This document shows, one piece after another, positions 1 to 64,000 of a stretch of 64,000 nt of DNA. The stretch is from the IMG/VR virus record IMGVR_UViG_3300037418_000840; one strand, written 5' to 3'. Below the pieces are notes generated by a model. The model saw nothing but the letters and a program-made list of their open reading frames with translations. It was not told the DNA's origin and did no database searches. Within the stretch, counting starts at the first letter, position 1. Each line of letters opens with the position of its first letter. Position numbers and translations under genes: made by a program. The stretch is from a virus. Lineage: Duplodnaviria > Caudoviricetes.

Positions 1-311
1 TCCGGCGTTGCCGGCGCTTTTGGCTGTTCTTCCGGTGTTGCCGAAGCCGGAGCCGGCGTTTCTGCCGTTTCCGTTGTCTCCGTCGCCCCCGTCGCCTCGT
101 CCTCGGTCCCCGGATGTCCCGGGAATTCCGGCGGAAGGGTCGATGGATAGGCCAAACCTGCCTGAACCTGTTGCTTGGTCAGGCCGAACTTGAAGTAGGC
201 GAAGTCGTGAAGGGCCTTCAGGTCCTTCTCCAGCCACTGAATGCCTTCGGACACTTCGTGACCCGCTTCCTTGAGGGCGGCCTTCAGCACTTCGAGGTTG
301 ATGCTCTTCAT
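1..311 (-). CDS. hypothetical protein with Pro/Ala/Thr/Glu-rich C-terminal region, truncated by the window edge
   Basis: My translation: ATG at 311 with an AGGAG RBS; MKSINLEVLKAALKEAGHEVSEG...ETPAPASATPEEQPKAPATP runs off base 1 without a stop, so it is absent from the ORF track. Confidence 0.75.
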   Translation of the reverse strand, partial: MKSINLEVLKAALKEAGHEVSEGIQWLEKDLKALHDFAYFKFGLTKQQVQAGLAYPSTLPPEFPGHPGTEDEATGATETTETAETPAPASATPEEQPKAPATP

Positions 312-372
312 TATCGAACTCCTGTTGTAGATGGAAAGGGAAGGCCACCCAGTGACCTTCCTTGATGTTAAA

Positions 373-3300
373 TTACTCGCTGTCTTTTGCAGACATGAGC
401 GTACCGTCGTCCTTCCGCAGCTTCATGGTACGAACGTGCTGAAGCTCTTTTTCCAGTTCCTTGATGTTGGTGATCTGCACACCGGCCTCTTCAAGACGCT
501 GGAAGATGTGACGTACTTGCTGAGGCGTGCCGTAATACGACAGGCTAGGCGTGTTGAGAACCCAACGGAAGGCCGGGCGCTTGTACAACATCGCAGCACG
601 AGTACCGGCTTGACCCTGAGCGGGCAGCGCGATAAAGGCCATACCGTTCTCAATGATCGGATACGGCTTGTATATCTGCTTGTTGTTATTCGCCTTGTGC
701 TCCGTGCGATAGAAGTTGACGAGCTTGACCCCAGCCAGTGTCTTAGCCATCAGTTGATGGTTGCGAATCTGGCCGGACTGCAGCATGTCACGCATCACGC
801 GGAACGCTTCGGGCACACCTTGCTGGAGCAACGCCGGATCTGGACGCATACCCTTCTCTTGCCACAGCTTGAACTGATTGTTGAGCATCACCACGTTCTT
901 GATCTGAGCGTAATAGAACGGAGCTTGAGGACGGAAACCACAACCGGTCAGCACGTTCTGTGCCGTCTGATTGTCTTCGTCGACAGCCCAGTCCAAGCCC
1001 AGGAATCCGTTCGTGATGAGGAGCGTCAGCTCGATCGCCAGTTCGGATGCTTCTTTGCGCTTGCGTTGGACAGCTTCCTTCTGCTCCTGCTTCTGCTGTT
1101 GAACCTGCTGCTTCTTCAACACACCTTTCGGTGCCTTCATGAATTCAGCCGGCACGTCGATGTCCTTGGTGACAGGCAGCGACCCAACAGATTTCAGCAG
1201 CTGATTCCGGATGTCCTTGGTCGACGTTTCGGTACGTGTAACGACGAACACTTGGTTCTTCCGCGCGCGTACTGAATAGCCATTGACCAAGTCGACGGTC
1301 ACCATGCGACCCTTGGCCTGAACGTTGACGATCACACCATCACCGTGCTCGGTGTGAACCGGCTGGCCCTTCATTGCTGCGAGCTTGGCCTTGAATTCCG
1401 GATCCACCCCATTGGTGCTTTCGTCTTCCGTATCTTCGTCGTCCTCCTCATCGTCATCATCGTTCGAGTCCCCCATGTTCAAGAACTCATCGAGACGAAC
1501 AAGACCCATTTCCTCAGCGTTGTAAATGCCGAGACCCGGAGTGTAAGGCACACGCTTGAGCAACGCGCAGTCCTTCGGTGTTGGAGCAACTTCGATCGGT
1601 TCGAGACCCGGTTCCTTCCCGTACTTCTCGATGAAGGCTTCCTTGTACGCCTTGTAGTCGTCGCGAATAACCCGTTGATACACGCGATTGGCCTTCAGGT
1701 ACTCGATCAGACCAGGATCCTCTTCAGTGCCCGAACCGTGCCAGCTATTCTTTGTCTGGATGGCTTCGAGCGACATCGAGATAGCAGGTACGTCAGGGAT
1801 CTGTGCGTACTCAGGATTGTCCGCGTTCTCAAACTTCGCGGCCGCAATGACCTTAGACAACAGACGCGCCGTTTTCGTGATATCGATCGTACGGTTGCAG
1901 ACCACCGTGTCGAAGAAGATCTCGTCGCGGTTCTCTTTCTTCTTGAGCTCTGGACGATTGATACGCGAATTCCCCTGCTCCAACGTTCCCGGATTCCACG
2001 GCGTCTCGGTACGGATCAACCGCGATGCAAACTGGAAGTTGAGACCTTCGTTCATCGATTGCTCGACACCGACCATCCATCGTATACGGTCATCCTTCTC
2101 GAATCGTGCACCGTCTTCGAGCTTGCGCGCCGCTTTATACAGCAGACCGCATTTCTGCAGTTCGGGTGGCGCACGACGGAAGATTTCTTCAGCCGATGCA
2201 ATGTTGTTCGTGAAAATCAACACCTTGCCCGGGAATGGGCCGTACTGACCTTCCGTCCCATCACCCGGATCGTCGATGCCACCAAATATGTGACACTTGA
2301 TCCGATTGATGATTCGCGTTGTCTTCGGCGAGACTGCGTCTTCACCAGTGAGCTTGGCTCCGACAACTGACACCGGATTGATGAGGAATCGTTCGAGCGG
2401 AGCCAAGAACGGCTGGATAGCCGTCTCGATATCCTGACCTGCATCCTCGTCGGTTACATCTTCGACTTCATCGTCGTCAGTGATCTCCGCCGCTGCGTCA
2501 TCGAGCAGCGTATCGACATCCTCCTTCTGTTGTGCTGACGCACGTCCCTTCAAGAACTTCTGCAGTGACTTGGCATTCGCGTCGTTGCCCTTGGCCTTCT
2601 CCTCGATCTTGGTCAGAACACCGGCCAACAGTTCCTCGTACATCTCCTGTTGCTTGGGCGTCAGTTCGACACCACCAGTCCATTCGTTCTTCTTGGGCAG
2701 AAGTGCTGCCCATTCCTTACGCATGGCCCCGGCGTAGACGACACGACTCTTGATCTTGGCCATGATCTCGGCCTGAGCGCCCTTACGCCATTTCATGACG
2801 CGGCCACCGCGAACTTCTTCGCCGTACTTGTCGTTGAACTCTTCACGAGTACCGAACAACGTCGGGTCCAACGTAGCGACTTGCATCGCCAGATCGGAGG
2901 GGCTGTCGTGGATCATCGTACCCGAAGCCAGACGCTTCTTCGGGATATCGGTGATCAAGGACATAACAGCACGCGTCCGCGAGTTATCGTTCTTTACCTT
3001 GTGGCTTTCGTCGAGTGCGGCGTAGCCAAAGTTGAACTGACGCAGGAACGACACAACAGGCAACACGGTGATCGGCGTCGTGCCATAGGTGATGTTCCGT
3101 TGGGTTCCACGTGGTGAGAACTTCAGCGTGTCGTAATCGCAGACAACTACTGTGTTGCGGGGCGCTGCCTCCATAATGGCTTGCAGCCGCTTGAGTCCTG
3201 ACTGACGGATTGCTGAGTTGGTCAACGCAATGACGTTCATCTTGCCCGACGTGAAGAACACCACTTCCTTCACATAGTTGGCGACCAAGTGACCAGGACA

Positions 3301-5094
3301 CAGAACGAGATAGGGCTCGCTGCGATTGGCTTTGATCTCCAACAAGAGGTCAGTCAGCAACAGCACCGACTTACCACCACCTGCTTGGACTGGAAGTAGT
3401 GCGAAGTCAGGACTGTCCTTCAGCAGGTTGCGGACCTTCGCTTGGTGAGGCAAGAACCCGATCTTGTCGCTAAGCAACGGAATCGAGGGGACTGTCCAGT
3501 TGGGGTCCACGCTCTGATTGATGGCCGCCAGACGATTGGAACTGTCAAGAGCACGGACCTTTGCCATGTCGTCCGTGTACTTGGCGATCATCGTCATCCA
3601 TGGAAGCATTTCGCTTACCGAGGCAATCGACCATTTGAGGTACACTGCGTCGAGATTGGACTTGACTGCGGCCTCGATCAACTTGATCTGGCGTGCCAGC
3701 CAACGGAAGGGGCCGAATCCGTGCTCGTTGATGTCAGCGAACGAAACTTTGTCTTGCTCTTCAAGCTTCTGGTAAGCTATGACCGCCGTCTTAAACCACG
3801 ACTTCATATCGGTCGCACGCTCGAACTGCTGCTGCAAATACGAACCGATTTCTACACCCTCGAAGTCTGCGGCTGGGACCGGCGTTGGTGGCTTGGACGA
3901 GACGCCAACCGATTCACCCATGCTGGCAAACCAGTTGATATGCTTCTCTGTCACATACCGTTCGTCGAGGAGAGTGCGGATATGCGAGATATCGGCCTTA
4001 CGAAAGTTCGTAAGATCCTGGATCTCCAGGTTGCCGTTCGTGTTGGTGTACGCAAACTTGTTGTTCACCCAGTCGATGCTGACCACCATGTCAGGTGGGA
4101 GCTTGGGCTTGGCGTCGACGCCTGACGACATGGCGGTCGCACCGGCTTCCATGTTGATGAGCGCAAATGCGCCGTCTGCCTGAGCGCCTGCCGACATGTA
4201 GCGATCTTCATAGACGCGAGTCTGTGCCTTTTCCACTTCCTTCGGAAGGAAGATAGGTGCCCCTTGTGGCGAGATCGAGATGCCGTATTCGTTGACGCGC
4301 GCTGCCTCGGTGTGATTCTTCGGCAGTGTGTTCACCACCTTCGAGATTGGGAACGACGCGGTGGACACGCGGCCACGCTCGCCGAATCCAGTCTTCACCC
4401 AATGAAGCAGCAGCGGATACAGATCGATGTCGCGCAGCTGATTCCATTCAGTGGTCGTCAGCTGTTCGCATTCGTCCTTGGCGATCTTGAAATCGGCAAA
4501 GACAACCGTGAGATTGCCACGGCTCTGCAACCGTATCTGAAGCAGACACTCGCGCAGTGCTTGTTCACCCTTGGGATCCAGCTTGGGACCAAACGTCTTG
4601 ATGACTTCGGCCGTCGACACCGTGGTCTTGCGATCGACCTGATCCTGGCTGTATTCGGCCGACGGCAGACGATCGCTGAAGTCCTTAAGTTGTGCGAAAT
4701 GATTCGCCGTTTCAGCCACCCCGCTCTTTGTGCGGTGACCGTTCAACATGAAGGTCCGCATGAACTGCGAGATGGCCGACATGTTGCGTGTCGGGAACTT
4801 GAAGAGCGGAACCGACGCGATGTAGTGATCGTTCTGCTTCTTGATGCTAAGATAGCCCGGAGGCACTGCTTTGATCAGCGCGTCCGCAGCCTTGGATCCG
4901 CCGGTGCCGAAGCGCGGATCTTTCACGAAATCTGGGAAGAACGGCGATGCCCACAGACGCGTCATAAACGCGGTAGGCGGTCCTTTGAACTTCTGCGCAT
5001 ACACGTACATGAAACGTGCACTCTGGAGTTTCCCAGGCATCATCAAATGCGCTGGAATCACCAGATTGGAAACGGGGCGAACAGCGGTGGTCAT
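373..5094 (-). CDS. SNF2-family (SF2) helicase/translocase with long N-terminal extension
   Basis: Q-motif LPHQAKV, Walker A VQAGGGKS, Walker B DESH, motif III LASGT, C-terminal PWNPGTLEQGNSRINR. Confidence 0.88.
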   Translation of the reverse strand: MTTAVRPVSNLVIPAHLMMPGKLQSARFMYVYAQKFKGPPTAFMTRLWASPFFPDFVKDPRFGTGGSKAADALIKAVPPGYLSIKKQNDHYIASVPLFKFPTRNMSAISQFMRTFMLNGHRTKSGVAETANHFAQLKDFSDRLPSAEYSQDQVDRKTTVSTAEVIKTFGPKLDPKGEQALRECLLQIRLQSRGNLTVVFADFKIAKDECEQLTTTEWNQLRDIDLYPLLLHWVKTGFGERGRVSTASFPISKVVNTLPKNHTEAARVNEYGISISPQGAPIFLPKEVEKAQTRVYEDRYMSAGAQADGAFALINMEAGATAMSSGVDAKPKLPPDMVVSIDWVNNKFAYTNTNGNLEIQDLTNFRKADISHIRTLLDERYVTEKHINWFASMGESVGVSSKPPTPVPAADFEGVEIGSYLQQQFERATDMKSWFKTAVIAYQKLEEQDKVSFADINEHGFGPFRWLARQIKLIEAAVKSNLDAVYLKWSIASVSEMLPWMTMIAKYTDDMAKVRALDSSNRLAAINQSVDPNWTVPSIPLLSDKIGFLPHQAKVRNLLKDSPDFALLPVQAGGGKSVLLLTDLLLEIKANRSEPYLVLCPGHLVANYVKEVVFFTSGKMNVIALTNSAIRQSGLKRLQAIMEAAPRNTVVVCDYDTLKFSPRGTQRNITYGTTPITVLPVVSFLRQFNFGYAALDESHKVKNDNSRTRAVMSLITDIPKKRLASGTMIHDSPSDLAMQVATLDPTLFGTREEFNDKYGEEVRGGRVMKWRKGAQAEIMAKIKSRVVYAGAMRKEWAALLPKKNEWTGGVELTPKQQEMYEELLAGVLTKIEEKAKGNDANAKSLQKFLKGRASAQQKEDVDTLLDDAAAEITDDDEVEDVTDEDAGQDIETAIQPFLAPLERFLINPVSVVGAKLTGEDAVSPKTTRIINRIKCHIFGGIDDPGDGTEGQYGPFPGKVLIFTNNIASAEEIFRRAPPELQKCGLLYKAARKLEDGARFEKDDRIRWMVGVEQSMNEGLNFQFASRLIRTETPWNPGTLEQGNSRINRPELKKKENRDEIFFDTVVCNRTIDITKTARLLSKVIAAAKFENADNPEYAQIPDVPAISMSLEAIQTKNSWHGSGTEEDPGLIEYLKANRVYQRVIRDDYKAYKEAFIEKYGKEPGLEPIEVAPTPKDCALLKRVPYTPGLGIYNAEEMGLVRLDEFLNMGDSNDDDDEEDDEDTEDESTNGVDPEFKAKLAAMKGQPVHTEHGDGVIVNVQAKGRMVTVDLVNGYSVRARKNQVFVVTRTETSTKDIRNQLLKSVGSLPVTKDIDVPAEFMKAPKGVLKKQQVQQQKQEQKEAVQRKRKEASELAIELTLLITNGFLGLDWAVDEDNQTAQNVLTGCGFRPQAPFYYAQIKNVVMLNNQFKLWQEKGMRPDPALLQQGVPEAFRVMRDMLQSGQIRNHQLMAKTLAGVKLVNFYRTEHKANNNKQIYKPYPIIENGMAFIALPAQGQAGTRAAMLYKRPAFRWVLNTPSLSYYGTPQQVRHIFQRLEEAGVQITNIKELEKELQHVRTMKLRKDDGTLMSAKDSE

Positions 5095-5189
5095 GTTGAG
5101 ATCCTTGTGAGCCGTTGTCGAGACTTCTGGATAGAGAGACTAGGTGAATTCATCCTGTCTACCAATCAAATTGGGGAATTTCCATAGTG

Positions 5190-5236
5190 CAAAAATGACT
5201 AAAGCCCACCATCTCAAACGAGAGGGTGAGCTTTAG
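5190..5236 (-). terminator. intrinsic terminator
   Basis: Long stem CTAAAGCTCACC/GGTGGGCTTTAG followed by TCATTTTT on the minus strand. Confidence 0.7.
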
Positions 5237-5287
5237 CATACACCGAATACGAAGTACTGACAACCCCCAATTACCGGGGTACGGCCC

Positions 5288-5569
5288 TTATTTACTACGC
5301 GGCGTTGACTTGTCCTGAACGGCGGCCGTCGTCTGTGCTACTGACGCCGCAGCGACCTTTTGATTCGTTGCTTTTATCAACGCGTCTTGAACCAAGACTT
5401 GAACTTCGTCCGTAGCTTTCGCCACGAGATTGGCGGTCAGCGTGGGCCAACGTTTGAGCGCAAACGAGTATCCAACAGCACCGATTACGATGCCAGCGGC
5501 GAGCACAGGTGCGTCTACTGCGAGACGGAACGCACCCTCGACTACGGAAATGATGGTCGAGATGTCCAT
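5288..5569 (-). CDS. small membrane protein
   Basis: Start reassigned to MDISTIIS (GGAGG RBS); hydrophobic segment APVLAAGIVIGAVGYSFAL. Confidence 0.65.
   Translation of the reverse strand: MDISTIISVVEGAFRLAVDAPVLAAGIVIGAVGYSFALKRWPTLTANLVAKATDEVQVLVQDALIKATNQKVAAASVAQTTAAVQDKSTPRSK
5289..5296 (-). promoter_or_regulatory. AGTAAATA phage promoter-like motif
   Basis: One of nine minus-strand copies; this one overlaps a stop codon, so it is the weakest. Confidence 0.35.
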
Positions 5570-5579
5570 GATGAACCTC

Positions 5580-6290
5580 CTAGATGAGTCGTCGCATTTG
5601 ATGAATTGGTCGCATACTCCTAAGGAGCGGCATCCAGAGGATCTGGAGAATGAAGTTCTCCAACTGCTTCTTAGTCGGCGTCTGGTTATTCGGAAGGTCG
5701 GGAAAGATAGGACAGGTGATCGCGTACCCAACACGCCAACGTTGTTTCATGTTGCGAGCGTAGTCGTTATAGGCGTAGATCTCGAGACCGCTCATCAGCT
5801 GACGAACGTATCGGCCGTCCAATGTCCGGAGCAATATCTTCGGGTACGGGATCTTCTGAAGAAACGTCGTGTACGTCGGATCCTCGATTACTGCTTCTCC
5901 GTGGACATCGAGAACGAATCCTGCATCGGACACGGTAGCCACGCGATGCGTTGCCGTGAGAAACACATGCTCGAGCAAGCCCGTCATGTTGATGAACTTG
6001 ACGAACGCACGACGACGTTCAGTCAAGTAGTCAACGATCTGATCGTTGCGGGTTTGATGGAGGGTCTGGAAAGGGAAAAGTCCCTCGTTAGTACACTGCT
6101 CGACATAGCGCTTGATCGTAAGCGCCCAGTCATAGCGAGTGTCTAACGATGGAATGAGCTCCTGAACAGCCTTCTGCCATTGGCTCACGTTGTTGACGTT
6201 GAAGCCAAGGGGAAAGGCTTGGACCGTCGGCGGCCTTGCCGCTTGGAAGGCCGTGACCCCGAGATTGGCGAGAAAAGGCAGGTCGTCCAT
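5580..6290 (-). CDS. hypothetical protein
   Basis: 236-aa ORF tiling between neighbouring genes; no motif recognised. Confidence 0.7.
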   Translation of the reverse strand: MDDLPFLANLGVTAFQAARPPTVQAFPLGFNVNNVSQWQKAVQELIPSLDTRYDWALTIKRYVEQCTNEGLFPFQTLHQTRNDQIVDYLTERRRAFVKFINMTGLLEHVFLTATHRVATVSDAGFVLDVHGEAVIEDPTYTTFLQKIPYPKILLRTLDGRYVRQLMSGLEIYAYNDYARNMKQRWRVGYAITCPIFPDLPNNQTPTKKQLENFILQILWMPLLRSMRPIHQMRRLI

Positions 6291-6298
6291 ATAGACCC

Positions 6299-6763
6299 CT
6301 ATCGTGGTGCCATACGCAACCGCATTGCCGCACGGAGTTGAACAGGCGCGATCCCATCGGTAATCGTGTCGTCCTTGCCCGAATCGAGGTCGATGCCTGT
6401 GTCAGTGACCGACACGCCATCATTGAGTGTTGCATCCTGGTTGCCTTGTTGGCTCGACGTACCAGCGGGTGCGCCGTCGTTGAGCGCCAGATCGTCAGAC
6501 GTTGTGGTCTCAGGATCGTAGTCACCGTCCAGCACGTCTTCGGCTTCTGAACGATCGGAAGCAGTGAGCGAGTCCAACTGCTCGACATCGCCTTCGTCTT
6601 TCTCATGCTGGATCTCTTCGCCAAGCATCTGATAGGCTACGGCTTCCAATTCTTCCTTGTCGATTCCGAGTGCGCCAGCCAACTGATGGAATTGTGCGTC
6701 GGACGGATGTTGATTCAACTGGAAGAACATCTCGAGGAATGCTGCTAGTGCTTGCTTATCCAT
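6299..6763 (-). CDS. acidic protein with a C-terminal copy of the LxAAxRL motif (scaffold/core-like, tentative)
   Basis: D/E-rich middle region; ends PVQLRAAMRLRMAPR. Confidence 0.6.
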   Translation of the reverse strand: MDKQALAAFLEMFFQLNQHPSDAQFHQLAGALGIDKEELEAVAYQMLGEEIQHEKDEGDVEQLDSLTASDRSEAEDVLDGDYDPETTTSDDLALNDGAPAGTSSQQGNQDATLNDGVSVTDTGIDLDSGKDDTITDGIAPVQLRAAMRLRMAPR

Positions 6764-6772
6764 CTTGGGTCC

Positions 6773-7201
6773 TTATTCGTGTTCGGCAAGAGTCAGTGGG
6801 ATGCCAATCGAGAAATCACCAACCTCGTGAGTTTGGCCATCACCATACTTCTTGCTGTACTCGTTCATCATGTCCACTCGGTGTGGACTAAGCGGATTAA
6901 GGGCCAAATAAGCAGGGCCACTCTCACCCTCCAATTGCTTCTTAAAGAACTGAGTATCCTTATCGTGGAGCCATCCCGGCGGTTTGGTGGCCTTTTCCCA
7001 ACCGTTGCTCAGTAGCTGCTTTCGTGCCCAAGCACCACGTGATTTCGGAATCCAGATAAGATCACGATAGAGAGCACCAACACCCGGCGTGATTGGGATT
7101 TTCAGCAGCTTAGCGAGTTCCTGGAAATGACGTGGCTTGACCTGAGCTGCTTCTATTTTGTGTGCGGCCGCGAGTCGCGAAGCAGCTTGGAGTTTGAACA
7201 T
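6773..7201 (-). CDS. LxAAxRL-leader protein
   Basis: N-terminus MFKLQAASRLAA; body contains LLSNGW. Confidence 0.8.
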   Translation of the reverse strand: MFKLQAASRLAAAHKIEAAQVKPRHFQELAKLLKIPITPGVGALYRDLIWIPKSRGAWARKQLLSNGWEKATKPPGWLHDKDTQFFKKQLEGESGPAYLALNPLSPHRVDMMNEYSKKYGDGQTHEVGDFSIGIPLTLAEHE

Positions 7202-7251
7202 ATTGATGCTCCCTGATAGTTATGATCGTATCGAATCTGTTCTAGATTCGT

Positions 7252-7641
7252 TTAGATCTTTACACGACTGAGGCGCTTGCGCAGTTCTTCAACCGCCGGG
7301 ATCTTTTTGAACAGTGGTTTGGCTGCCGCTTCCTTGATCTTGCGTATCAGCTCATCGGCAGTGTTGCTCACCAGATTCATAGCCCATTGCGCTGTCGGAG
7401 CTCCGAAGTAGAAGTCCAGGGTATCGTCCATGAGATCGAGTGTGAGCGTGGCTGACCAGCCTGAGGCCCGCCACATGATCGTCTGTTCATGCTCGTTGCG
7501 ATCATCGCGGACAAACGCAGTGCCTAACACCTTCTTCAGTGCGGCAAGCGCTTTCCCCGCGTCAGTATCCGATGCGGCAAAGACTGACGTGCTGATATCT
7601 TTGGCGGCCAATCGTGTAGCTGCCTGGAGTTTGACCTTCAT
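7252..7641 (-). CDS. LxAAxRL-leader protein
   Basis: N-terminus MKVKLQAATRLAA. Confidence 0.8.
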   Translation of the reverse strand: MKVKLQAATRLAAKDISTSVFAASDTDAGKALAALKKVLGTAFVRDDRNEHEQTIMWRASGWSATLTLDLMDDTLDFYFGAPTAQWAMNLVSNTADELIRKIKEAAAKPLFKKIPAVEELRKRLSRVKI

Positions 7642-7667
7642 TCTGCAATCCTTATCGAATGTACAGA

Positions 7668-7676
7668 GTAAAATTC
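7668..7676 (-). promoter_or_regulatory. GAATTTTAC candidate late promoter
   Basis: Same 9-mer at 16460-16468 and a one-mismatch copy at 15180-15188, each about 27-38 nt upstream of a start codon. Confidence 0.35.
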
Positions 7677-7680
7677 TAGC

Positions 7681-8001
7681 CTAGCGCCGTGCCCGGAACA
7701 AATGAGCATGGCGTCGATCGTGACACGTTTTGCACAGATGAATCAGGTTCATCGGTGAGTTAGTGCCACCACGAGATAGGCTCACTATGTGATGGACTTC
7801 GATTCCCCGATTAGAGCATCGCTGTCCGTTAATTCGCGCTTCGCAACGACCACCAGATCGCTGTTCTACCAATCGACGAGTTGCCCACCATCCATCTTTG
7901 GTCGACATCCCGTTATGGGTGTTGTACGTTTCTCTTTGAATACGCGCCGAGCCGTTAGTGCTACGACGCGCAGATCGTACTCGCCGAGCCCACATGCTCA
8001 C
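7681..8001 (-). CDS. HNH endonuclease
   Basis: CE...C zinc ligands, EVHHIVSLSRGGTN...NLIHLCKTCHDRRH. Confidence 0.85.
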   Translation of the reverse strand: MSMWARRVRSARRSTNGSARIQRETYNTHNGMSTKDGWWATRRLVEQRSGGRCEARINGQRCSNRGIEVHHIVSLSRGGTNSPMNLIHLCKTCHDRRHAHLFRARR

Positions 8002-8294
8002 CTCCGTTTATCAGTTGCGCGTTGTCCTGGATGATTGCGTTCAGTTCGTGATGCCGGTAGGGCTATCGCATAGACTAAAACGCAGATGACACATGTCCAA
8101 GCCCAATAGCGCTTCTGCATATGTCCCGGCTGAAGCATGTCAATCCCTTCGTAGTACGCGTATATCAATCGAAGAGTCAATGCGATCAACGCTAGACACA
8201 GACGAAGGAGCATTCGCAGCGCGGTATGACCTACATGCATCATTTCCGTATCCCTAAAGTGTAGCGAGGAGAATCGAAATCCTCCTCGCGTCAC
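7998..8294 (-). CDS. small membrane protein (2 predicted TM)
   Basis: Hydrophobic stretches LLRLCLALIALTLRLIY and WAWTCVICVLVYAIAL; true start may be downstream. Confidence 0.55.
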   Translation of the reverse strand: MTRGGFRFSSLHFRDTEMMHVGHTALRMLLRLCLALIALTLRLIYAYYEGIDMLQPGHMQKRYWAWTCVICVLVYAIALPASRTERNHPGQRATDKRR

Positions 8295-8300
8295 TATGAT

Positions 8301-8324
8301 GCTTAGACGCTTAGACGCTTAGAC
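8301..8324. repeat. GCTTAGAC x3 tandem repeat
   Basis: Directly visible in the intergenic gap. Confidence 0.9.
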
Positions 8325-8334
8325 CGTGACCAGC

Positions 8335-8835
8335 TTACGACACGACAGCCGGAGCCGCTGCCGAGATCTGCGTTCCGTCCACACCTGCGAATACCGGCGT
8401 GACCTTCGCTGTGAACGAGCCGGCTGCCGCGTAAGTGTGAGTCTGTGCCGCGTTGGTCGTCACAGTAGCGGTGTTGCCATCGCCGAAGTCCCAGATGTAT
8501 TGATCGGCTGGGCCACCCGCCGTTTCGGTCAACGTCCAGGTGACATCCAGCGGATGAGCACCGGTCAACGGCGTACCCGCCAGAGTTGCGGCATAACCGG
8601 AGACCCCAATGGCCCCTGCAACTGCTGACGGCATCTCGCTCGAATACGCGAATCCGTACTCCAGTTGGTTCTTCATTTGCTGCGTGACCGGCGTACCCGC
8701 CTTATAGGCGACACCGAGTGCGTATTGCGTGAACGCATCGGCGTCTTGACCGAGCCACAAACTGCCTGAGCTCGTCGGGAAGTGAGCAGCGGCCGCAGCC
8801 GCCTTTGCTGATGCGTAAGTGACAGTCGTCATCAT
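8335..8835 (-). CDS. PKD (Ig-like) domain protein, probable virion decoration
   Basis: YIWDFGDG and THTYAAAGSFTAKVT PKD signature. Confidence 0.8.
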   Translation of the reverse strand: MMTTVTYASAKAAAAAAHFPTSSGSLWLGQDADAFTQYALGVAYKAGTPVTQQMKNQLEYGFAYSSEMPSAVAGAIGVSGYAATLAGTPLTGAHPLDVTWTLTETAGGPADQYIWDFGDGNTATVTTNAAQTHTYAAAGSFTAKVTPVFAGVDGTQISAAAPAVVS

Positions 8836-8846
8836 GAACTCCTAGT

Positions 8847-9197
8847 TCATTGGGTGAAGAAAATACGCAGTCCGTTTTGCACCTTCTGCAAAACGATACC
8901 GTCCTTGCCCTTCAATGCGAAGGTTGGTCGCCCGAAGATTCCGCTGTACGCGCGCAGACCATAACCTAGATGCTGAAGAAGTTCGTAGGCGTCCTCAGAT
9001 TCCCTACGAATGTCCACAGCATTGCTCTTGTGAAAGAGCACTGGATGCGGCTGCACGAACGAAAAGATGAGACGGGCTTCCTTGAGTCGAGCTTGAATCT
9101 GATACAGTTCAGCAATCTTGTCACTGTTCAGTTGAGCCTCGACCATGTCTGGATCCCCGACAGAAGCCAAACGTTGTGCTGCACGGAGTCGATACAT
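8847..9197 (-). CDS. LxAAxRL-leader protein
   Basis: N-terminus MYRLRAAQRLAS; body LQHLGY. Confidence 0.75.
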   Translation of the reverse strand: MYRLRAAQRLASVGDPDMVEAQLNSDKIAELYQIQARLKEARLIFSFVQPHPVLFHKSNAVDIRRESEDAYELLQHLGYGLRAYSGIFGRPTFALKGKDGIVLQKVQNGLRIFFTQ

Positions 9198-9241
9198 TTC
9201 TTATTCCTGTTCTGCGTTCGTTGACCAGCCGTCGGTCCCTC

Positions 9242-9637
9242 CTACTGGCGTGTCCAGTCTTTAGGAGTGCTCTCGGATGTCGGGTCCGTCGGCGCATTCT
9301 GATCGGTCTTATCACCGTCCTTGGACGTCAACCACTTATTAGCCACCTGAGCACCGGCCCAGATCGCCATGTAAGTCGTAAAGTAGGTGCCGTCCATTTT
9401 ATCGTGTAGCGTGAGATACACCAACAACCAGGTACTCATCACGAGGGCAGTCAGCTGACCTACTTTGTGAATCGATGGTTGTTTGGTTTGTTCGTCAGCA
9501 ATCACCCATCGCAGGTCGAAGTTATCATTGCGACGTTGGATGATCCACAGAACAAGAAGAGCCAGCACAGCTAGAACCAATAGAGCAACTGACATCGAGT
9601 TCTGTTCTACAAACTTCGACATATCCGTGATTGACAT
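9242..9637 (-). CDS. membrane protein, holin-like topology
   Basis: Three hydrophobic segments and a charged C-terminal tail. Confidence 0.5.
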   Translation of the reverse strand: MSITDMSKFVEQNSMSVALLVLAVLALLVLWIIQRRNDNFDLRWVIADEQTKQPSIHKVGQLTALVMSTWLLVYLTLHDKMDGTYFTTYMAIWAGAQVANKWLTSKDGDKTDQNAPTDPTSESTPKDWTRQ

Positions 9638-9667
9638 GACAAACTCCGTGAGCCTAAAGGGACCTAC

Positions 9668-9952
9668 TCAGGTCCAAAGGTCGATCTTCAGGACTCCGCC
9701 TAGAACACCGACCGAAATCTCCGTGGTTCCTTTCTTGTACACGTCCAACTTATCAGACATGACACCACGGCGTGTGAATTTGTAGCCATCATGTTCCAGA
9801 CGGCGTATGAAGTCCGCAGCCTTGACATAGGCGTCGCGCGGCGATTCGCACTGAAAACTATTGGCCCCCATCGAGATACTGTACTGTCCTTCGTTCAGGG
9901 CAGGCGCGTCTTTCGCTTGGAGACGAGTTGCGGCCTTGAGTGTCACCTTCAT
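9668..9952 (-). CDS. LxAAxRL-leader protein
   Basis: N-terminus MKVTLKAATRLQA; body LEHDGY...YKKG. Confidence 0.8.
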   Translation of the reverse strand: MKVTLKAATRLQAKDAPALNEGQYSISMGANSFQCESPRDAYVKAADFIRRLEHDGYKFTRRGVMSDKLDVYKKGTTEISVGVLGGVLKIDLWT

Positions 9953-9954
9953 GA

Positions 9955-10251
9955 CTAGGCTCCAAACTTGAAGGACTTGCCGTTGACTTTCAGGTCAGTC
10001 AGTTTATCAGCACCGTCGCCATCGAATCCAATACTGAAATCGCCTTCGGGCACCGGCGTTTCGTCGATGGTGCCCGCTGGAACGTCTTCAACGGTGACCG
10101 TACGCGACGATCCAGCACTGCCGAGATAGGCAAGGATCGACAGCAAGCGTGGCACCAATGTCGCTGCCTCACCCTTGACCTTGAATGATACTTCGACTTC
10201 TTCGTCGTAAGACGCAGCAAGCCGTGCCGCTGCATTTAGCTTGACCTTCAT
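9955..10251 (-). CDS. LxAAxRL-leader protein
   Basis: N-terminus MKVKLNAAARLAA. Confidence 0.8.
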   Translation of the reverse strand: MKVKLNAAARLAASYDEEVEVSFKVKGEAATLVPRLLSILAYLGSAGSSRTVTVEDVPAGTIDETPVPEGDFSIGFDGDGADKLTDLKVNGKSFKFGA

Positions 10252-10258
10252 TTAGACC

Positions 10259-10933
10259 TCAAACGTGTAGATATCCTTCGGTGAGGAATCCGTGCCAACC
10301 ATTTGGCCCATCAACGAAGATGGATCCAGCACCTGCCGCACACGTGTCACCCCATTTACCGACAGTCACTTGCCCGGTTTCAGGATCACCTGTTCGTTGC
10401 CAACACTTATGAACCTTGTCGTCAGGACGAGTGCAGTTAGAGCAACGACCATCGACGTGCCATATGTGATGGCCTGGTAGCACAACGAAAAGCGCGCGGC
10501 CATCGCTACCACACATATGAGGATAGCGTTCATAGTGCGACACGAAGTAGGTGGCTCCCACAGGTGCCGCGTGTAGTGGGAACGTCTGACTAGGATCATC
10601 GCGGCGTCGATAAATGGGAGAGAAACGATGGCCCCAATGATCGTCGTTGGCAAAGACATAACCGCACTTACACTGCGTAGGAAACATGACGAGTCCGTAC
10701 GCAGTAGCCGCTTCATCTGAAGACAAGAAGCCCCCAACTGGACGATCATCAGGGATGTTACGGACCCCAAGTATCGCATCTGCTGAATGACCGCCTTTGT
10801 ACGGTGACAATGGGCACTTCAGCTCTTTCTTATAATTGCTAGACCGATAGACCTCAACCTCGTAGTCAGTGGTCGGCTCGATGAAGAACGTCTTGATCCG
10901 ATTGGGATCATGAGCATAAGGGCGCATCGTCAC
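10259..10933 (-). CDS. Cys/His-rich hypothetical protein (probable metal binding)
   Basis: CKCG, RCSNC, HKCW, TC...AGSI...WHGFL. Confidence 0.65.
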   Translation of the reverse strand: MTMRPYAHDPNRIKTFFIEPTTDYEVEVYRSSNYKKELKCPLSPYKGGHSADAILGVRNIPDDRPVGGFLSSDEAATAYGLVMFPTQCKCGYVFANDDHWGHRFSPIYRRRDDPSQTFPLHAAPVGATYFVSHYERYPHMCGSDGRALFVVLPGHHIWHVDGRCSNCTRPDDKVHKCWQRTGDPETGQVTVGKWGDTCAAGAGSIFVDGPNGWHGFLTEGYLHV

Positions 10934-10939
10934 ATCCTA

Positions 10940-12481
10940 TCAAAAGAGTCCACGCGGAGGCACACCACCGTAGGCATAGCGGCCCCACATTGAAGCTGGG
11001 GTTATGGTCACGCCTACAGCACCGATAGCACCGGGCTGCAACTTCGAAGGATCCTGTGACCCATCGCCTGACGTATTCCCCTTGATAATCAAATTCTGCT
11101 TGATAGGCTTCAGTTCGTTGTCGAGCCGCGATTGGATCTTGGCCGCAGCGTTGTCGAGGAATGTAGTCCGATCCACGTCCAAGCTGATCTGAGCCCCTTG
11201 GAAATTGAACGCCTTCTCACCCTCGGCCAGATACTGCGATTCGAGGGCCGCCAATTCAGCTTCCAGTAACCAGAACTCACGGATGCCGCCCAACGCGTTG
11301 GTGAACGTGAACGAGGTGAACTGACCATGAGCCACATTGAACGCGTCCGCCCCGCGACGAAGCCATGTCAAACACGTTGCTTCGGGGTACAGAAGATCAG
11401 GCGTCCCGTAAAGAGTGGTTCGCGCCTTGTTGATCTTCGCCAGCATATCCTGGATCGCGCTAGCAATCGACGGATTGATGATGAATAGATCAGCACGATC
11501 CTGACCTACGATTGCCGTGTTGTTCGACGCCCAGTAGCGCCAGACTACGGAGTACGGGACCAACGAGACCTGGAGTGCGTTCGTATCGATGACACCTGCG
11601 TAGTACCAGCCGTTCGCAACTCGTTCGTACTGCGTGATCACCACTGGATTGATGATCCGTTGACCGCCGGCCCAAAGTTCGATCGTCACGTTGTCATAAG
11701 GCTGATCCAGCACAATAGACAACGTGGCCGGCGCACCCTGAATCTCGACCCCAGGTTGGACTCCGAGAGGAACCGTATTGAGACCCACCACACGGATGTT
11801 CTCGTATTGGTAGAACGTGTTCTGGCCGGGGATGCCAGACAAAGGATCAGGTGGTGTCCCTGTCGACTGCGGAAGCGACAACGTGTATCGGAGCTGATAG
11901 CGTTGGCCGTCCAGTGATGGAGGAACCGTGGTCGGCACATTGATGATAGCCCGTGCCGTGGCGATATTGGCCGCAACGTCGGCACGAATCGTGTAATCGT
12001 AGGCATTGCCAGCCGCGTAGACCGTGCCATCTTCGGCCAACAGTTCCCAGGTGACGAAGCCACCTACAGGATCGACTTGCACAGGAAAGATGAAAACCGC
12101 AGTGCCGATCGAAGCTTTCCCTGCTTCGACCTCGTCCACCAAATCCTGGAATGCCTGTTGATTCTGTGCGGTGTACGGCACGAAGGCTGGATCGGCGGCA
12201 GTCACGGCCAACATCACGATGAAGATGCGAGCTGACGTGGTGACCGTCATCTTGATGCCGTACGACGTGCCGTCGTTGCCACCCTGAAGGAGGATAATGG
12301 CTGCCGCCGCAGCTCCTGACTGAAGAACAGCGGTCAGCGGCGTAGGACTCGTAGGACTTGGAGTCGACAGGCTAATACCTGTGATCGTTTCCCCACCGAT
12401 CAGCATCGACGTCACATCGGCTTGGATCGTGGTGTCCTGCTCAGGAGTCTTGAAGTATACGAAAGGAACACTCATGATCAA
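10940..12481 (-). CDS. putative virion structural protein (neck/adaptor-like)
   Basis: 513 aa, beta-rich N-terminal part and helical C-terminal part, in a structural neighbourhood; function not established. Confidence 0.45.
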   Translation of the reverse strand: MIMSVPFVYFKTPEQDTTIQADVTSMLIGGETITGISLSTPSPTSPTPLTAVLQSGAAAAAIILLQGGNDGTSYGIKMTVTTSARIFIVMLAVTAADPAFVPYTAQNQQAFQDLVDEVEAGKASIGTAVFIFPVQVDPVGGFVTWELLAEDGTVYAAGNAYDYTIRADVAANIATARAIINVPTTVPPSLDGQRYQLRYTLSLPQSTGTPPDPLSGIPGQNTFYQYENIRVVGLNTVPLGVQPGVEIQGAPATLSIVLDQPYDNVTIELWAGGQRIINPVVITQYERVANGWYYAGVIDTNALQVSLVPYSVVWRYWASNNTAIVGQDRADLFIINPSIASAIQDMLAKINKARTTLYGTPDLLYPEATCLTWLRRGADAFNVAHGQFTSFTFTNALGGIREFWLLEAELAALESQYLAEGEKAFNFQGAQISLDVDRTTFLDNAAAKIQSRLDNELKPIKQNLIIKGNTSGDGSQDPSKLQPGAIGAVGVTITPASMWGRYAYGGVPPRGLF

Positions 12482-12660
12482 TCCTTCTTATGCGTACGAA
12501 GAGAGGCACGCAGTTGCGGGTTTTTCGATCGCCCCTGAACAGTCATCGACGGCGCTTGCACGTTGTTGACTCCTTCGCCGGTCTGGGTACGTCGTCCACC
12601 CTTTCCCCACAACAAATCATCCTTGGCGCGGAGGAGTCGCGTAGCTGCCCTCAGTCTCAT
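12478..12660 (-). CDS. short basic LxAAxRL-leader protein
   Basis: N-terminus MRLRAATRLL; ATGA overlap with the upstream gene. Confidence 0.65.
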   Translation of the reverse strand: MRLRAATRLLRAKDDLLWGKGGRRTQTGEGVNNVQAPSMTVQGRSKNPQLRASLRTHKKD

Positions 12661-12962
12661 GATCGCGATGCTTCGAAGACGAAGATCAGCCGCCCATTCG
12701 ACACGGCGATGTTCATATTCAGATGATGGTTGTTCATCACCGTTTCGATGCGGCGCAGGTCAGAGGCTCCAACATCGTGCATGGTCGACGGCGCGCGGTA
12801 CGTGAGAGTCGTATGCGTGCCATCTTCTGATACAGAGACACGCAGACCCTTACCCAACATGATGGACATGGCGCGGTTCAGATCGTTCTTCACTGTGTCC
12901 ACCTCGGTGGCCGCACCACGCGCTTGAAGCCTCGCTGCTGCCCTGAGCTTGATCTTCTTCAT
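12657..12962 (-). CDS. LxAAxRL-leader protein
   Basis: Start reassigned to MKKIKLRAAARLQA. Confidence 0.75.
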   Translation of the reverse strand: MKKIKLRAAARLQARGAATEVDTVKNDLNRAMSIMLGKGLRVSVSEDGTHTTLTYRAPSTMHDVGASDLRRIETVMNNHHLNMNIAVSNGRLIFVFEASRS

Positions 12963-12975
12963 TTGGAACCCCGGG

Positions 12976-13431
12976 TTATGAGCCGACTGTTTCGTTGGTG
13001 CCAGTCCACACGAATTCTTCGACTGGAAAGTGCTTGTTGCAGTGGACACAGAAGGTTGAGCCGTAGAACTGGGGATCTCGTGCGTAGGTTTCGGCCAGCG
13101 CAAGTCCCATAGTGGTCACTGTCTTGCAACCAAGGCTGTCCAGCATTGCCTGTGTCCAGAAACGACCAGTGACCCCCGAATTCAGGTTTTGTGGATAGGC
13201 TTCGTATTTGACGTAGCCATATTGATCGTATTGCTTGTGCTCAGCTTCAGTCAGGTCACGAAGAGGGTACTTCGGCGCACGGCCTACATGCGTGTATGAC
13301 TGACGGACGGGACGGACAAAGCCACGCTTCCGTTCTTCCTCAGACAAGACAAGATACACGTCTTGTTGCCCTTCGGTTCGGCGCGCGTCGGCTGCCAATC
13401 GTGGATCATTGGGGTCAGTGGTGAGGCTCAT
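12976..13431 (-). CDS. phage Zn-finger-like hypothetical protein
   Basis: Start reassigned to MSLTTDPNDPRL (GGAG RBS); C..VTTM...ETYARDP.FYGSTFCVHC. Confidence 0.7.
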   Translation of the reverse strand: MSLTTDPNDPRLAADARRTEGQQDVYLVLSEEERKRGFVRPVRQSYTHVGRAPKYPLRDLTEAEHKQYDQYGYVKYEAYPQNLNSGVTGRFWTQAMLDSLGCKTVTTMGLALAETYARDPQFYGSTFCVHCNKHFPVEEFVWTGTNETVGS

Positions 13432-13439
13432 CGTGGCTC

Positions 13440-13757
13440 CTAAAGTTTGGTCACGCTGATGACAGTTACTCGGTGAGCAGTTTCCTTGACGGCCACCGCC
13501 ATAGTTCCGCCCTTCATGTAGGCCACACGGCGGCCACCTTCTTCGCATTGACGCACCATCGTCCAGCGATGAGCATCCAATGTTTCCACCGCATCCGCGA
13601 AATCAGCAGTGGTCATAATAGCGTTGACGAGGCCTCGACAGTTAGACGCTGCGTGTCCGTTGTCCCGAAGATACTGAACGATTGCGCGCAGGACTACTTG
13701 CACTTCGGTTATAAGACTGGCCTTCAATCTAGTGGCCGCCGTGAGCTTGGTCTTCAC
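13440..13757 (-). CDS. LxAAxRL-leader protein
   Basis: N-terminus MKTKLTAATRLKA. Confidence 0.8.
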   Translation of the reverse strand: MKTKLTAATRLKASLITEVQVVLRAIVQYLRDNGHAASNCRGLVNAIMTTADFADAVETLDAHRWTMVRQCEEGGRRVAYMKGGTMAVAVKETAHRVTVISVTKL

Positions 13758-15142
13758 TTCGTGTCGCCCTCGTTCAAGATATTGACGACCTTCCGCAGCT
13801 GAGAGTCGTTGAGACCGAACTTCTGGGCCAAGAACTCAGCATCGTGGAGCGACACTTGACCACGCTCAGCAAGATTGACCAGCGTGAACTTGATGGCCCT
13901 GGACGAGATAGCAACACGGAGGCGGACCCCACGGCTGTTACGGAACAATTGCTTGACCTCGAGGTACAAAGGCCGGCTCATCTCTTGAGCCTGCACGTTC
14001 GACGTACCGGGCCGCAGGTTGAATGTGATCGAATCTTGATCGACGTTGACCTTGCTGATCCGCTCCTTGTAGGAGAACATCTGCTCGCTGATTTGTGACG
14101 GATCGTCTTTGAGCTGAGTCGACAGCGGGACAGTCCCCAGGCTGGTCGCGAAGTCTTCGAGGTCCAGCAATTCGCTGATGGCCTTTACTGCCTCACCAAC
14201 TGACGAGACAGCGGTCCCACCTTCACGCAGAAGAATGGCGGGTAGCTCGAATTCGTGATTGACCTGGACCTGAACGTGTTCACCAACGATCCATTGAATC
14301 GAGATGTACAGATGCGGCGTAACGTTCCCGTCCAGATTCGTGGCGTTGACCAACATGATGTAGTTGGTGAACACAAGATCGCCGTCGTCAGTTGTGTTCA
14401 CGTACATGAACTGATTCGACGACTCGAACATCACGTGTTCTTCGATCTCCTGCATAATGGCTTGACGGTAGCGCATGAACGTCTTGGGCACATGCTTGGA
14501 CGCCACTTCGTTCAGGAAGGCAAGAACCTTCTTGAGTTCGCCGTCGACTTTGGCCTTCAGCATCTTGAGACTGTCCTCAGCCTGCTTGTAGGCTTCGCCG
14601 CGATTCTTCTCCTGGAACTGCATGGACATCTGCGTGCCTACTGCTTCGAGCATGCGATGTTTCTCGTACAAGTCCTCGGCCAGACCATACTGTTTCTTCA
14701 GGTCAGCCATGTTAGGGACTACGACCTTCGTCAGCTCAGGATCGATCTTACGCTTGAGGTACGACTTCTTGTCTCCGGCGTCGTCACTGATGTTGAACGT
14801 AAGGGCGGCCTTGACCGCAGACAGAGCCGCCGCAACCTTCTCGGGGAAGGGCTTGAGTAGGCGCGCCAACATCCGCTGTTGGACGTTGATGAGTGACGAC
14901 GTCTCGTCAACAGATTGGCGCATGTCGTCGAGGAAGCGTGTCACGTCGTCGATGTAACGGAACTTCGGAACCTCTACAGCGTTGACCTTGGTCTTTGCCT
15001 TGGTTGTCGCAGGAACACCAGTACGGCGTTCCTTGAGTCGAGCCAAACGCTCTTCAATAGACCGAGCCGAAACAGGCTTCTTGAGCGCAGCCGTTACGGG
15101 ACGGGGCGCGTTGGACAGTCGTTGAGCGGCATTCGTAGCCAT
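13754..15142 (-). CDS. large putative virion protein with a partial leader
   Basis: 462 aa; begins MATNAAQRLS; basic N-terminus and coiled-coil region; AGAAAGG RBS. Confidence 0.6.
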   Translation of the reverse strand: MATNAAQRLSNAPRPVTAALKKPVSARSIEERLARLKERRTGVPATTKAKTKVNAVEVPKFRYIDDVTRFLDDMRQSVDETSSLINVQQRMLARLLKPFPEKVAAALSAVKAALTFNISDDAGDKKSYLKRKIDPELTKVVVPNMADLKKQYGLAEDLYEKHRMLEAVGTQMSMQFQEKNRGEAYKQAEDSLKMLKAKVDGELKKVLAFLNEVASKHVPKTFMRYRQAIMQEIEEHVMFESSNQFMYVNTTDDGDLVFTNYIMLVNATNLDGNVTPHLYISIQWIVGEHVQVQVNHEFELPAILLREGGTAVSSVGEAVKAISELLDLEDFATSLGTVPLSTQLKDDPSQISEQMFSYKERISKVNVDQDSITFNLRPGTSNVQAQEMSRPLYLEVKQLFRNSRGVRLRVAISSRAIKFTLVNLAERGQVSLHDAEFLAQKFGLNDSQLRKVVNILNEGDTK

Positions 15143-15186
15143 TGTCTTTCCTTTCTAATGGTGGGCCTCAGCGTACTGAGTTAAAT

Positions 15187-16428
15187 TCAGGTGCGACGAG
15201 GTCCAGTCACATTGTCGCGGACCATTGCTGTACTGCGATCTTTGGTTGGAACTCGTCCACGATAGGGTAGTATGCGGAACATTTCTTGTGGTTGGATGAC
15301 CCGAACCTGGACCTCCCAGCCGAGGACATTGCGTTGTCGTGTGTTCCACGGATTGGCGTTCTGGACCACCAACACCTTCCCCAACTGAGATTCGACGATG
15401 ACGTCCATCTCGCCAATGGTCGGGCAATTCGGGCTCACGATAATCTGGAAGGGTTCCATCTGTTCCAGAAGCGACGTGTCACTTGATGAAGGACGACGGG
15501 GAAACTCGAAGTACACACTTTCGTCCGTGAGGTTGAACTGGATTTCGAGATGAGTGAACGTCCCCTTGTAAGCCACGTTCACCAAATGTTGACGACCGTC
15601 ACACCTAGACAACAGATCAGCATTGGATTGCAACGCCGTTCCGTCGACACTGAACACGGCACCGACTCGTGTATAGCCGTCCATGAGACGGAACGTGTCG
15701 ATCCCAATGGCTCCACGTGGGAGCACCATCAGTACGTTGAACCCAGTCTTGGTCGAGGCACTCCAGGGTGACTTCAGTGTGTTGATCTCGCTATCGACAG
15801 ACAGTTGAAGATCTGCTACAGTGAAGACTTGACGGTGAGCGTGGTACGGAGCAAATCCGTTGACGAACCCGGTGCCAAAGCAGATAGGACACGAGACTTG
15901 AGAGAAGCCGAGAACATTTGGGTCCCAGTCGCCAACCAACTGATCCACGTCAACGGTCTCAACTGGACCGTTGTCACCGAAATCAGGTTCCTGCACTTGA
16001 TCAGCGAATGGGAACGGCGCTTCGTCGAACGTCTTGATGTCGAACACCCCCTGATTCTTGTTCACAGGTGCGAACGGTGATGTCTGTCCCTGGTCGATAG
16101 CGTCGGGTGCAACGCGTCGCTCGTCATGATCATAGGGCGTGACATTGAACGACATGTTGCCAGTGAGAAGCCGGTTCAGCGTCCCGACATCGGCCTTGCC
16201 TGTTTCGTCCAAGACGCCGTTCAGTTGTTTGCGTGACGACTGACATACGCACTTGCGACCCGCAGCCAGTCGATTGTAGACCACGCACTGAATGCCCTGG
16301 ACGCGAAAGGCATCGTAGTACCGACGTTGCTGGACCGGAATGATTTCCTGCACCGCCTTCTCCGCCACGTCGGCGGCCCGAGCATTGGCTGGAAGGATTC
16401 GGTTGTTGCTAGGAGAGCGGAATGGCAC
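15187..16428 (-). CDS. putative head-completion/neck protein with split Zn-ribbon
   Basis: RKCVCQ and CPICFGTGF separated by a long acidic insert; beta-rich C-terminus. Confidence 0.45.
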   Translation of the reverse strand: MPFRSPSNNRILPANARAADVAEKAVQEIIPVQQRRYYDAFRVQGIQCVVYNRLAAGRKCVCQSSRKQLNGVLDETGKADVGTLNRLLTGNMSFNVTPYDHDERRVAPDAIDQGQTSPFAPVNKNQGVFDIKTFDEAPFPFADQVQEPDFGDNGPVETVDVDQLVGDWDPNVLGFSQVSCPICFGTGFVNGFAPYHAHRQVFTVADLQLSVDSEINTLKSPWSASTKTGFNVLMVLPRGAIGIDTFRLMDGYTRVGAVFSVDGTALQSNADLLSRCDGRQHLVNVAYKGTFTHLEIQFNLTDESVYFEFPRRPSSSDTSLLEQMEPFQIIVSPNCPTIGEMDVIVESQLGKVLVVQNANPWNTRQRNVLGWEVQVRVIQPQEMFRILPYRGRVPTKDRSTAMVRDNVTGPRRT

Positions 16429-16459
16429 AGTGGGCCTCCTTTGGAATGCGGCTCATAGT

Positions 16460-16468
16460 GTAAAATTC
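16460..16468 (-). promoter_or_regulatory. GAATTTTAC candidate late promoter
   Basis: Lies between a terminator and the start at 16428. Confidence 0.35.
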
Positions 16469-16480
16469 ATTCGCAGGCGC

Positions 16481-16519
16481 AAAAATAGGCACCGACCGCT
16501 GAGCGATGGGTGCCTTTTC
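16481..16519 (-). terminator. intrinsic terminator
   Basis: AGGCACC/GGTGCCT stem followed by ATTTTTG. Confidence 0.7.
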
Positions 16520-16535
16520 TTAGGACCAAGATAGA

Positions 16536-16844
16536 CTACAGGTGTCTCAGTATTCGTTCGCGGGCCAACGCACACGCTTGAGCCATGTCAGGTGCTTGGA
16601 GCTTCTCACTGCGATAGTTACCATCGGTAAGACGTCGATCGTAGAACACGCCACCATCAATCGTGACCTTGATCAGGATGCCTTGACGTCGACTATGGAC
16701 GGTCAACGACTTGGCATGATAGGCCGTCGTCCACTGCTTGTCCAGTGGAAGTGACCCGACTTCGCGTCGTATGATGGACCACGCGTTGGCGACCATCGCT
16801 TGGTCGGCTACTTTAGCCGACGTCTGTTGTACTGTATATCCCAT
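16536..16844 (-). CDS. hypothetical protein
   Basis: 102-aa ORF tiling the region. Confidence 0.6.
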   Translation of the reverse strand: MGYTVQQTSAKVADQAMVANAWSIIRREVGSLPLDKQWTTAYHAKSLTVHSRRQGILIKVTIDGGVFYDRRLTDGNYRSEKLQAPDMAQACALARERILRHL

Positions 16845-16864
16845 TTGGTCTCACTCGCTACTTC

Positions 16865-17308
16865 TTAGATCTGTCTTACTAAGATGCCCCGTTTCTGCAA
16901 CAGATAGAGGCCTTCGTCTGTGCGGAATTGTTCGTCGTACACTACTTCGGCGGTGCCTGTTCGTTGAATGAGTTTGGCACACGGAAGACACGGACTGTGT
17001 GTGCAATAAAGGGAAGCTCCAGTCGAGCTAACAGTCGACTCGGCGAGTTTTCCGTAGGCGTTCATCTCCGCGTGACTAACCTCCGGGTTGGACACCAGAG
17101 CTAAATGCAGTGTTCCAAATTCGGTCATTGTCAGTACTTCGTGCTCGCAACGATTGGGGTAGCCCGAGGGCATTCCATTCCATCCGTAGCTGATGACCGA
17201 ATCATTCTTCTCAATGACACACCCAACTTTCAATCGCTCGGCGTGGCTGCGTTCGGACACGCGCCACGCCCAGTCCATAAACATCCGATCTGACTCTGCC
17301 TTGTTCAC
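16865..17308 (-). CDS. dCMP deaminase
   Basis: HAEMNA and SPCLPC zinc-binding motifs; GWNG. Confidence 0.92.
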   Translation of the reverse strand: MNKAESDRMFMDWAWRVSERSHAERLKVGCVIEKNDSVISYGWNGMPSGYPNRCEHEVLTMTEFGTLHLALVSNPEVSHAEMNAYGKLAESTVSSTGASLYCTHSPCLPCAKLIQRTGTAEVVYDEQFRTDEGLYLLQKRGILVRQI

Positions 17309-17333
17309 ATCAGCCCTCCCTATGACTGATGTC

Positions 17334-17341
17334 TATTTACT
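17334..17341 (-). promoter_or_regulatory. AGTAAATA motif abutting an RBS-enclosing hairpin
   Basis: Motif followed by stem ACATCAGTC/GGCTGATGT (17307-17332) whose loop and arm carry GGAGG and whose base includes part of the GTG start. Confidence 0.6.
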
Positions 17342-17346
17342 GTGGA

Positions 17347-17508
17347 TCAGTCGGTCCTCTCTTTCTGAAGACGCAGCCACTTGTCTTGACCCCGTTTGGT
17401 GTTCGGTGTCTTTGGCTCGGGCTTAGCAGGCTTCGACTTCGGTTTTTGGGCCTTCGACTTCGGTGTTGCGGCAGCCAGTCGCGCTGCGGCGTTGAGTTTG
17501 ACTTTCAT
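17347..17508 (-). CDS. 53-aa Lys/Pro-rich LxAAxRL-leader peptide
   Basis: Start reassigned to MKVKLNAAARLAA (GAGG RBS). Confidence 0.75.
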   Translation of the reverse strand: MKVKLNAAARLAAATPKSKAQKPKSKPAKPEPKTPNTKRGQDKWLRLQKERTD

Positions 17509-17549
17509 GGAGAACCTCTTATCAATGATGATTGCACTCAAGTCTGCGG

Positions 17550-18056
17550 TCAATATCTGGAACGTCCAAACTTGTACGGCGCGTTGAGACGACGCGTATT
17601 CCAGTTACTGGTCCGAGACTGCGCGGTGGACTGAGTGAGCGTCACACGAACAAAGTTGTCTCGGTCGGGTTTCGACATCGTAATCGATGCCGGATTTGGC
17701 AAGTCTTTCAACGGGAGATAGACCATGTACTCGATAAGAACGATCTTCTTCTCTCCCTGTTCTCCCGTTTTCATAACCTTGCGTGCGGCCTTACGTCCCC
17801 GCCAACCGTCGGCAACAAGTGATTGGGCCAGAGCTCGCGCCTCAGTTGCAGGGACACGCCATGCTTGAAGGACACCCGCGCTTTGAATCGGGCCGCCACC
17901 CTTGGCCTGACCCGGCCCTGTCATCCGGACAGGTCGAATCTTCGGATTCATCGTTCGCACATACTGGTTCAGATCAGAAATCTTCGTCCCCTCGTATCCT
18001 GATTGAACCTTGGTCGAGGCCGCGAGTCGCGTCGCAGCATTGAGTTTGACTTTCAT
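17550..18056 (-). CDS. LxAAxRL-leader protein
   Basis: MKVKLNAATRLAA; body LVADGW. Confidence 0.8.
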   Translation of the reverse strand: MKVKLNAATRLAASTKVQSGYEGTKISDLNQYVRTMNPKIRPVRMTGPGQAKGGGPIQSAGVLQAWRVPATEARALAQSLVADGWRGRKAARKVMKTGEQGEKKIVLIEYMVYLPLKDLPNPASITMSKPDRDNFVRVTLTQSTAQSRTSNWNTRRLNAPYKFGRSRY

Positions 18057-18091
18057 GATTGTCCTTGAACGTTAATCGTCTCTATAGGTCT

Positions 18092-18463
18092 CTACGATAG
18101 AGTCTCTGGAGTTGAGTCCTCGAAGTAGATATAGGACGCGCCGCCCCACTTGACCACGAGGGGCCAAGATCCGTCCTTGTATGCGAAGTGACGGATTGTA
18201 GATGATCCGCTCTTATCTGAGGTCTCTCGCCAACCCAACTTAAGAAGCGCCTTTGTTACGTTGAGGGCGCCGACGGGATAGGCTTCAATAGCTTGGATCC
18301 GTCCGGCCTTGGTAACGAGGCGAACGTTGAGTCCCACCTTGTTCAGTTCCTGATACAACGAATTCAGACGCTCTTGTTCTGAAGGCGACTCGCTCGCAGT
18401 GACAGGAATTGCGGAGCTACGGGCAGCGATCAGCCGCCTAGTAGCATTGAGTTTGACTTTCAT
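18092..18463 (-). CDS. LxAAxRL-leader protein
   Basis: MKVKLNATRRLIA; body LLKLGW...AYKDG. Confidence 0.8.
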   Translation of the reverse strand: MKVKLNATRRLIAARSSAIPVTASESPSEQERLNSLYQELNKVGLNVRLVTKAGRIQAIEAYPVGALNVTKALLKLGWRETSDKSGSSTIRHFAYKDGSWPLVVKWGGASYIYFEDSTPETLS

Positions 18464-18472
18464 AATAATGTC

Positions 18473-18835
18473 TCAAATGAAGAAGATGGAACCTTCGCCT
18501 TCGTGTGAACGACTGAGACTGAACGAGCGGCCACCGCGCTTTGACCAGACAGTGCGCGAGCCGGCTTTGCGTGCCCATCCAGCGTCTTCCATCATTTGGA
18601 CACAATCTGAATACGGTGCGTCGGTCTTCACCGTGAAGAAATAACCCTTGTTCGGGCCAGTCAGCGTGCGGTTTAACAGCTTGTTAGGTATTAACACCAC
18701 TCGACATCCAGCCGACCTTAGAGACTTCTCTATAGAGATAGCCAATTCCTGGGCCTTCGGCTTCTGCGGATGGTCGTCGAAATTACTGAAATCTGCTGCG
18801 ACGAGCCGTGACGCAGCATTGAGTTTGGTCTTCAT
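18473..18835 (-). CDS. LxAAxRL-leader protein
   Basis: MKTKLNAASRLVA; body MEDAGW...WSKRG. Confidence 0.8.
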   Translation of the reverse strand: MKTKLNAASRLVAADFSNFDDHPQKPKAQELAISIEKSLRSAGCRVVLIPNKLLNRTLTGPNKGYFFTVKTDAPYSDCVQMMEDAGWARKAGSRTVWSKRGGRSFSLSRSHEGEGSIFFI

Positions 18836-18846
18836 CTAAGTCCCCC

Positions 18847-19362
18847 CTATCGTTGACGCTGGATGCGCTTGATCGCGCTCCTAAGTGTGAACTGTGTTTC
18901 GGGCAGCGACAGGAGCCACGCCAAGCCTGGATGGAGCGGCGTAGGCCACTCGCCATACAGAGTCCATGCGTGACCATCGCTCTCATCCGCGAACTTACCC
19001 TCTGCACGCGGTGCGAATTCTGAGGGGACCACCAACAGATTGTTGTAGTAGGTGAACCCACGTCCAAAGTCAATGGACGGCCGTAGGGGCATCAGCTGGG
19101 TGAAGGGTCCAGCATAACCTGTCTCCTCGTTGATCTCACGGAAGAGTGCCTGATTCAGGTCTTCCGCCCCGTCGATACTGCCACCAAAACATCCGTAGGT
19201 GCTCGGTGTGTCACTGTCGGCACTACGCAGTTGGAAGAGGAACTTGAGGCTATCTGCGGCCAAGATCAAGCTGCCGATTGCCTGATGATAGCCGCGAACT
19301 CCCTGTTTCCACTGCTCGCCAACCTTGTGGGCCAAAAGGCGCTGGGCCGCATTTAGTTTCAC
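18847..19362 (-). CDS. Nudix hydrolase with LxAAxRL leader
   Basis: Complete Nudix box GSIDGAEDLNQALFREINEETGY; probable GTG start at 19362 giving (M)KLNAAQRLLA. Confidence 0.85.
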   Translation of the reverse strand: MKLNAAQRLLAHKVGEQWKQGVRGYHQAIGSLILAADSLKFLFQLRSADSDTPSTYGCFGGSIDGAEDLNQALFREINEETGYAGPFTQLMPLRPSIDFGRGFTYYNNLLVVPSEFAPRAEGKFADESDGHAWTLYGEWPTPLHPGLAWLLSLPETQFTLRSAIKRIQRQR

Positions 19363-19364
19363 TG

Positions 19365-19961
19365 TTAGTCCTCCGGGAACATATTCCAAAGCAGTCGTTT
19401 GATATCCTGAGGGACGGTGACAGTACGCGGCTGTTCACCAATCACAACATCGCTGACGTCCTCCAATTGCTTTGGAGTCAGAGGCTTGAGAAACTTGTCG
19501 AGCTTCGACGCAGCTTCCAATCCATGTTCGTCAATAAAGGCCGTTAGGTCTTTCTTGTATTCATCGTGAGATCGAGAACTACCAGAACCTCCAACGTTCT
19601 CATCATGCACCTTGAAGAACGCGAATAGGCTGGGAAAGCTTTTCTCGCTGGCGGCTGCGAGCCGCGTTGCTGCGTTGAGTTTGACCTTCATAGTAGCTCC
19701 ATATGCTGGGCCGAGGATCACCATACTAGCCCCAGCACCTTTCTTGATAGCGGCCTTTGCTTCTGCCTCTGAGTCGTAGAGATTGCTTGAACTGAAATAA
19801 TGATCATGTCCTTGGGCGATGTCTTGCACGTCGCAATCATATGGACAACCGGCTAAGGGTTCCAGTAAACGTATGACCTTGACTTGTCGAGGAAAGACGG
19901 CAGGATATGGACCCGACCTCTTTGCCACTGCCCATTTTATGTCACCTTCGCGTATGGTCAT
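19365..19961 (-). CDS. two-part ORF: 90-aa N-terminal domain fused in frame to an LxAAxRL-leader protein (internal start at 19691)
   Basis: Internal MKVKLNAATRLAA preceded by a GGAG RBS-like sequence. Confidence 0.7.
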   Translation of the reverse strand: MTIREGDIKWAVAKRSGPYPAVFPRQVKVIRLLEPLAGCPYDCDVQDIAQGHDHYFSSSNLYDSEAEAKAAIKKGAGASMVILGPAYGATMKVKLNAATRLAAASEKSFPSLFAFFKVHDENVGGSGSSRSHDEYKKDLTAFIDEHGLEAASKLDKFLKPLTPKQLEDVSDVVIGEQPRTVTVPQDIKRLLWNMFPED

Positions 19962-19965
19962 GTTG

Positions 19966-20487
19966 TTAGTCCATGTTGGTTATCGTGGTTCGATCGCCTT
20001 CAGGTTCGAGGGCCACCGTGTGCTTCCCTTTACGGAACGTGTAGGGATGCGTTGGCGGCTCTTTGATCTTAGTCCAACCGTTGTCCTTCAGGTCGGTGAC
20101 CAGTTGACGAAGCGGGGCTTCGACCACAGCTTCTTCACGTCCTTCCGTTCGCTGATAGTGATAGCCTAAAGTATTGATCCAACCTTCGAACGCGTCACAA
20201 TTGACTTCCATAGCTGACATGACAGTCAATCGCATTGCCGCGTTCAGACGAGTGAAGGGCGACCCACGCTTGAGCTTGCGCTTCGGCGGGCCGAAGTGAG
20301 CGACTTCGGGCTTCGATTCGGCGGTCGCTTGATGCGTGCGCTTCTCGTATATGTGCATGGTCAACGGCCAGTTCTGTTTGCCGCCCTTGGCTCCGGCGTC
20401 CTTCTTGGCCTCATCCCATTCGTGTTCGAGATGCTTGACACTGCCCTTTCCTTCACGGGCGTCCTTCTTGATCTTGCTGGTTGGCAT
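19966..20487 (-). CDS. putative virion protein with an internal LxAAxRL motif
   Basis: Start MPTSKIKK (GGAG RBS); internal TRLNAAMRL; C-terminal LKDNGW...FRKG domain. Confidence 0.7.
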   Translation of the reverse strand: MPTSKIKKDAREGKGSVKHLEHEWDEAKKDAGAKGGKQNWPLTMHIYEKRTHQATAESKPEVAHFGPPKRKLKRGSPFTRLNAAMRLTVMSAMEVNCDAFEGWINTLGYHYQRTEGREEAVVEAPLRQLVTDLKDNGWTKIKEPPTHPYTFRKGKHTVALEPEGDRTTITNMD

Positions 20488-20504
20488 TTGGATCTCCAAA
20501 TGAT

Positions 20505-21089
20505 TTAGACACGTCCCAGACCCTTGGACCTGATGACGAGCTGACTCCGCATGGTCTGGACGCTAAACTTGTCGTTGACCACGAACTGAGCGTCGGCAGA
20601 CAACGGAGTCGGCCAGTCACCAAAAGACACCCATCTGGAATCGGTTGACGCATCGTTGAGTTTGGGCTCGAACTGACGCGGGAACACGGCTAGAAAGTTG
20701 TAGCAGAAGCGGCCGCGCTCAATGTCGTACAGGGTTGTCAGTGGATACAGCTGATAGGTACGATCCTCATCTTCTGGATGATTATACTGAGCAGCGTCAA
20801 GGAATCCTGTTTCATCACTGATGACCCGCTTCAACGCGATCGACGGCTGTTCAGCAAGCGCATCGTTGGTCTGCCACAGAGACCACTTATCCGCATCATC
20901 CCACTTGTCACTTCGCAAACTGAAGAGGAACTTCTTGGTGTCAGCGGCCAGAATCAGGGCCGCGCACCGTATGTTCTTATAGTGATCTGAATCACCGAGC
21001 GGACCTTTGTAGCCCTTGTCCTTCACCTCTTGCTCTGTGATTAGGAGACGAGTTGCTGCACTAAGCTTGAACCGATTACCATTTGACAT
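20505..21089 (-). CDS. degenerate Nudix-fold paralog with LxAAxRL leader
   Basis: Shares LILAAD.. KFLF.LRS and W..FG.WPTPL with 18847-19362, but the box reads RVISDETGF. Confidence 0.75.
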   Translation of the reverse strand: MSNGNRFKLSAATRLLITEQEVKDKGYKGPLGDSDHYKNIRCAALILAADTKKFLFSLRSDKWDDADKWSLWQTNDALAEQPSIALKRVISDETGFLDAAQYNHPEDEDRTYQLYPLTTLYDIERGRFCYNFLAVFPRQFEPKLNDASTDSRWVSFGDWPTPLSADAQFVVNDKFSVQTMRSQLVIRSKGLGRV

Positions 21090-21140
21090 CGAGGTCCTCC
21101 TTATAAGATTGACCTCGCCAACGCCCCGTATCTTGTGTGG

Positions 21141-21548
21141 TTACGTCGTTGGTTTAAGATGGGACAGCTTCTGTAGAATCTGCACGACCGGTGGCGAATA
21201 GTAGACACCGTCTTCCATATAATGGGCTGCGGCTTGTGCAACAGCCTCATATGCCTTGGGGTCACTCCAACTCTTGAAGTCCTGAGCTATAGCGATATAG
21301 GACTTCTTCTTCTGAGTCGAGAAGATCTTCGTGGTCTGAAACGAAAACGTGAGGATGCCACCCTGTCTCAGACAGATGTAAGCAAACCATCCGTTGCCTT
21401 TCCATTGGACGTTTTCGCTTTTGTCGTAAGGGTCAAGGATCTTCTTATAGTCATTCCCGAAGATTGGTTTGAGTTGTTGGAGCAACACTCCGGCATCTGC
21501 CTGTCGTGCAGCGATCAGCCGCGTTGCAGCTTGAAGTTTGACTTTCAT
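21141..21548 (-). CDS. LxAAxRL-leader protein
   Basis: MKVKLQAATRLIA. Confidence 0.8.
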   Translation of the reverse strand: MKVKLQAATRLIAARQADAGVLLQQLKPIFGNDYKKILDPYDKSENVQWKGNGWFAYICLRQGGILTFSFQTTKIFSTQKKKSYIAIAQDFKSWSDPKAYEAVAQAAAHYMEDGVYYSPPVVQILQKLSHLKPTT

Positions 21549-21549
21549 C

Positions 21550-23271
21550 TTATTGCTCCTCGTCCATCATGTAACGTTCCAGCGACTTCGGCGGCCGGAA
21601 TCCGAGTTGAGTAAAGAACGCGATCTGCACTTCGGGATCAATGTAGTTTGCCAACGCGGTGACACCCGTCACACGAGAGCCGTTGGCTCCGCGTCGCACG
21701 TGATTCAGCGCCTTGCCTACAGCTTCACCCATCTTCTTGTAGATGGCCATCGCCTTCGCTTCGTCCTTGATTGGACGCGAGAGAGCTTGCTCCATCAGCT
21801 GAGTGAACAAGGTTGTCCCACGATAAGTACGGAGCTTGTGGACCGTTACGTCCTGAGCGCCGAGACTATGGAAGTAGGTGTTGACGGCCCCACCACCGAC
21901 GAGCAGCATACGATTGCCTTTGACGACGGTCATCAGGCGATCATTGGGCTGCTTGCCGTGCATAAGTTGCATCAATGCAGCGATCACGAACTTCTGTTGT
22001 GGATCAGCCTTGAGCAATCTGTGGGCGGCGGGCACCGCGTCTTTCCCGCGATAGCGGATGATGACGTTGCCTGCCGGATCGACCGTCAAGTGCTTGACCA
22101 GCAACGTCGCAATGCCGAACGTAGACTTGCCGCCCGCATTGTTACCACGACTACCGATCCGAGCACTGAATTCGAACAGGAGTTCGAGGACCACGGCGCA
22201 CACGCAACTGATGTTGTCGGGCTTGAAGCGCTTAACCATCTGGAACCACTTGCGTTGCATCCCTTCGATCTTTGGTGCGAGGTTCGACACGCGAGCGAAC
22301 TTGTCTCGTGCCGCCGCCTTCTTGTAGTCCACAGTGTAGAAGTACGGACCAGGACCTCCGTTGCCACGAAGGGCCTGAAACACGAAGTCTCCGCCGTCGG
22401 CCTGACCGTAGTCCTCGTTCATCTCGACAGATGGGAAGGTCACCGCGTTGGGCACCCCGTCGATCAGGTGTCCTTCGTTCGTGTACATGCGCATCAAGTC
22501 GTCGACCTGACCGGTGAACCCAAGGGGCAGCATGTGGTCGATGCCGTTGACGTGCAGGAAGTCCAACAGTTCTTCGTAGGGGACGAGGTTGTGACCGCTG
22601 TTGCGGACGAACGAAACTGCGGCTTCTTTCCAGATACGCGAATGCTCACGACGGTACGCGAGATACTGCTTGTACACGTCTGGATAGCTCTCTTTCGCAA
22701 TCTTAGCCTCGTCGAGGGTCAGCGCCGTATCATCACGGCCGACCATCTCGTAGACGAGGCGTCGCAGTTCGTTGCCAGACTTGCGCTGGCTACCGACCTT
22801 TGGGGCCAGTCGTTTGCTGATGTAGGGATTGTTGATCAGGCCGGCGAATTTCTTGATCTTGTTGAATGCCGGTTCGCTGTCAGTCCGCAGGTAGGCACCG
22901 AGGGCCTTCAGAATCTCTAGCTCTCGGCTGGTGAATCGTGTGTTTTGGCGGAAGTCCTGAAACTTATCCTTGATGTTCAACCCAAGGATTGCCAACTGCT
23001 CGGCCTTGTTGCGGCCCGCAAGCGCTGCGTTGACCGAATCACGGAGGGCCGGCAGGTCTTTGCCCCATTGACGAACGGCCGACGCTCCCAGATGACGGAG
23101 TTCTTCCGCAGTCTCTGGATCAGGACGACGTTCTGCCCCGTTATCTGCATAGTCGATGCAGAGGACATAGAGAATCTCCAACAAGTTCACCAGTTGTGAC
23201 GCAGCCAGATAGGTTGGCGTCGGTGCTTCTTGATGAACATTGGCCAGCAGTGTATAGATTGGTTGGTCCAT
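21550..23271 (-). CDS. DNA topoisomerase IB with N-terminal extension
   Basis: Catalytic set: RIGS (R), YRGKD (K), HKLRTY (K,R), LNH (H), LANYIDP (Tyr nucleophile). Confidence 0.85.
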   Translation of the reverse strand: MDQPIYTLLANVHQEAPTPTYLAASQLVNLLEILYVLCIDYADNGAERRPDPETAEELRHLGASAVRQWGKDLPALRDSVNAALAGRNKAEQLAILGLNIKDKFQDFRQNTRFTSRELEILKALGAYLRTDSEPAFNKIKKFAGLINNPYISKRLAPKVGSQRKSGNELRRLVYEMVGRDDTALTLDEAKIAKESYPDVYKQYLAYRREHSRIWKEAAVSFVRNSGHNLVPYEELLDFLHVNGIDHMLPLGFTGQVDDLMRMYTNEGHLIDGVPNAVTFPSVEMNEDYGQADGGDFVFQALRGNGGPGPYFYTVDYKKAAARDKFARVSNLAPKIEGMQRKWFQMVKRFKPDNISCVCAVVLELLFEFSARIGSRGNNAGGKSTFGIATLLVKHLTVDPAGNVIIRYRGKDAVPAAHRLLKADPQQKFVIAALMQLMHGKQPNDRLMTVVKGNRMLLVGGGAVNTYFHSLGAQDVTVHKLRTYRGTTLFTQLMEQALSRPIKDEAKAMAIYKKMGEAVGKALNHVRRGANGSRVTGVTALANYIDPEVQIAFFTQLGFRPPKSLERYMMDEEQ

Positions 23272-23324
23272 GTTGTGTTCCGTGGTAGGACGGTAAACGT
23301 GAACTCAAATTGCAGCCAAAACGC

Positions 23325-23355
23325 AAAAAGGCCACTCCCGTCTAGAGAGTGGCCT
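23325..23355 (-). terminator. intrinsic terminator
   Basis: AGGCCACTC/GAGTGGCCT stem followed by TTTT. Confidence 0.8.
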
Positions 23356-23412
23356 CACTTCATCGACGAAGGACGCTCGTCAGCCGTTTGTCATTCGCGA
23401 ATCAACAGCGGA

Positions 23413-24303
23413 TCAGCCGGGCAACGCAAACGTCTCGTCGTCGGCATCGTCCTCGTCGTATTCCACGTCTTCTTCCTGAGCCTGGGCGTCCGCTTCCAGA
23501 ACGGCCGCCATCGGATCGGAAAGGACTTCGCTCGACACGGCATCGAGTCGCGTCTGCTCGTCCAGACGATCTTGATACTCGCCGAGCAACGTATCGGCCT
23601 CGAACATCGTGGCGTAGATGTGACGTTCCGGTGCCATGAAGTTCGGTCCCTTCAGAACCTTGCCCGTCGCTTCGTCCTTGATCGGTTTCTTGTTTTCGTC
23701 CAGCTTGGTGAAGTTGGACCCCATGATCACGGCCAGGATCGATTCGAGCGGGAGACCGAACTTCAGGGCTTCGCTGCGAATGTAGACCACCATGTCGCCG
23801 AACCAATCGCCGAGCGACACGAGGATCAGTCGTTCGAGCCGGCCATTCGGCGTGTCGCCCCATTCCGGGTTCATCATGACCGTGTGGATCGTCCGCGCCA
23901 AGTCCTTCACGCGCTTGTCTTCCGTGGTGCCGATGCCAAAGGCAGCAAGGCCGTTCACCAGTTCGGATTCGGTCGGAATCGGCTGATCCTCGTCGTCGAT
24001 ATCGAGCTCACTGCTGCGGGCGTTCAGCAACTGCATCATGTAACGAATCTCCTGCCCCTCGCTGATCTCGTCGCTGAGCACACCGAGGAACTTGGTCAGG
24101 CGATCGATTGCCTTCTCGGGCTTGCCGTTCGACAGACGCAGGCCATCCAACGTCGGATACGAGTTGATGGGCAGTGCGTACATCTGGTTCATGCGCACGA
24201 TCGACCACGGAAAATAGTGTCCCGCCTCGAGCCCGGTCTTGACGAATTCCGAGGCGAGGGACCCCACGACGTGATCGTAGTGCTTGAGGTTCATGACGTT
24301 CAT
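23413..24303 (-). CDS. MazG-like/PRA-PH-family NTP pyrophosphohydrolase with an internal insertion
   Basis: DEISEG, LGDWFGDMVVY, IMGSNFTKLD...GKVLKGPNF..PE. Confidence 0.75.
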   Translation of the reverse strand: MNVMNLKHYDHVVGSLASEFVKTGLEAGHYFPWSIVRMNQMYALPINSYPTLDGLRLSNGKPEKAIDRLTKFLGVLSDEISEGQEIRYMMQLLNARSSELDIDDEDQPIPTESELVNGLAAFGIGTTEDKRVKDLARTIHTVMMNPEWGDTPNGRLERLILVSLGDWFGDMVVYIRSEALKFGLPLESILAVIMGSNFTKLDENKKPIKDEATGKVLKGPNFMAPERHIYATMFEADTLLGEYQDRLDEQTRLDAVSSEVLSDPMAAVLEADAQAQEEDVEYDEDDADDETFALPG

Positions 24304-24348
24304 GTGCGACCTTTCATAGGAGAAGAGTTGACTGTGTACCGCATCCCC

Positions 24349-24356
24349 TATTTACT
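24349..24356 (-). promoter_or_regulatory. AGTAAATA promoter-like motif
   Basis: Intergenic, about 46 nt upstream of the ATG at 24303. Confidence 0.55.
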
Positions 24357-24368
24357 ATCGCACCAAGA

Positions 24369-24563
24369 CTATAGCTTGACCACCCGACCATCACACAGGA
24401 TGGTCAAGAAATGCCACGGAACGTGGCGTGGATGGTCAGAGTAGGAGTAGCCGCATTGACTACATACGGTGCCCCCACTCGCCCTTAGAAAGTCGGGACA
24501 TTCGAAGTTGCCGCTACGTTGCATCACTTCGAATATGCGCTCGTCCTTATCGGTCAAGAACAT
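24369..24563 (-). CDS. small Cys/His-containing protein
   Basis: Start MFLTDKDER; CSQCG...H...CDG. Confidence 0.6.
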   Translation of the reverse strand: MFLTDKDERIFEVMQRSGNFECPDFLRASGGTVCSQCGYSYSDHPRHVPWHFLTILCDGRVVKL

Positions 24564-24564
24564 C

Positions 24565-25209
24565 TCAAACCTTCGCTTCGACTGGCAACGTAATACGGAC
24601 GAGACTGCGTCGAGTCTGTTGTGTTGCGGGCAGACTCTCATGGACGCCCCATACGTTACACAGGTAAGCCTTATTGGCTTTCATGAGAAACGATGGTGCG
24701 GCATCCAGCTGATCCCGTATGTGTTCACAGTCACCACCCGATCCTGGTACGCAATCGAAGTCACCGACATAGGCACGGCATCCGACTTGATTGGCGAGAA
24801 GGATTAGGCCACCGCCGTCGACTTCTGGATCGTTCCAACCTGGACTTGGTATATCGTGGCCCCCGCTCTTCAACCGTGTCTGCAATCGTGTCTGCGACGG
24901 CGACGGAGCAGGAATTATGTGTGTCGGCGGAATGCTGTGGGCCTGAACCGCAGGTTGCCAGATTCCATCGATGTGAGCGCCCGGCCGGCGATGCGATGTA
25001 CCGGGGACGATCATCTTTTCGTCTATGGTTAGATAGACGATCCCCTCTTTCAGAGGAACGTAGGGCATCAGCTGGTCGATGAGTGGACGATAACGTCCTA
25101 CCCGTGAAGGAAGCTGAGGATCTTGCACGTCGAGCGCGTGCATGTACAGTCGATCCCCGTTGAATTCGGGCAGATGAAAAGTTCCAACTTCGCTAATCTT
25201 GCTCAACAT
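24565..25209 (-). CDS. 2OG-Fe(II) dioxygenase-like protein
   Basis: HID...H triad (GAHIDG; GVHES) and terminal R..VR in a beta-rich context. Confidence 0.6.
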   Translation of the reverse strand: MLSKISEVGTFHLPEFNGDRLYMHALDVQDPQLPSRVGRYRPLIDQLMPYVPLKEGIVYLTIDEKMIVPGTSHRRPGAHIDGIWQPAVQAHSIPPTHIIPAPSPSQTRLQTRLKSGGHDIPSPGWNDPEVDGGGLILLANQVGCRAYVGDFDCVPGSGGDCEHIRDQLDAAPSFLMKANKAYLCNVWGVHESLPATQQTRRSLVRITLPVEAKV

Positions 25210-25210
25210 G

Positions 25211-25855
25211 TCAGGTCCTCTTCTTGATCGAAAGCGGGTTGTGGGCGGGCACCGCATTCCATTCAATGCGACCCATGTCAACGTAGGCACGGCTGAGATT
25301 CGGCAGGATAAGGATCATCCCCACGGGCTTGGCCTTTGGCGTAGCCATCAGGTACTCGATCTTGCGCGATGTCACCGAATCCAGATTCATACCCAGAAGG
25401 GCGGCCCACGCAAGACTACGCTGGCGGAAACGTGCTACCACTTCGCCCAGTGAGGTTTCCCGGTTCTTGGACGACGTGTCGCAGATCTCGAACCAACCAT
25501 CAGCTGCTGGAAATATGTGGTATCGACCAGGAGGCTCGGGCAAATCCCTGATCGTTGGCGCTTCCCATAAAACGTCCTGGACGCGGTCTTCATCATCAAC
25601 AACCGTGACCGCGACTACGGTCCCATCTTCTTGGGCTACAACACGAAGACTAGCCTTGAGCAAGGTCAGGGCCGCGTCCATTGGTAACTGATCACGGTGC
25701 GCTATCGCATCGATTGTCGATCCGGCTGCGATCAAGTCCTTGATTCGATTGACCTGTGATATCGCTTGGTGCAAGCCGGCCTTCTTCTCCAGAGGCGCTA
25801 GACCAGCGGCATGTGAGAGATTGGTAATCACATGATCCAAAGTTGCGATGTCCAT
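25211..25855 (-). CDS. hypothetical protein
   Basis: 214-aa ORF with GGGAG RBS. Confidence 0.65.
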   Translation of the reverse strand: MDIATLDHVITNLSHAAGLAPLEKKAGLHQAISQVNRIKDLIAAGSTIDAIAHRDQLPMDAALTLLKASLRVVAQEDGTVVAVTVVDDEDRVQDVLWEAPTIRDLPEPPGRYHIFPAADGWFEICDTSSKNRETSLGEVVARFRQRSLAWAALLGMNLDSVTSRKIEYLMATPKAKPVGMILILPNLSRAYVDMGRIEWNAVPAHNPLSIKKRT

Positions 25856-25932
25856 CGCTTCACTCCCTAAGTTGTACGAGGATCACGACTGCTAAGTTTG
25901 CACGGCCCGGGGTATTCGTTAGACGTCAAACG

Positions 25933-26322
25933 TCAGAGGCTGTGAGTACGTGACGCCTTGGTCTTGCCGCGTTTCGCGATGCCGTCCAAGTATTCATCAC
26001 GCGCCACTTTCTTCTTTGAAGTCTTGGCAGCGACTTTCTTTGCCGGAGGCTTGCTCTTTGTCTTAGCCGACTTGGATTCACGGTCGTCGAGGTCCAGCAC
26101 CTTGAAGTCTGTGTTCTCGTCGGTTGCCATGTTGATCACGTGTTGACCAATGCGGGCCGCTACTTCGACGTTGATGGTCAACCCGTTCCTGCCAAACTTC
26201 CAAACGTCAGGCTCCTTCTGCGTGCGATACATCTGACGGATGGACACCATCTGCTGGTCTCCGATCTGGACGGGTTCAATGCGATAACCCTTCGTGTCGC
26301 TTACCTTAACAATCTTGGCCAT
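25933..26322 (-). CDS. PC4-like ssDNA-binding protein with Lys-rich tail
   Basis: VSIRQMY...WKFGRNGLTI resembles the PC4/p15 core. Confidence 0.6.
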   Translation of the reverse strand: MAKIVKVSDTKGYRIEPVQIGDQQMVSIRQMYRTQKEPDVWKFGRNGLTINVEVAARIGQHVINMATDENTDFKVLDLDDRESKSAKTKSKPPAKKVAAKTSKKKVARDEYLDGIAKRGKTKASRTHSL

Positions 26323-26392
26323 TATATGTCTCGTTCTCGATCGATGATCTCTAGGAGAGGCCCCCGTGGACCTCTCTCGTGCAGCCTATACG

Positions 26393-27583
26393 TTAGGCTG
26401 GATTGGCGGCGATAAAGCTCTTGAGTGCCGCATAGCGAGCAGACGCGTTTAGCGCGTACTGATCAGTAGTGATCCCCCATGGATTGCCCAACATCTGATA
26501 GCTCATCACAGCTTTGATCCCAGCCCCGCGCTTTCGATTCGCGTAGAACTGAGATAGGGCTTGCGTGTAGTACGCCGCTTGCTGCGCATCTGTCTCTTCG
26601 GGTATCCCTCCCCACTCAGTGACCATGAAAGGCACTCCATAGACCATATCGCAATAGCGTACGAGGTCATAGAGACCAGTTGCTCCGTTGCCATCAGGTG
26701 CAATGTCAAACAAGTTACCATACACCTGATAGTTGTGCCATGACGTGATATCCCATCTCACCGTGGGCTTACCCGTTGCGCCTCCTGGCTCGAGCCCGAA
26801 CCACAGAGCATCTGACGCTGCGATGTCCCCCACACAGAACAGAGCAGCGGTCAAGACCTTGTTGTTCGACGCCTTCGCCCCGTCGTTCATACCACGAATG
26901 AGGCCCCGCATCTGCGGCCAAAACGCTTGACTGAAGTCCTTCAAGTTAGAACCCATGAGGGCCGAATTGGTGATTATCTCCGGACGTCGAGTGTACTCGT
27001 TGCCGAGTTCATAGATGAGTACGCCGTAAGGACTCAAGGTTTGGACCACTCGTGCAGCCGCCCCTTCCGCATACGCATAGGCCGCGCTCTCGCTCGACCA
27101 AAGAACACCGTTCATATCGGTGAACGGCAGATCGATGCAGACGATCATGGATATACCCGATCCTTGCAGAGCTCGTGCCCAACTGGCAAGTGCTTGAAGC
27201 GACTGATCGGTCCCTTCGTACGACATGCGTATTGACGTGAGCCCAATGTCGTGCATCAGTGCAATGAGTGCTGTTGGATTGAACGGGAAATCCCAGTGAG
27301 CATTGATTCCATAGAAGAGATGGTCCAGAACCGCTGCTCGAGGATCAGGTGTCGCATGCCACGTACAGGCCACCGGATCCCATCCATAGTAATCGCCGCT
27401 AGTGTTCTTGTGATAGACGGTGCCACCGTACCACAAAAGAGAGGCCGCGTTGTACGATCCCCCAGCACGAACCCCATTGCATAATACCCAAGCATTCGCG
27501 TCGGGACTGATGGTCCATACTTGTCCCGACGCATCGGTTAGACCTTGACTCGTTTTAAACGTGGCACCACTGATGCTAGTCAT
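26393..27583 (-). CDS. clan GH-A glycoside hydrolase with a small N-terminal module
   Basis: YELGNEY (acid/base) and FMVTEWG (nucleophile); DITSWHNY. Confidence 0.8.
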   Translation of the reverse strand: MTSISGATFKTSQGLTDASGQVWTISPDANAWVLCNGVRAGGSYNAASLLWYGGTVYHKNTSGDYYGWDPVACTWHATPDPRAAVLDHLFYGINAHWDFPFNPTALIALMHDIGLTSIRMSYEGTDQSLQALASWARALQGSGISMIVCIDLPFTDMNGVLWSSESAAYAYAEGAAARVVQTLSPYGVLIYELGNEYTRRPEIITNSALMGSNLKDFSQAFWPQMRGLIRGMNDGAKASNNKVLTAALFCVGDIAASDALWFGLEPGGATGKPTVRWDITSWHNYQVYGNLFDIAPDGNGATGLYDLVRYCDMVYGVPFMVTEWGGIPEETDAQQAAYYTQALSQFYANRKRGAGIKAVMSYQMLGNPWGITTDQYALNASARYAALKSFIAANPA

Positions 27584-27679
27584 GCTATCAACTCTCCATT
27601 GAAGTAAGACCCCGGTTGGTCGCGAGCTCTTGCTCTTGGTTAGTTGTTGTTATTCGATACGACTAGACGAAGTAGACAG

Positions 27680-28027
27680 CTATGTACAAACTTCGGGAGG
27701 TAACTCCCATCCATCAGCGCCCTTTATGGCATTTGCCTCCAGCCACGTCCGCGCTTCTTTTATGAGCGCGTCTAAATCGTCTAGATAGAGAGACGACAGT
27801 CCTCTGCCTAGTAGAGTTCCCCATTCTCCATGCTCTTCGCACAGAATACGGAACTGTAAAAAGCAGTGATCACGGCCTGAACCACGACGAGACAGGGCGA
27901 TGCCTAATGAGGCACCGAGAAAGGCCACTTCGTAGTCCAGTTCATTGACGAATTGCCGATGATGCGAAGCCCGCCTTGTACTACGGCGTTCTACGATTAG
28001 TTGTTGACCTTTGACGACCATCACCAT
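27680..28027 (-). CDS. hypothetical protein
   Basis: ORF tiling; no motif. Confidence 0.5.
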   Translation of the reverse strand: MVMVVKGQQLIVERRSTRRASHHRQFVNELDYEVAFLGASLGIALSRRGSGRDHCFLQFRILCEEHGEWGTLLGRGLSSLYLDDLDALIKEARTWLEANAIKGADGWELPPEVCT

Positions 28028-28434
28028 CTTGAGTTCTCCGGTTGAATTGCAGTCGGAACCACGACGTAGACTTTGTCCACTACGTCACGGGACGGGATAC
28101 AAAACCCATTGGACGCGCTCAGTCCAATGCGGAACACCATTGCTTGACTTCCCCGCGCTGCATAGTTGCATTTCAAACGGGCGAACAACAGGTGACCATC
28201 CGGTACTTCAGACAAATCCGTGGGGAAAGCAAAATGCTGACACGGCTTGATCACCTGCTTGGTCTCCTCGATCATGAAGCCGTCACATGACCGAAGTATT
28301 CCATCCGGTAGGATGGACAGTCTTATCCGTGCAGCCACGCCACACGTGTCGACCACAATAGCGTGATGCTCAGGTAGAGGATCTGCCCTTGCGCTGGGAC
28401 TTTCCCCTTTTGGGAAGAATGTGTCTAATCTCAT
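28021..28434 (-). CDS. hypothetical protein
   Basis: Probable start MRLDTFFPK. Confidence 0.45.
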   Translation of the reverse strand: MRLDTFFPKGESPSARADPLPEHHAIVVDTCGVAARIRLSILPDGILRSCDGFMIEETKQVIKPCQHFAFPTDLSEVPDGHLLFARLKCNYAARGSQAMVFRIGLSASNGFCIPSRDVVDKVYVVVPTAIQPENSRW

Positions 28435-28741
28435 TACGTCGCTCCCTTGAATACTGTCCACCCTCGGACAGTTGGAGGGCGAACGTTCTACACACTTCAT
28501 CGTCCTTGACACGTCGTTCAACGCGGACAAGCTGAGACAGGCTAGTGCCGAATCCTGATTCAGCCACTTGATATAGTCGATGATCCTCAGGTGAGAGGAT
28601 CCAAAACGTCGGACCTACGCCGCCAAGGCTATGACGTAAGCGAGTTCTCGCTACTGCTATGATACGACCGGCAGGCAACCGCAAGAAGTCGATCTTCAAT
28701 CGCGCTCTATACCAGTCGTGATCGCCGTCAGGAATTTTCAT
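28370..28741 (-). CDS. hypothetical protein
   Basis: Overlap-coupled to the upstream gene. Confidence 0.5.
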   Translation of the reverse strand: MKIPDGDHDWYRARLKIDFLRLPAGRIIAVARTRLRHSLGGVGPTFWILSPEDHRLYQVAESGFGTSLSQLVRVERRVKDDEVCRTFALQLSEGGQYSRERRNEIRHILPKRGKSQRKGRSST

Positions 28742-29273
28742 CCGGGTCAGGAATCGAGTAGGGGTTCGTCGGTTCGAACTTCTTCAATCCGAGTAGAGAC
28801 AGAGCCTGCGTATCCGGATTGACCGGCACCTTGTATTCCGGGGTCACCGTGAACATACGGTGTCCCAGATCTTGGTTCAAGGCACGAAGCGCCTGTCGCA
28901 TCTTGGGCCGTTGATCCGGATAGATGTCGTCCATGATGATCACCCACTGGATCTCCATGTAGGGGATCATGCGGGTAAAGTCATGGACATTCTTGTACTC
29001 TATATAGCGCACAACCTTTGCCGATTTCTGCGCCTCACGCGCCGCGTCACGCCATAGATTGTGGACCGGCGTCGGCGCTATGATAACGACCGGACTGTTG
29101 AGGTTGACCGGCGGTCGCGTCTCAAGAACCTCGAACACCGAGCGAAGACTTTCTATACGTGTCTCCCGTGTCCCCGGTTCGAACACGTTATTGACGGGCA
29201 GCATAGCCTTCGGGTTGTTGATCTGTGTCAACAGCGGAGCTCCCTTCTTATAGGCGGGTTTGCCGTGGCTCAT
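28728..29273 (-). CDS. hypothetical protein
   Basis: Probable start MSHGKPAY (GGAGG RBS). Confidence 0.65.
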   Translation of the reverse strand: MSHGKPAYKKGAPLLTQINNPKAMLPVNNVFEPGTRETRIESLRSVFEVLETRPPVNLNSPVVIIAPTPVHNLWRDAAREAQKSAKVVRYIEYKNVHDFTRMIPYMEIQWVIIMDDIYPDQRPKMRQALRALNQDLGHRMFTVTPEYKVPVNPDTQALSLLGLKKFEPTNPYSIPDPDENS

Positions 29274-29481
29274 TGTTGCCTCCAAAGACAGTGGGATTAC
29301 GACGATTGAACAACCAGAATGTGAAACCAAATGCTGCAAATGTGAGAACGAACCAGACGATGCCGTAACCAATGCCGTAGGCGACAGCGTCAACCAAAGT
29401 GAAGCCTTCGCTGCGGGCTTGAACTGCGTATATCCCAGCGACGATGAGGAACGGTACAAGATGCAAGAGATGGCGCTTCAT
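29248..29481 (-). CDS. small membrane protein
   Basis: Two hydrophobic segments. Confidence 0.6.
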   Translation of the reverse strand: MKRHLLHLVPFLIVAGIYAVQARSEGFTLVDAVAYGIGYGIVWFVLTFAAFGFTFWLFNRRNPTVFGGNNEPRQTRL

Positions 29482-29495
29482 TCAAATTGCTCCTC

Positions 29496-29669
29496 TCAAT
29501 GACGGGTCAGTGACCTGCGGATTTGGGCCGCACGGCCAACGAAGAACAGTGCGGTCTGCTTTAGGTGAAGTCGTGCGTCAAGCGTCTGGGCTTTGGCTAT
29601 GAGCCGTCGCGCTTGAGCGGCTCGAAACATGGCTTCGTCCCAGGACGGGCAGTTGATAAAGCGTCCCAC
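29496..29669 (-). CDS. small hypothetical protein (57 aa)
   Basis: My translation MGRFINCPSWDEAMF...; fills the gap, below the track cutoff. Confidence 0.45.
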   Translation of the reverse strand: MGRFINCPSWDEAMFRAAQARRLIAKAQTLDARLHLKQTALFFVGRAAQIRRSLTRH

Positions 29670-29912
29670 TTACGAAACCCCCTTAAAGGTCACCAACGCT
29701 TTGACGAAAGCGGCCCGCGCATCATTGCGATGATTCCGCTCTTTCTCAGTTACGTGACATTCGGCTGCTGCCGCCCGCAACGATGCGTCGGCTTTGAGAT
29801 AGGCGTCCAGCGCGTCGGCCACCTGTTCAGCTTGCTGTTCAGCACTTTGACGCCGGCGCTCACGCTGTTCCTGCAAGCCATGCTGAAATTCACGAGATAA
29901 CTCTTTGTTCAC
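29670..29912 (-). CDS. small coiled-coil protein
   Basis: Q/E/R/A-rich helical sequence; GGAG RBS. Confidence 0.6.
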   Translation of the reverse strand: MNKELSREFQHGLQEQRERRRQSAEQQAEQVADALDAYLKADASLRAAAAECHVTEKERNHRNDARAAFVKALVTFKGVS

Positions 29913-29929
29913 GGAACACTCCGAGAGTG

Positions 29930-30076
29930 TTAGTGTTTGGTCAAATCGATAGTCCGTGACGGACCACGACTACGGATGCGATGGATGAGGCGACGGCGCT
30001 CACGCGCCAGATACGTGAAGAGGGCCGTCATGCCCACTATGTACGCAATGATGAGGACCCATCCAAACCACTTCAT
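29930..30076 (-). CDS. small membrane protein (48 aa)
   Basis: My translation MKWFGWVLIIAYIVGMTALFTYLARERRR...; AGAAGGA RBS. Confidence 0.6.
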   Translation of the reverse strand: MKWFGWVLIIAYIVGMTALFTYLARERRRLIHRIRSRGPSRTIDLTKH

Positions 30077-30117
30077 GTTGTCTATCCTTCTAACAATGGG
30101 ATCATGAACGTCAGTTG

Positions 30118-30405
30118 TCAGCTACGTCCGCCGAACACGCAATTGACCATCATGCTGTGCAACATAGCAACAGGAGGCGCGCGACGCGCATCGAACACGA
30201 CGTTCGTACCTACCACTTGTGGGACAGGCACATTCATGAGTTCCTCGAGATCTGCGACATCGTCATAGTGATGAATCAATCTTTGGATTCGTTTCACTTC
30301 TTCCTCGGCAGAAGTGCGGGCCATGCTGGGCTCCCACGTGGCGAGCTCGTTGCTCACGGCAACCAATCCGGTCTTGACTGCGGCGATATGTTCAGCAAGT
30401 GTCAT
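30118..30405 (-). CDS. hypothetical protein
   Basis: Probable start MTLAEHIAA. Confidence 0.55.
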   Translation of the reverse strand: MTLAEHIAAVKTGLVAVSNELATWEPSMARTSAEEEVKRIQRLIHHYDDVADLEELMNVPVPQVVGTNVVFDARRAPPVAMLHSMMVNCVFGGRS

Positions 30406-30540
30406 CTTTGAAATCTCACGTATGGGGGTCGATGGCCGGATTTTCACCGGCAGTCCTTTATTGCGCAGTGGTTCCCTCAAACCGAGGATTAGGGACTGCA
30501 CACTTCAACGCTCGCGTTGCCCGCACCGACCATTGATGGT

Positions 30541-30849
30541 TTACAACTCACCTCGAGCTATCATCTCAGTGGCCTTGGCATCCACTGCCGCGAAATCCCA
30601 CTTCTTGCGGCGATGATATTCTCGGATGTGATATTCCGCACTAGGGTCCGAGCGGAAGGTCCGGGTTATGAGTTCGTGATTGCGTCGCCCCTGATCATAA
30701 CCGAATTCGGAGGCCGCACGATGCTCGGCGTCAAGTCGAATGGTTGACGGCGCGGGATCACCGGCTACCGCCGCATCGTAGGCCGCACTGTATTCGTCTT
30801 CCTTCGTGTCCTTCGGAACATGCCGAGTGTTAAGGTCTACGCCACGCAT
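30541..30849 (-). CDS. hypothetical protein
   Basis: ORF tiling. Confidence 0.55.
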   Translation of the reverse strand: MRGVDLNTRHVPKDTKEDEYSAAYDAAVAGDPAPSTIRLDAEHRAASEFGYDQGRRNHELITRTFRSDPSAEYHIREYHRRKKWDFAAVDAKATEMIARGEL

Positions 30850-30851
30850 GA

Positions 30852-31043
30852 TCAGTTCCGCTCCTTAGACGATTGGTTGTTGGATGCCTTCTCGAAAGCC
30901 GCGTTGACTTCTTCAAGGCTGTTGAACTTGTGGCAGATCGCGCATTCCTGGCCGATTGGCCGATCGCCGGCCATGACTGGGAAATACACATGGTCACATT
31001 GACGGGGCTTGGCCGTCAACAAATCACGTAGGTACTTAAACAT
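30852..31043 (-). CDS. small Zn-ribbon-like protein
   Basis: CDH...CAIC. Confidence 0.55.
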   Translation of the reverse strand: MFKYLRDLLTAKPRQCDHVYFPVMAGDRPIGQECAICHKFNSLEEVNAAFEKASNNQSSKERN

Positions 31044-31465
31044 TATGAACGCCTCTTCAGTTCGCCACGCTTCATTGCTTGAAACTCAGACTCACTGAGC
31101 AACATGAGTCCACCCTTGTTGTACCCAATGTCGACGCGTTTCTGCACTTCACGTGTGCGCGCCTGTGCTGCTTGATCACGGGCCTCCATCTCAGGACTGA
31201 GAGAAGGTTTGTTCTTCACCGTCTTTCCGGTGAAACGTTCGGTCTCATCGCCAGCGTGCGACACCGGTTTGGCCAGCGCATAGACCGGTATCTTGCGGGC
31301 CTGAAACGCCTCTTCAACCTCAGGACTGCGTTTGGTCCGCGCGAATCCAGTGGTCATCGTCTTCAATTTGACGGCTCGTTTGGCGACCACCTCGGCATCG
31401 ATCGCTGCTTGTCGCTTGAGATGCTCACGCTTACGAGCCGCCTTTGCCTTTGACTTCAAAGACAT
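31043..31465 (-). CDS. basic hypothetical protein
   Basis: K/R-rich; ends IGYNKGGL; GGAGG RBS. Confidence 0.7.
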   Translation of the reverse strand: MSLKSKAKAARKREHLKRQAAIDAEVVAKRAVKLKTMTTGFARTKRSPEVEEAFQARKIPVYALAKPVSHAGDETERFTGKTVKNKPSLSPEMEARDQAAQARTREVQKRVDIGYNKGGLMLLSESEFQAMKRGELKRRS

Positions 31466-31504
31466 TGCCCAGCCTCCTTGGTGTTCATGGGGCTCTCCAG
31501 GATA

Positions 31505-32065
31505 TTACTTGCGGAACAAGAGTTCGTAGTCGGCGTCCTCGACACGAACTAGGCCGATGGCTCGGGCCTTGCCGCTACGTTCGATCTCTTTACGATCCAC
31601 GTACACATAGCCCGGCCGCAGATCTTGCCGTTCGGTGCCGTTCCAGCCGACGTTCACATTGTCGGCAACGCGCACGTGAGTGCGACCCGGAGTCAACATT
31701 CGATTCTCACCATTGTACCGAGCGCTGGCCGTCGTGCAACACATTGAGCCATAGCATTCGAATCCCCAATGATGGACCAAGACATCATCAGGGGTCACCA
31801 CACGGATCAACACGGCAATCATATTGCCGAAGTCATAGTGGCCTTCGGCCGAGCGACGAAACAACGGTCGTGTCATCATGACAGACACAGGTTTCCCAAC
31901 CGCAGGTATCGGAGTCCCGCGTTCGAAGAAGCACAGTTGCTTCCCGATTCGGGCAACTACTTCGCCCGGTCGCTTTGGTGACCAGTCGGGGACTACAACG
32001 AGTTGCGGTTCGGCGCCACAGCCGCCGTCGACGGCTGCAGGATTTGCAAGAGCAGGAGTGCTCAT
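31505..32065 (-). CDS. hypothetical protein
   Basis: GAGGA RBS; HHWGFECYGSMCCT. Confidence 0.65.
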   Translation of the reverse strand: MSTPALANPAAVDGGCGAEPQLVVVPDWSPKRPGEVVARIGKQLCFFERGTPIPAVGKPVSVMMTRPLFRRSAEGHYDFGNMIAVLIRVVTPDDVLVHHWGFECYGSMCCTTASARYNGENRMLTPGRTHVRVADNVNVGWNGTERQDLRPGYVYVDRKEIERSGKARAIGLVRVEDADYELLFRK

Positions 32066-32101
32066 AGGTTCCTCATTGATTAGAGACCGGGTCTCGTAGC
32101 T

Positions 32102-32239
32102 TTAGACGAAGAGATGAATCAGGGCCATGATCTTGGCCGGGAGCGGATCGCTGCCCGTTGCCAACACGGCCATAGCGGCAAAGACGGCACCAATCGCACA
32201 TGCACCAACGAAGCCGAGTTGATTACGAATCGCATTCAT
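32102..32239 (-). CDS. small membrane peptide (45 aa)
   Basis: My translation MNAIRNQLGFVGACAIGAVFAAMAVL...; AAGGAG RBS. Confidence 0.6.
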   Translation of the reverse strand: MNAIRNQLGFVGACAIGAVFAAMAVLATGSDPLPAKIMALIHLFV

Positions 32240-32277
32240 GATTAGACTCCTTGAGTCGAAACTTGGTTTTAAGACGA

Positions 32278-32301
32278 CAAGGGGGAACCCGAAGGTTCCC
32301 C
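32278..32301 (-). terminator. intrinsic terminator
   Basis: GGGGAACC-TTCG-GGTTCCCC followed by a short T run. Confidence 0.7.
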
Positions 32302-32311
32302 GACTGCTAAC

Positions 32312-32707
32312 TTACTTTTGAATTATGGACAGGCCGAAGGTGCGGCCCGAACCCCAGAGCATGAGTCCCCTGGATCCTATAACGAACAAGGTGAAACGGT
32401 CCATGCCATCGGTGTTCGCTGCTAGGATGACCCCATCATTTGCCGTCGTGTACGACAAGAGACGAAGGAACGCATCGCCGTAAGACCCGCGAAGTATGAG
32501 CTCGATCGCCCGCCCTCCGAACTCTTCATGAGACGAATCGTATTCAGAGGACACTGGGGTCAACCCCAGATCACGAGCAAACGCGATTCCGGCCTTCATC
32601 AGGAAGAGATGCTCGCGCTCTTCGCGCTCTTCCTCGCGGATCAAGGACTCCACGTAAGCGCGGCGGCCGCGCATCTGGTTTTTGGTTGCCGTACTACTGT
32701 TTGCCAT
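32312..32707 (-). CDS. hypothetical early protein
   Basis: Start reassigned to MANSSTAT, directly after the conserved RBS hairpin. Confidence 0.7.
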   Translation of the reverse strand: MANSSTATKNQMRGRRAYVESLIREEEREEREHLFLMKAGIAFARDLGLTPVSSEYDSSHEEFGGRAIELILRGSYGDAFLRLLSYTTANDGVILAANTDGMDRFTLFVIGSRGLMLWGSGRTFGLSIIQK

Positions 32708-32711
32708 AGCT

Positions 32712-32728
32712 AACCCTTTCGGTAGGTT
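32712..32728 (-). promoter_or_regulatory. conserved RBS hairpin (AACC-UACCGAAAG-GGUU)
   Basis: One of seven copies with a covarying stem. Confidence 0.75.
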
Positions 32729-32761
32729 GCGTGGTTGATGGATGCGCTTTGGGCGCACCTT

Positions 32762-32814
32762 ATTATACCACACAGCGCAAACGCGCAAGGACCGACTGTT
32801 GCGTAAAAACAACA
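32762..32814 (-). promoter_or_regulatory. extended -10 promoter with upstream TGTTG-N8-CAACA dyad
   Basis: TGGTATAAT; TTGCGC 15 nt upstream; dyad at 32797-32814. Confidence 0.8.
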
Positions 32815-32842
32815 CTCAAACGGGTCCGTAGACCAAGACTCC

Positions 32843-33238
32843 CTAGCCAAATTTTCGCTTACGAGCTCGTTTGGCAGGAGCCATGATCATGGTGTCGGAA
32901 CGCGTCAGGTTGCGTGCAAACTCACACGCCAGGAGCCATCCACTAACGATAGGGGCGAAGCGGGCGATAGGCGACGCCAGATCGTCAGCGAAGTGCGGGT
33001 CGATCCTACTATCAGCCGTCTTCTCGAGTTCTGCAAACGATGTGAACCCGCGATAGACCATGATCTTGCGGCCTTCGAAGTTCTTCGCGTCAGGGTACTC
33101 GACTTCAACCACAAGGACGGGGAACTGGCCGGTGTACAGTTCCTCACGGATCAGCCTGTAATTCGCTGGATCAGGTGCCGAGTTGGGCACTGCGTAGGGG
33201 CTGCTAGTGCAATTCTTGATTGGTGAGAGACCCATCAC
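32843..33238 (-). CDS. hypothetical protein
   Basis: YPDAKNFEGRKI...DPHF...SPIARFAP. Confidence 0.65.
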   Translation of the reverse strand: MMGLSPIKNCTSSPYAVPNSAPDPANYRLIREELYTGQFPVLVVEVEYPDAKNFEGRKIMVYRGFTSFAELEKTADSRIDPHFADDLASPIARFAPIVSGWLLACEFARNLTRSDTMIMAPAKRARKRKFG

Positions 33239-33759
33239 GGCTCCTGTTTGAGATGGTCAACATCGTAGACATAGCGAGCACCACCGTGACGAGGTGACGC
33301 CGATAGCCACGGGCCGATGTTGGCAAATGTTTGAAAGCGTTCTTCGTTTCGATTGTCGACCTGACCCAAGGGCACGCGTCCAGGCAACGAGTCAATGTCA
33401 CAATGGGCAAGCACCCAGCAAAGTCCACGCTCGGTCAACTGATAGACAGGCGACGCGTATTCTTGTGGAGGACCTCCTCGTATCGAGTAGCTGACGGGTG
33501 TCCGCCGCACTATCGTTAGATAACCCCGATGGGCCGCCATACGAACGCACAGTGAGACGTTGGTTCCCCGTCGTTCACGGCCAGTCCAGATGTGGCTGAA
33601 CGTAATTGGGGCCACTCGTATAAGATCGCGTGACTGAAGACCGCGTTCACTGTACGAAACGTTTCCTCTATACGCAGGATAGTAGACAAAGGCGGCCAAC
33701 ACCACACGAAGACGGACATCAGTATCCGGACCGACGACGGGGTTCGCGCGTCTACCCAT
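33235..33759 (-). CDS. hypothetical protein (possible winged-helix)
   Basis: Overlap-coupled; YQLTERG wing-like ending. Confidence 0.5.
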
Positions 33760-34480
33760 GTTGGCCTCCGTTGGAGAAGTAGAAGGACATGGCGTTCATC
33801 ATGTTGTCTTTGTTCAGTTCGGGAGCACACGCGTAGTCTTTCGCCAGATCCAAAGCCTTTTCATGAACTGCGATATCGGACAGGGCTACCGTGTGTAGCT
33901 TGTGCAACTGCTTGACCTTGTCACGCATCGTAAGGGCAAGCGGCGATTCCTCGAACGAGAAGCCAGTCTTGTGTTTGAAACGACGAAGCATGCTCTCGTA
34001 GCGAGAGATCTCCCGCTGCCAATCGGTGCGCATCCTGCGAATGTTCTCGATACCGCGCCGCAGATTTTCCTTGACGTCGACCACTGGATCATACATGTCT
34101 ATGTGGATTGGTATCTCTTCTGCCTTGGCCACTTCGTTGATCACTGACATGAAAACGGTGTGTACCAAGTCTTCAGCCATTCCATCGATCTCAGTTTGAG
34201 CCGGCTGTCGCGTCCCCGTCTTGTCGTAGTACTCGCGCTTGAACTTGTCGCTCAAATGCTCGTACGCCTCCTTGATCCGTTTAAACTTCTCGGCCGCGTC
34301 AGGATCACGACATTGATCTGGATGGTACTTCATGGCCGCAGCACGATACGCCTTCTTGATCTGCGCAGGTGTAGCCGTGCTGTCAATGCCGAGAATTGCG
34401 TACAGGTCCTCGGAAGTCGGATCTGGATCCAGATCAGGTTTAACCTCCGACAAAGCACTTACGCGAACGATGTTTCCCAC
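33752..34480 (-). CDS. J-domain (DnaJ-like) protein
   Basis: DLYAILGI...[15 protein letters not shown]...[13 protein letters not shown]. Confidence 0.9.
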
Positions 34481-34591
34481 GAGGGATTCCCCTTCGATGA
34501 TTAAGGACCGTCTGGTCCTGGCTTATGTGGAAGTAGGGGACCATCCGTCTGGAAGGCCCCCTACTGGAATATCTGTTATGACTTCAATGCT

Positions 34592-34599
34592 TATTTACT
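34592..34599 (-). promoter_or_regulatory. AGTAAATA promoter-like motif
   Basis: AT-rich intergenic gap upstream of the J-domain gene; hairpin at about 34533-34564. Confidence 0.5.
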
Positions 34600-34701
34600 G
34601 CTCAAGGAATGTGTGGTGCTATGGTAGTCCAGTACCATACTGAAAATGAGCCTAGGATCAAAAGCGTTGCACACCAGCAAATGAAGTTCCTCATGATGAT
34701 C

Positions 34702-35313
34702 TCACCACTTCATCCACGGACCGCGTGGAAAGCGCTCACTGAAGGGTGACCAGCTATCAGGCTTAGGGTCAACGAATCGCCATTCAAGGCTAAACGGCGT
34801 CTTGTCGTAGCTTTCATAGACGCATATCCGCGCAGCGTCTTCGTCTTCGGCACGCACTGCCGCACAGACAGTGCTTCCGTTCTCGGTAGTCCCTGAGTAC
34901 CACCAAGGACTGTGGAGTTCAAACGTGCCGTGGCCCTTGGTCTGCACCCACGAAATCCAGAAGGCTTTCAAGCCACTAGAGAAGTCCTCGACCGCCGCAG
35001 TGAACACCATATCACGGAAGTCAACAGGGACCTTCACGTTGTGGACCGCCACGTAATGACTGAAGCCCGAAGGCCATACGAATCCACGATGCGTGAACTC
35101 AGCACAGCCGTTGCCCTGACCACAGATACGACACCGGGAGATCCCACGATAGCGTTCTGCCTTGTTCAGGCGTTCAAGGTTGACTTCTACGCGACGAAGT
35201 GAGGCCAGGAACGGACCCTGACCTTCTTCAGGGGTGTCCTGCGCCACGGGCATTGGCAGATCAGGCTCGGTCGTCGACCGCCAGAAACCTACTCGTTGTG
35301 GTTTGTCCATCAC
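34702..35313 (-). CDS. two-domain hypothetical protein
   Basis: N-part YRGISRCRICG...WPSGFSHYVAVHNV; C-part WWYSG...EWRF. Confidence 0.7.
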   Translation of the reverse strand: MMDKPQRVGFWRSTTEPDLPMPVAQDTPEEGQGPFLASLRRVEVNLERLNKAERYRGISRCRICGQGNGCAEFTHRGFVWPSGFSHYVAVHNVKVPVDFRDMVFTAAVEDFSSGLKAFWISWVQTKGHGTFELHSPWWYSGTTENGSTVCAAVRAEDEDAARICVYESYDKTPFSLEWRFVDPKPDSWSPFSERFPRGPWMKW

Positions 35314-35825
35314 GTACCTCGCTTGATGATTTTACCGTCGATGATCTTGTCGCCCCAATCCAAGCCGATCTTGTGACCATCCACGTACTCGTTATAGTTG
35401 GGGTAGATCGCGTGCTTAACGTCGATCATATAGGTTGCAAAGTCGTGACGTCTTTCACCAAAACGGCGAACGATACGATGCGTCCCATCGATCAACAGGT
35501 GGTGCATTGTTGCCGTTCCTGCACCGTAGACCAAGACCATTGCAGGATCGTGTTCCCAACTCTCCTTGGGTAGGTCACGCACGCGATTAACGTCGATCAC
35601 ACGATCGGTCAACAGTTTGCCGATCACGTCAGAAATGCGAACATGCTCAACAGGTGCCAACGACGGATTGGCCTTAGCCCAGGTGCGCATGGCCGTCACG
35701 TCGAAAACTGTGACTGGACCATCATCAGGGTAGTAAGTGAAGCACTCGTGGAGTGCTCCGCTGTCGGCATTACGTTGAACCAACGCCATGATCTGACTCT
35801 TGGTCAGTTGATTATCGTTGCTCAT
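35310..35825 (-). CDS. ParB/Srx-like domain protein
   Basis: Probable start MSNDNQ; LLIDGTHR motif. Confidence 0.5.
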   Translation of the reverse strand: MSNDNQLTKSQIMALVQRNADSGALHECFTYYPDDGPVTVFDVTAMRTWAKANPSLAPVEHVRISDVIGKLLTDRVIDVNRVRDLPKESWEHDPAMVLVYGAGTATMHHLLIDGTHRIVRRFGERRHDFATYMIDVKHAIYPNYNEYVDGHKIGLDWGDKIIDGKIIKRGT

Positions 35826-35830
35826 GATGC

Positions 35831-36685
35831 CTACCAGGAAAGTCCGTATTGAGCCAGACCAGTTGTGATGAGACCAATCAAATCGTCGTTCTGCTCCGGA
35901 AGCTTGGGTTCCGTCCAGCCTCCAACGGCCCCACGTTCTTTGGCTCGGACAGCCAGGGTCTTCATCGACCATTCGATGTACGAATTGAGGACCGGACTCG
36001 CCGGACAATCCTCGAGCTCTTCACCAGCCTTCTTGCGCTGTAAGAGGTCTTCGATTGCGACCCGCACTTCGGGTGCGACTGGTGACGAGGCCAGCAGAGT
36101 CTCGAAGTTCATCGTAGGCATTGTCCCGTGGTCCAATACGTGGGTCGCACACAGGATGGGTCGTAACACGTACAGATACTTCTTGTAGCGAACCCGCTCA
36201 CCTTGTAGGTAGTCGCGAATATTGTTCTGGGCCATACTCACGTAGTTGCCGAACAGCGCGTGTTCAGACCAACGGGCGCGGCTCACGCTGATCAGCTGTT
36301 CGACCCATTGGTCAACCGTCTTGTACGTGATCGGCGACTGAAGCCATTCGTGCAGCGCTGGATTGCTGCGTTGGACTAACGACACAGCCTTAACCAAGTC
36401 CCAGCCGTGGAAGTCCAACACGTCCTTGGTTTCGGGATTGGTTACGAAGTGCGTGACCGAGTCCATGGAATTCGGATCGCCTTTACGGAGGAAGGGTGAA
36501 CTGATGTACCACATTTGGGGCTTGACGTAGATGAAGCGCACGTCGTAGTCGCTGTCCGTCGACGGGAAGCCCCACATACGGGATCCTGATTCGACAGCGA
36601 ATAGGACCGTCAGCTGGCGTTCTTTTTCCAGGACGCGCAGTTGGTCCTGGATAGCTTTTGTGTTGAGTTTGGTGCGATCGTCCAT
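35831..36685 (-). CDS. Pol-beta-fold nucleotidyltransferase (YcgL/RlaP-like)
   Basis: AVESGSRMWGFPSTDSDYDVRFIY; start reassigned to MDDRTK. Confidence 0.85.
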   Translation of the reverse strand: MDDRTKLNTKAIQDQLRVLEKERQLTVLFAVESGSRMWGFPSTDSDYDVRFIYVKPQMWYISSPFLRKGDPNSMDSVTHFVTNPETKDVLDFHGWDLVKAVSLVQRSNPALHEWLQSPITYKTVDQWVEQLISVSRARWSEHALFGNYVSMAQNNIRDYLQGERVRYKKYLYVLRPILCATHVLDHGTMPTMNFETLLASSPVAPEVRVAIEDLLQRKKAGEELEDCPASPVLNSYIEWSMKTLAVRAKERGAVGGWTEPKLPEQNDDLIGLITTGLAQYGLSW

Positions 36686-36692
36686 TTTAGCC

Positions 36693-37175
36693 TTAGCCTC
36701 GTAGTTCGTCGTAACTCTTATCGGAGAGACGGATGAGTCCGGCCATCTGCGCAGCCGGGCCTGAGAAATGTGGATTGCGGCGTTCGAAGTCAAGGATAGC
36801 ACTAAACAGTTGATCGAACGCCTGCACATACTTGTCGGTCTTCGGCCATTCTTGGCCCTTGTACGTTTGACGCAGCATCTTTGCCAGCGGGTTGAAAGCA
36901 CCAACGGCCATCACGTAATCCATGTGATTCTGGATCATGACCGTAGGTCCTGCTGAGTCCACGTTCTGCCCCTGACGCACAAGCTTCCTGCAGAAGTCTA
37001 TGAACTCACCTTCACCGAAGGTGACGAAGCCAAGGATTCCGGCATCAGGATCGGTGTCGACCACTGTGCCGTAGTCCTCGGCCAAGTCCAGTAGGTCTTC
37101 GTCTGAGAAGCCAAACGCATCTGGTGTCGACGCCGGCTCTTTGCTGGACCCAAGGGCGTAGCCTCGGCGTTCCAT
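36693..37175 (-). CDS. hypothetical protein
   Basis: Probable start MERRGY. Confidence 0.6.
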   Translation of the reverse strand: MERRGYALGSSKEPASTPDAFGFSDEDLLDLAEDYGTVVDTDPDAGILGFVTFGEGEFIDFCRKLVRQGQNVDSAGPTVMIQNHMDYVMAVGAFNPLAKMLRQTYKGQEWPKTDKYVQAFDQLFSAILDFERRNPHFSGPAAQMAGLIRLSDKSYDELRG

Positions 37176-37182
37176 GTCTTCT

Positions 37183-37497
37183 TCAAGAGAAGTAATAATG
37201 GGTGGTGACATTGTGCACGACATTGTGAATGTTGGGATTGGTGAACTTGAGGTCCGATACACAGATACAGGCGGCCCCAAGCTCGATGAGTGGTGTCTGC
37301 TGACCTCCAAAGGTATGACTCAGCAGGTCTAGAATTTCTGCAATGACCGACAAGGTCACCGGCTTGTTGTCTTTCAAATCAATGACAGCCGTGGCCCGAT
37401 ATTGACCACTGACTTGCTGCACGAATGCTCGGCGCACGGCGTCAATTTGGGTCAGACGGGACTCGACTAGTCGAAGATGAGCTTTCGGATATTCCAT
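37183..37497 (-). CDS. hypothetical protein
   Basis: Probable start MEYPKAH (GGAGG RBS). Confidence 0.6.
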   Translation of the reverse strand: MEYPKAHLRLVESRLTQIDAVRRAFVQQVSGQYRATAVIDLKDNKPVTLSVIAEILDLLSHTFGGQQTPLIELGAACICVSDLKFTNPNIHNVVHNVTTHYYFS

Positions 37498-37554
37498 AGG
37501 CAACCTCCTGGAGGAGGAACGTCTGTAGTAGCCCGTCCCTCGGAATTGGGTACG

Positions 37555-38784
37555 TCAGGACACTTCCTCATTACGACGGAGCTCCATTCGCCCTTCGTCA
37601 ACAAGAGTGAATTGGTTGAGCGTCGAACTATTGCCTGGACCACCGTGTCGACGAACCGCGTCTTCGACGGTCGACGCTAACGCATTGACCCCAAACATCT
37701 CGGACACGTTGAGGTCCACGGCCTTCAGCATGTGGAACATGTGAAAGATGAGACGCGGGTCACTCACATTGAGAGTCAGATGATAGCCGGGCGGCTCCTT
37801 GTCATTGGCTTGACTAAGCATAAAGCCCTTGACCTTTGCTCGCTCAGGTAACTGGTGGTCGACCATCAACGACACCGTCTTCTGATACGGATCTTCCCCA
37901 CACGTGAGAGCCAGGGCCAGGCTAAGCCCACGACCACTCTTCGGCTTGTACCACGGAAAGATTTGGATTGACAGGCCAGCCGCTTGATACAAGGTGGTTA
38001 ACGACTTATCCGAAGCCCGACCAAGCCAGTCGCAGCGTGCTTGCTTGTCTTCGTCAGACAGCGTCGTCTCATTGAACACAGGATGTTCCGCCGCGCGACG
38101 TGCACGCTCGGCGGGCGATCGGGCCACACTTTTCTGTTCGCTATCCTCGTCGTCATCATCATCGTCATCGTCATCTGCCTCTTCTTCGTCTTCTTCGTAT
38201 CGACTACGGCGCGGTGCTTGTCGTTTGGTGGGCACACCGGTTCGGAACCGAATCGGATCGCTTTGTGCCCAGAGCATGCGCAGCACTGCTCTCTTCAGAT
38301 TCGTATCGATGGTGTCGCTTACGTTTTCCAGCACGTAGTAGATGAACGCAAAGCGATCGCCGAAAACTTGATGTTGGAACAACTCGTTCCACAACGAGTG
38401 GTTGAAACGCATTGACCTGTAATGATTGAACCAGTCGATCACTTGCTGGTCGGTCGTGCATTTGAAGTACGATGCAAAGGCTTCGTGCACGATCGTGGGC
38501 TGGTCGCTGACTTCAATTCCAAAGTCGTTGAGGAACGTGTTGAACTTACCTCGTATGACACTGGACAGATGGTAGTCGTAGAACTTCTGGTACTCGACCG
38601 GATCGAAGAACGCACCATTGGACAGTGCCCAGGTGCAGTCGTCGGGATCACCGAGCAAAGGTATCACATAGAGTGGTATGCGCACGTCCTTCATGTCGTT
38701 ATGAGTGGAAAAGAACGAGACCATGCGGGTGTAGCCGGGGATGCATGCCTTGATTTCTTTCAAGGTTGCCAACGTCGTGTACAT
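37555..38784 (-). CDS. hypothetical protein with an acidic tract
   Basis: Start MYTTLATL (GAGAGG RBS); poly-D/E linker. Confidence 0.75.
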   Translation of the reverse strand: MYTTLATLKEIKACIPGYTRMVSFFSTHNDMKDVRIPLYVIPLLGDPDDCTWALSNGAFFDPVEYQKFYDYHLSSVIRGKFNTFLNDFGIEVSDQPTIVHEAFASYFKCTTDQQVIDWFNHYRSMRFNHSLWNELFQHQVFGDRFAFIYYVLENVSDTIDTNLKRAVLRMLWAQSDPIRFRTGVPTKRQAPRRSRYEEDEEEADDDDDDDDDEDSEQKSVARSPAERARRAAEHPVFNETTLSDEDKQARCDWLGRASDKSLTTLYQAAGLSIQIFPWYKPKSGRGLSLALALTCGEDPYQKTVSLMVDHQLPERAKVKGFMLSQANDKEPPGYHLTLNVSDPRLIFHMFHMLKAVDLNVSEMFGVNALASTVEDAVRRHGGPGNSSTLNQFTLVDEGRMELRRNEEVS

Positions 38785-38867
38785 TCGAACCTCTCTTTTT
38801 GGTGTAGGTAGAAACACGAAAGGCGAGACCATTCGGCCTCGCCCCAAGATGAACTACGTTTTGTCGT

Positions 38868-39587
38868 TTAGCCGCCGAACACGGCGTTGATGTCGATGGA
38901 TCCGGACTTCACTGCCTTTAGCGCAGCAAGGAAGCCTACGAACTTGCCTTGTGTACGATCATTGGCATAGCGCACGGCCCCTGTTCTTGCGTTGGTCGAC
39001 GTCGAATTGTCTGCGTCGGGAAACGCGAGCTCGAATGCGGCGCGAGCACGAGCTTCGACTTCTGCCTCGTTGATCGAACCCGAGTCTTCCGTTTCCGCGA
39101 CGTCGACCGTTGTCGGTGCCAATGCCGCACTGGCGCTGGCCGTAGCCGGCGTCGCTTGTTCCTGCGCCGGTTGAGCCTGCGACTGCCGCTCGAGCGTAAT
39201 CCCTTGATGCCACTTGATCGGCTGACCGAAGACTGCCGACAGGTCAGCATCGACAGCGGTCAGCACTTCGCTGAGCACTGCCGTCTTTGAGCGCGAAGTC
39301 AATTCCGACGGATGATGTTTCTTCACCGCGCTGACGACGGCGGCCGCCGTCGCGTGATTGGCGACCCCGACGGCAAACAGATGCTGGGTTCCCGATTTCA
39401 GATGGACCGACGGTGTCCCGGCGACCCAATGAACGTCTTCCGCGCCGTTCGAGAGGCCTACGGCAGCAATCGGGAAGTACCAGTCGTCCTTCCAATTCGG
39501 ATTGATCTTCTTCAGATTGTTTGCCACTTGGGACACACGCGATTGCATGGCCGACGAGTCACGGAGAGCACGGATGCTGGTCAACAT
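38868..39587 (-). CDS. hypothetical protein
   Basis: GAGGA RBS; Ala/Gln/Thr-rich linker. Confidence 0.75.
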   Translation of the reverse strand: MLTSIRALRDSSAMQSRVSQVANNLKKINPNWKDDWYFPIAAVGLSNGAEDVHWVAGTPSVHLKSGTQHLFAVGVANHATAAAVVSAVKKHHPSELTSRSKTAVLSEVLTAVDADLSAVFGQPIKWHQGITLERQSQAQPAQEQATPATASASAALAPTTVDVAETEDSGSINEAEVEARARAAFELAFPDADNSTSTNARTGAVRYANDRTQGKFVGFLAALKAVKSGSIDINAVFGG

Positions 39588-39630
39588 AATTAGTTCCTCA
39601 GGTTGGTTGATGATACTGCACTACACACTT

Positions 39631-39638
39631 CATTTACT
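39631..39638 (-). promoter_or_regulatory. AGTAAATG promoter-like motif
   Basis: About 44 nt upstream of the ATG at 39587. Confidence 0.5.
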
Positions 39639-39660
39639 ACTGAACGATGCTCAGCCTAAA

Positions 39661-40248
39661 CTAGCGCCGAACAAGACTGCGAAACCAATTCTTGACGCGT
39701 GTCGAGGGCGAGGGCTGCTCTGCAGCTTCGTCTTCTGACGGCGAAGTCAACTGCGTGAGCAACGCGTCGAGATCGAACGCCTGACGTTTCACATATGTAA
39801 GAGACTCGATATCGAGATCGGGTCGATAGTGCCGAAGCTGATCAACTACCTCGTCAAGATGACGCTCTCTCTGAGCGCCTCTTGAATATCGGTCGTTGAT
39901 GGCAGTCAACTTCTCGACCCGGTCGAGATACCATTGGTCGGGCATTGACCGATAGGCTTGGGCCATCAACGATCGATACATCTCTGTATCGCCGTTTCGC
40001 TGATAGCCGTTGGCCTTCCAACGTAAGACTTGAAAGGGTCCCATTTTCTGAACCGATGTGATGTTCTTGGGCAAGTTGAACACTGATTGACCGTCGAAAG
40101 ACTCACCCATGAGAGTGTCACCAATGCGGACCACCGTCATTGCGGCGCGTACACAGAGCTTACGCTCGTTTCTGAACCCGATCCAATAGCTGGAGCCGGG
40201 CTCCAACTGCGTTAGATCCACGCAGGTATCCATGATCTTATTTTCCAT
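39661..40248 (-). CDS. hypothetical protein
   Basis: GAGGA RBS. Confidence 0.65.
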   Translation of the reverse strand: MENKIMDTCVDLTQLEPGSSYWIGFRNERKLCVRAAMTVVRIGDTLMGESFDGQSVFNLPKNITSVQKMGPFQVLRWKANGYQRNGDTEMYRSLMAQAYRSMPDQWYLDRVEKLTAINDRYSRGAQRERHLDEVVDQLRHYRPDLDIESLTYVKRQAFDLDALLTQLTSPSEDEAAEQPSPSTRVKNWFRSLVRR

Positions 40249-40257
40249 GTTAATCCT

Positions 40258-40674
40258 CTAACGTGAAGCTAAGGCTCGGCGTCGGCGCGCTATTTCAGCA
40301 GGAAGCGCCGATTCATGAACTGTTATGTTCAGACCCAACTCCTTCTGATAAGACCGTAAGAAATCGCCGAGAGCCGAATCGAAGACTACGCCGCGCCCAA
40401 TCGACGGGCTTCCAGGAAGGTTCTTAGGATCTACAACAAAGATCGCCCCCTCCTTACGGATCTCAACGTCGATAGGAAACACGGAGGACAAGTCTGGGTG
40501 TTGCCGGGTGATCAGACTGCGGATGGTGTCCATCGTCTTGTCGAATGTCGCCTGATACTTCTCGGGTGCCGACGCAGCCTCGGTCGACCACGATAGCGCA
40601 AACAGGCACAGGTCAGTCATGATGGATCGCGCCAGCTTGTCTACCTTCTCTTGGGTGTGCTTGTCCAGTTCCAT
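40258..40674 (-). CDS. hypothetical protein
   Basis: AAGGA RBS. Confidence 0.65.
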   Translation of the reverse strand: MELDKHTQEKVDKLARSIMTDLCLFALSWSTEAASAPEKYQATFDKTMDTIRSLITRQHPDLSSVFPIDVEIRKEGAIFVVDPKNLPGSPSIGRGVVFDSALGDFLRSYQKELGLNITVHESALPAEIARRRRALASR

Positions 40675-40675
40675 G

Positions 40676-40918
40676 TCATTCCTTTGGAAGGCGTTCGATA
40701 AATCCCGCGCGGGCCGCAGTGGCCCCGCCGGTCACCTGACGAAGAAGAACCCGTTCGGCTTCAGTCCATTGACTGTAGGGCTTGGTCACTAGATTCAGTG
40801 CTAGGGCCTTGCCCAAAGCTTCGCCGACCCAAGCGAGGGTCTCCGAGGTGAGCTTGTCCTTGAGCTGACGCTCGGCCTCAAGCAATTCTCGGAAGCGCAC
40901 GATCGAAATGTTAGGCAT
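40676..40918 (-). CDS. hypothetical protein
   Basis: Tiling. Confidence 0.6.
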   Translation of the reverse strand: MPNISIVRFRELLEAERQLKDKLTSETLAWVGEALGKALALNLVTKPYSQWTEAERVLLRQVTGGATAARAGFIERLPKE

Positions 40919-41293
40919 CTAGGCCCTCGTCTGCCAGTAGTTGATATTGGGCACCGTCTTGCGATAGCCGATGACTTCGTAGAAGGCCCACACGCTTTCG
41001 TGCTTGGTCCTCGGCGCCAGGGCACATGGTCCTTGATCAGGGTCAAAGGCTCGGGCCTCGAACGTCATATGGTGTTTGAAATCCTGCTCATCCTTAACGC
41101 TGAACCAGCGGCTCCGAACCAGGACATGCTTGTTCCTGTAGGCCCCGGCGACGAAGTCTACATTCTTCTGACGGAAAGCCTCGATGCTCACTGTCTGACG
41201 ATAGAATCCAGGTTCCCGCACGTCAGGAACTGAGATCTCGTGAATCTTGAGCGGCGTGCTTCCTTCGTACTCAATGGCATAGAAGGTTCGCAT
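40919..41293 (-). CDS. hypothetical protein
   Basis: AAGGAG RBS. Confidence 0.65.
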   Translation of the reverse strand: MRTFYAIEYEGSTPLKIHEISVPDVREPGFYRQTVSIEAFRQKNVDFVAGAYRNKHVLVRSRWFSVKDEQDFKHHMTFEARAFDPDQGPCALAPRTKHESVWAFYEVIGYRKTVPNINYWQTRA

Positions 41294-41302
41294 ATGAACT
41301 CC

Positions 41303-41581
41303 TTAGTTACAGGCGACTACGTGACTCTGTCTATCAAGTTCAACCGAAGCCGTGGACGAGTTGTATCCGGGATTGAACACCACGTAGGTCACTCCCTTGT
41401 AGCACACTTCTGCTACGTCCTCGATGCGGGACTTGGCTGTGTTCGGCCCTGTGATTATCTGAGCACCGACGCGGGTCGCTGACGTCGCCGAATTGTAGTG
41501 TGCGGTGCCACCAATGGCAAGCCCAAGTCCAACAGCGAGGACCAACATGATGGCCACTATGAATGGTACATTTCCGTTCAT
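41303..41581 (-). CDS. small membrane-anchored protein
   Basis: N-terminal TM, then a C-terminal domain with two Cys. Confidence 0.7.
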   Translation of the reverse strand: MNGNVPFIVAIMLVLAVGLGLAIGGTAHYNSATSATRVGAQIITGPNTAKSRIEDVAEVCYKGVTYVVFNPGYNSSTASVELDRQSHVVACN

Positions 41582-41599
41582 GCGAAGTCCTTGATGTCG

Positions 41600-42019
41600 T
41601 TAGTCAGGAGCTGAGACCCCAGACTGGAACGTGTAAGACAGGTTCCCCGAATGAGATCCGTACATGCCTAGCTGCACTTTGGACCACGCTTCTCGCTCGG
41701 CCGTAGTCAATGGCCGGGCCAGTTCAAAGGGCACCATCACGTTGAAGAGCCCAAGCCCTTCAACGAACATGCCCCACAGGTAGTCCACGCCATCGATGGT
41801 CCCACGATGACTCGCATGAAAAAGCTCCCAGTCATGGTCGTCTATGCGTTCCAGATGAGCCGAGTGAATGCCACCCAGATACGACATCAACTTATGACAA
41901 GCACCACGGACCGCGTAGTGCTCAACGTGCTTCTGGATCTCCGGACGATACACTAACTTGTCCATGTTGAGCATCGGATCAATCCACGGGAAGCGCTGGA
42001 CGAACTCGTCTTCGTTCAT
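41600..42019 (-). CDS. hypothetical protein
   Basis: AGGAG RBS. Confidence 0.65.
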   Translation of the reverse strand: MNEDEFVQRFPWIDPMLNMDKLVYRPEIQKHVEHYAVRGACHKLMSYLGGIHSAHLERIDDHDWELFHASHRGTIDGVDYLWGMFVEGLGLFNVMVPFELARPLTTAEREAWSKVQLGMYGSHSGNLSYTFQSGVSAPD

Positions 42020-42034
42020 AATGACTCCTAGTTG

Positions 42035-42406
42035 TTAGTGAGTGTGCCAGCCAGGGAACACCGAGTCCATAATCTCAGCATAGTCAGCGAAGTCGACTAC
42101 ACAGCGAGCATCATTCTCCTGCTGGATAGGAGACATCAGGCACACGAATCCGTGCTGGACAACGAAGAACTTGTCGATCGGCGTTTCGAATGCGATGGAC
42201 AGTCGATAGGGATCGGCCGGCTGCTCTTGCCGTTCGGCAACGACATAGCCGTACAGGCCGCAGACGCCACGTTTTGTGGACGGAGGATTATCGTGCATGA
42301 ACAGGTAGTCGACACGAGTTCCGAGAAGGGACCCTGGACTGGCGACCCCACGCAGATCGATAATCTGCTGCTCGGTCAGAATCTTGGCACGCATTTCGAT
42401 GCTCAT
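42035..42406 (-). CDS. hypothetical protein
   Basis: Coupled to the ligase stop codon. Confidence 0.6.
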   Translation of the reverse strand: MSIEMRAKILTEQQIIDLRGVASPGSLLGTRVDYLFMHDNPPSTKRGVCGLYGYVVAERQEQPADPYRLSIAFETPIDKFFVVQHGFVCLMSPIQQENDARCVVDFADYAEIMDSVFPGWHTH

Positions 42407-44406
42407 AACGGAATCCTATACTTGCGGCAGAAATCCGGCCAATGCATCGCCTTGGATCCCGCCTTGTTGATCTTGTCCATGAACTTGGCACCCTTGCGCC
42501 ACAGTAGGACATCCATCTTTGGACCGTAGGACACAACCTCGCCGCCGTAGCGAACGATCGTAGCCTCTTGCTCGGTATCACGATACGATGTGAACGCAAC
42601 GTGAACACCGGTCAGCGGGCCAGTGATTGACCGCTTCTTAGCAGGAAGATCCCCGTTGACTTTGAGATACTTGGCGATAGGCTTGTACCAACGACGGAAC
42701 TGAAGGACGCCATCGTATATGATGTCGGCCGTCTTTTCACTGAAACCCTTGATCTGGGTCACCGTCGGTACGATACGCTCGGCCTTCATGTTGCAGAGGT
42801 CACGCATAGACAAGCCAGCGGCTTCCAACTGCTCGAGCTTGCGGCGGCCCATGCCACCGCGTTCGAAGCACCCGCTGGCAACCATCAGTTTCTTCAAAGG
42901 GATGGTCTTCGACAACACGTCGTGCAACGACTTGACCATGTTGTAGGCTTCGCCCTCACCGAAACCTGCGTCGACGAATCGCTGTTGGAAATCAACGATA
43001 GCCCGGGAACCTCTCACGGTCGTCTTCATAAAGAGACCTTTGCCTCTCACCACCTTTTCCTTGACTACAGGAGGAGTCATAGTGGCTACGGGTACGAAGG
43101 CGTGCGTCGTCGTGAATCCAGCGTCGTACAGTTTGGACAAGCGCTTCAATGCGAGTTGCTCGATCCCCAGGCTGGTCATGAAGTGATGGATGCCACGGAG
43201 CTCCGTCTGCTTGTCGTGATCCAGCATGTAGAAGAATCGGCCTCGGATTTCGTATGGACCCGGAGGCGGCACAAACTTTGCCTTCTTCACAACACCAACG
43301 ATCTTGGGGATGACGCCACCGCTGCGTAACACCTTGACCACCGCACCGGGACCTATTCCACGCTCCATCAGCCATGCGGGATTATGGGCTGTCGCGTTTG
43401 TAACTGTGACACCGTCCATCTTGGTTGGCGGGATCGTAATCTTGGGTTGCCAACGCTTGAGTCGTGTTTTCTGCCAGACGAAAGACTTGACCACGACCTG
43501 GTCAGCCCCCTCCTCGTCGTTGAACTTGAAGGCAACGAGCTCCTTGGGGCGATCGTTGTTCGCATAGTTGAGAACGAATCCCGAATCGGCCAAGACCAAG
43601 CCGTCCATCTCATAGACGCTAGTCTTGCGTTCAGCGTCCAACACGGCAGACAGAGTGTCTGCCGTTATGGTCGAAGGCCGGACCAAATCGTGGGCCACCA
43701 CGTTGAATCCCCATTTGCGGGCATGGTGCAGACCGCTGGCAAGCGAGTAGCCATAAACCCCGAGGACCACGAGATCGATATCTGACAGTGCCGGATGTTC
43801 CTCCTTGCGGTTGAACACACCATTGACCCCATTGCGGATATTGTCCCAACCGAGCTTGGCCCCTGCCGCCTTCTTGGTCCATTTGGCCTTGAAGGTCTTC
43901 AACTTCATCAAGCCTTCAAGGCGAAACACTACCTGCGTGGATTCCGCAGGAATCGTGGCCGGAATGAGCTTGCGTCGCAGAAGCCATGGAATGAAGAACG
44001 AGATGTCACCACCCAGAAGGCCATCACCTCGCGTGATCAACCGTGTGGGCTTTAATCGCTTGGACCGGCCCTCGTATACGAGTTGTAGACTGGTCCCGTC
44101 CAGCTTGTGCATGCGGATCCATGAAGTGATCCGACGTGCCCACGGCTTGCGCACCAACTTGGGCACGCCTTCGGGATAGAACTTATCGAGCGACGGCATT
44201 GGCTTGACCAACTCGACTTCAGTCTTCTTGTCAGCAACACGGGTCCCAGTCGCACGCAGTGGCTTCCACTTCGGATCAGCCTCACGGATCTCATCCTCGA
44301 GACGATCGAACTTGGCATCCGACATGATCGGTTGCTCGTTGTAGTAGGCGGCGCGCGCCCGCTCATACAACGCCTTCTTTTCGGCAAGCGTCTTTGCAGT
44401 TGCCAT
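42403..44406 (-). CDS. ligA: NAD-dependent DNA ligase
   Basis: Domain Ia YY...PIMSDAKFD, MPSLDK, KLDG adenylation motif, EMDGLV, AFKF, OB fold RSGGVIPKI, BRCT-like end. Confidence 0.93.
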   Translation of the reverse strand: MATAKTLAEKKALYERARAAYYNEQPIMSDAKFDRLEDEIREADPKWKPLRATGTRVADKKTEVELVKPMPSLDKFYPEGVPKLVRKPWARRITSWIRMHKLDGTSLQLVYEGRSKRLKPTRLITRGDGLLGGDISFFIPWLLRRKLIPATIPAESTQVVFRLEGLMKLKTFKAKWTKKAAGAKLGWDNIRNGVNGVFNRKEEHPALSDIDLVVLGVYGYSLASGLHHARKWGFNVVAHDLVRPSTITADTLSAVLDAERKTSVYEMDGLVLADSGFVLNYANNDRPKELVAFKFNDEEGADQVVVKSFVWQKTRLKRWQPKITIPPTKMDGVTVTNATAHNPAWLMERGIGPGAVVKVLRSGGVIPKIVGVVKKAKFVPPPGPYEIRGRFFYMLDHDKQTELRGIHHFMTSLGIEQLALKRLSKLYDAGFTTTHAFVPVATMTPPVVKEKVVRGKGLFMKTTVRGSRAIVDFQQRFVDAGFGEGEAYNMVKSLHDVLSKTIPLKKLMVASGCFERGGMGRRKLEQLEAAGLSMRDLCNMKAERIVPTVTQIKGFSEKTADIIYDGVLQFRRWYKPIAKYLKVNGDLPAKKRSITGPLTGVHVAFTSYRDTEQEATIVRYGGEVVSYGPKMDVLLWRKGAKFMDKINKAGSKAMHWPDFCRKYRIPL

Positions 44407-44407
44407 C

Positions 44408-44551
44408 TTAGGTGCTCCATCGCGGGGCCGTCATTGGTGTTGACGACGGCTTTTCTACGCTGATTGTCAGCTCAGTTGGTGACATGAGATACAGGGCGAG
44501 ACCGAGAAGTGCGGTCACCGCCAAGATAATCTTCCACTTGAGGTCTTTCAT
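44408..44551 (-). CDS. small membrane peptide (47 aa)
   Basis: My translation MKDLKWKIILAVTALLGLALYLMS...; ATGA overlap. Confidence 0.55.
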   Translation of the reverse strand: MKDLKWKIILAVTALLGLALYLMSPTELTISVEKPSSTPMTAPRWST

Positions 44552-44772
44552 TGGTCACCGACCACCTCTGTGAGCTCGACTTCGAGCATGAAGCGGGCTT
44601 CCTCTTCAGAGAGGCCCTCTTGCATCATGAAGCCTACAAGTTGGGCATCATAGCGACCGTCTCGTACAGCAGGGGCTACCTCACCATAAAGGAGCATGAG
44701 TTTGCCAACTGCGATGAGCAGGGCCGCGCGTTGCTTGATGATCTCGGGCGGGACCGTAACTTTGGTGTTCAT
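44548..44772 (-). CDS. hypothetical protein
   Basis: Tiling. Confidence 0.6.
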   Translation of the reverse strand: MNTKVTVPPEIIKQRAALLIAVGKLMLLYGEVAPAVRDGRYDAQLVGFMMQEGLSEEEARFMLEVELTEVVGDQ

Positions 44773-44805
44773 GGCAATTCCCTATTTTCGTATGCGTGAA
44801 AGTGC

Positions 44806-44831
44806 GAAAGGGGAAGCACGAAGGCTTCCCC
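44806..44831 (-). terminator. intrinsic terminator
   Basis: GGGGAAGC/GCTTCCCC followed by TTT. Confidence 0.75.
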
Positions 44832-44844
44832 AAGAATTCCTGCC

Positions 44845-45639
44845 TTACTTCTCGATGCGGATACCGAACTTGTCGGTGATGAGGCGATGGATGCTGTCCG
44901 TGCCATTGACGTACGTCAGATTCTGGCCGCGTAGCCCATCGAGATTGCCCTTACACCACTTGGTCTTGAACGTGAAGTCCATGGTGTCCATCGTGTTCTT
45001 AACCCGCTTCAGCCCCTCGTCCCCGTCGAGGAAGAAGAAGTGGACGTGACCCTGGTACGTTTTCTCCAACGAATTGCGTTGCGCACCTTGGAGGCCAAGG
45101 ACCAGAATCTTAGGCAAGCGCTTGGCCGGCTGTGACGCCGTGACTTCGGAGACAGGGGTCGGTTGCGAAAGAGCCGGGTCAGGCGGGAGCATACCGGGCA
45201 GACGGCGATCGAGTACCGCGTTGATCTCCTCACGCATGAGGCGACGCTGCGTCTCGGGGTCCATCATGTGGACAATTCGCTTCATGAACTCGCCCATGAT
45301 CTCGGCTGTCGTGAACTTATCGAGCGACAGATTTGTCTGGAACTGCTGCACTACATCGTGTTCGATCTTGGGGCTGACGACGGGTTGAATGGCCGCACGT
45401 TTCGGCGCTGCGCGGTGGCCCTTGGCCACGAGCTCACGCCAGATCGGCTGGACGAAATCTGCTTGCTGCATCTGGGTCAACTCTCGCCAATCAGCGGGGT
45501 CCACCAGTTCACGCATTGCCACACGGATCGCTTCCAGATCGGTGTCTGCCCAATTCGAATCGGTCTTAATTTCGAAGGCGCGCACTGCGATTGCGTGCTT
45601 GACATCCGACTTCCAGAAGATGCGACGTTGTTTCGGCAT
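44845..45639 (-). CDS. hypothetical early protein
   Basis: Directly downstream of a dyad promoter and an RBS hairpin. Confidence 0.75.
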   Translation of the reverse strand: MPKQRRIFWKSDVKHAIAVRAFEIKTDSNWADTDLEAIRVAMRELVDPADWRELTQMQQADFVQPIWRELVAKGHRAAPKRAAIQPVVSPKIEHDVVQQFQTNLSLDKFTTAEIMGEFMKRIVHMMDPETQRRLMREEINAVLDRRLPGMLPPDPALSQPTPVSEVTASQPAKRLPKILVLGLQGAQRNSLEKTYQGHVHFFFLDGDEGLKRVKNTMDTMDFTFKTKWCKGNLDGLRGQNLTYVNGTDSIHRLITDKFGIRIEK

Positions 45640-45647
45640 GATGATTA

Positions 45648-45662
45648 GTCCTTTCGATAGAC
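45648..45662 (-). promoter_or_regulatory. conserved RBS hairpin (GUC-UAUCGAAAG-GAC)
   Basis: One of seven copies. Confidence 0.7.
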
Positions 45663-45722
45663 GGGTAAGTTTTGAGGCCCTTCACGGTCCGGCCTCGATT
45701 GAGTGGGCGTCGCCCACGCCCT

Positions 45723-45775
45723 ATTATACCATGTGCGGGCGGCGCGCAAGTTACGAGTGTTGCGTTTATACAACA
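45723..45775 (-). promoter_or_regulatory. extended -10 promoter with upstream TGTTG-N8-CAACA dyad
   Basis: TGGTATAAT; TTGCGC 15 nt upstream; dyad at 45758-45775. Confidence 0.8.
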
Positions 45776-46107
45776 GTGGGTGGCGCGTCGGCTGCGACGG
45801 TTAGGGCGCGAAATTCGTCCTCGGTTATAGGGAGTGCCAACGCATCGCCCTGACGGTTGAACGTCATCGGCACACGTTCACCAGCACGAATCGACGCATA
45901 CGCGAGATGCTCAGGTGCCAGGATGATGCCCGACACCCAGGTAGGTCCTAGGACCGGTCGCGTAGGCGCATCGATCTGATGAACTTCGATCACAATGGCA
46001 CCAACGAAGTTGAGACTCAGGATGATTGCCCGATCGCCACGTTTCAGTGAATCGATCCGGACTTGACGGCCTTGACCTTTGTGAAAAGCTTCCAGGATAG
46101 GCAGCAT
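45766..46107 (-). CDS. hypothetical protein
   Basis: ORF following a terminator. Confidence 0.6.
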   Translation of the reverse strand: MLPILEAFHKGQGRQVRIDSLKRGDRAIILSLNFVGAIVIEVHQIDAPTRPVLGPTWVSGIILAPEHLAYASIRAGERVPMTFNRQGDALALPITEDEFRALTVAADAPPTVV

Positions 46108-46126
46108 GGTCTTCTCGCTTGCTATG

Positions 46127-46155
46127 AAAAAGCGGGAGGACCTTGGCCCTCCCCG
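46127..46155 (-). terminator. intrinsic terminator
   Basis: GGGAGG/CCTCCC stem followed by TTTTT, downstream of acpP. Confidence 0.75.
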
Positions 46156-46199
46156 TAAAGCTGACGCGCCGCACGCAGGCAGCGCGTCAGCGCCACAAC

Positions 46200-46436
46200 T
46201 TAGATCTTGCGATTGGCCCTCACGTAGTTAGCGACATCATTGATGGTCGAGAACTTCTCGGCTTCTTCATCAGGGATCTCCATACCGAACTCGTCTTCGA
46301 ACATCATGACGAGCTCGACCGTGTCGAGGCTATCGGCCCCGAGATCATCCACGAACTTGGTTTCCGGGGTGATCTGATCACTCAAACCCAGGTGTTCGGC
46401 CGTCAGCTTGATTACGCGTTCCAGAATGTTGTCCAT
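46200..46436 (-). CDS. acpP: acyl carrier protein
   Basis: [34 protein letters not shown] with the phosphopantetheine Ser intact. Confidence 0.95.
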
Positions 46437-46475
46437 CAGCGGTCCTCTATGTTGGTTGGGGTCAATACTGCTTTC

Positions 46476-46483
46476 TATTTACT
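46476..46483 (-). promoter_or_regulatory. AGTAAATA promoter-like motif
   Basis: About 40 nt upstream of acpP. Confidence 0.55.
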
Positions 46484-46491
46484 GCCCCATT

Positions 46492-46683
46492 TCAGTCGTG
46501 GCCGTGTACCGAATTGCGTTGAATCAGGTCGAAGGCACGCGCAGCCCCGCACGAAAAGGCGATCGTATGCTCGATTCCCCTGTGATGACATGTCTTGTTG
46601 GTGACGAACGGACACCGGTCTTTGAACGGACATTCGGTCCGGGCCGGAATCTTCCCGTTGATGAGGAGTGTCATTTGTCCCAT
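46492..46683 (-). CDS. small Cys-rich protein
   Basis: CPF...CPF...CHH...FSCG. Confidence 0.6.
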   Translation of the reverse strand: MGQMTLLINGKIPARTECPFKDRCPFVTNKTCHHRGIEHTIAFSCGAARAFDLIQRNSVHGHD

Positions 46684-46684
46684 A

Positions 46685-46948
46685 TCAGAACCCGTAGGCG
46701 GTTTTCATGTCAGTGGGCGACATGTGCTGTTCGCTGGGCAATCCGCTGTCCATCTGGGCGATGACGATTCGTCCTGTATGAAGGTTCGTCAACAGGTTAT
46801 CCCATTCGACATGGATCCAGGACGGACGGATGTCACCACGTCCGACACGGAAACGCCACGTCAGGCGATCGACGTTGAGCTTGGCCGTCTGCGTTTCTTC
46901 GATCTGCTGCAGAACGAACGCGGCTTGTGCTTGAGTCAAGAGGCTCAT
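46685..46948 (-). CDS. hypothetical protein
   Basis: GGAG RBS. Confidence 0.6.
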   Translation of the reverse strand: MSLLTQAQAAFVLQQIEETQTAKLNVDRLTWRFRVGRGDIRPSWIHVEWDNLLTNLHTGRIVIAQMDSGLPSEQHMSPTDMKTAYGF

Positions 46949-46960
46949 GTTGATCTCCGA

Positions 46961-47632
46961 TTACTGATCATCGCTTTCGGGAATGGTTCCATTTTCAGCT
47001 ACTTCGGGATCACGCCATTCGCCATGACCGATCAACTCGCGTTCGGTCTGGCTCATTTTGCGCAGGACCGCGTCACGACGACGAATCTTCTCTTCTTGCT
47101 CCCGTCGATAGGCTATCACGCGCTCGAGCGCCTCTTTGATATGCTTGAACTCCCATTCCTCACTTCGGAGGGAGAGCCAATGCTCACCTTCCTCAAGGCG
47201 ATCTTCGCCCGGCGTATAGATCTCGAACCGAACAGCGGGGCACCCCATATTCTCCTCGAGCAACGTCGTGTGGTCTTTGTAATCAGGGATGAAATGAGTG
47301 CTGACTCGCGTTCCGTGGGCCTTCGATCGAGACAAAAGGCTGGCGATGGTCATCAAGTCAAAGATGCGGATCTTCTTGGCATCAGCCTCCTTGGACGTCA
47401 ACTCCTTGACAACCTTGCCTGCAACGGCCGCCGACTTCTTGGTCTTAGACCTAATTGCGTCAGCCAACGTGACGGGGACTGCGCCGATCCGATCGGGGTG
47501 TAAGCCAATGGTCGACTTGGTCTTACGTTTCGTGACCGAGGTCTTCGGAGGCGGTTCCACATAGGGACCAACTGCGCGGCGGCTGATCGTCGGGTCCATC
47601 GAGGAAACTTTGCTCTTCTTCGTCTTTGCCAT
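46961..47632 (-). CDS. hypothetical protein with a basic N-terminus
   Basis: Probable start MAKTKKSK. Confidence 0.6.
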   Translation of the reverse strand: MAKTKKSKVSSMDPTISRRAVGPYVEPPPKTSVTKRKTKSTIGLHPDRIGAVPVTLADAIRSKTKKSAAVAGKVVKELTSKEADAKKIRIFDLMTIASLLSRSKAHGTRVSTHFIPDYKDHTTLLEENMGCPAVRFEIYTPGEDRLEEGEHWLSLRSEEWEFKHIKEALERVIAYRREQEEKIRRRDAVLRKMSQTERELIGHGEWRDPEVAENGTIPESDDQ

Positions 47633-47640
47633 TTTGCACC

Positions 47641-47835
47641 TTACAGATTCAGATACGACATCATCAGTTGATGGAAGACCACCATATCGCACGTCGGTTC
47701 GTATGGGGACGGCGAATAGGCGGCGGTCAAACTTAGGGCTGCGTGCGCGAACTCGGGACTGATTCCGGTCTGCTTGAGGTACTGACCTGCGATGAACAGT
47801 TCAGTTAGCTCATAGATGTTGCGTGGCGTGTTCAT
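47641..47835 (-). CDS. hypothetical protein
   Basis: Tiling. Confidence 0.5.
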   Translation of the reverse strand: MNTPRNIYELTELFIAGQYLKQTGISPEFAHAALSLTAAYSPSPYEPTCDMVVFHQLMMSYLNL

Positions 47836-48097
47836 CGGTTGGGATCCTCACCGGAGGGCGATTGTAGAACTGGACGCGCTTGATTCGCGGATCAAACGGC
47901 CACCGTGCGCCCTCGGGCTTGAGACAAGCCCCAACGTAGACAATGACCGGCCGCCCACGATGGACCAAGGGCTCTTTGCAGATCTCCTCACACCAGAACT
48001 CCGGTCGGCGCGAGGCCATTCGGCGAAGTTGAAACAGGACGACGCGAATGCGTGCTACCAGAATTGTCAGGGTCTCCATGCGTCTCATGCTTTTCAT
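47810..48097 (-). CDS. hypothetical protein
   Basis: ATGA overlap with the upstream stop. Confidence 0.4.
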   Translation of the reverse strand: MKSMRRMETLTILVARIRVVLFQLRRMASRRPEFWCEEICKEPLVHRGRPVIVYVGACLKPEGARWPFDPRIKRVQFYNRPPVRIPTDEHATQHL

Positions 48098-49011
48098 TTT
48101 TCGATATCAAATGGACTGATTCCAAATCCCGAGAGGGTAAACTTACGCACACGTTCTCCCAGGTCTTCGTCTACAAAGCGGATTGCGTATGGTGTGCCCG
48201 AACCACCAAACGTGTCGAACGGATTGTGACCCATGCACATTCCATGGGCAGACCCTTCCTTCAAGGCATCGATGATTTGATCCTTGTTCCATTTGAAGAG
48301 CCCGCCCTCCAGGGGATTCCGAACCTCGACGGTGCGCCCAAGGAGTTTTGCCAGTTCGGCCTCCTCACGCAAGTCCTTGAACTGGATAGGTTCCTTGTTG
48401 TACCACTTGTAGACCAATCCGCGTTCGGCCAATGCCAAACTACTCTGCCGTAGGTACTGGAGACCACGACTACGGCCCATGCTGTCGTACAAGCGTACAC
48501 CATATGAGGGGTCTTTGTCGAAGTCCTCCCACTGATACTGGATCGTCTGGACGATGCCGTATGCCCCGCCGTCCGTAACGCCAGAACGCCACAGTAGATG
48601 AACACGATCCTGTTCCCAGAACAGGGTTGGCGGTAGGTCACCGACGCGGACTGTATTGAGCAGCCGGTCCTTGATCTCATTGTATGAATCAAGGTTCTTC
48701 TTGAGAACGGGTTGCACCCATTCCACGTCCTGACGACGTTGTGCTTCTTGCAGATCGGCTAAGACCAACGAGTAGTCATCTCCATCGGTGGTCTCACCGG
48801 TTTCCCACTGGACAACACAGGTCCCATCGATCTCGTAGACGCCATGTGTGTCCGCACGATAGCCAATGCGTTCACGGTAACGGAGGACCCGCGTCTTGCT
48901 GAGGACCTTTCCGCGCACACCGTCGGCAGGTCCCGGACGACCCCAGCTACGGGCCTCGGGGTCCATCTTCATAATGACTTCGTCACCAGGACGAAAGAGT
49001 TCGGACATCAT
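48094..49011 (-). CDS. hypothetical protein (SH3/KOW-like beta modules possible)
   Basis: FRPGDEV and FWEQDRV repeats of KOW-like starts. Confidence 0.7.
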   Translation of the reverse strand: MMSELFRPGDEVIMKMDPEARSWGRPGPADGVRGKVLSKTRVLRYRERIGYRADTHGVYEIDGTCVVQWETGETTDGDDYSLVLADLQEAQRRQDVEWVQPVLKKNLDSYNEIKDRLLNTVRVGDLPPTLFWEQDRVHLLWRSGVTDGGAYGIVQTIQYQWEDFDKDPSYGVRLYDSMGRSRGLQYLRQSSLALAERGLVYKWYNKEPIQFKDLREEAELAKLLGRTVEVRNPLEGGLFKWNKDQIIDALKEGSAHGMCMGHNPFDTFGGSGTPYAIRFVDEDLGERVRKFTLSGFGISPFDIEK

Positions 49012-49073
49012 AGTGTTTCTCACTGTAAGATTAGGAGTTGAACGACGCTACGCTTTGCGTTGTCTAATAAGAC

Positions 49074-49556
49074 CTAGACCACTTGATGGTTGGCGACCTG
49101 CATGTTCGGGTAAGACTTGGCATAGCCGTTCAGCCATTCCGGCCCCACCTTGCGCTTACTGGTTTTGAACTCAGTGGGCATTTCGTTCTCGTCGAGATCC
49201 GACTTAGAGAAGGCGACAAGATAGCCACGACGAGCCGCGTCTCTCATCTTGAGCAGCATCTGCGCACGACAGAAAAGGAAGGCCACGAAGCTTTCACTGC
49301 TGAAGAAGCCGAAGGGGCCGGCGTTGTTCGCCCACTTGAGCAGCGCTTCGCGCTCGCCGCTATCGACGTTGGGGAAGAAAGTGACTGCCATACCAGTCGG
49401 GTCCAGCACGTTGTCGCCCTTAGCTTCTGCGATCTTGCGCGTACCCCGATAAAGGTTGGCGACCCAACTGCCATCGGCAGCGATCACCATCTTGTTCATG
49501 CTGTATTCGCCACAGATGGCACGGAAGCGTGCTATGACGTCGATTTCGTTCTTCAT
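49074..49556 (-). CDS. hypothetical early protein
   Basis: Start reassigned to MKNEIDV after the RBS hairpin. Confidence 0.7.
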   Translation of the reverse strand: MKNEIDVIARFRAICGEYSMNKMVIAADGSWVANLYRGTRKIAEAKGDNVLDPTGMAVTFFPNVDSGEREALLKWANNAGPFGFFSSESFVAFLFCRAQMLLKMRDAARRGYLVAFSKSDLDENEMPTEFKTSKRKVGPEWLNGYAKSYPNMQVANHQVV

Positions 49557-49561
49557 GTTCG

Positions 49562-49578
49562 TGTCCTTTCGATAGACA
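49562..49578 (-). promoter_or_regulatory. conserved RBS hairpin (UGUC-UAUCGAAAG-GACA)
   Basis: One of seven copies. Confidence 0.75.
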
Positions 49579-49603
49579 GAGATGGTTCGAGGCACAGCCT
49601 AGT

Positions 49604-50191
49604 CTAGCTGTGCATCAGCTGCAACAGATTGGCCGATCGCTTAGTCGGAGCTACCTTGAAGCCCGCCAACTTGCGTTGTCCGATGATCCGGGTGTAACAC
49701 GCGGCCACCAAATCGTAGCGTTCGGCACTGAGATGCCGAAGTAGGTCAGGATTCAGTATGAACAGACGATGGGCCTCCGCGAAGTCTTCCTGCCAGCAGG
49801 AACGCGCATAACTGGTCACTGCGTGACGACGATCGTTGGCAAACAGATCACGTTGAAGCTGGATCAGCGTTCGCGCCCGAAGTTCATAGAGCTTGAACTG
49901 GACGAGGTGCCCGATCTCATGGGCAAGAACACCAGTAGGACTCATGTCGGATTTGCCGCACGGCGCCGAGTAGGGACTTGCCGCACGGAACTTGACCGTT
50001 CCCTTTGCCGATAGATGAACATGACCCTGCGGTGTGGCATAGCCACGACTACCGTCGTTGATCACTGGGTCTATCACCAGACGGTTGAACCCAACTGCTT
50101 TATGGAAATCAGAATTGAGGAGTACCGCCGGAGCATTGTCCAGGATGGACTGGCGGCAGAGTTCATAGTTCTCGACAGGAGAGCGAGCCAT
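49604..50191 (-). CDS. zincin-like metallopeptidase
   Basis: LAHEIGHLV plus downstream SYA...QEDFAE third-ligand motif. Confidence 0.75.
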   Translation of the reverse strand: MARSPVENYELCRQSILDNAPAVLLNSDFHKAVGFNRLVIDPVINDGSRGYATPQGHVHLSAKGTVKFRAASPYSAPCGKSDMSPTGVLAHEIGHLVQFKLYELRARTLIQLQRDLFANDRRHAVTSYARSCWQEDFAEAHRLFILNPDLLRHLSAERYDLVAACYTRIIGQRKLAGFKVAPTKRSANLLQLMHS

Positions 50192-50200
50192 GATTGGGAT

Positions 50201-50217
50201 TGTCCTTTCGATAGACA
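50201..50217 (-). promoter_or_regulatory. conserved RBS hairpin (UGUC-UAUCGAAAG-GACA)
   Basis: One of seven copies. Confidence 0.75.
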
Positions 50218-50230
50218 GAGAAATCGTTGG

Positions 50231-50581
50231 TCAAACAGCGCCCAGGGCTTCGAACAGATCGTTCAGGATCTCGTTGATCGAACCCGGTATCGTGTAGACT
50301 TCTTCGCCGTCGGTCATGGCGATCATGAGTTCGCCAGTGACATCATCGGCATCACCGCTGCTGATGTCTTCACCGCAGCAGATGGTGCGCAGACCTTGCT
50401 CATCGAAGTCGGCAAGCCATGCTTCGACCGTGTCAAGCCGATCGACTTCGCCTTTGGCCTGCAAATCATTGACCACGAGGTCATACGACGGTTGCACGAC
50501 GTCGAGACCAAAGCCCGTGTCCACGGCCATGAGGGCCAGACATTGCATGATCTTGGGATGTTTCGCTTGTTGCTCGTTCAT
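50231..50581 (-). CDS. acidic hypothetical early protein
   Basis: Start reassigned to MNEQQAK after the RBS hairpin. Confidence 0.7.
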   Translation of the reverse strand: MNEQQAKHPKIMQCLALMAVDTGFGLDVVQPSYDLVVNDLQAKGEVDRLDTVEAWLADFDEQGLRTICCGEDISSGDADDVTGELMIAMTDGEEVYTIPGSINEILNDLFEALGAV

Positions 50582-50587
50582 AGCAGT

Positions 50588-50604
50588 CACCCTTTCGATA
50601 GGTG
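50588..50604 (-). promoter_or_regulatory. conserved RBS hairpin (CACC-UAUCGAAAG-GGUG)
   Basis: One of seven copies. Confidence 0.75.
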
Positions 50605-50657
50605 GTTGATTAGAGGCCCCGGAGGGCCTCACGCTGATTTGGCTTAGTAGCCAAAGT

Positions 50658-51080
50658 TCAAACGAAGAAGCCGATGCTCAGATCGTCTGGCTTCTGAATT
50701 CCGTGGCTTACACCTTCCGTCTCGTACCACTTCAACAGTTCCGTCATTGCTGTGTGTACCGCTTCACGAGTGAAGTACATGACGGGCTGTACCATGTCGT
50801 CCTGGGTCTTAACCCACTTCGGCGCGAAGATCAAGCCGTGCATATGGAACCCAGCGAAGAACTCCGACTTGGCGAACGGCGTTTGATCATTACCGCTCAC
50901 AATGAAAAACGGTCGCACGCTTTGGTATCGCGCTTCGAGCTCAGCATGCGGGAACTTGCGTCGTTCTTCGGCCCTACGAGCTAGACGCTCTTCCTCGACA
51001 CAGTTCGGGCACTGCCGATCATACGCATACTTGTGTTTCATGCAGTAGCCGGAGGTCTTGCTAGGAATCTTGCGTGTCAT
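50658..51080 (-). CDS. hypothetical early protein with a Zn-knuckle-like N-terminus
   Basis: Start MTRKIPSK; C..H...CPNC. Confidence 0.7.
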   Translation of the reverse strand: MTRKIPSKTSGYCMKHKYAYDRQCPNCVEEERLARRAEERRKFPHAELEARYQSVRPFFIVSGNDQTPFAKSEFFAGFHMHGLIFAPKWVKTQDDMVQPVMYFTREAVHTAMTELLKWYETEGVSHGIQKPDDLSIGFFV

Positions 51081-51086
51081 GTCTTG

Positions 51087-51103
51087 TACCTTTTCGATAG
51101 GTA
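51087..51103 (-). promoter_or_regulatory. conserved RBS hairpin (UACC-UAUCGAAAA-GGUA)
   Basis: One of seven copies. Confidence 0.7.
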
Positions 51104-51111
51104 GATGTACC

Positions 51112-51132
51112 AAAAGGAGCCCGAAGGCTCCT
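51112..51132 (-). terminator. intrinsic terminator
   Basis: AGGAGC/GCTCCT stem around CTTCGG, followed by TTT. Confidence 0.75.
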
Positions 51133-51142
51133 CACGATGCTG

Positions 51143-51430
51143 TTACTCGGCTTTGTCGACAGTATAGCCCTCAAGGTGCATATCGAGCATGCCGACGATG
51201 CGAACGACTTGTGTATGTACGGCCGTCGCACATGCGAACCAGCCGTCATTGTCCCAGTGCAGCGTCTCGAGCGTCCGCTCCCCCTTGTATGATTTCGGGT
51301 GAAGTCCAATCGCTACGATAAGCGCGATCTCGTTGGGTGCGTCGTTCCATGTAAGCTCGACCCACTGCCCTACTTTAAGATCTGCTACGTTGACACCGTG
51401 CTTGTTGATGCGGAAGTCAGGCTTTGCCAT
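51143..51430 (-). CDS. hypothetical early protein (SH3-like)
   Basis: Start MAKPDFR; LKVGQWVEL. Confidence 0.7.
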   Translation of the reverse strand: MAKPDFRINKHGVNVADLKVGQWVELTWNDAPNEIALIVAIGLHPKSYKGERTLETLHWDNDGWFACATAVHTQVVRIVGMLDMHLEGYTVDKAE

Positions 51431-51434
51431 TGTG

Positions 51435-51453
51435 TAACCCTTTCGGTAGGTTA
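51435..51453 (-). promoter_or_regulatory. conserved RBS hairpin (UAACC-UACCGAAAG-GGUUA)
   Basis: One of seven copies. Confidence 0.75.
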
Positions 51454-51537
51454 GGAAACGCAAGGCATGCCGCGCGTGCGGCCCTTGGCCGGTACTTTGG
51501 CCCTTGGCTTGTTCTACGTGCGGCACGCCCGCACCTT

Positions 51538-51590
51538 ATTATACCACGCACGGCCTTCGTGCAAGGACTGACTGTTGTAGAAAAACAACA
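51538..51590 (-). promoter_or_regulatory. extended -10 promoter with upstream TGTTG-N8-CAACA dyad
   Basis: TGGTATAAT; TTGCAC 15 nt upstream; dyad at 51573-51590; strongly similar to 32755-32825. Confidence 0.8.
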
Positions 51591-51603
51591 CCCAAACGGA
51601 TCC

Positions 51604-51762
51604 TCACTCCCCTCGCTTTCGCTTCAAGAGCGGTCGCAAGAGGAATCCGCTCTCGTCATCGTCCATGACGGCGTCATGTCGAGCACCAACGCGGCAGCAC
51701 GAGACAGTCACTAGCGCGATCAGTGCAACCCCTAGTCCCACGAGCAAGCTATAGAACAGCAT
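51604..51762 (-). CDS. small membrane protein
   Basis: MLFYSLLVGLGVALIALVTVSCC; GGAGG RBS. Confidence 0.6.
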   Translation of the reverse strand: MLFYSLLVGLGVALIALVTVSCCRVGARHDAVMDDDESGFLLRPLLKRKRGE

Positions 51763-51778
51763 TGTGGACCTCCCCAGG

Positions 51779-52093
51779 TCACAGATCATATCCGCGTTTC
51801 ACAAGCGTGAGCGCGTCGACTACTTCTTCTTTTGTAAGGTCTCGAGCCGCAAGATCGTAGCACGCCAGCGCGTGTTCCACATGCTTGAGGACCCTTCGTG
51901 CCACCTCCTTTTCTACTTGATCTAGTGGCTTGTCCTTCAGTGTGAGCACAACCTCGCCATCCATTGACAAGCTCATGACTTGAAGCTCAAACTTCTGGGC
52001 CGAACTGAACCCTGTATCGGTGGGACAGTTGTAGCTGAACACTTGATGCCGGCCCCGTGACTGTCCACACTTCTTACAAATCAAAATGCTCAT
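51779..52093 (-). CDS. hypothetical protein
   Basis: CKKCG...H...C. Confidence 0.6.
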   Translation of the reverse strand: MSILICKKCGQSRGRHQVFSYNCPTDTGFSSAQKFELQVMSLSMDGEVVLTLKDKPLDQVEKEVARRVLKHVEHALACYDLAARDLTKEEVVDALTLVKRGYDL

Positions 52094-52129
52094 GGTCTCT
52101 CGTGCTGCTAAGTTATGGCCTGCTTTCCA

Positions 52130-52342
52130 TCAGTCACCACGTGGATAGCATTCGGCTGTGCGGGTGATCACCATAGGAATAGCTGTATGGCCGTCATCAA
52201 CACTTCGCTGAAAGCGCATGGTGCGTGCTACTGATTCACAGTGCTGAGGTGACTCGTACACAGCGTCGAGCGTTGACTGCTGAATAGATGAGTGGCCGTT
52301 GTGTGCTACGATCATGGTCGTAACTAGGATAGCGAAGTTCAT
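52130..52342 (-). CDS. small hypothetical protein
   Basis: Coupled to the upstream stop; two Cys. Confidence 0.6.
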   Translation of the reverse strand: MNFAILVTTMIVAHNGHSSIQQSTLDAVYESPQHCESVARTMRFQRSVDDGHTAIPMVITRTAECYPRGD

Positions 52343-52986
52343 CAGTCAGCCTTCCCATGATGGTCGATCGAGGTCCGGCCTTCCATGTAGGCTTCCACCT
52401 TCTCGTAAGAGAAGGGACCGTAGCGGCCCATGATCTTGGGTCCGTTGTCCCAACCGACGTCGAGGATGCGTTTGTCGTGCAAGTTTGCACGCTCGTAATT
52501 GAAGTTGCCGTGTGAATGGCCGTGCAAGTGCCACGACTTGTGGTGACCGTTGTTCCATTCGGCAATCGGATGATGGTCCAGGACGATGCGGTGACCGTTG
52601 AGCTTGATCTCCGTACGATGCTCGACCACCGATTCGAACAGGTCCGATGACGCATAGAAGTCGAACAGCGTTCGGTCGTGGTTGCCGCACACGAGATGCT
52701 TGTGAACGCAGTTGATCTGCGAGATCCAGTAGCCTGCCATCCATTGATTGGCGCCGAAGTACACGTCGCCCAGGATGTACAGCTGATCACGCTCGGCCAC
52801 GTAGTAGTTCAGCGTGTCGATCACCCACTTGTTGTGTTCGTCGCTAGTTGCCGGGCCTGTGGCACCTGCCGCGCGGTGGAATTCACTTGCTTGCCATTGT
52901 CGTTGGAGATAGGCCCCGCGTTCGGTGTATTCGAGGATGCCCTCATGGTTGAGATGCAGGTCACTCGTAAACCAAGTTTGACTCAT
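52342..52986 (-). CDS. calcineurin-like metallophosphoesterase
   Basis: TSDLHLNH, ILGD, GNHD, HHP, LHGHSH. Confidence 0.92.
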   Translation of the reverse strand: MSQTWFTSDLHLNHEGILEYTERGAYLQRQWQASEFHRAAGATGPATSDEHNKWVIDTLNYYVAERDQLYILGDVYFGANQWMAGYWISQINCVHKHLVCGNHDRTLFDFYASSDLFESVVEHRTEIKLNGHRIVLDHHPIAEWNNGHHKSWHLHGHSHGNFNYERANLHDKRILDVGWDNGPKIMGRYGPFSYEKVEAYMEGRTSIDHHGKAD

Positions 52987-53177
52987 CGTTGATTCACCAA
53001 AAGAACGAGTCCAGCATACAGCAGCCAGACCACGAAGTTGCAAAACACGGCACGAACGGCCGCGACCGGCATTCCCGCACGATATCGGGTGCGGACCATG
53101 CTCAGAAGCTCAATCGTTGCGATGAACACAAGGATGAGCAACAGCGGCATGATCGATTTGACTTGTAGGATGGTCAT
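52983..53177 (-). CDS. small membrane protein
   Basis: Two TM segments. Confidence 0.65.
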   Translation of the reverse strand: MTILQVKSIMPLLLILVFIATIELLSMVRTRYRAGMPVAAVRAVFCNFVVWLLYAGLVLLVNQR

Positions 53178-53228
53178 GGTCTTCTCGCGTGCTATACGGT
53201 AGGCCCCAAGATAGGGCCGAGCCGCATC

Positions 53229-53708
53229 TTAGATGGTGGAACGCGGCATCGTGGTTGAACCTGAAGCGTCCGGGTCACCTTCACGCGCGTAACCATCGAC
53301 TACGGCCGTTGTGCGGTTCTCGCTAGTGTTGTGAAACGAACCATCCGGACGTGTCCCACCACCGAAGCCCTGAACCATGTTGCGTACCATGTTCGGCGCG
53401 AAGACGATCTTCATCGCTTGTTCGAAGGTCGCAGCACGCGCATCGGATACGGCGCGTGCCATTTCTACCGTATGAATCTGGGACTCGCGTCCGATCACAG
53501 CCTTCTCACGAGCATCAATCGCATCGACTAGCGCACGCTGTTCACGCACCTTGTTCTCGAGATGCAGTTTCGTTTCTTTCAAGTCGGCGACCTCTTGATT
53601 GCGTCGTTCGAGTTGGCGTTCGAGCTCCACCGCCTTGTCTTTCAATTGCCGGACAGCTTCCAGCGCGTCCAGGCTGAAGGTCTTCGATGCAACGAGATCA
53701 TCGATCAA
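53229..53708 (-). CDS. coiled-coil protein; the 5' end appears frameshifted (ATG with RBS at 53739 is out of frame)
   Basis: In-frame upstream stop at 53736-53738; strong AAGGA RBS precedes the out-of-frame ATG. Confidence 0.65.
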   Translation of the reverse strand: MIDDLVASKTFSLDALEAVRQLKDKAVELERQLERRNQEVADLKETKLHLENKVREQRALVDAIDAREKAVIGRESQIHTVEMARAVSDARAATFEQAMKIVFAPNMVRNMVQGFGGGTRPDGSFHNTSENRTTAVVDGYAREGDPDASGSTTMPRSTI

Positions 53709-53791
53709 GGTGGTGAGTTTGCGAGTTGACGGTGCTCATATTCGGGTCCTTATATGGTAAGAGGGCGGCCCCCTTCATGGGTTCCGCCCTC

Positions 53792-53799
53792 TATTTACC
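53792..53799 (-). promoter_or_regulatory. GGTAAATA motif abutting a hairpin
   Basis: Stem GAGGGCGG/CCGCCCTC at 53761-53791 starts immediately after the motif. Confidence 0.55.
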
Positions 53800-53817
53800 A
53801 CAGACCGCAGGACTTGT

Positions 53818-54507
53818 TTAGACGTTCGGTCCCAATAGAGCCGAGCTCGCCTTCTTGAGCGCGCCACGAACAGCAACGATGCCGTTGGCCTTGATCGCGT
53901 CCTTGACCAACTTGGTGAGGGCCGTCAAGTCTTTCTTGGCTTGCTCAGCCTTGAGCTTGGCCTTAGTTGCCACGTCGGCAGCAGCCTTCAGCTTTGCCGT
54001 CGTCTCGAGATGGTATTCGAGCTCGTACTTGGTGATCAGACCAAGCTTCTCCAACGCACGGACTAACGTCTCGTTGCCCGCGTCATATGGCATGGCAGTA
54101 CGTGCTGTTCGCGGCACACGGATGCTCGGACCGTAGGCGAAGACGCGAGCCTTACGCAAATCGATCGAGCCCTGACCGAAGTTCGTGCCGAACACCTGAT
54201 GATCGACAACTGCGACACGCATTGACTTCACATACGACGCGTCTTCCGTGTCGAAGACCAGAATGAAGTTGACGATCATCCTTGTGGCCGTTCCCTTGGC
54301 CGTCGTAGGCTTGCGCATCACCACACAGGGACGGGTGTTCTCGATACCCTTGCGCGACGAGAGGCCGGGCTTCTGTGTTTGGATCGAGGGCTTGCGTTCG
54401 GCCACTTCGACCTTGGTTTCGACTTTAGTCTCGACCTTGGGTTGCGGCTTCTTAGCCGCCGGCTTGAACGCCGATTTGAGAAGCGTCGTCGGTACGGGTG
54501 TGGACAT
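53818..54507 (-). CDS. basic Lys/Ala-rich hypothetical protein
   Basis: Start MSTPVPTT (AGGAGG RBS); coiled C-terminus. Confidence 0.7.
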   Translation of the reverse strand: MSTPVPTTLLKSAFKPAAKKPQPKVETKVETKVEVAERKPSIQTQKPGLSSRKGIENTRPCVVMRKPTTAKGTATRMIVNFILVFDTEDASYVKSMRVAVVDHQVFGTNFGQGSIDLRKARVFAYGPSIRVPRTARTAMPYDAGNETLVRALEKLGLITKYELEYHLETTAKLKAAADVATKAKLKAEQAKKDLTALTKLVKDAIKANGIVAVRGALKKASSALLGPNV

Positions 54508-54515
54508 GAATCCTC

Positions 54516-54719
54516 CTAGTTGTTGTCCAGAATTCTGTAACTGACAATCTGCGTCTCCGGATGGTAGCCTGTATGTGCCCATCCGAAGGTTTGAGCAGGT
54601 CCTTTGTGGACTTGTCCGTTACGGAACACTACTTCGACGAGAGTCCGGTCGTCGATTCCGGAAGGGAACGGACTGTCGATCGACTGACAGCCGTCCCAGT
54701 TGGTGAACAGATCATCCAT
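54516..54719 (-). CDS. small hypothetical protein
   Basis: Probable start MDDLF; VEVVFRNG...W.H...IVSYR. Confidence 0.55.
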   Translation of the reverse strand: MDDLFTNWDGCQSIDSPFPSGIDDRTLVEVVFRNGQVHKGPAQTFGWAHTGYHPETQIVSYRILDNN

Positions 54720-54993
54720 CGTTTCGAACGGAGAAAAAGATCTGGGTGTCAAACGGTATCGCCGCACCCAACGAACACTTGGAACCTAGTTTGGACATCA
54801 GTTCCCACAGCTGGACGTGCCAGTAACCTTCTTCATCGAGCACGAAAGCAGGAACATTGGGGAGGATGACGCCCTTCCTACGAACTCGCGCTAGGTTAGC
54901 CGCGTGCTGCTCGTTTAGAAAGGTGCGGCCCTCCTCGGTGAGTTTGACCTTCACCGTCTCGTTCACGTTGAACGGCAGCCAGATCTTCTCCAT
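54712..54993 (-). CDS. hypothetical protein
   Basis: FNVNETVKVKLTEEG...QLWELM..LG. Confidence 0.7.
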   Translation of the reverse strand: MEKIWLPFNVNETVKVKLTEEGRTFLNEQHAANLARVRRKGVILPNVPAFVLDEEGYWHVQLWELMSKLGSKCSLGAAIPFDTQIFFSVRNDG

Positions 54994-54995
54994 AG

Positions 54996-56132
54996 TTACC
55001 TCGCAGGGATCACAAGTCGCTGACCAACAAGGATCAGGTTCGGGTTCGGCAAGTTGTTGCGCTGCTGGATGTCGCGATAACGCTGACCCGATCCTAGCTG
55101 CGAAGCGGCGACGCTATTCAGCGTATCGCCCTGCCGCACCGTGTACGTGTGCTCGCCAGACGACGCGGCTGTGGTCACCACCTGATTGCTGATGAAATAC
55201 TTGCGCAGCAAATCCAGATAGGCCGGGCTGTTCTTCACCTTGGCGATTGCCGAGTTCAAATAGATGAGCAACGACTGGTCACTGGCACGGACACCAATCT
55301 TGTACGAGATGGACGAGCCATCCAGCTTGGTAATCGCGAATCGCAGATCAGAGCCCTCGATCGACTTGACCGCAAATGGATAGTCGTAGATGAAGCAGTC
55401 CACCGTGTGGTTGTCCACTGCCTTGGCGATAAACTGATCGTCAGCATCGGACACCTGGACAAACGTAGTGGTCGGAAACTTACGGGCGACATAAGCCTTG
55501 ACATCGGGATCGCCTTGCAGGATGCCACAAGTACGGCCCTGAAGGTCAGCCGCCGAATGAATCGGTGATCCTTGCTGGACGATCAGAGCGTAGCCGAAGT
55601 CGTCGATGTAGGGCACACTGTAGACGACGCCGGCCGGCACGTTATCCGCAAACGTAAGGCCGTCCATCGCCACGTCAACCGTATGACCTGTCCCGTCGTT
55701 GACCAATAGCTGACGTGGGACATCAGCATAGGTGCTGACTTCGTGATGCGTGTCGATTGTCACTGCCCCGTTCTTTGCGAATTCAGGCTGGGCGAACAGT
55801 AGGTGTGCGAACTCGACGTTGAAACCGTGGGGCACGCCGTTGGCTTCGCCGTAGAATGGCTCGCTCGGATTCTCCACAGAGATGCGAACCACGCGGTTCT
55901 GCAAGATGGACTGCAAACCATCGGCTACCGGCTGGACCTGAGGTATCGCCTGTGGACTTGCTGTCGCCGGCTGTGTCGCGGTCATCGATTGGGGTCCCTG
56001 CATTGTCGCAGCGGCCACGACTTGATCGTGCTGAGTCGCAGCGTAGTGCTTATATCCGTAAAGTCCCCCGATGGCGGCCCCGGCAACAACCATGAGACCG
56101 ACAAACTTCTTGAATCGCTTCGTGAACGACAT
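54996..56132 (-). CDS. membrane-anchored family-3 periplasmic substrate-binding domain fused to LysM
   Basis: N-terminal TM; PF...GF.VEFA; YS.PY; LLIYLNSAIAKVK; C-terminal YTVRQGDTL...NNLPNPNLILVGQRLVIP. Confidence 0.85.
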   Translation of the reverse strand: MSFTKRFKKFVGLMVVAGAAIGGLYGYKHYAATQHDQVVAAATMQGPQSMTATQPATASPQAIPQVQPVADGLQSILQNRVVRISVENPSEPFYGEANGVPHGFNVEFAHLLFAQPEFAKNGAVTIDTHHEVSTYADVPRQLLVNDGTGHTVDVAMDGLTFADNVPAGVVYSVPYIDDFGYALIVQQGSPIHSAADLQGRTCGILQGDPDVKAYVARKFPTTTFVQVSDADDQFIAKAVDNHTVDCFIYDYPFAVKSIEGSDLRFAITKLDGSSISYKIGVRASDQSLLIYLNSAIAKVKNSPAYLDLLRKYFISNQVVTTAASSGEHTYTVRQGDTLNSVAASQLGSGQRYRDIQQRNNLPNPNLILVGQRLVIPAR

Positions 56133-56143
56133 GATCGCTCCTG

Positions 56144-57121
56144 TTATTTTCTGATCAGATAATTGACGTCGGTGGCCGTGGTCGAAACCTTGGCCGGAAT
56201 CTTCGGTGCGACTTGCACCACGCTGAGATCACGCGTGTTCAGGTCTTCGAGTAGACGCATGCCCTTCTCGGTGTACACTGCGTTCTGTAGATCGACGCTG
56301 TCGATGAACTTCTGACTGTCAGTCATGAAGGACTCGATCTCACCAATCTTGGCAGCGTAGTCTTGGGCCAAGAAAGCAAAAGCATCGGCCTGCAACAGAT
56401 CGCTTGCGTCACTACCCTTGAAGGCCGCGCGTACCGTCTGCCATGCGTTAGACGCCGCAGTAGCAGCACGGTACTCTTCTTCGGACACATTGATCTCGAA
56501 ATCGATGTTGCTGTGGATAGTCTCCAGCGCCTTTTGGGCCTTGCACAACTGCTCGTAGAACGTGCTGACCATAGTGTACGATTTGGTCGTACGATTGATG
56601 GCTTCTTCGAGACGACCGATCTTCATCGCTTCGTTGGCGACATCCTCTTGGGTGCGGCCGTGTCTGACCATCACGTTGATGCCTGCCTGAATGTCAGCCA
56701 TCTGACGCTTGAACTTCTCGATCGAGGCATTCAACACGGAGACAGATCGTTTGACATCGAGCCGGCTCTTGTCCACGGTCTTGACGCGGGTCGCCGCTAC
56801 CTCCTGCGTCTCACGCAAGACACCGACCGGATCGTACTTGATGATCTGGTAGGTCAGTGCGCGCATCAGCAACTTGTAGATGAGCCACGCCCGATTGCGA
56901 AACGTGTTGTCAAGGACAAACACCCACAGAAGGAGGGCTGTCAATATGATGAAGCCCACGGCATAGAACGTGTTCTCGGCCAGATTGGCGATATAGGGCA
57001 TGAGTTTGTACGCCCCGTAGCCGATACCGCCAAGGATACCAAAGCCCACGATCATGCCAGTCGTTCCTTCCTTCGTGTCCCAGAAGGATTGGATCTTCCG
57101 CTTAACGAGCTCATTGGGCAT
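56144..57121 (-). CDS. 2-TM membrane protein with a long coiled coil (PspA/IM30-like architecture)
   Basis: Start MPNELVKRK; two TMs followed by about 200 aa of heptad-rich helix. Confidence 0.65.
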   Translation of the reverse strand: MPNELVKRKIQSFWDTKEGTTGMIVGFGILGGIGYGAYKLMPYIANLAENTFYAVGFIILTALLLWVFVLDNTFRNRAWLIYKLLMRALTYQIIKYDPVGVLRETQEVAATRVKTVDKSRLDVKRSVSVLNASIEKFKRQMADIQAGINVMVRHGRTQEDVANEAMKIGRLEEAINRTTKSYTMVSTFYEQLCKAQKALETIHSNIDFEINVSEEEYRAATAASNAWQTVRAAFKGSDASDLLQADAFAFLAQDYAAKIGEIESFMTDSQKFIDSVDLQNAVYTEKGMRLLEDLNTRDLSVVQVAPKIPAKVSTTATDVNYLIRK

Positions 57122-57788
57122 TGCTGCCTCCCAGATGCTTTTGAACCAGTCCTGCGATGTTGGTGTAACGAGCTTCCAGGCTTTCGATGATGCCCGCAAA
57201 GTCGATAGCCGCCTTCTTGGCACTGATGGTCTTCAAACGGCTTTCTTCGAGAAGCGCGTCCTTGCGTTTGGACAGTTCACCAAGCTGACGCGTCAGCTCA
57301 TCCGCCTGCTGTTGAAGCTTCTCCACCTCGACGCCGATCGCCTGAACTTCCTCTTCAGCAGCGTGAACGACTGTCTGCTGGAACTTGTCGTTCTCGCGCT
57401 GGAGCACCGACTTGTGGACCGCCAGGGCATCGACCAAGTCCTTGCTCGATACGCTGCCCGACGCGGCCTGTGCGGCTTTGAACCGCATACCTTCTTCCGG
57501 GATCACGGTCTTCATGCTGTCGAGCGTGGTCTCGAAGGCGGCAAACGGGGCAAACTCGGGTGCGGCTCGAATCATGTCGTCGAGAGCCTTGGTCACCGAC
57601 AGCACGTCGAGCGCCATCTCTGGCGAATTATCCGGCGACACGAGTGGCGGCGCGCTGTCGCCTGCCGTTGCGGCTACCGCAGCAACTGACGACACGGGTT
57701 TCCGTGTGGACGAGGCTTGTTGCTGCTCGTCTTTGTCCTCTTCGAGGATGCCCAAGGTTTGGCCTAAGCCTTTGATTTTGCTGAACAT
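57111..57788 (-). CDS. coiled-coil protein, first gene of the SBP-LysM module
   Basis: Overlaps the downstream start; C-terminal heptads. Confidence 0.7.
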   Translation of the reverse strand: MFSKIKGLGQTLGILEEDKDEQQQASSTRKPVSSVAAVAATAGDSAPPLVSPDNSPEMALDVLSVTKALDDMIRAAPEFAPFAAFETTLDSMKTVIPEEGMRFKAAQAASGSVSSKDLVDALAVHKSVLQRENDKFQQTVVHAAEEEVQAIGVEVEKLQQQADELTRQLGELSKRKDALLEESRLKTISAKKAAIDFAGIIESLEARYTNIAGLVQKHLGGSNAQ

Positions 57789-57821
57789 AGATCGTCCTTC
57801 GCGCTTAAGAGAAGCGAAGTT

Positions 57822-57857
57822 GAAAAGAAAGGGGCCATCACCTAATGGTGTGGCCCC
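57822..57857 (-). terminator. intrinsic terminator directly downstream of an AGTAAATA motif
   Basis: GGGGCCA/TGGCCCC stem followed by TTTCTTTT. Confidence 0.75.
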
Positions 57858-57860
57858 GAC

Positions 57861-57868
57861 TATTTACT
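57861..57868 (-). promoter_or_regulatory. AGTAAATA promoter-like motif
   Basis: 3 nt from the terminator stem. Confidence 0.55.
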
Positions 57869-57884
57869 ACGTGAGATGTTTCGC

Positions 57885-58439
57885 CTACGACCAATCGCTA
57901 GACGAACAGGAATTGCCGTAGTCGATGGACGAACTCGAATCGAAAGACGATGAGCTCGAGCTGAAATCTGGAGTCGACGACGAACCACAGTCCAAGGTCG
58001 GCGGACTTGATTCGGGAGTCGGCGCGGACTCGTAGGAACTCGAGGCCGAACTCGCTGAGAAGAGTTCGTTCGACGGGTTCAGTGGGCTAATAGGACTCGT
58101 AAGTCCCATCGGATTCAGCGGGTTCGTCAGATCGTTGGCCCACAGACGACGACGCCGCTCTTCCTCTTCTTCCTGGAAGAGGCGAGTGGTCCGCGACTGC
58201 TCATTGTAGGCGGCAAGTGCTGACCTTCCAACGCCGACGGGATTGGGTTTCATTTCACTACCACGGCGCGCGCCGCCCGGCCTCAGATTATCAGAATCGA
58301 GTAACATGGAAACCGTTGATCCCGATGATCGAGTCACTGTCGGAGCTTCCGTCTTATACGGAGCACCTTCTGTTGACTTGGCTCCCGCCTGCCGTGTACG
58401 ACGACCACGACCAAACAGACTTGCAATGAACTTAAACAT
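57885..58439 (-). CDS. hypothetical protein with a Ser-rich low-complexity tail
   Basis: Start MFKFIASLF (GGAGG RBS); SSSS-rich end. Confidence 0.7.
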   Translation of the reverse strand: MFKFIASLFGRGRRTRQAGAKSTEGAPYKTEAPTVTRSSGSTVSMLLDSDNLRPGGARRGSEMKPNPVGVGRSALAAYNEQSRTTRLFQEEEEERRRRLWANDLTNPLNPMGLTSPISPLNPSNELFSASSASSSYESAPTPESSPPTLDCGSSSTPDFSSSSSSFDSSSSIDYGNSCSSSDWS

Positions 58440-58665
58440 TTTGGTCCTCCCAATCAAGAGCATCATACTTGCCAGTCAGCACGGAGAAAGCCAATTTCAC
58501 TCGGGTAATTAGATTACCGATGAGTCCCTTGTCATAGGCAAGACCACGAGCCGGAATCCATTCACGAGACTCAACTCGACCAGTTGGACTTCTCGTTATC
58601 TTTTCCGTTTTACTCGAAGCCCACCGGGCTCCGTACCGGGCTTTGTATAGACTTGGAATGCTCAT
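58432..58665 (-). CDS. small hypothetical protein
   Basis: Probable start MSIPSLY; WIPARGL...RVKLAFSVLTGKYDALDW. Confidence 0.6.
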   Translation of the reverse strand: MSIPSLYKARYGARWASSKTEKITRSPTGRVESREWIPARGLAYDKGLIGNLITRVKLAFSVLTGKYDALDWEDQNV

Positions 58666-58666
58666 G

Positions 58667-59014
58667 CTAGTCCTCGAAGTGAGTCTTGTGATAGTTGACG
58701 CAGAAGGTGATACCCTTCTCGAACGTAATCTCTTCACGATCGCGAGGTATATCGACGTGACAGCTGTTCTGTACCGGACCGATGGCCAGACGATTCTCGA
58801 TTAGATTAATCGAGTATCGGGCTGGTATCCATACCATGATCATCCGGAAACGATAGAAACTATGGACGTGGGCGTCCTTGCCAAATACTTCTACGTCCAC
58901 ATAGTAGTCACGGACTTCACTCTGAGCTGGCCGCGTCACCTTCCCTTTGACCGTGTAGCCAAGGACTTCGCATTCAAAGGGACGGACATCATCAGATGTA
59001 GGCATGCGGGCCAC
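58667..59014 (-). CDS. hypothetical protein
   Basis: Tiling. Confidence 0.6.
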   Translation of the reverse strand: MARMPTSDDVRPFECEVLGYTVKGKVTRPAQSEVRDYYVDVEVFGKDAHVHSFYRFRMIMVWIPARYSINLIENRLAIGPVQNSCHVDIPRDREEITFEKGITFCVNYHKTHFED

Positions 59015-59017
59015 CCT

Positions 59018-59650
59018 CTATGAAAGACCACGATTGAGCTTGGCGGCCTTGCGCTGACGTTTGGCCTCAGCACGATCGCGGCGTTCACGTTCGGCATCCG
59101 AAGTCTTAAATGCTTCCTTGGCTTCTTCAGGAGTCAACGTGCGTGGCTCCAACGCAGCGAACGGATTGAGCGGGTCGAAGGATCCAAACGGGCCACCTGC
59201 TATACCTAACGATGCGGCCAGCATAGCTGTGACCAGTTGGCTGACATGAGGCTTCGCCGGCACGTATTGGTCATCGCTCTCGACAGGATCAGGCCCGTTG
59301 ACTTCATCGATGATTTCCACCCCTTGGTCCTCCAGTATTTTGCGGCTCATTGTGGTCTTCCCACTACGAAGTCCCTGGCTGCTTAGGACAAACATTTTGT
59401 TCGGCGTCGTGGCCTTGGCAGCGGCCTGCCGTCGAGCCTCAGCGTTCAGCGCGCGCAATGTTTGTTCATCGTCCTGGATAGCCGCACAGGAATCGATGAC
59501 AATCTTGGGCGCAGACGAATCGAATGCGGCGGCCACCCAGCGATCAGGGTTGATGTCGACCATCAAGCGTCCAGTGGGGCTCTGCTCCATCAGCAACTTC
59601 ACTGCTTCCTGATGGGGAAGCAATGGAAATCCATACTTCTCTTCGGCCAT
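59018..59650 (-). CDS. hypothetical protein
   Basis: GAGGA RBS. Confidence 0.65.
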   Translation of the reverse strand: MAEEKYGFPLLPHQEAVKLLMEQSPTGRLMVDINPDRWVAAAFDSSAPKIVIDSCAAIQDDEQTLRALNAEARRQAAAKATTPNKMFVLSSQGLRSGKTTMSRKILEDQGVEIIDEVNGPDPVESDDQYVPAKPHVSQLVTAMLAASLGIAGGPFGSFDPLNPFAALEPRTLTPEEAKEAFKTSDAERERRDRAEAKRQRKAAKLNRGLS

Positions 59651-59659
59651 GATCGTTCC

Positions 59660-60139
59660 TCAGAGGAGTTGAATTGTAGGCATTTCGCCGACCAGTACCG
59701 GATTCTTGTCCGATGAACTGTAGCGGGCGACGCGAGCACGTAGCTGAGCCGCTGAATCGGCGGCCAACAGATAGGTACAAGACAAGCCACAATGGACCTG
59801 GACCCGCCATCCATAGAGAGCTTGCGCTTGGTTGTATAGAATCAGCACGCGGGAGTAATCGGGATTAGAATGCTGAACCCATTCCAGATGTTCCTCGAAC
59901 TCCGCGTTGTTGGTTGGTATCCGTATACAGAGATCGTCACGATTGGTACGATCGAGCTCGTCACGGATCCGTGTACGAATGTCTTTGGCTTCTGCCAAAT
60001 CAGCAGCCAGAACAACGTGTGGCATCTTGTGGTGAGTGACCACAAAGTTGACAACCAGCATCTGAAGCTGAACACTCCGAAGATGCAGACGCATTGGTAG
60101 TGGCGTCTCCTCAGTCATAACCGAAACAGTGTCGCTCAT
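59660..60139 (-). CDS. hypothetical protein
   Basis: GAGG RBS. Confidence 0.6.
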   Translation of the reverse strand: MSDTVSVMTEETPLPMRLHLRSVQLQMLVVNFVVTHHKMPHVVLAADLAEAKDIRTRIRDELDRTNRDDLCIRIPTNNAEFEEHLEWVQHSNPDYSRVLILYNQAQALYGWRVQVHCGLSCTYLLAADSAAQLRARVARYSSSDKNPVLVGEMPTIQLL

Positions 60140-60166
60140 TACAGACCTCTCAAGAAGATTTAGAGT

Positions 60167-60520
60167 TCAAAGAACGACGTCCGAGCCGCCGGGCACATGC
60201 TGGCGCAGCGCTTCAAGTGCTGTCTCAAAGAGACGCTCCGGACTACTTTCTTTGTGAATGAAGATCTCGAGCGAGGCGAGGCGGACCCGATCTTCGTCGA
60301 AGACCGACAGGAGACGCGTATGCCATTCGCCTTTCTCGAAGAACATGGTGAACTTGTACTTCGTATCATGGAGCGTGGCCTTCACGGTATAGCGCACGCC
60401 TTGAAACGTCAAGCTATCGGGACTATAGACACCAGCGAGATACTGCGTGACTGTCCCCCTTACTTCTTCGCCAAAGATCTCACAGCAGAACTCACGAACT
60501 TCAGGTTTTTGGATATTCAT
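60167..60520 (-). CDS. hypothetical protein
   Basis: N-terminus resembles that of 58667-59014 (F.CE..G..V.G.VT), possible paralog. Confidence 0.65.
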   Translation of the reverse strand: MNIQKPEVREFCCEIFGEEVRGTVTQYLAGVYSPDSLTFQGVRYTVKATLHDTKYKFTMFFEKGEWHTRLLSVFDEDRVRLASLEIFIHKESSPERLFETALEALRQHVPGGSDVVL

Positions 60521-60575
60521 TTTGACTCTCCCTTGAAAGGGACCGGATACGTGTCTGTACCCGGCGCGCCTCCGG

Positions 60576-60788
60576 TTACAGGCCGAGTTGTTGTTCGATG
60601 AGCGCTCGTGCGTCGGGTGTCAGCTGCGACAAAGCGACGAGCTTGTCAAGGCCAGCCTTGACATCAGCTACGTAGATCAGCGGTCCGTCATCCTTTTCAA
60701 CTGTAGAATTCTGGATCGGATCACCGTCTACGTCGACTCCGAAATTTCGGAGCTTATGGCGTTTGATCTTCAACGACGTTGTGTTCAC
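60576..60788 (-). CDS. small hypothetical protein
   Basis: GTGA-type overlap with the upstream stop. Confidence 0.55.
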   Translation of the reverse strand: MNTTSLKIKRHKLRNFGVDVDGDPIQNSTVEKDDGPLIYVADVKAGLDKLVALSQLTPDARALIEQQLGL

Positions 60789-61231
60789 TGCTCGGCCTCG
60801 GTGTTGACGTTGATCACGTCACCTTCATCATGGTCGCCTGCTTCACTGTCGGTCGGAAACGGCCAGCCGGCGACCGCCACATTTTCGACCTTGTCACCTT
60901 CGGTGGCGTTCGGGGTCGGTGCGGCCTCGGCCTCGACTTTGGGCGTAGTTGCCGCCGTGACTAGCGTCTGTACTTCGCTCGGCGACAAATAGAGTTCGAT
61001 GCTGAGGCCGCGTACACCCAAGAACTTGCCGAGATCGTGCACCGCTCGCTGCAGGATTGCGAACTGGACTTCCGTGCGATCCGCGTTGCGATCGGGAATC
61101 AATTCGTTCAGTTCGTTGGCTGCGTTTTTGATCTCGGTCATCGACGAGGCGTAATCGATGTCGCCCAGCACTTGCTTTTCGGCCGTGGACAACGGATTGA
61201 CTTCGAACAGACGCTTTGCGCTATGGACCAT
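60785..61231 (-). CDS. acidic hypothetical protein
   Basis: GGAG RBS. Confidence 0.7.
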   Translation of the reverse strand: MVHSAKRLFEVNPLSTAEKQVLGDIDYASSMTEIKNAANELNELIPDRNADRTEVQFAILQRAVHDLGKFLGVRGLSIELYLSPSEVQTLVTAATTPKVEAEAAPTPNATEGDKVENVAVAGWPFPTDSEAGDHDEGDVINVNTEAEQ

Positions 61232-61273
61232 AGAATCTCCGTAGGTTGGTCGATTTGTTGTTGAATGCGGTCA

Positions 61274-61303
61274 AGGGGTGGCCTAGGCCACCCCTCATTT
61301 ACT
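61274..61303 (-). promoter_or_regulatory. AGTAAATG motif abutting a perfect 22-bp palindrome
   Basis: AGGGGTGGCCTAGGCCACCCCT at 61274-61295; motif at 61296-61303. Confidence 0.6.
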
Positions 61304-61323
61304 GCGCGAGAACAGGCGACTGG

Positions 61324-61656
61324 TTAGTCTTCCTCGTCCTCATCTTCTTCGTCGGTGTCCTCGTCTTCGTCACGCGCTGCGGTTTCCGTATGGAGGACTT
61401 CATCCACCGGCTCGTAGCGCATGAGCGCAGGCCACAGCATGTCGCCGCCGGAGCAGTCAGGATCGAACAGCATGTAGCCGGGTCCCGGCTTGTTTTCCTC
61501 GACGATCGATTCAGCTTTGATCGATGCCTCGGATACGATGGACGGTTCGGAACCTGTTGCCCACTCGCCTTCGATGCGAGTCCCGTCGTCTAACACAACG
61601 ACAAGACGGAATTCGTTGTCACCAAATCGCTCACGGTCTTCTTTGATGAACTTCAT
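61324..61656 (-). CDS. acidic hypothetical protein
   Basis: Start MKFIKEDR (GAGG RBS). Confidence 0.65.
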   Translation of the reverse strand: MKFIKEDRERFGDNEFRLVVVLDDGTRIEGEWATGSEPSIVSEASIKAESIVEENKPGPGYMLFDPDCSGGDMLWPALMRYEPVDEVLHTETAARDEDEDTDEEDEDEED

Positions 61657-61667
61657 AGACACCTCTC

Positions 61668-61976
61668 TCAATAGGTAGGGAACTTCCAGCGAACCGGCCA
61701 CGTAGGCCGTAGCTGTTTGAATTGCTCAGGGGTCAGGGGCTTGCCAGCGATACCAGTGTCAATCCAACTACGAATCCGCGATTCCATGGACGCACGGTAT
61801 GCGGACTGGTGATGCTTGGCTTTCAATACTTCAAAGACAGTAATCGCTTCGTCTGTCGTACAACTACGCATGACCCTCAGATACTGGTCAAGTGACAAAC
61901 CGAACCGAGCAGCGAACTCGGCTTGGCGCTCTCGCAGAGCGCGTAACGACTGCTCTTCAGTAACGACTGCTGACAT
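61668..61976 (-). CDS. hypothetical protein
   Basis: Probable start MSAVVTEE. Confidence 0.65.
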   Translation of the reverse strand: MSAVVTEEQSLRALRERQAEFAARFGLSLDQYLRVMRSCTTDEAITVFEVLKAKHHQSAYRASMESRIRSWIDTGIAGKPLTPEQFKQLRPTWPVRWKFPTY

Positions 61977-61996
61977 AGCAAGCCCCCGATGTTGAC

Positions 61997-62989
61997 TCAC
62001 GACAAATGAGATTTCAACTTCACGAACAGGTCATCTACTTGTTTATCTGTGAACCCGAAGTACTTCTTCGCCTTGCGAATGTATCGCGAATAGGCCATTC
62101 CGTCGATCACCGCAGAGTTGTCGTCACGCAAGAATTCAGAGAACCCCTGATCGAAGTGACCGGCGCAGCACAGCAAGAATCGCTGCACGTCTTCACGCAT
62201 ATTCTTGGACAGCTTTACCAACGTCTCTAGGCTATCCCGTGCGTGGGCAAGGTAGCCTTCTGGTGCTTTCACATTCACCAGTTGAGTGTCGTCTGCAACG
62301 CGACGGGACTGATAGTCTCCGTTCTGGTCGACGAACAGACGTTGGCGGCCGGGGCTAGTGTGATAGGTAATCAGTGACTGCCCGGTATTGTGGATAGCAG
62401 ATTTCGCTACGTTCTCCATGTGGAGCAACGACTCGAACCGTGGGTACGTGTGGTGGATGGCCCTCATAGCCGCGTACGTCAGGTCCGACTCAAGCTCAGC
62501 ACGATCTACGCCGAAACTGCGAATCAGGAAGGTCATCTTCTTGCTTATGAACTTCCCGATGTACTGCCCGAGGTTGTCACCATGAACAATACCCTCGATC
62601 AAGCCGTCGTAGTCTTCGAGCGAGAAAGCCTCGAATTTCATCGGCAGATGTTTGAGATTGAGGCGCGACAGAAACTCCTCGTCACGCTTCTTCACGATGA
62701 ACTTACCTCGCACTTCCTTGGTGATACCAAACGCCACCGGATCCGGTTCCGGCCCACGTCCTCGGCGATATTTGTAGAAGGCCCATGCGTAGAGCTTGCA
62801 GTTCTTCAACACATAGCCGTCCGAACGTAGGAATTGGAGAACGCGTTCGCTGACTTCGCGCTCGTCCACTAGACGAATGAACTCCTTTTGGTCAATACGG
62901 TGAAACAAGTAGGCGAACGCCGCACCCCCGACAAACGCCATCTCCGAGTCAGAAAGACCGAACATCTTCTGCAACGATAGTTGTGACAC
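61997..62989 (-). CDS. divergent sigma-factor-like protein
   Basis: Region-2-like DRAELESDLTYAAMRAIHHTYPRF...AKSAIHNTGQSLI; possible region-4-like LSKNMREDVQRFLLCCAG. Confidence 0.5.
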   Translation of the reverse strand: MSQLSLQKMFGLSDSEMAFVGGAAFAYLFHRIDQKEFIRLVDEREVSERVLQFLRSDGYVLKNCKLYAWAFYKYRRGRGPEPDPVAFGITKEVRGKFIVKKRDEEFLSRLNLKHLPMKFEAFSLEDYDGLIEGIVHGDNLGQYIGKFISKKMTFLIRSFGVDRAELESDLTYAAMRAIHHTYPRFESLLHMENVAKSAIHNTGQSLITYHTSPGRQRLFVDQNGDYQSRRVADDTQLVNVKAPEGYLAHARDSLETLVKLSKNMREDVQRFLLCCAGHFDQGFSEFLRDDNSAVIDGMAYSRYIRKAKKYFGFTDKQVDDLFVKLKSHLS

Positions 62990-63034
62990 GGTTCATCCCT
63001 TCTTAGCTTCGTTGTGTCCCTGGCTGGTCGCCGT

Positions 63035-63709
63035 TCACATGTTGAACGACAGGCCATCCGCCTTCTTGCGCTTGGCTTTGCGCTCTTCCTTCGAGTACCA
63101 CGCCGACGGTACACTGTCGATCGTAGGCGGCTCGTAGTCGTCGATGACCGAAGCACGTTTGATCACGCGATTCGACGGATCGAAGACTTTGTTTTCTTGG
63201 CGAAGGCGCTGACGCTTGGTCTTCCACTGCGAAGGCGTCAGCAGGTCCTCGCTTTCTGGAGCGAGGAACGAAACGAACGAAGATCCCCGGGTCTTCGTGT
63301 CAGGAGAACCAGACAACATCAGTTCACCACTGGATGTATAGCCCAAGACATAGGCCGCCAGATAGTTGCTGACATAGTCTTTTCCTACTTTGAAGTACAG
63401 CTTGTCCCCGAATTCGAATTTCCTCTTCTTGGACGAACTGAGCAACGCTCGGAAAATACGTCGCTCTGCGGGCGTGTACGACTTGTAGATCGCCGCGACC
63501 TGAACGAGAAGATCGCTATTCTTTACGATCTTCGTTACGTCAGGAGTGAAACACTTAGGAGCCAAGCCGGTCGCCGTGACGCCCTCTTCACGGCAAGGCC
63601 GCTGCCTTGTCGCATGCGCATGATGCTTGAAGTGAAGGCACTCTCCGCACTTGTATGCGTCCTTCAACGATTTCGCGCTTGCGTTTCCGAGAACTTCTTT
63701 CTTGAGCAT
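63035..63709 (-). CDS. hypothetical protein with Cys/His cluster
   Basis: CGECLHF...C...C..F. Confidence 0.7.
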   Translation of the reverse strand: MLKKEVLGNASAKSLKDAYKCGECLHFKHHAHATRQRPCREEGVTATGLAPKCFTPDVTKIVKNSDLLVQVAAIYKSYTPAERRIFRALLSSSKKRKFEFGDKLYFKVGKDYVSNYLAAYVLGYTSSGELMLSGSPDTKTRGSSFVSFLAPESEDLLTPSQWKTKRQRLRQENKVFDPSNRVIKRASVIDDYEPPTIDSVPSAWYSKEERKAKRKKADGLSFNM

Positions 63710-63819
63710 TTTTGTCTGTGAATCTAGATATGGTCCTCTACATCTGATCCTGAAGGGTGGTCTCCTGGGACAGGATCAGGTCCAGTGTGCGTTCCTACCG
63801 GTATAGGGTACGCACCCCT

Positions 63820-63848
63820 ATTGTACCATGCGCCGGACCGCATGGCAA
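63820..63848 (-). promoter_or_regulatory. sigma70-type promoter
   Basis: TTGCCA-N17-TACAAT with TG extension; no TGTTG dyad upstream. Confidence 0.7.
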
Positions 63849-64000
63849 CTGGACTTAGGGCGTTCGGAACCTGCCCCCATTTCCTGCGGGGCTGTTGCCG
63901 GGGACGCGGCCGGTCAAGTCAAGACCGCTAATGCTCGACGTGTAATCACGTTCGAGTCGCTCGGGTACCTCTCGGGGAGTGAGGATATGCGACAGATGGA

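Follow-up and report, generated by a model that had tools for sequence, protein, structure and literature searches.

Seven genes in the genome of an uncultured soil jumbo phage related to Ralstonia phage phiRSL1 carry a small RNA hairpin at their ribosome-binding site, with a covarying stem, a near-constant loop and an embedded Shine-Dalgarno sequence. The genes lie in a window of 64,000 nucleotides, which is the whole stretch analysed here, and all of them stand behind promoters of a single build. The reading that we favour, at a probability of about 0.45, is that the hairpin serves early mRNAs as a class-wide translational operator recognised by a trans-acting factor.

The hairpin copies of the window

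The motif TAYCGAAAR occurs eight times in the 64-kb window, every time on the minus strand, against a mean of 1.32 and a maximum of five in shuffled windows (none of 100 shuffles contained eight). Seven of the eight copies are flanked by 3–5 complementary bases that differ in sequence between copies, and in these seven an ATG follows 8–13 nt past the loop, which is 4–9 nt past the stem (Table 1). These are the hairpins described in the initial annotation, and all were confirmed with the stems listed there, including UGUC/GACA twice; no other gene of the window carries a copy. The seven genes encode ORFans of 95–264 aa, and their starts are reproduced by independent gene calls on Logan contigs. 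The hairpin 6 gene opens an operon containing an NAD-dependent DNA ligase. The metalloprotease that had been placed in the regulon is g50191, which does have a HEIGH motif, read from the DNA, but matches no Pfam or PHROG model, such that it is a putative metalloprotease by its motif. The eighth copy is probably a chance or decayed one; about one chance copy is expected. The order of a GC hairpin, ~10 nt and then the ribosome-site hairpin, seen at hairpin 2, is repeated before 50592 (GC hairpin at 50613–50630) and in Achromobacter phage Motura.

Table 1. Coordinates of the hairpin copies, promoters and associated features in the window
Feature	Position	Strand	Description
RBS hairpin 1	51435..51453	-	UAACC-UACCGAAAG-GGUUA; 4 nt before ATG at 51430
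RBS hairpin 2	51087..51103	-	UACC-UAUCGAAAA-GGUA; 6 nt before ATG at 51080
RBS hairpin 3	50588..50604	-	CACC-UAUCGAAAG-GGUG; 6 nt before ATG at 50581
RBS hairpin 4	50201..50217	-	UGUC-UAUCGAAAG-GACA; 9 nt before ATG at 50191, HEIGH-motif protein
RBS hairpin 5	49562..49578	-	UGUC-UAUCGAAAG-GACA; 5 nt before ATG at 49556
RBS hairpin 6	45648..45662	-	GUC-UAUCGAAAG-GAC; 8 nt before ATG at 45639
RBS hairpin 7	32712..32728	-	AACC-UACCGAAAG-GGUU; 4 nt before ATG at 32707
Eighth copy	48098..48106	-	TATCGAAAA; end of upstream coding sequence, adjoins overlapping ATGA start, no in-register stem
Five-gene run of small ORFans	49074..51430	-	95, 140, 116, 195 and 160 aa; own hairpin per gene
Terminator-like GC hairpin	51112..51133	-	with U tract; between gene 1 and hairpin 2
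Early promoter 1, extended -10	51538..51546	-	TGGTATAAT; TTGCAC at -35
Early promoter 2, extended -10	45723..45731	-	build as promoter 1
Early promoter 3, extended -10	32762..32770	-	build as promoter 1

Covariation of the stem

The background chance of at least three Watson–Crick pairs across a 9-nt gap is 0.019, which gives p ~1e-11 for stems in seven of eight copies. Six distinct stem sequences, with compensatory changes, are present among the window copies. In an alignment of 20 copies (seven from the window and 13 from phiRSL1), 79 of the 80 cells of the four inner pairs are paired and three of the pairs vary on both sides; the closing C-G pair is invariant, and the remaining stem sequence is free. 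The covariation score was 0.507 compared with 0.141 in shuffles (0/500 as high), with all slid-register controls at or below 0.105, and stem covariation holds likewise in the 10 copies of Burkholderia phage BCSR5. The initial annotation had staked the element on covariation in a larger alignment, and the stem passed. That nothing special is present, the flanks of an extended Shine-Dalgarno pairing by chance or the copies being recent duplicates of one sequence, is an idea with hardly any probability left: the loop is partly Shine-Dalgarno and the copies at 49566 and 50205 are identical over 21 bases, but the stem statistics and covariation have largely refuted it already, and it does not account for flanks that are otherwise unalignable or for a design that recurs in four phage genera with different loops.

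Placement behind early promoters

All seven hairpins are downstream of sigma-70-type promoters at 32770, 45731 and 51546, in agreement with the earlier claim of three dyad promoters, and every promoter of this build in the window (3/3) is followed by hairpin copies. Early promoter 1 is preceded by a GTTGT..ACAAC dyad, and a GC dyad lies immediately downstream. In phiRSL1 the hairpin copies are likewise found behind promoters of one build, in sense orientation throughout; for several phiRSL1 ORFs the annotated start lies before the promoter. Judged by their sequence, the window promoters appear to be early promoters read by the host RNA polymerase, a dependence that is known for phiRSL1 only (PMC5468394). 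Contigs from root and wastewater metatranscriptomes (RNA libraries) cover parts of the early region, with DNA carry-over possible, and one of them (50989–51522) covers two hairpins and ends ~9 nt before it would reach the predicted start site; as ends, strand and level are not readable from contigs, these were not counted as evidence.

The same placement bears on the improbable alternative of a signal acting at the level of DNA or transcription, be it a promoter hairpin used by a phage RNA polymerase, a hairpin-dependent pause site that keeps ribosome loading in step or a recombination cassette similar to the PeSL elements of phage T4. Hairpin-dependent pause signals have similar stem and loop sizes (4–5 bp and 8–9 nt) and lie at a similar distance from the ATG, and PeSL elements mark the 5′ edge of hypervariable ORFan genes, which is where the window element is also found. 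However, phiRSL1 lacks an RNA polymerase and is sensitive to rifampicin (PMC5468394), canonical sigma-70-type promoters lie upstream, and the 9-nt loop differs from N4-type DNA hairpin promoters, in which a virion RNA polymerase reads a 5–7 bp stem with a 3-nt loop. A fixed loop is not needed for pausing, and the 9–11 nt common between copies are too short for homologous recombination; a constant distance to the ATG and a Shine-Dalgarno inside the element instead point to a role in the mRNA.

Extent of the family

The phiRSL1 genome holds 13 clear copies of the form CUCC-CAUCGAAAM-GGAG and one degenerate copy, at the ribosome sites of early operons, and two metagenome relatives also carry the hairpin. 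The same hairpin design is found with a different loop in BCSR5 (RAAGAAAG) and in Motura (AAGGAAAA). The element is a family, its design being present in at least four phage genera, and since related phages have their own versions it looks like a shared tag controlling the translation of early messages. The phiRSL1-clade early-gene RBS hairpin can be defined by a 4-bp covarying stem, a C-G closing pair, the loop YAYCGAAAN, an ATG 8–13 nt after the loop and sense-only orientation, and all seven window copies belong to it. Model R1 scored the window copies at 24–28.5 bits and the 13 phiRSL1 copies at 27.7–30.7 bits; over 788 kb nothing else came near these scores except the degenerate phiRSL1 copy at 43583.

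Pattern and protein-based scans of IMG/VR for further relatives returned only phiRSL1 and single chance-looking matches, and none of these loci gave a second copy with model R1. Such loops are absent from two remoter relatives, L097 and L098 (~41% identity to g50191), and no homologue of g51430 other than that of the phage itself was found in the protein database. No Rfam 15 family matched anywhere in the window at gathering score, which upholds the earlier statement that no named family fits; at an E-value threshold, the single match in 49400–51600 was a chance one to a CRISPR repeat model, and on the other strand (22.5 bits vs a 45-bit cut-off). No account of the hairpin turned up in full-text literature searches, whose coverage did not extend to the genome paper of phiRSL1 (Yamada 2010).

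The loop and the Shine-Dalgarno sequence

Loop positions A2, C4 and G5–A8 are invariant in 20/20 copies from the window phage and phiRSL1, which represent two genera with no more than 60% identity in topoisomerase IB, and the loop stays while stems and loop-to-ATG spacers vary between copies. In a wider sample only CGAAA is constant (the L226 loop is UUACGAAAG, with UUAC as its 5′ half), and the BCSR5 and Motura loops are purine-only. The ‘nearly invariant’ 9-nt loop of the initial annotation thus describes the seven copies well, but it is partly plain Shine-Dalgarno and does not hold in full more widely. GAAAGG is complementary to CCUUUC in the Burkholderiales 16S 3′-end sequence CACCTCCTTTCT, as read from gene sequences, and the 3′ half of the loop together with the first bases of the 3′ arm matches a Shine-Dalgarno, GAAAGG(A/G), straddling loop and arm as had been proposed. 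YAYC, which forms the 5′ half of the loop, and the shape of the stem are conserved, yet neither holds information for pairing with the ribosome. Hairpin genes use GAAAGG(A) as their Shine-Dalgarno and most other window genes GGAG or AAGGA; GGAG is found in 0/7 window hairpins.

The hairpins are weak, with one at ~-2.6 kcal/mol and a mean predicted pairing of 0.66 in the window and 0.34 in phiRSL1, a range in which binding of a factor would be decisive. When the 5′ arm was broken in silico, the unpaired probability of the loop Shine-Dalgarno bases stayed nearly the same (window, 0.76 vs 0.71; phiRSL1, 0.68 vs 0.65); predicted folding does not show exposure of the Shine-Dalgarno by the stem, which suggests that exposure is not what the stem is there for. 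The intact stem is predicted to sequester the 3′ arm, which in phiRSL1 is GGAG itself. In BCSR5 the stem lifts predicted loop exposure from 0.64 to 0.88. A GNRA- or anticodon-loop-like reading of the loop was dropped, as it fails in phiRSL1 and BCSR5.

These properties are those on which the main alternative turns, namely a purely cis-acting element that presents the Shine-Dalgarno with no dedicated factor, which we regard as possible but doubtful. An extended, tail-directed Shine-Dalgarno would be stacked on the 3′ side of the loop behind a G-poor leader, and the 30S subunit would nucleate pairing fast and melt the 4-bp stem, resulting in strong, context-independent initiation of early genes. 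The complementarity to 16S at a normal distance to the ATG, the G-poor leaders upstream of the stems, the predicted effect of the BCSR5 stem and the fact that no trans factor was found all agree with this; so do the BCSR5 and Motura loops, which are almost pure Shine-Dalgarno and speak against an operator. It leaves unexplained, however, the invariant A2 and C4 and the pyrimidines Y1 and Y3 in 20 copies of two genera, and the predicted exposure in the window and phiRSL1 is unaffected by the stem. Moreover the phiRSL1 stem pairs CUCC with the GGAG Shine-Dalgarno, which is thereby hidden rather than presented, and most other genes of the same phage manage without such a hairpin.

Search for a trans-acting partner

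The Pfam models of RegA and RegB (PF01818 and PF10715) had no match in phiRSL1, BCSR5 or Motura, which is weak evidence because the control genomes were silent too, and Pfam and PHROG scans of 40 window proteins gave no RNA-binding or nuclease domain. The product of g51430, the most conserved first early gene, was considered as a candidate factor and set aside, its AlphaFold model being unusable (pLDDT 34); its structural neighbours in the Atlas are Tudor/SH3-like, which may serve as a lead only.

A partner could also be an RNA, with the loop as the target of antisense or kissing-loop pairing with AUCGAAA, but we hold this to be very improbable. One intergenic hairpin of the window (8262–8297, minus strand) contains UUUCGAU; it was rejected as it forms an 11-bp stem with a UUCG tetraloop, such that the loop-complementary bases are buried within that stem. 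Complementary 7-mers are not enriched (8 vs 7.8 expected in the window, 6 vs 14 in phiRSL1), and no counterpart of that hairpin was found in phiRSL1, BCSR5 or Motura. For the window phage, the search for an antisense partner covered 64 kb of the ~232-kb genome and found none.

Comparison with known systems

Protein binding to the MS2, PP7 and T4/RB69 gene 43 operators blocks 30S entry. Like the window element, these are small hairpins at the ribosome-binding site with a specific loop and a free stem (PMC3014915 and textbook knowledge). They differ in that each serves one mRNA and has another loop or a bulged A, whereas the window family has no bulge and marks seven to ~14 mRNAs per genome; in addition, the MS2 and PP7 hairpins include the start codon, whilst the window hairpins end before the ATG. 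CsrA/RsmA is a global translational regulator that binds GGA in a loop overlapping the Shine-Dalgarno of many mRNAs. The hairpin family resembles its targets in that many mRNAs show purines of Shine-Dalgarno type within or beside a loop, and the AAGGAAAA loops of Motura fit; YAYCGAAA, in contrast, holds no GGA, and in the window and phiRSL1 GGA is found only at or after the loop–stem junction (in 3/7 window copies, at the junction).

T4 RegA represses translation at the ribosome site of ~30 early mRNAs (PMC3014915), and the likeness lies in one proposed regulator that acts in or next to the initiation region of many early messages and so stops early protein synthesis. The RegA operator is unstructured, A+U-rich and includes the AUG, unlike the covarying hairpin upstream of it seen here. 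RegB is an S1-dependent endoribonuclease that cuts GGAG/U in early Shine-Dalgarno sequences, with a single-stranded consensus (GGAGRAYARAA) that structure protects from cleavage (PMC3014915). It too reads an early-gene-specific mark within the Shine-Dalgarno region and inactivates early mRNAs as a class, but it needs single-stranded, A-rich GGAG/U, and the window copies are hairpins without GGAG. In the split initiation regions of T4 genes 25 and 38, a local hairpin acts in cis between Shine-Dalgarno and AUG to shorten their spacing (PMC3014915); in the window the Shine-Dalgarno is itself part of the loop and 3′ arm, and its distance to the AUG is normal as it stands. A lambda-type boxB or GNRA fold, with a 4–5 nt loop and a conserved closing pair, does not describe the element either, the inner pair not being conserved because phiRSL1 loop position 9 is C or A. 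Closure as C[GAAA]G is possible in the window copies, and their position at the ribosome site differs from that of boxB.

A proposed class-wide operator on early messages

A hairpin of fixed loop and free stem common to several mRNAs is the usual signature of a protein operator, as in IRE/IRP, the MS2 and PP7 coat operators and T4 gp43. Under the operator reading that we favour, the hairpin (4-bp free-sequence stem, invariant C-G closing pair, 9-nt loop YAYCGAAAR) would sit in the translation-initiation region of early mRNAs made by the host RNA polymerase. The 5′ half of the loop and the shape of the stem would act as a class tag, through which one trans factor would act on all early messages together. 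We infer the existence, identity and direction of action of this factor: most simply it would be a phage protein produced after infection, either a repressor that holds the weak hairpin closed on the ribosome site or an endoribonuclease specific for the hairpin, and in either case it would time or shut off early protein synthesis, beside the DNA dyads of the promoters. Counted against an operator are the variation of the 5′ half of the loop in the wider sample and the lack of a binding factor among the proteins and relatives scanned; the operator proposed in the initial annotation keeps its covarying ribosome-site hairpin on one promoter class, but no protein that binds it was found.

More tentatively, phiRSL1-like jumbo phages may have a structure-specific, class-wide translational regulon, in which a phage repressor or hairpin-specific nuclease reads a private hairpin tag carried by all early messages, and tag and reader co-evolve between genera. 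The tags would be YAYCGAAAN in the window phage and phiRSL1, RAAGAAAG in BCSR5 and AAGGAAAA in Motura, and the regulon would add a second timer, at the level of RNA, to that of the promoter operators.

Significance

Little is known about early-gene timing in jumbo phages that depend on the host RNA polymerase. In at least four genera infecting plant-associated or opportunistic Burkholderiales, a compact RNA signal of 17–19 nt marks the early class, and it is useful for annotation because it pinpoints true start codons. It also offers bait for a new RNA-binding regulator or nuclease, and it opens post-transcriptional control to testing in a culturable system, phiRSL1 on Ralstonia solanacearum. 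If it acts purely in cis, the hairpin would make an insulated ribosome-site module of natural origin, of interest to those who design expression systems for Burkholderiales.

The phage and its relatives

All long ORFs of the window lie on the minus strand, and its phage-like marker proteins comprise a large helicase, a head-tail connector, an NAD-dependent DNA ligase and a topoisomerase IB, the last being 60% identical to that of the jumbo Ralstonia phage phiRSL1, 50% to that of Burkholderia phage BCSR5 and 47% to that of Achromobacter phage Motura. No near-identical record was found among the deposited phages compared with the window; contigs from soil and rhizosphere, the longest of 231.6 kb, carry the same phage, and the sequence read here is a 64-kb window out of a ~232-kb genome. 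On these markers, identities and contigs, the phage is placed by sequence as an uncultured relative of phiRSL1. Elsewhere in the window, an 8-nt unit (GTCTAAGC) occurs behind a gene as three tandem copies, and next comes a very stable hairpin (11-bp stem, UUCG tetraloop); the ORF at 7998-8294, which opens with GTG, probably has its true start at an ATG near 8242.

Hairpins at the ribosome-binding sites of early genes

The initial annotation had described a repeated loop between complementary flanks just ahead of start codons, and this description stands. TAYCGAAAR occurs eight times in the window, solely on the minus strand (1.3 expected), and in seven of the eight, complementary flanks of 3-5 bases enclose the loop, giving six distinct stem sequences. 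The background chance of at least 3 Watson-Crick pairs across a 9-nt gap in window sequence is 0.019, which gives p ~1e-11 for seven stemmed copies out of eight. The other match, copy 48098, lies where the upstream coding sequence ends, adjoins an ATGA overlap start and is without an in-register stem; it is treated as the single chance-expected copy. All seven hairpins end 4-9 nt before an ATG, each of which opens an ORFan gene of 95-264 aa and is also used by independent gene calls on public contigs. An Rfam search of the window returned no matching family, in agreement with the earlier statement that no fitting named family was known.

Three minus-strand promoters of the window share a common build (a GTTGT..ACAAC dyad, TTGCRC, 15 nt, TGGTATAAT and then a GC dyad), and a hairpin is found at the first gene behind each of them; the third is followed by a run of five consecutive small genes with one hairpin apiece. 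The label 'early' for the hairpin genes is inferred from promoter type. A fourth strong promoter, of the extended -10 type (TGGTACAAT), heads an operon and has neither the dyads nor a hairpin. The early build common to the window phage and phiRSL1 consists of a GTGTTG..CAACAC dyad upstream of the -35, TTGCRC and an extended -10 TGG(C/T)ATAAT; a similar dyad in BCSR5 is placed just ~10 nt ahead of the hairpins, so its position relative to the promoter seems to differ there.

Two hairpin genes, named by the position of their ATG, have further features. g51430 comes first behind an early promoter and is alone among the hairpin genes in having recognisable relatives in phiRSL1, BCSR5 and Motura. 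Its structure neighbours in the ESM Atlas are Tudor/SH3-like (RapA N-terminal domain, HelY SH3), a fold that serves RNA polymerase or RNA binding; a separate structure prediction was unusable (pLDDT 34). The g50191 protein (195 aa) carries a HEIGH (HExxH) motif, matches no Pfam or PHROG family, has a few soil-metagenome homologues and is 59% identical to phiRSL1 ORF038, which lacks its own hairpin and begins directly behind the stop of the hairpin-led ORF037.

Coordinates of features in the window and in phiRSL1 (NC_010811)
Feature	Sequence	Position	Strand	Basis
Early promoter, common build	window	32770 (32762-32830)	minus	sequence build
Early promoter, common build	window	45731 (45723-45790)	minus	sequence build
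Early promoter, common build	window	51546 (51538-51600)	minus	sequence build
Early promoters, common build	phiRSL1	~16810, 30870, 43960, 207740		sequence
Strong promoter, other build	window	63828 (63820-63848)	minus	
g51430	window	51143-51430	minus	
g50191	window	49604-50191	minus	
Tandem 8-nt copies and UUCG hairpin	window	8262-8335	minus	
Gene ahead of tandem copies	window	8335-8835		
Possible copy, ORF291 5' UTR	phiRSL1	201286-201300	minus	

A hairpin family with covarying stems

phiRSL1 carries 13 clear copies and one degenerate one, without exception on its coding strand, of the form (C/U)CUCC-CAUCGAAA(C/A)-GGAG followed after 5-7 nt by ATG; one copy has the stem UUUCC/GGAAA and another has the loop UACCGAAAG of the window type. 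The phiRSL1 copies either follow a promoter of the same build (GTGTTG..CAACAC, TTGCAC, TGGCATAAT) or belong to the next genes in such an operon. The ligase operon is headed by a hairpin in both phages (phiRSL1 copy 30953, window copy 45651), and the degenerate copy 43583 is upstream of the g51430 orthologue. Of two metagenome relatives, one (L224) has ACUCC-CAUCGAAAC-GGAGG and the other (L226) CUGUC-UUACGAAAG-GGCA, ahead of the g50191 orthologue. BCSR5 has ten ribosome-site hairpins with the loop RAAGAAAG and variable stems, and Motura has four with the loop AAGGAAAA. In the window and in all these relatives the closing pair is C-G (or equivalent), the loop is 8-9 nt long with GAAAN at its end, and the ATG follows the stem by a few bases. 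By sequence comparison, the hairpin is a family and extends beyond a local oddity of the window.

Some annotations of phiRSL1 also bear on the hairpins. A possible extra copy, GGC-CAUCGAAAC-GCC, lies ~34 nt ahead of the ATG of ORF291, a Dda-like helicase, within its 5' UTR, and has a 3' arm lacking a Shine-Dalgarno; with ~2 exact 9-mers expected genome-wide, it could have arisen by chance. The annotated starts of ORF061 (30890), ORF087 (43520), ORF315 (213594), ORF337 (227679) and ORF339 (228331) lie upstream of the promoter or hairpin, hairpin-proximal ATGs in frame with such starts occur at 30971, 214197, 227790 and 228415, and the hairpin position suggests that the annotation makes these ORFs too long; as annotated, ORF315 ('HicB-like') would span a promoter. 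The first codon of the g51430 orthologue at 43604 is ATC, where relatives have ATG.

The covariation claimed for the stems persisted in a wider alignment that comprises 20 copies from the window and phiRSL1. Of the 80 cells at the four inner pairs, 79 are paired, and both sides change in three pairs, although copies within a genome are paralogues and compensatory-cell counts are therefore not independent events. The covariation score was 0.507 against 0.141 for shuffles (0/500 reached 0.507), slid-register controls were all <=0.105, and the BCSR5 set behaved alike (0.458 vs 0.116). The six different window stems, together with the distinct loop types of four genera, make the stronger argument, as read from the sequences. 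From 788 kb of related genomes, a covariance model trained on the 20 copies recovered only those copies and phiRSL1 43583, and with it no multi-copy locus was found among IMG/VR pattern matches.

Shine-Dalgarno pairing, exposure and the mode of action

The 16S genes of Burkholderiales end in CACCTCCTTTCT, and GAAAGG(A/G), which runs across loop and 3' arm, is complementary to CCUUUC at the 3' end of the 16S gene (the gene sequence rather than the mature rRNA), at a normal aligned distance to the ATG. This tail-shifted Shine-Dalgarno is present in 7/7 hairpin genes, most other window genes having GGAG, AGGAG or AAGGA. The loop called nearly invariant in the initial annotation is thus partly a mere Shine-Dalgarno, and in BCSR5 (AGAAAGGA) and Motura (AAGGA) nearly the whole loop is one. 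This component leaves three things unexplained: the stem itself, loop positions 1-4 (YAYC), whose A2 and C4 do not vary across 20 copies of two genera, and the phiRSL1 loop, which retains AUCGAAA though the Shine-Dalgarno there is the 3'-arm GGAG.

The main rival to a regulatory reading is a module acting only in cis to present the Shine-Dalgarno, a possibility we hold more tentatively; it fits BCSR5 and Motura well and requires no unknown factor. Exposure was assessed by partition-function folding of ~120-nt contexts, with the 5' arm swapped for non-pairing bases as comparison. Mean hairpin pairing probability was 0.66 in the window, 0.34 in phiRSL1 and 0.68 in BCSR5. On replacement of the 5' arm, the unpaired probability of the loop Shine-Dalgarno bases was nearly unchanged in the window (0.76 to 0.71) and phiRSL1 (0.68 to 0.65), with a larger drop in BCSR5 (0.88 to 0.64); the intact stem reduced 3'-arm accessibility in all three. 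In silico, therefore, the stem is predicted not to be an exposure device in the window's clade. The hairpins are of marginal predicted stability (~ -2.6 kcal/mol for one).

A fixed loop, a stem free in sequence yet paired, occurrence on many mRNAs of one temporal class, position at the ribosome site and marginal stability together form an operator signature, and the explanation of the hairpin taken as best (probability roughly 0.45) is a translational operator read by a trans-acting factor, presumably either a repressor made by the phage or a nuclease specific for the hairpin. Pfam models detected no RegA or RegB homologue in phiRSL1, BCSR5 or Motura, control genomes being equally silent, and no RNA-binding domain was found among 40 window proteins scanned. 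An antisense-RNA partner for the loop, looked for in the 64-kb window and in phiRSL1, BCSR5 and Motura, was unsupported. Readings at the DNA level are unlikely, because phiRSL1 is rifampicin-sensitive and without an RNA polymerase of its own (PMC5468394) and sigma-70-type promoters lie upstream of the hairpins.

Functionally, T4 RegA and RegB, by which early mRNAs are controlled as one class at their ribosome sites (PMC3014915), come nearest among known systems, and the MS2, PP7 and T4 gp43 hairpin operators are close too. RegA sites, however, are unstructured, RegB requires GGAG, which the window hairpins lack, and the coat operators have other loops and serve one mRNA each, whereas the present hairpin spans many. 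It belongs to none of these systems; as an RNA motif family it is undescribed, though its general kind is known.
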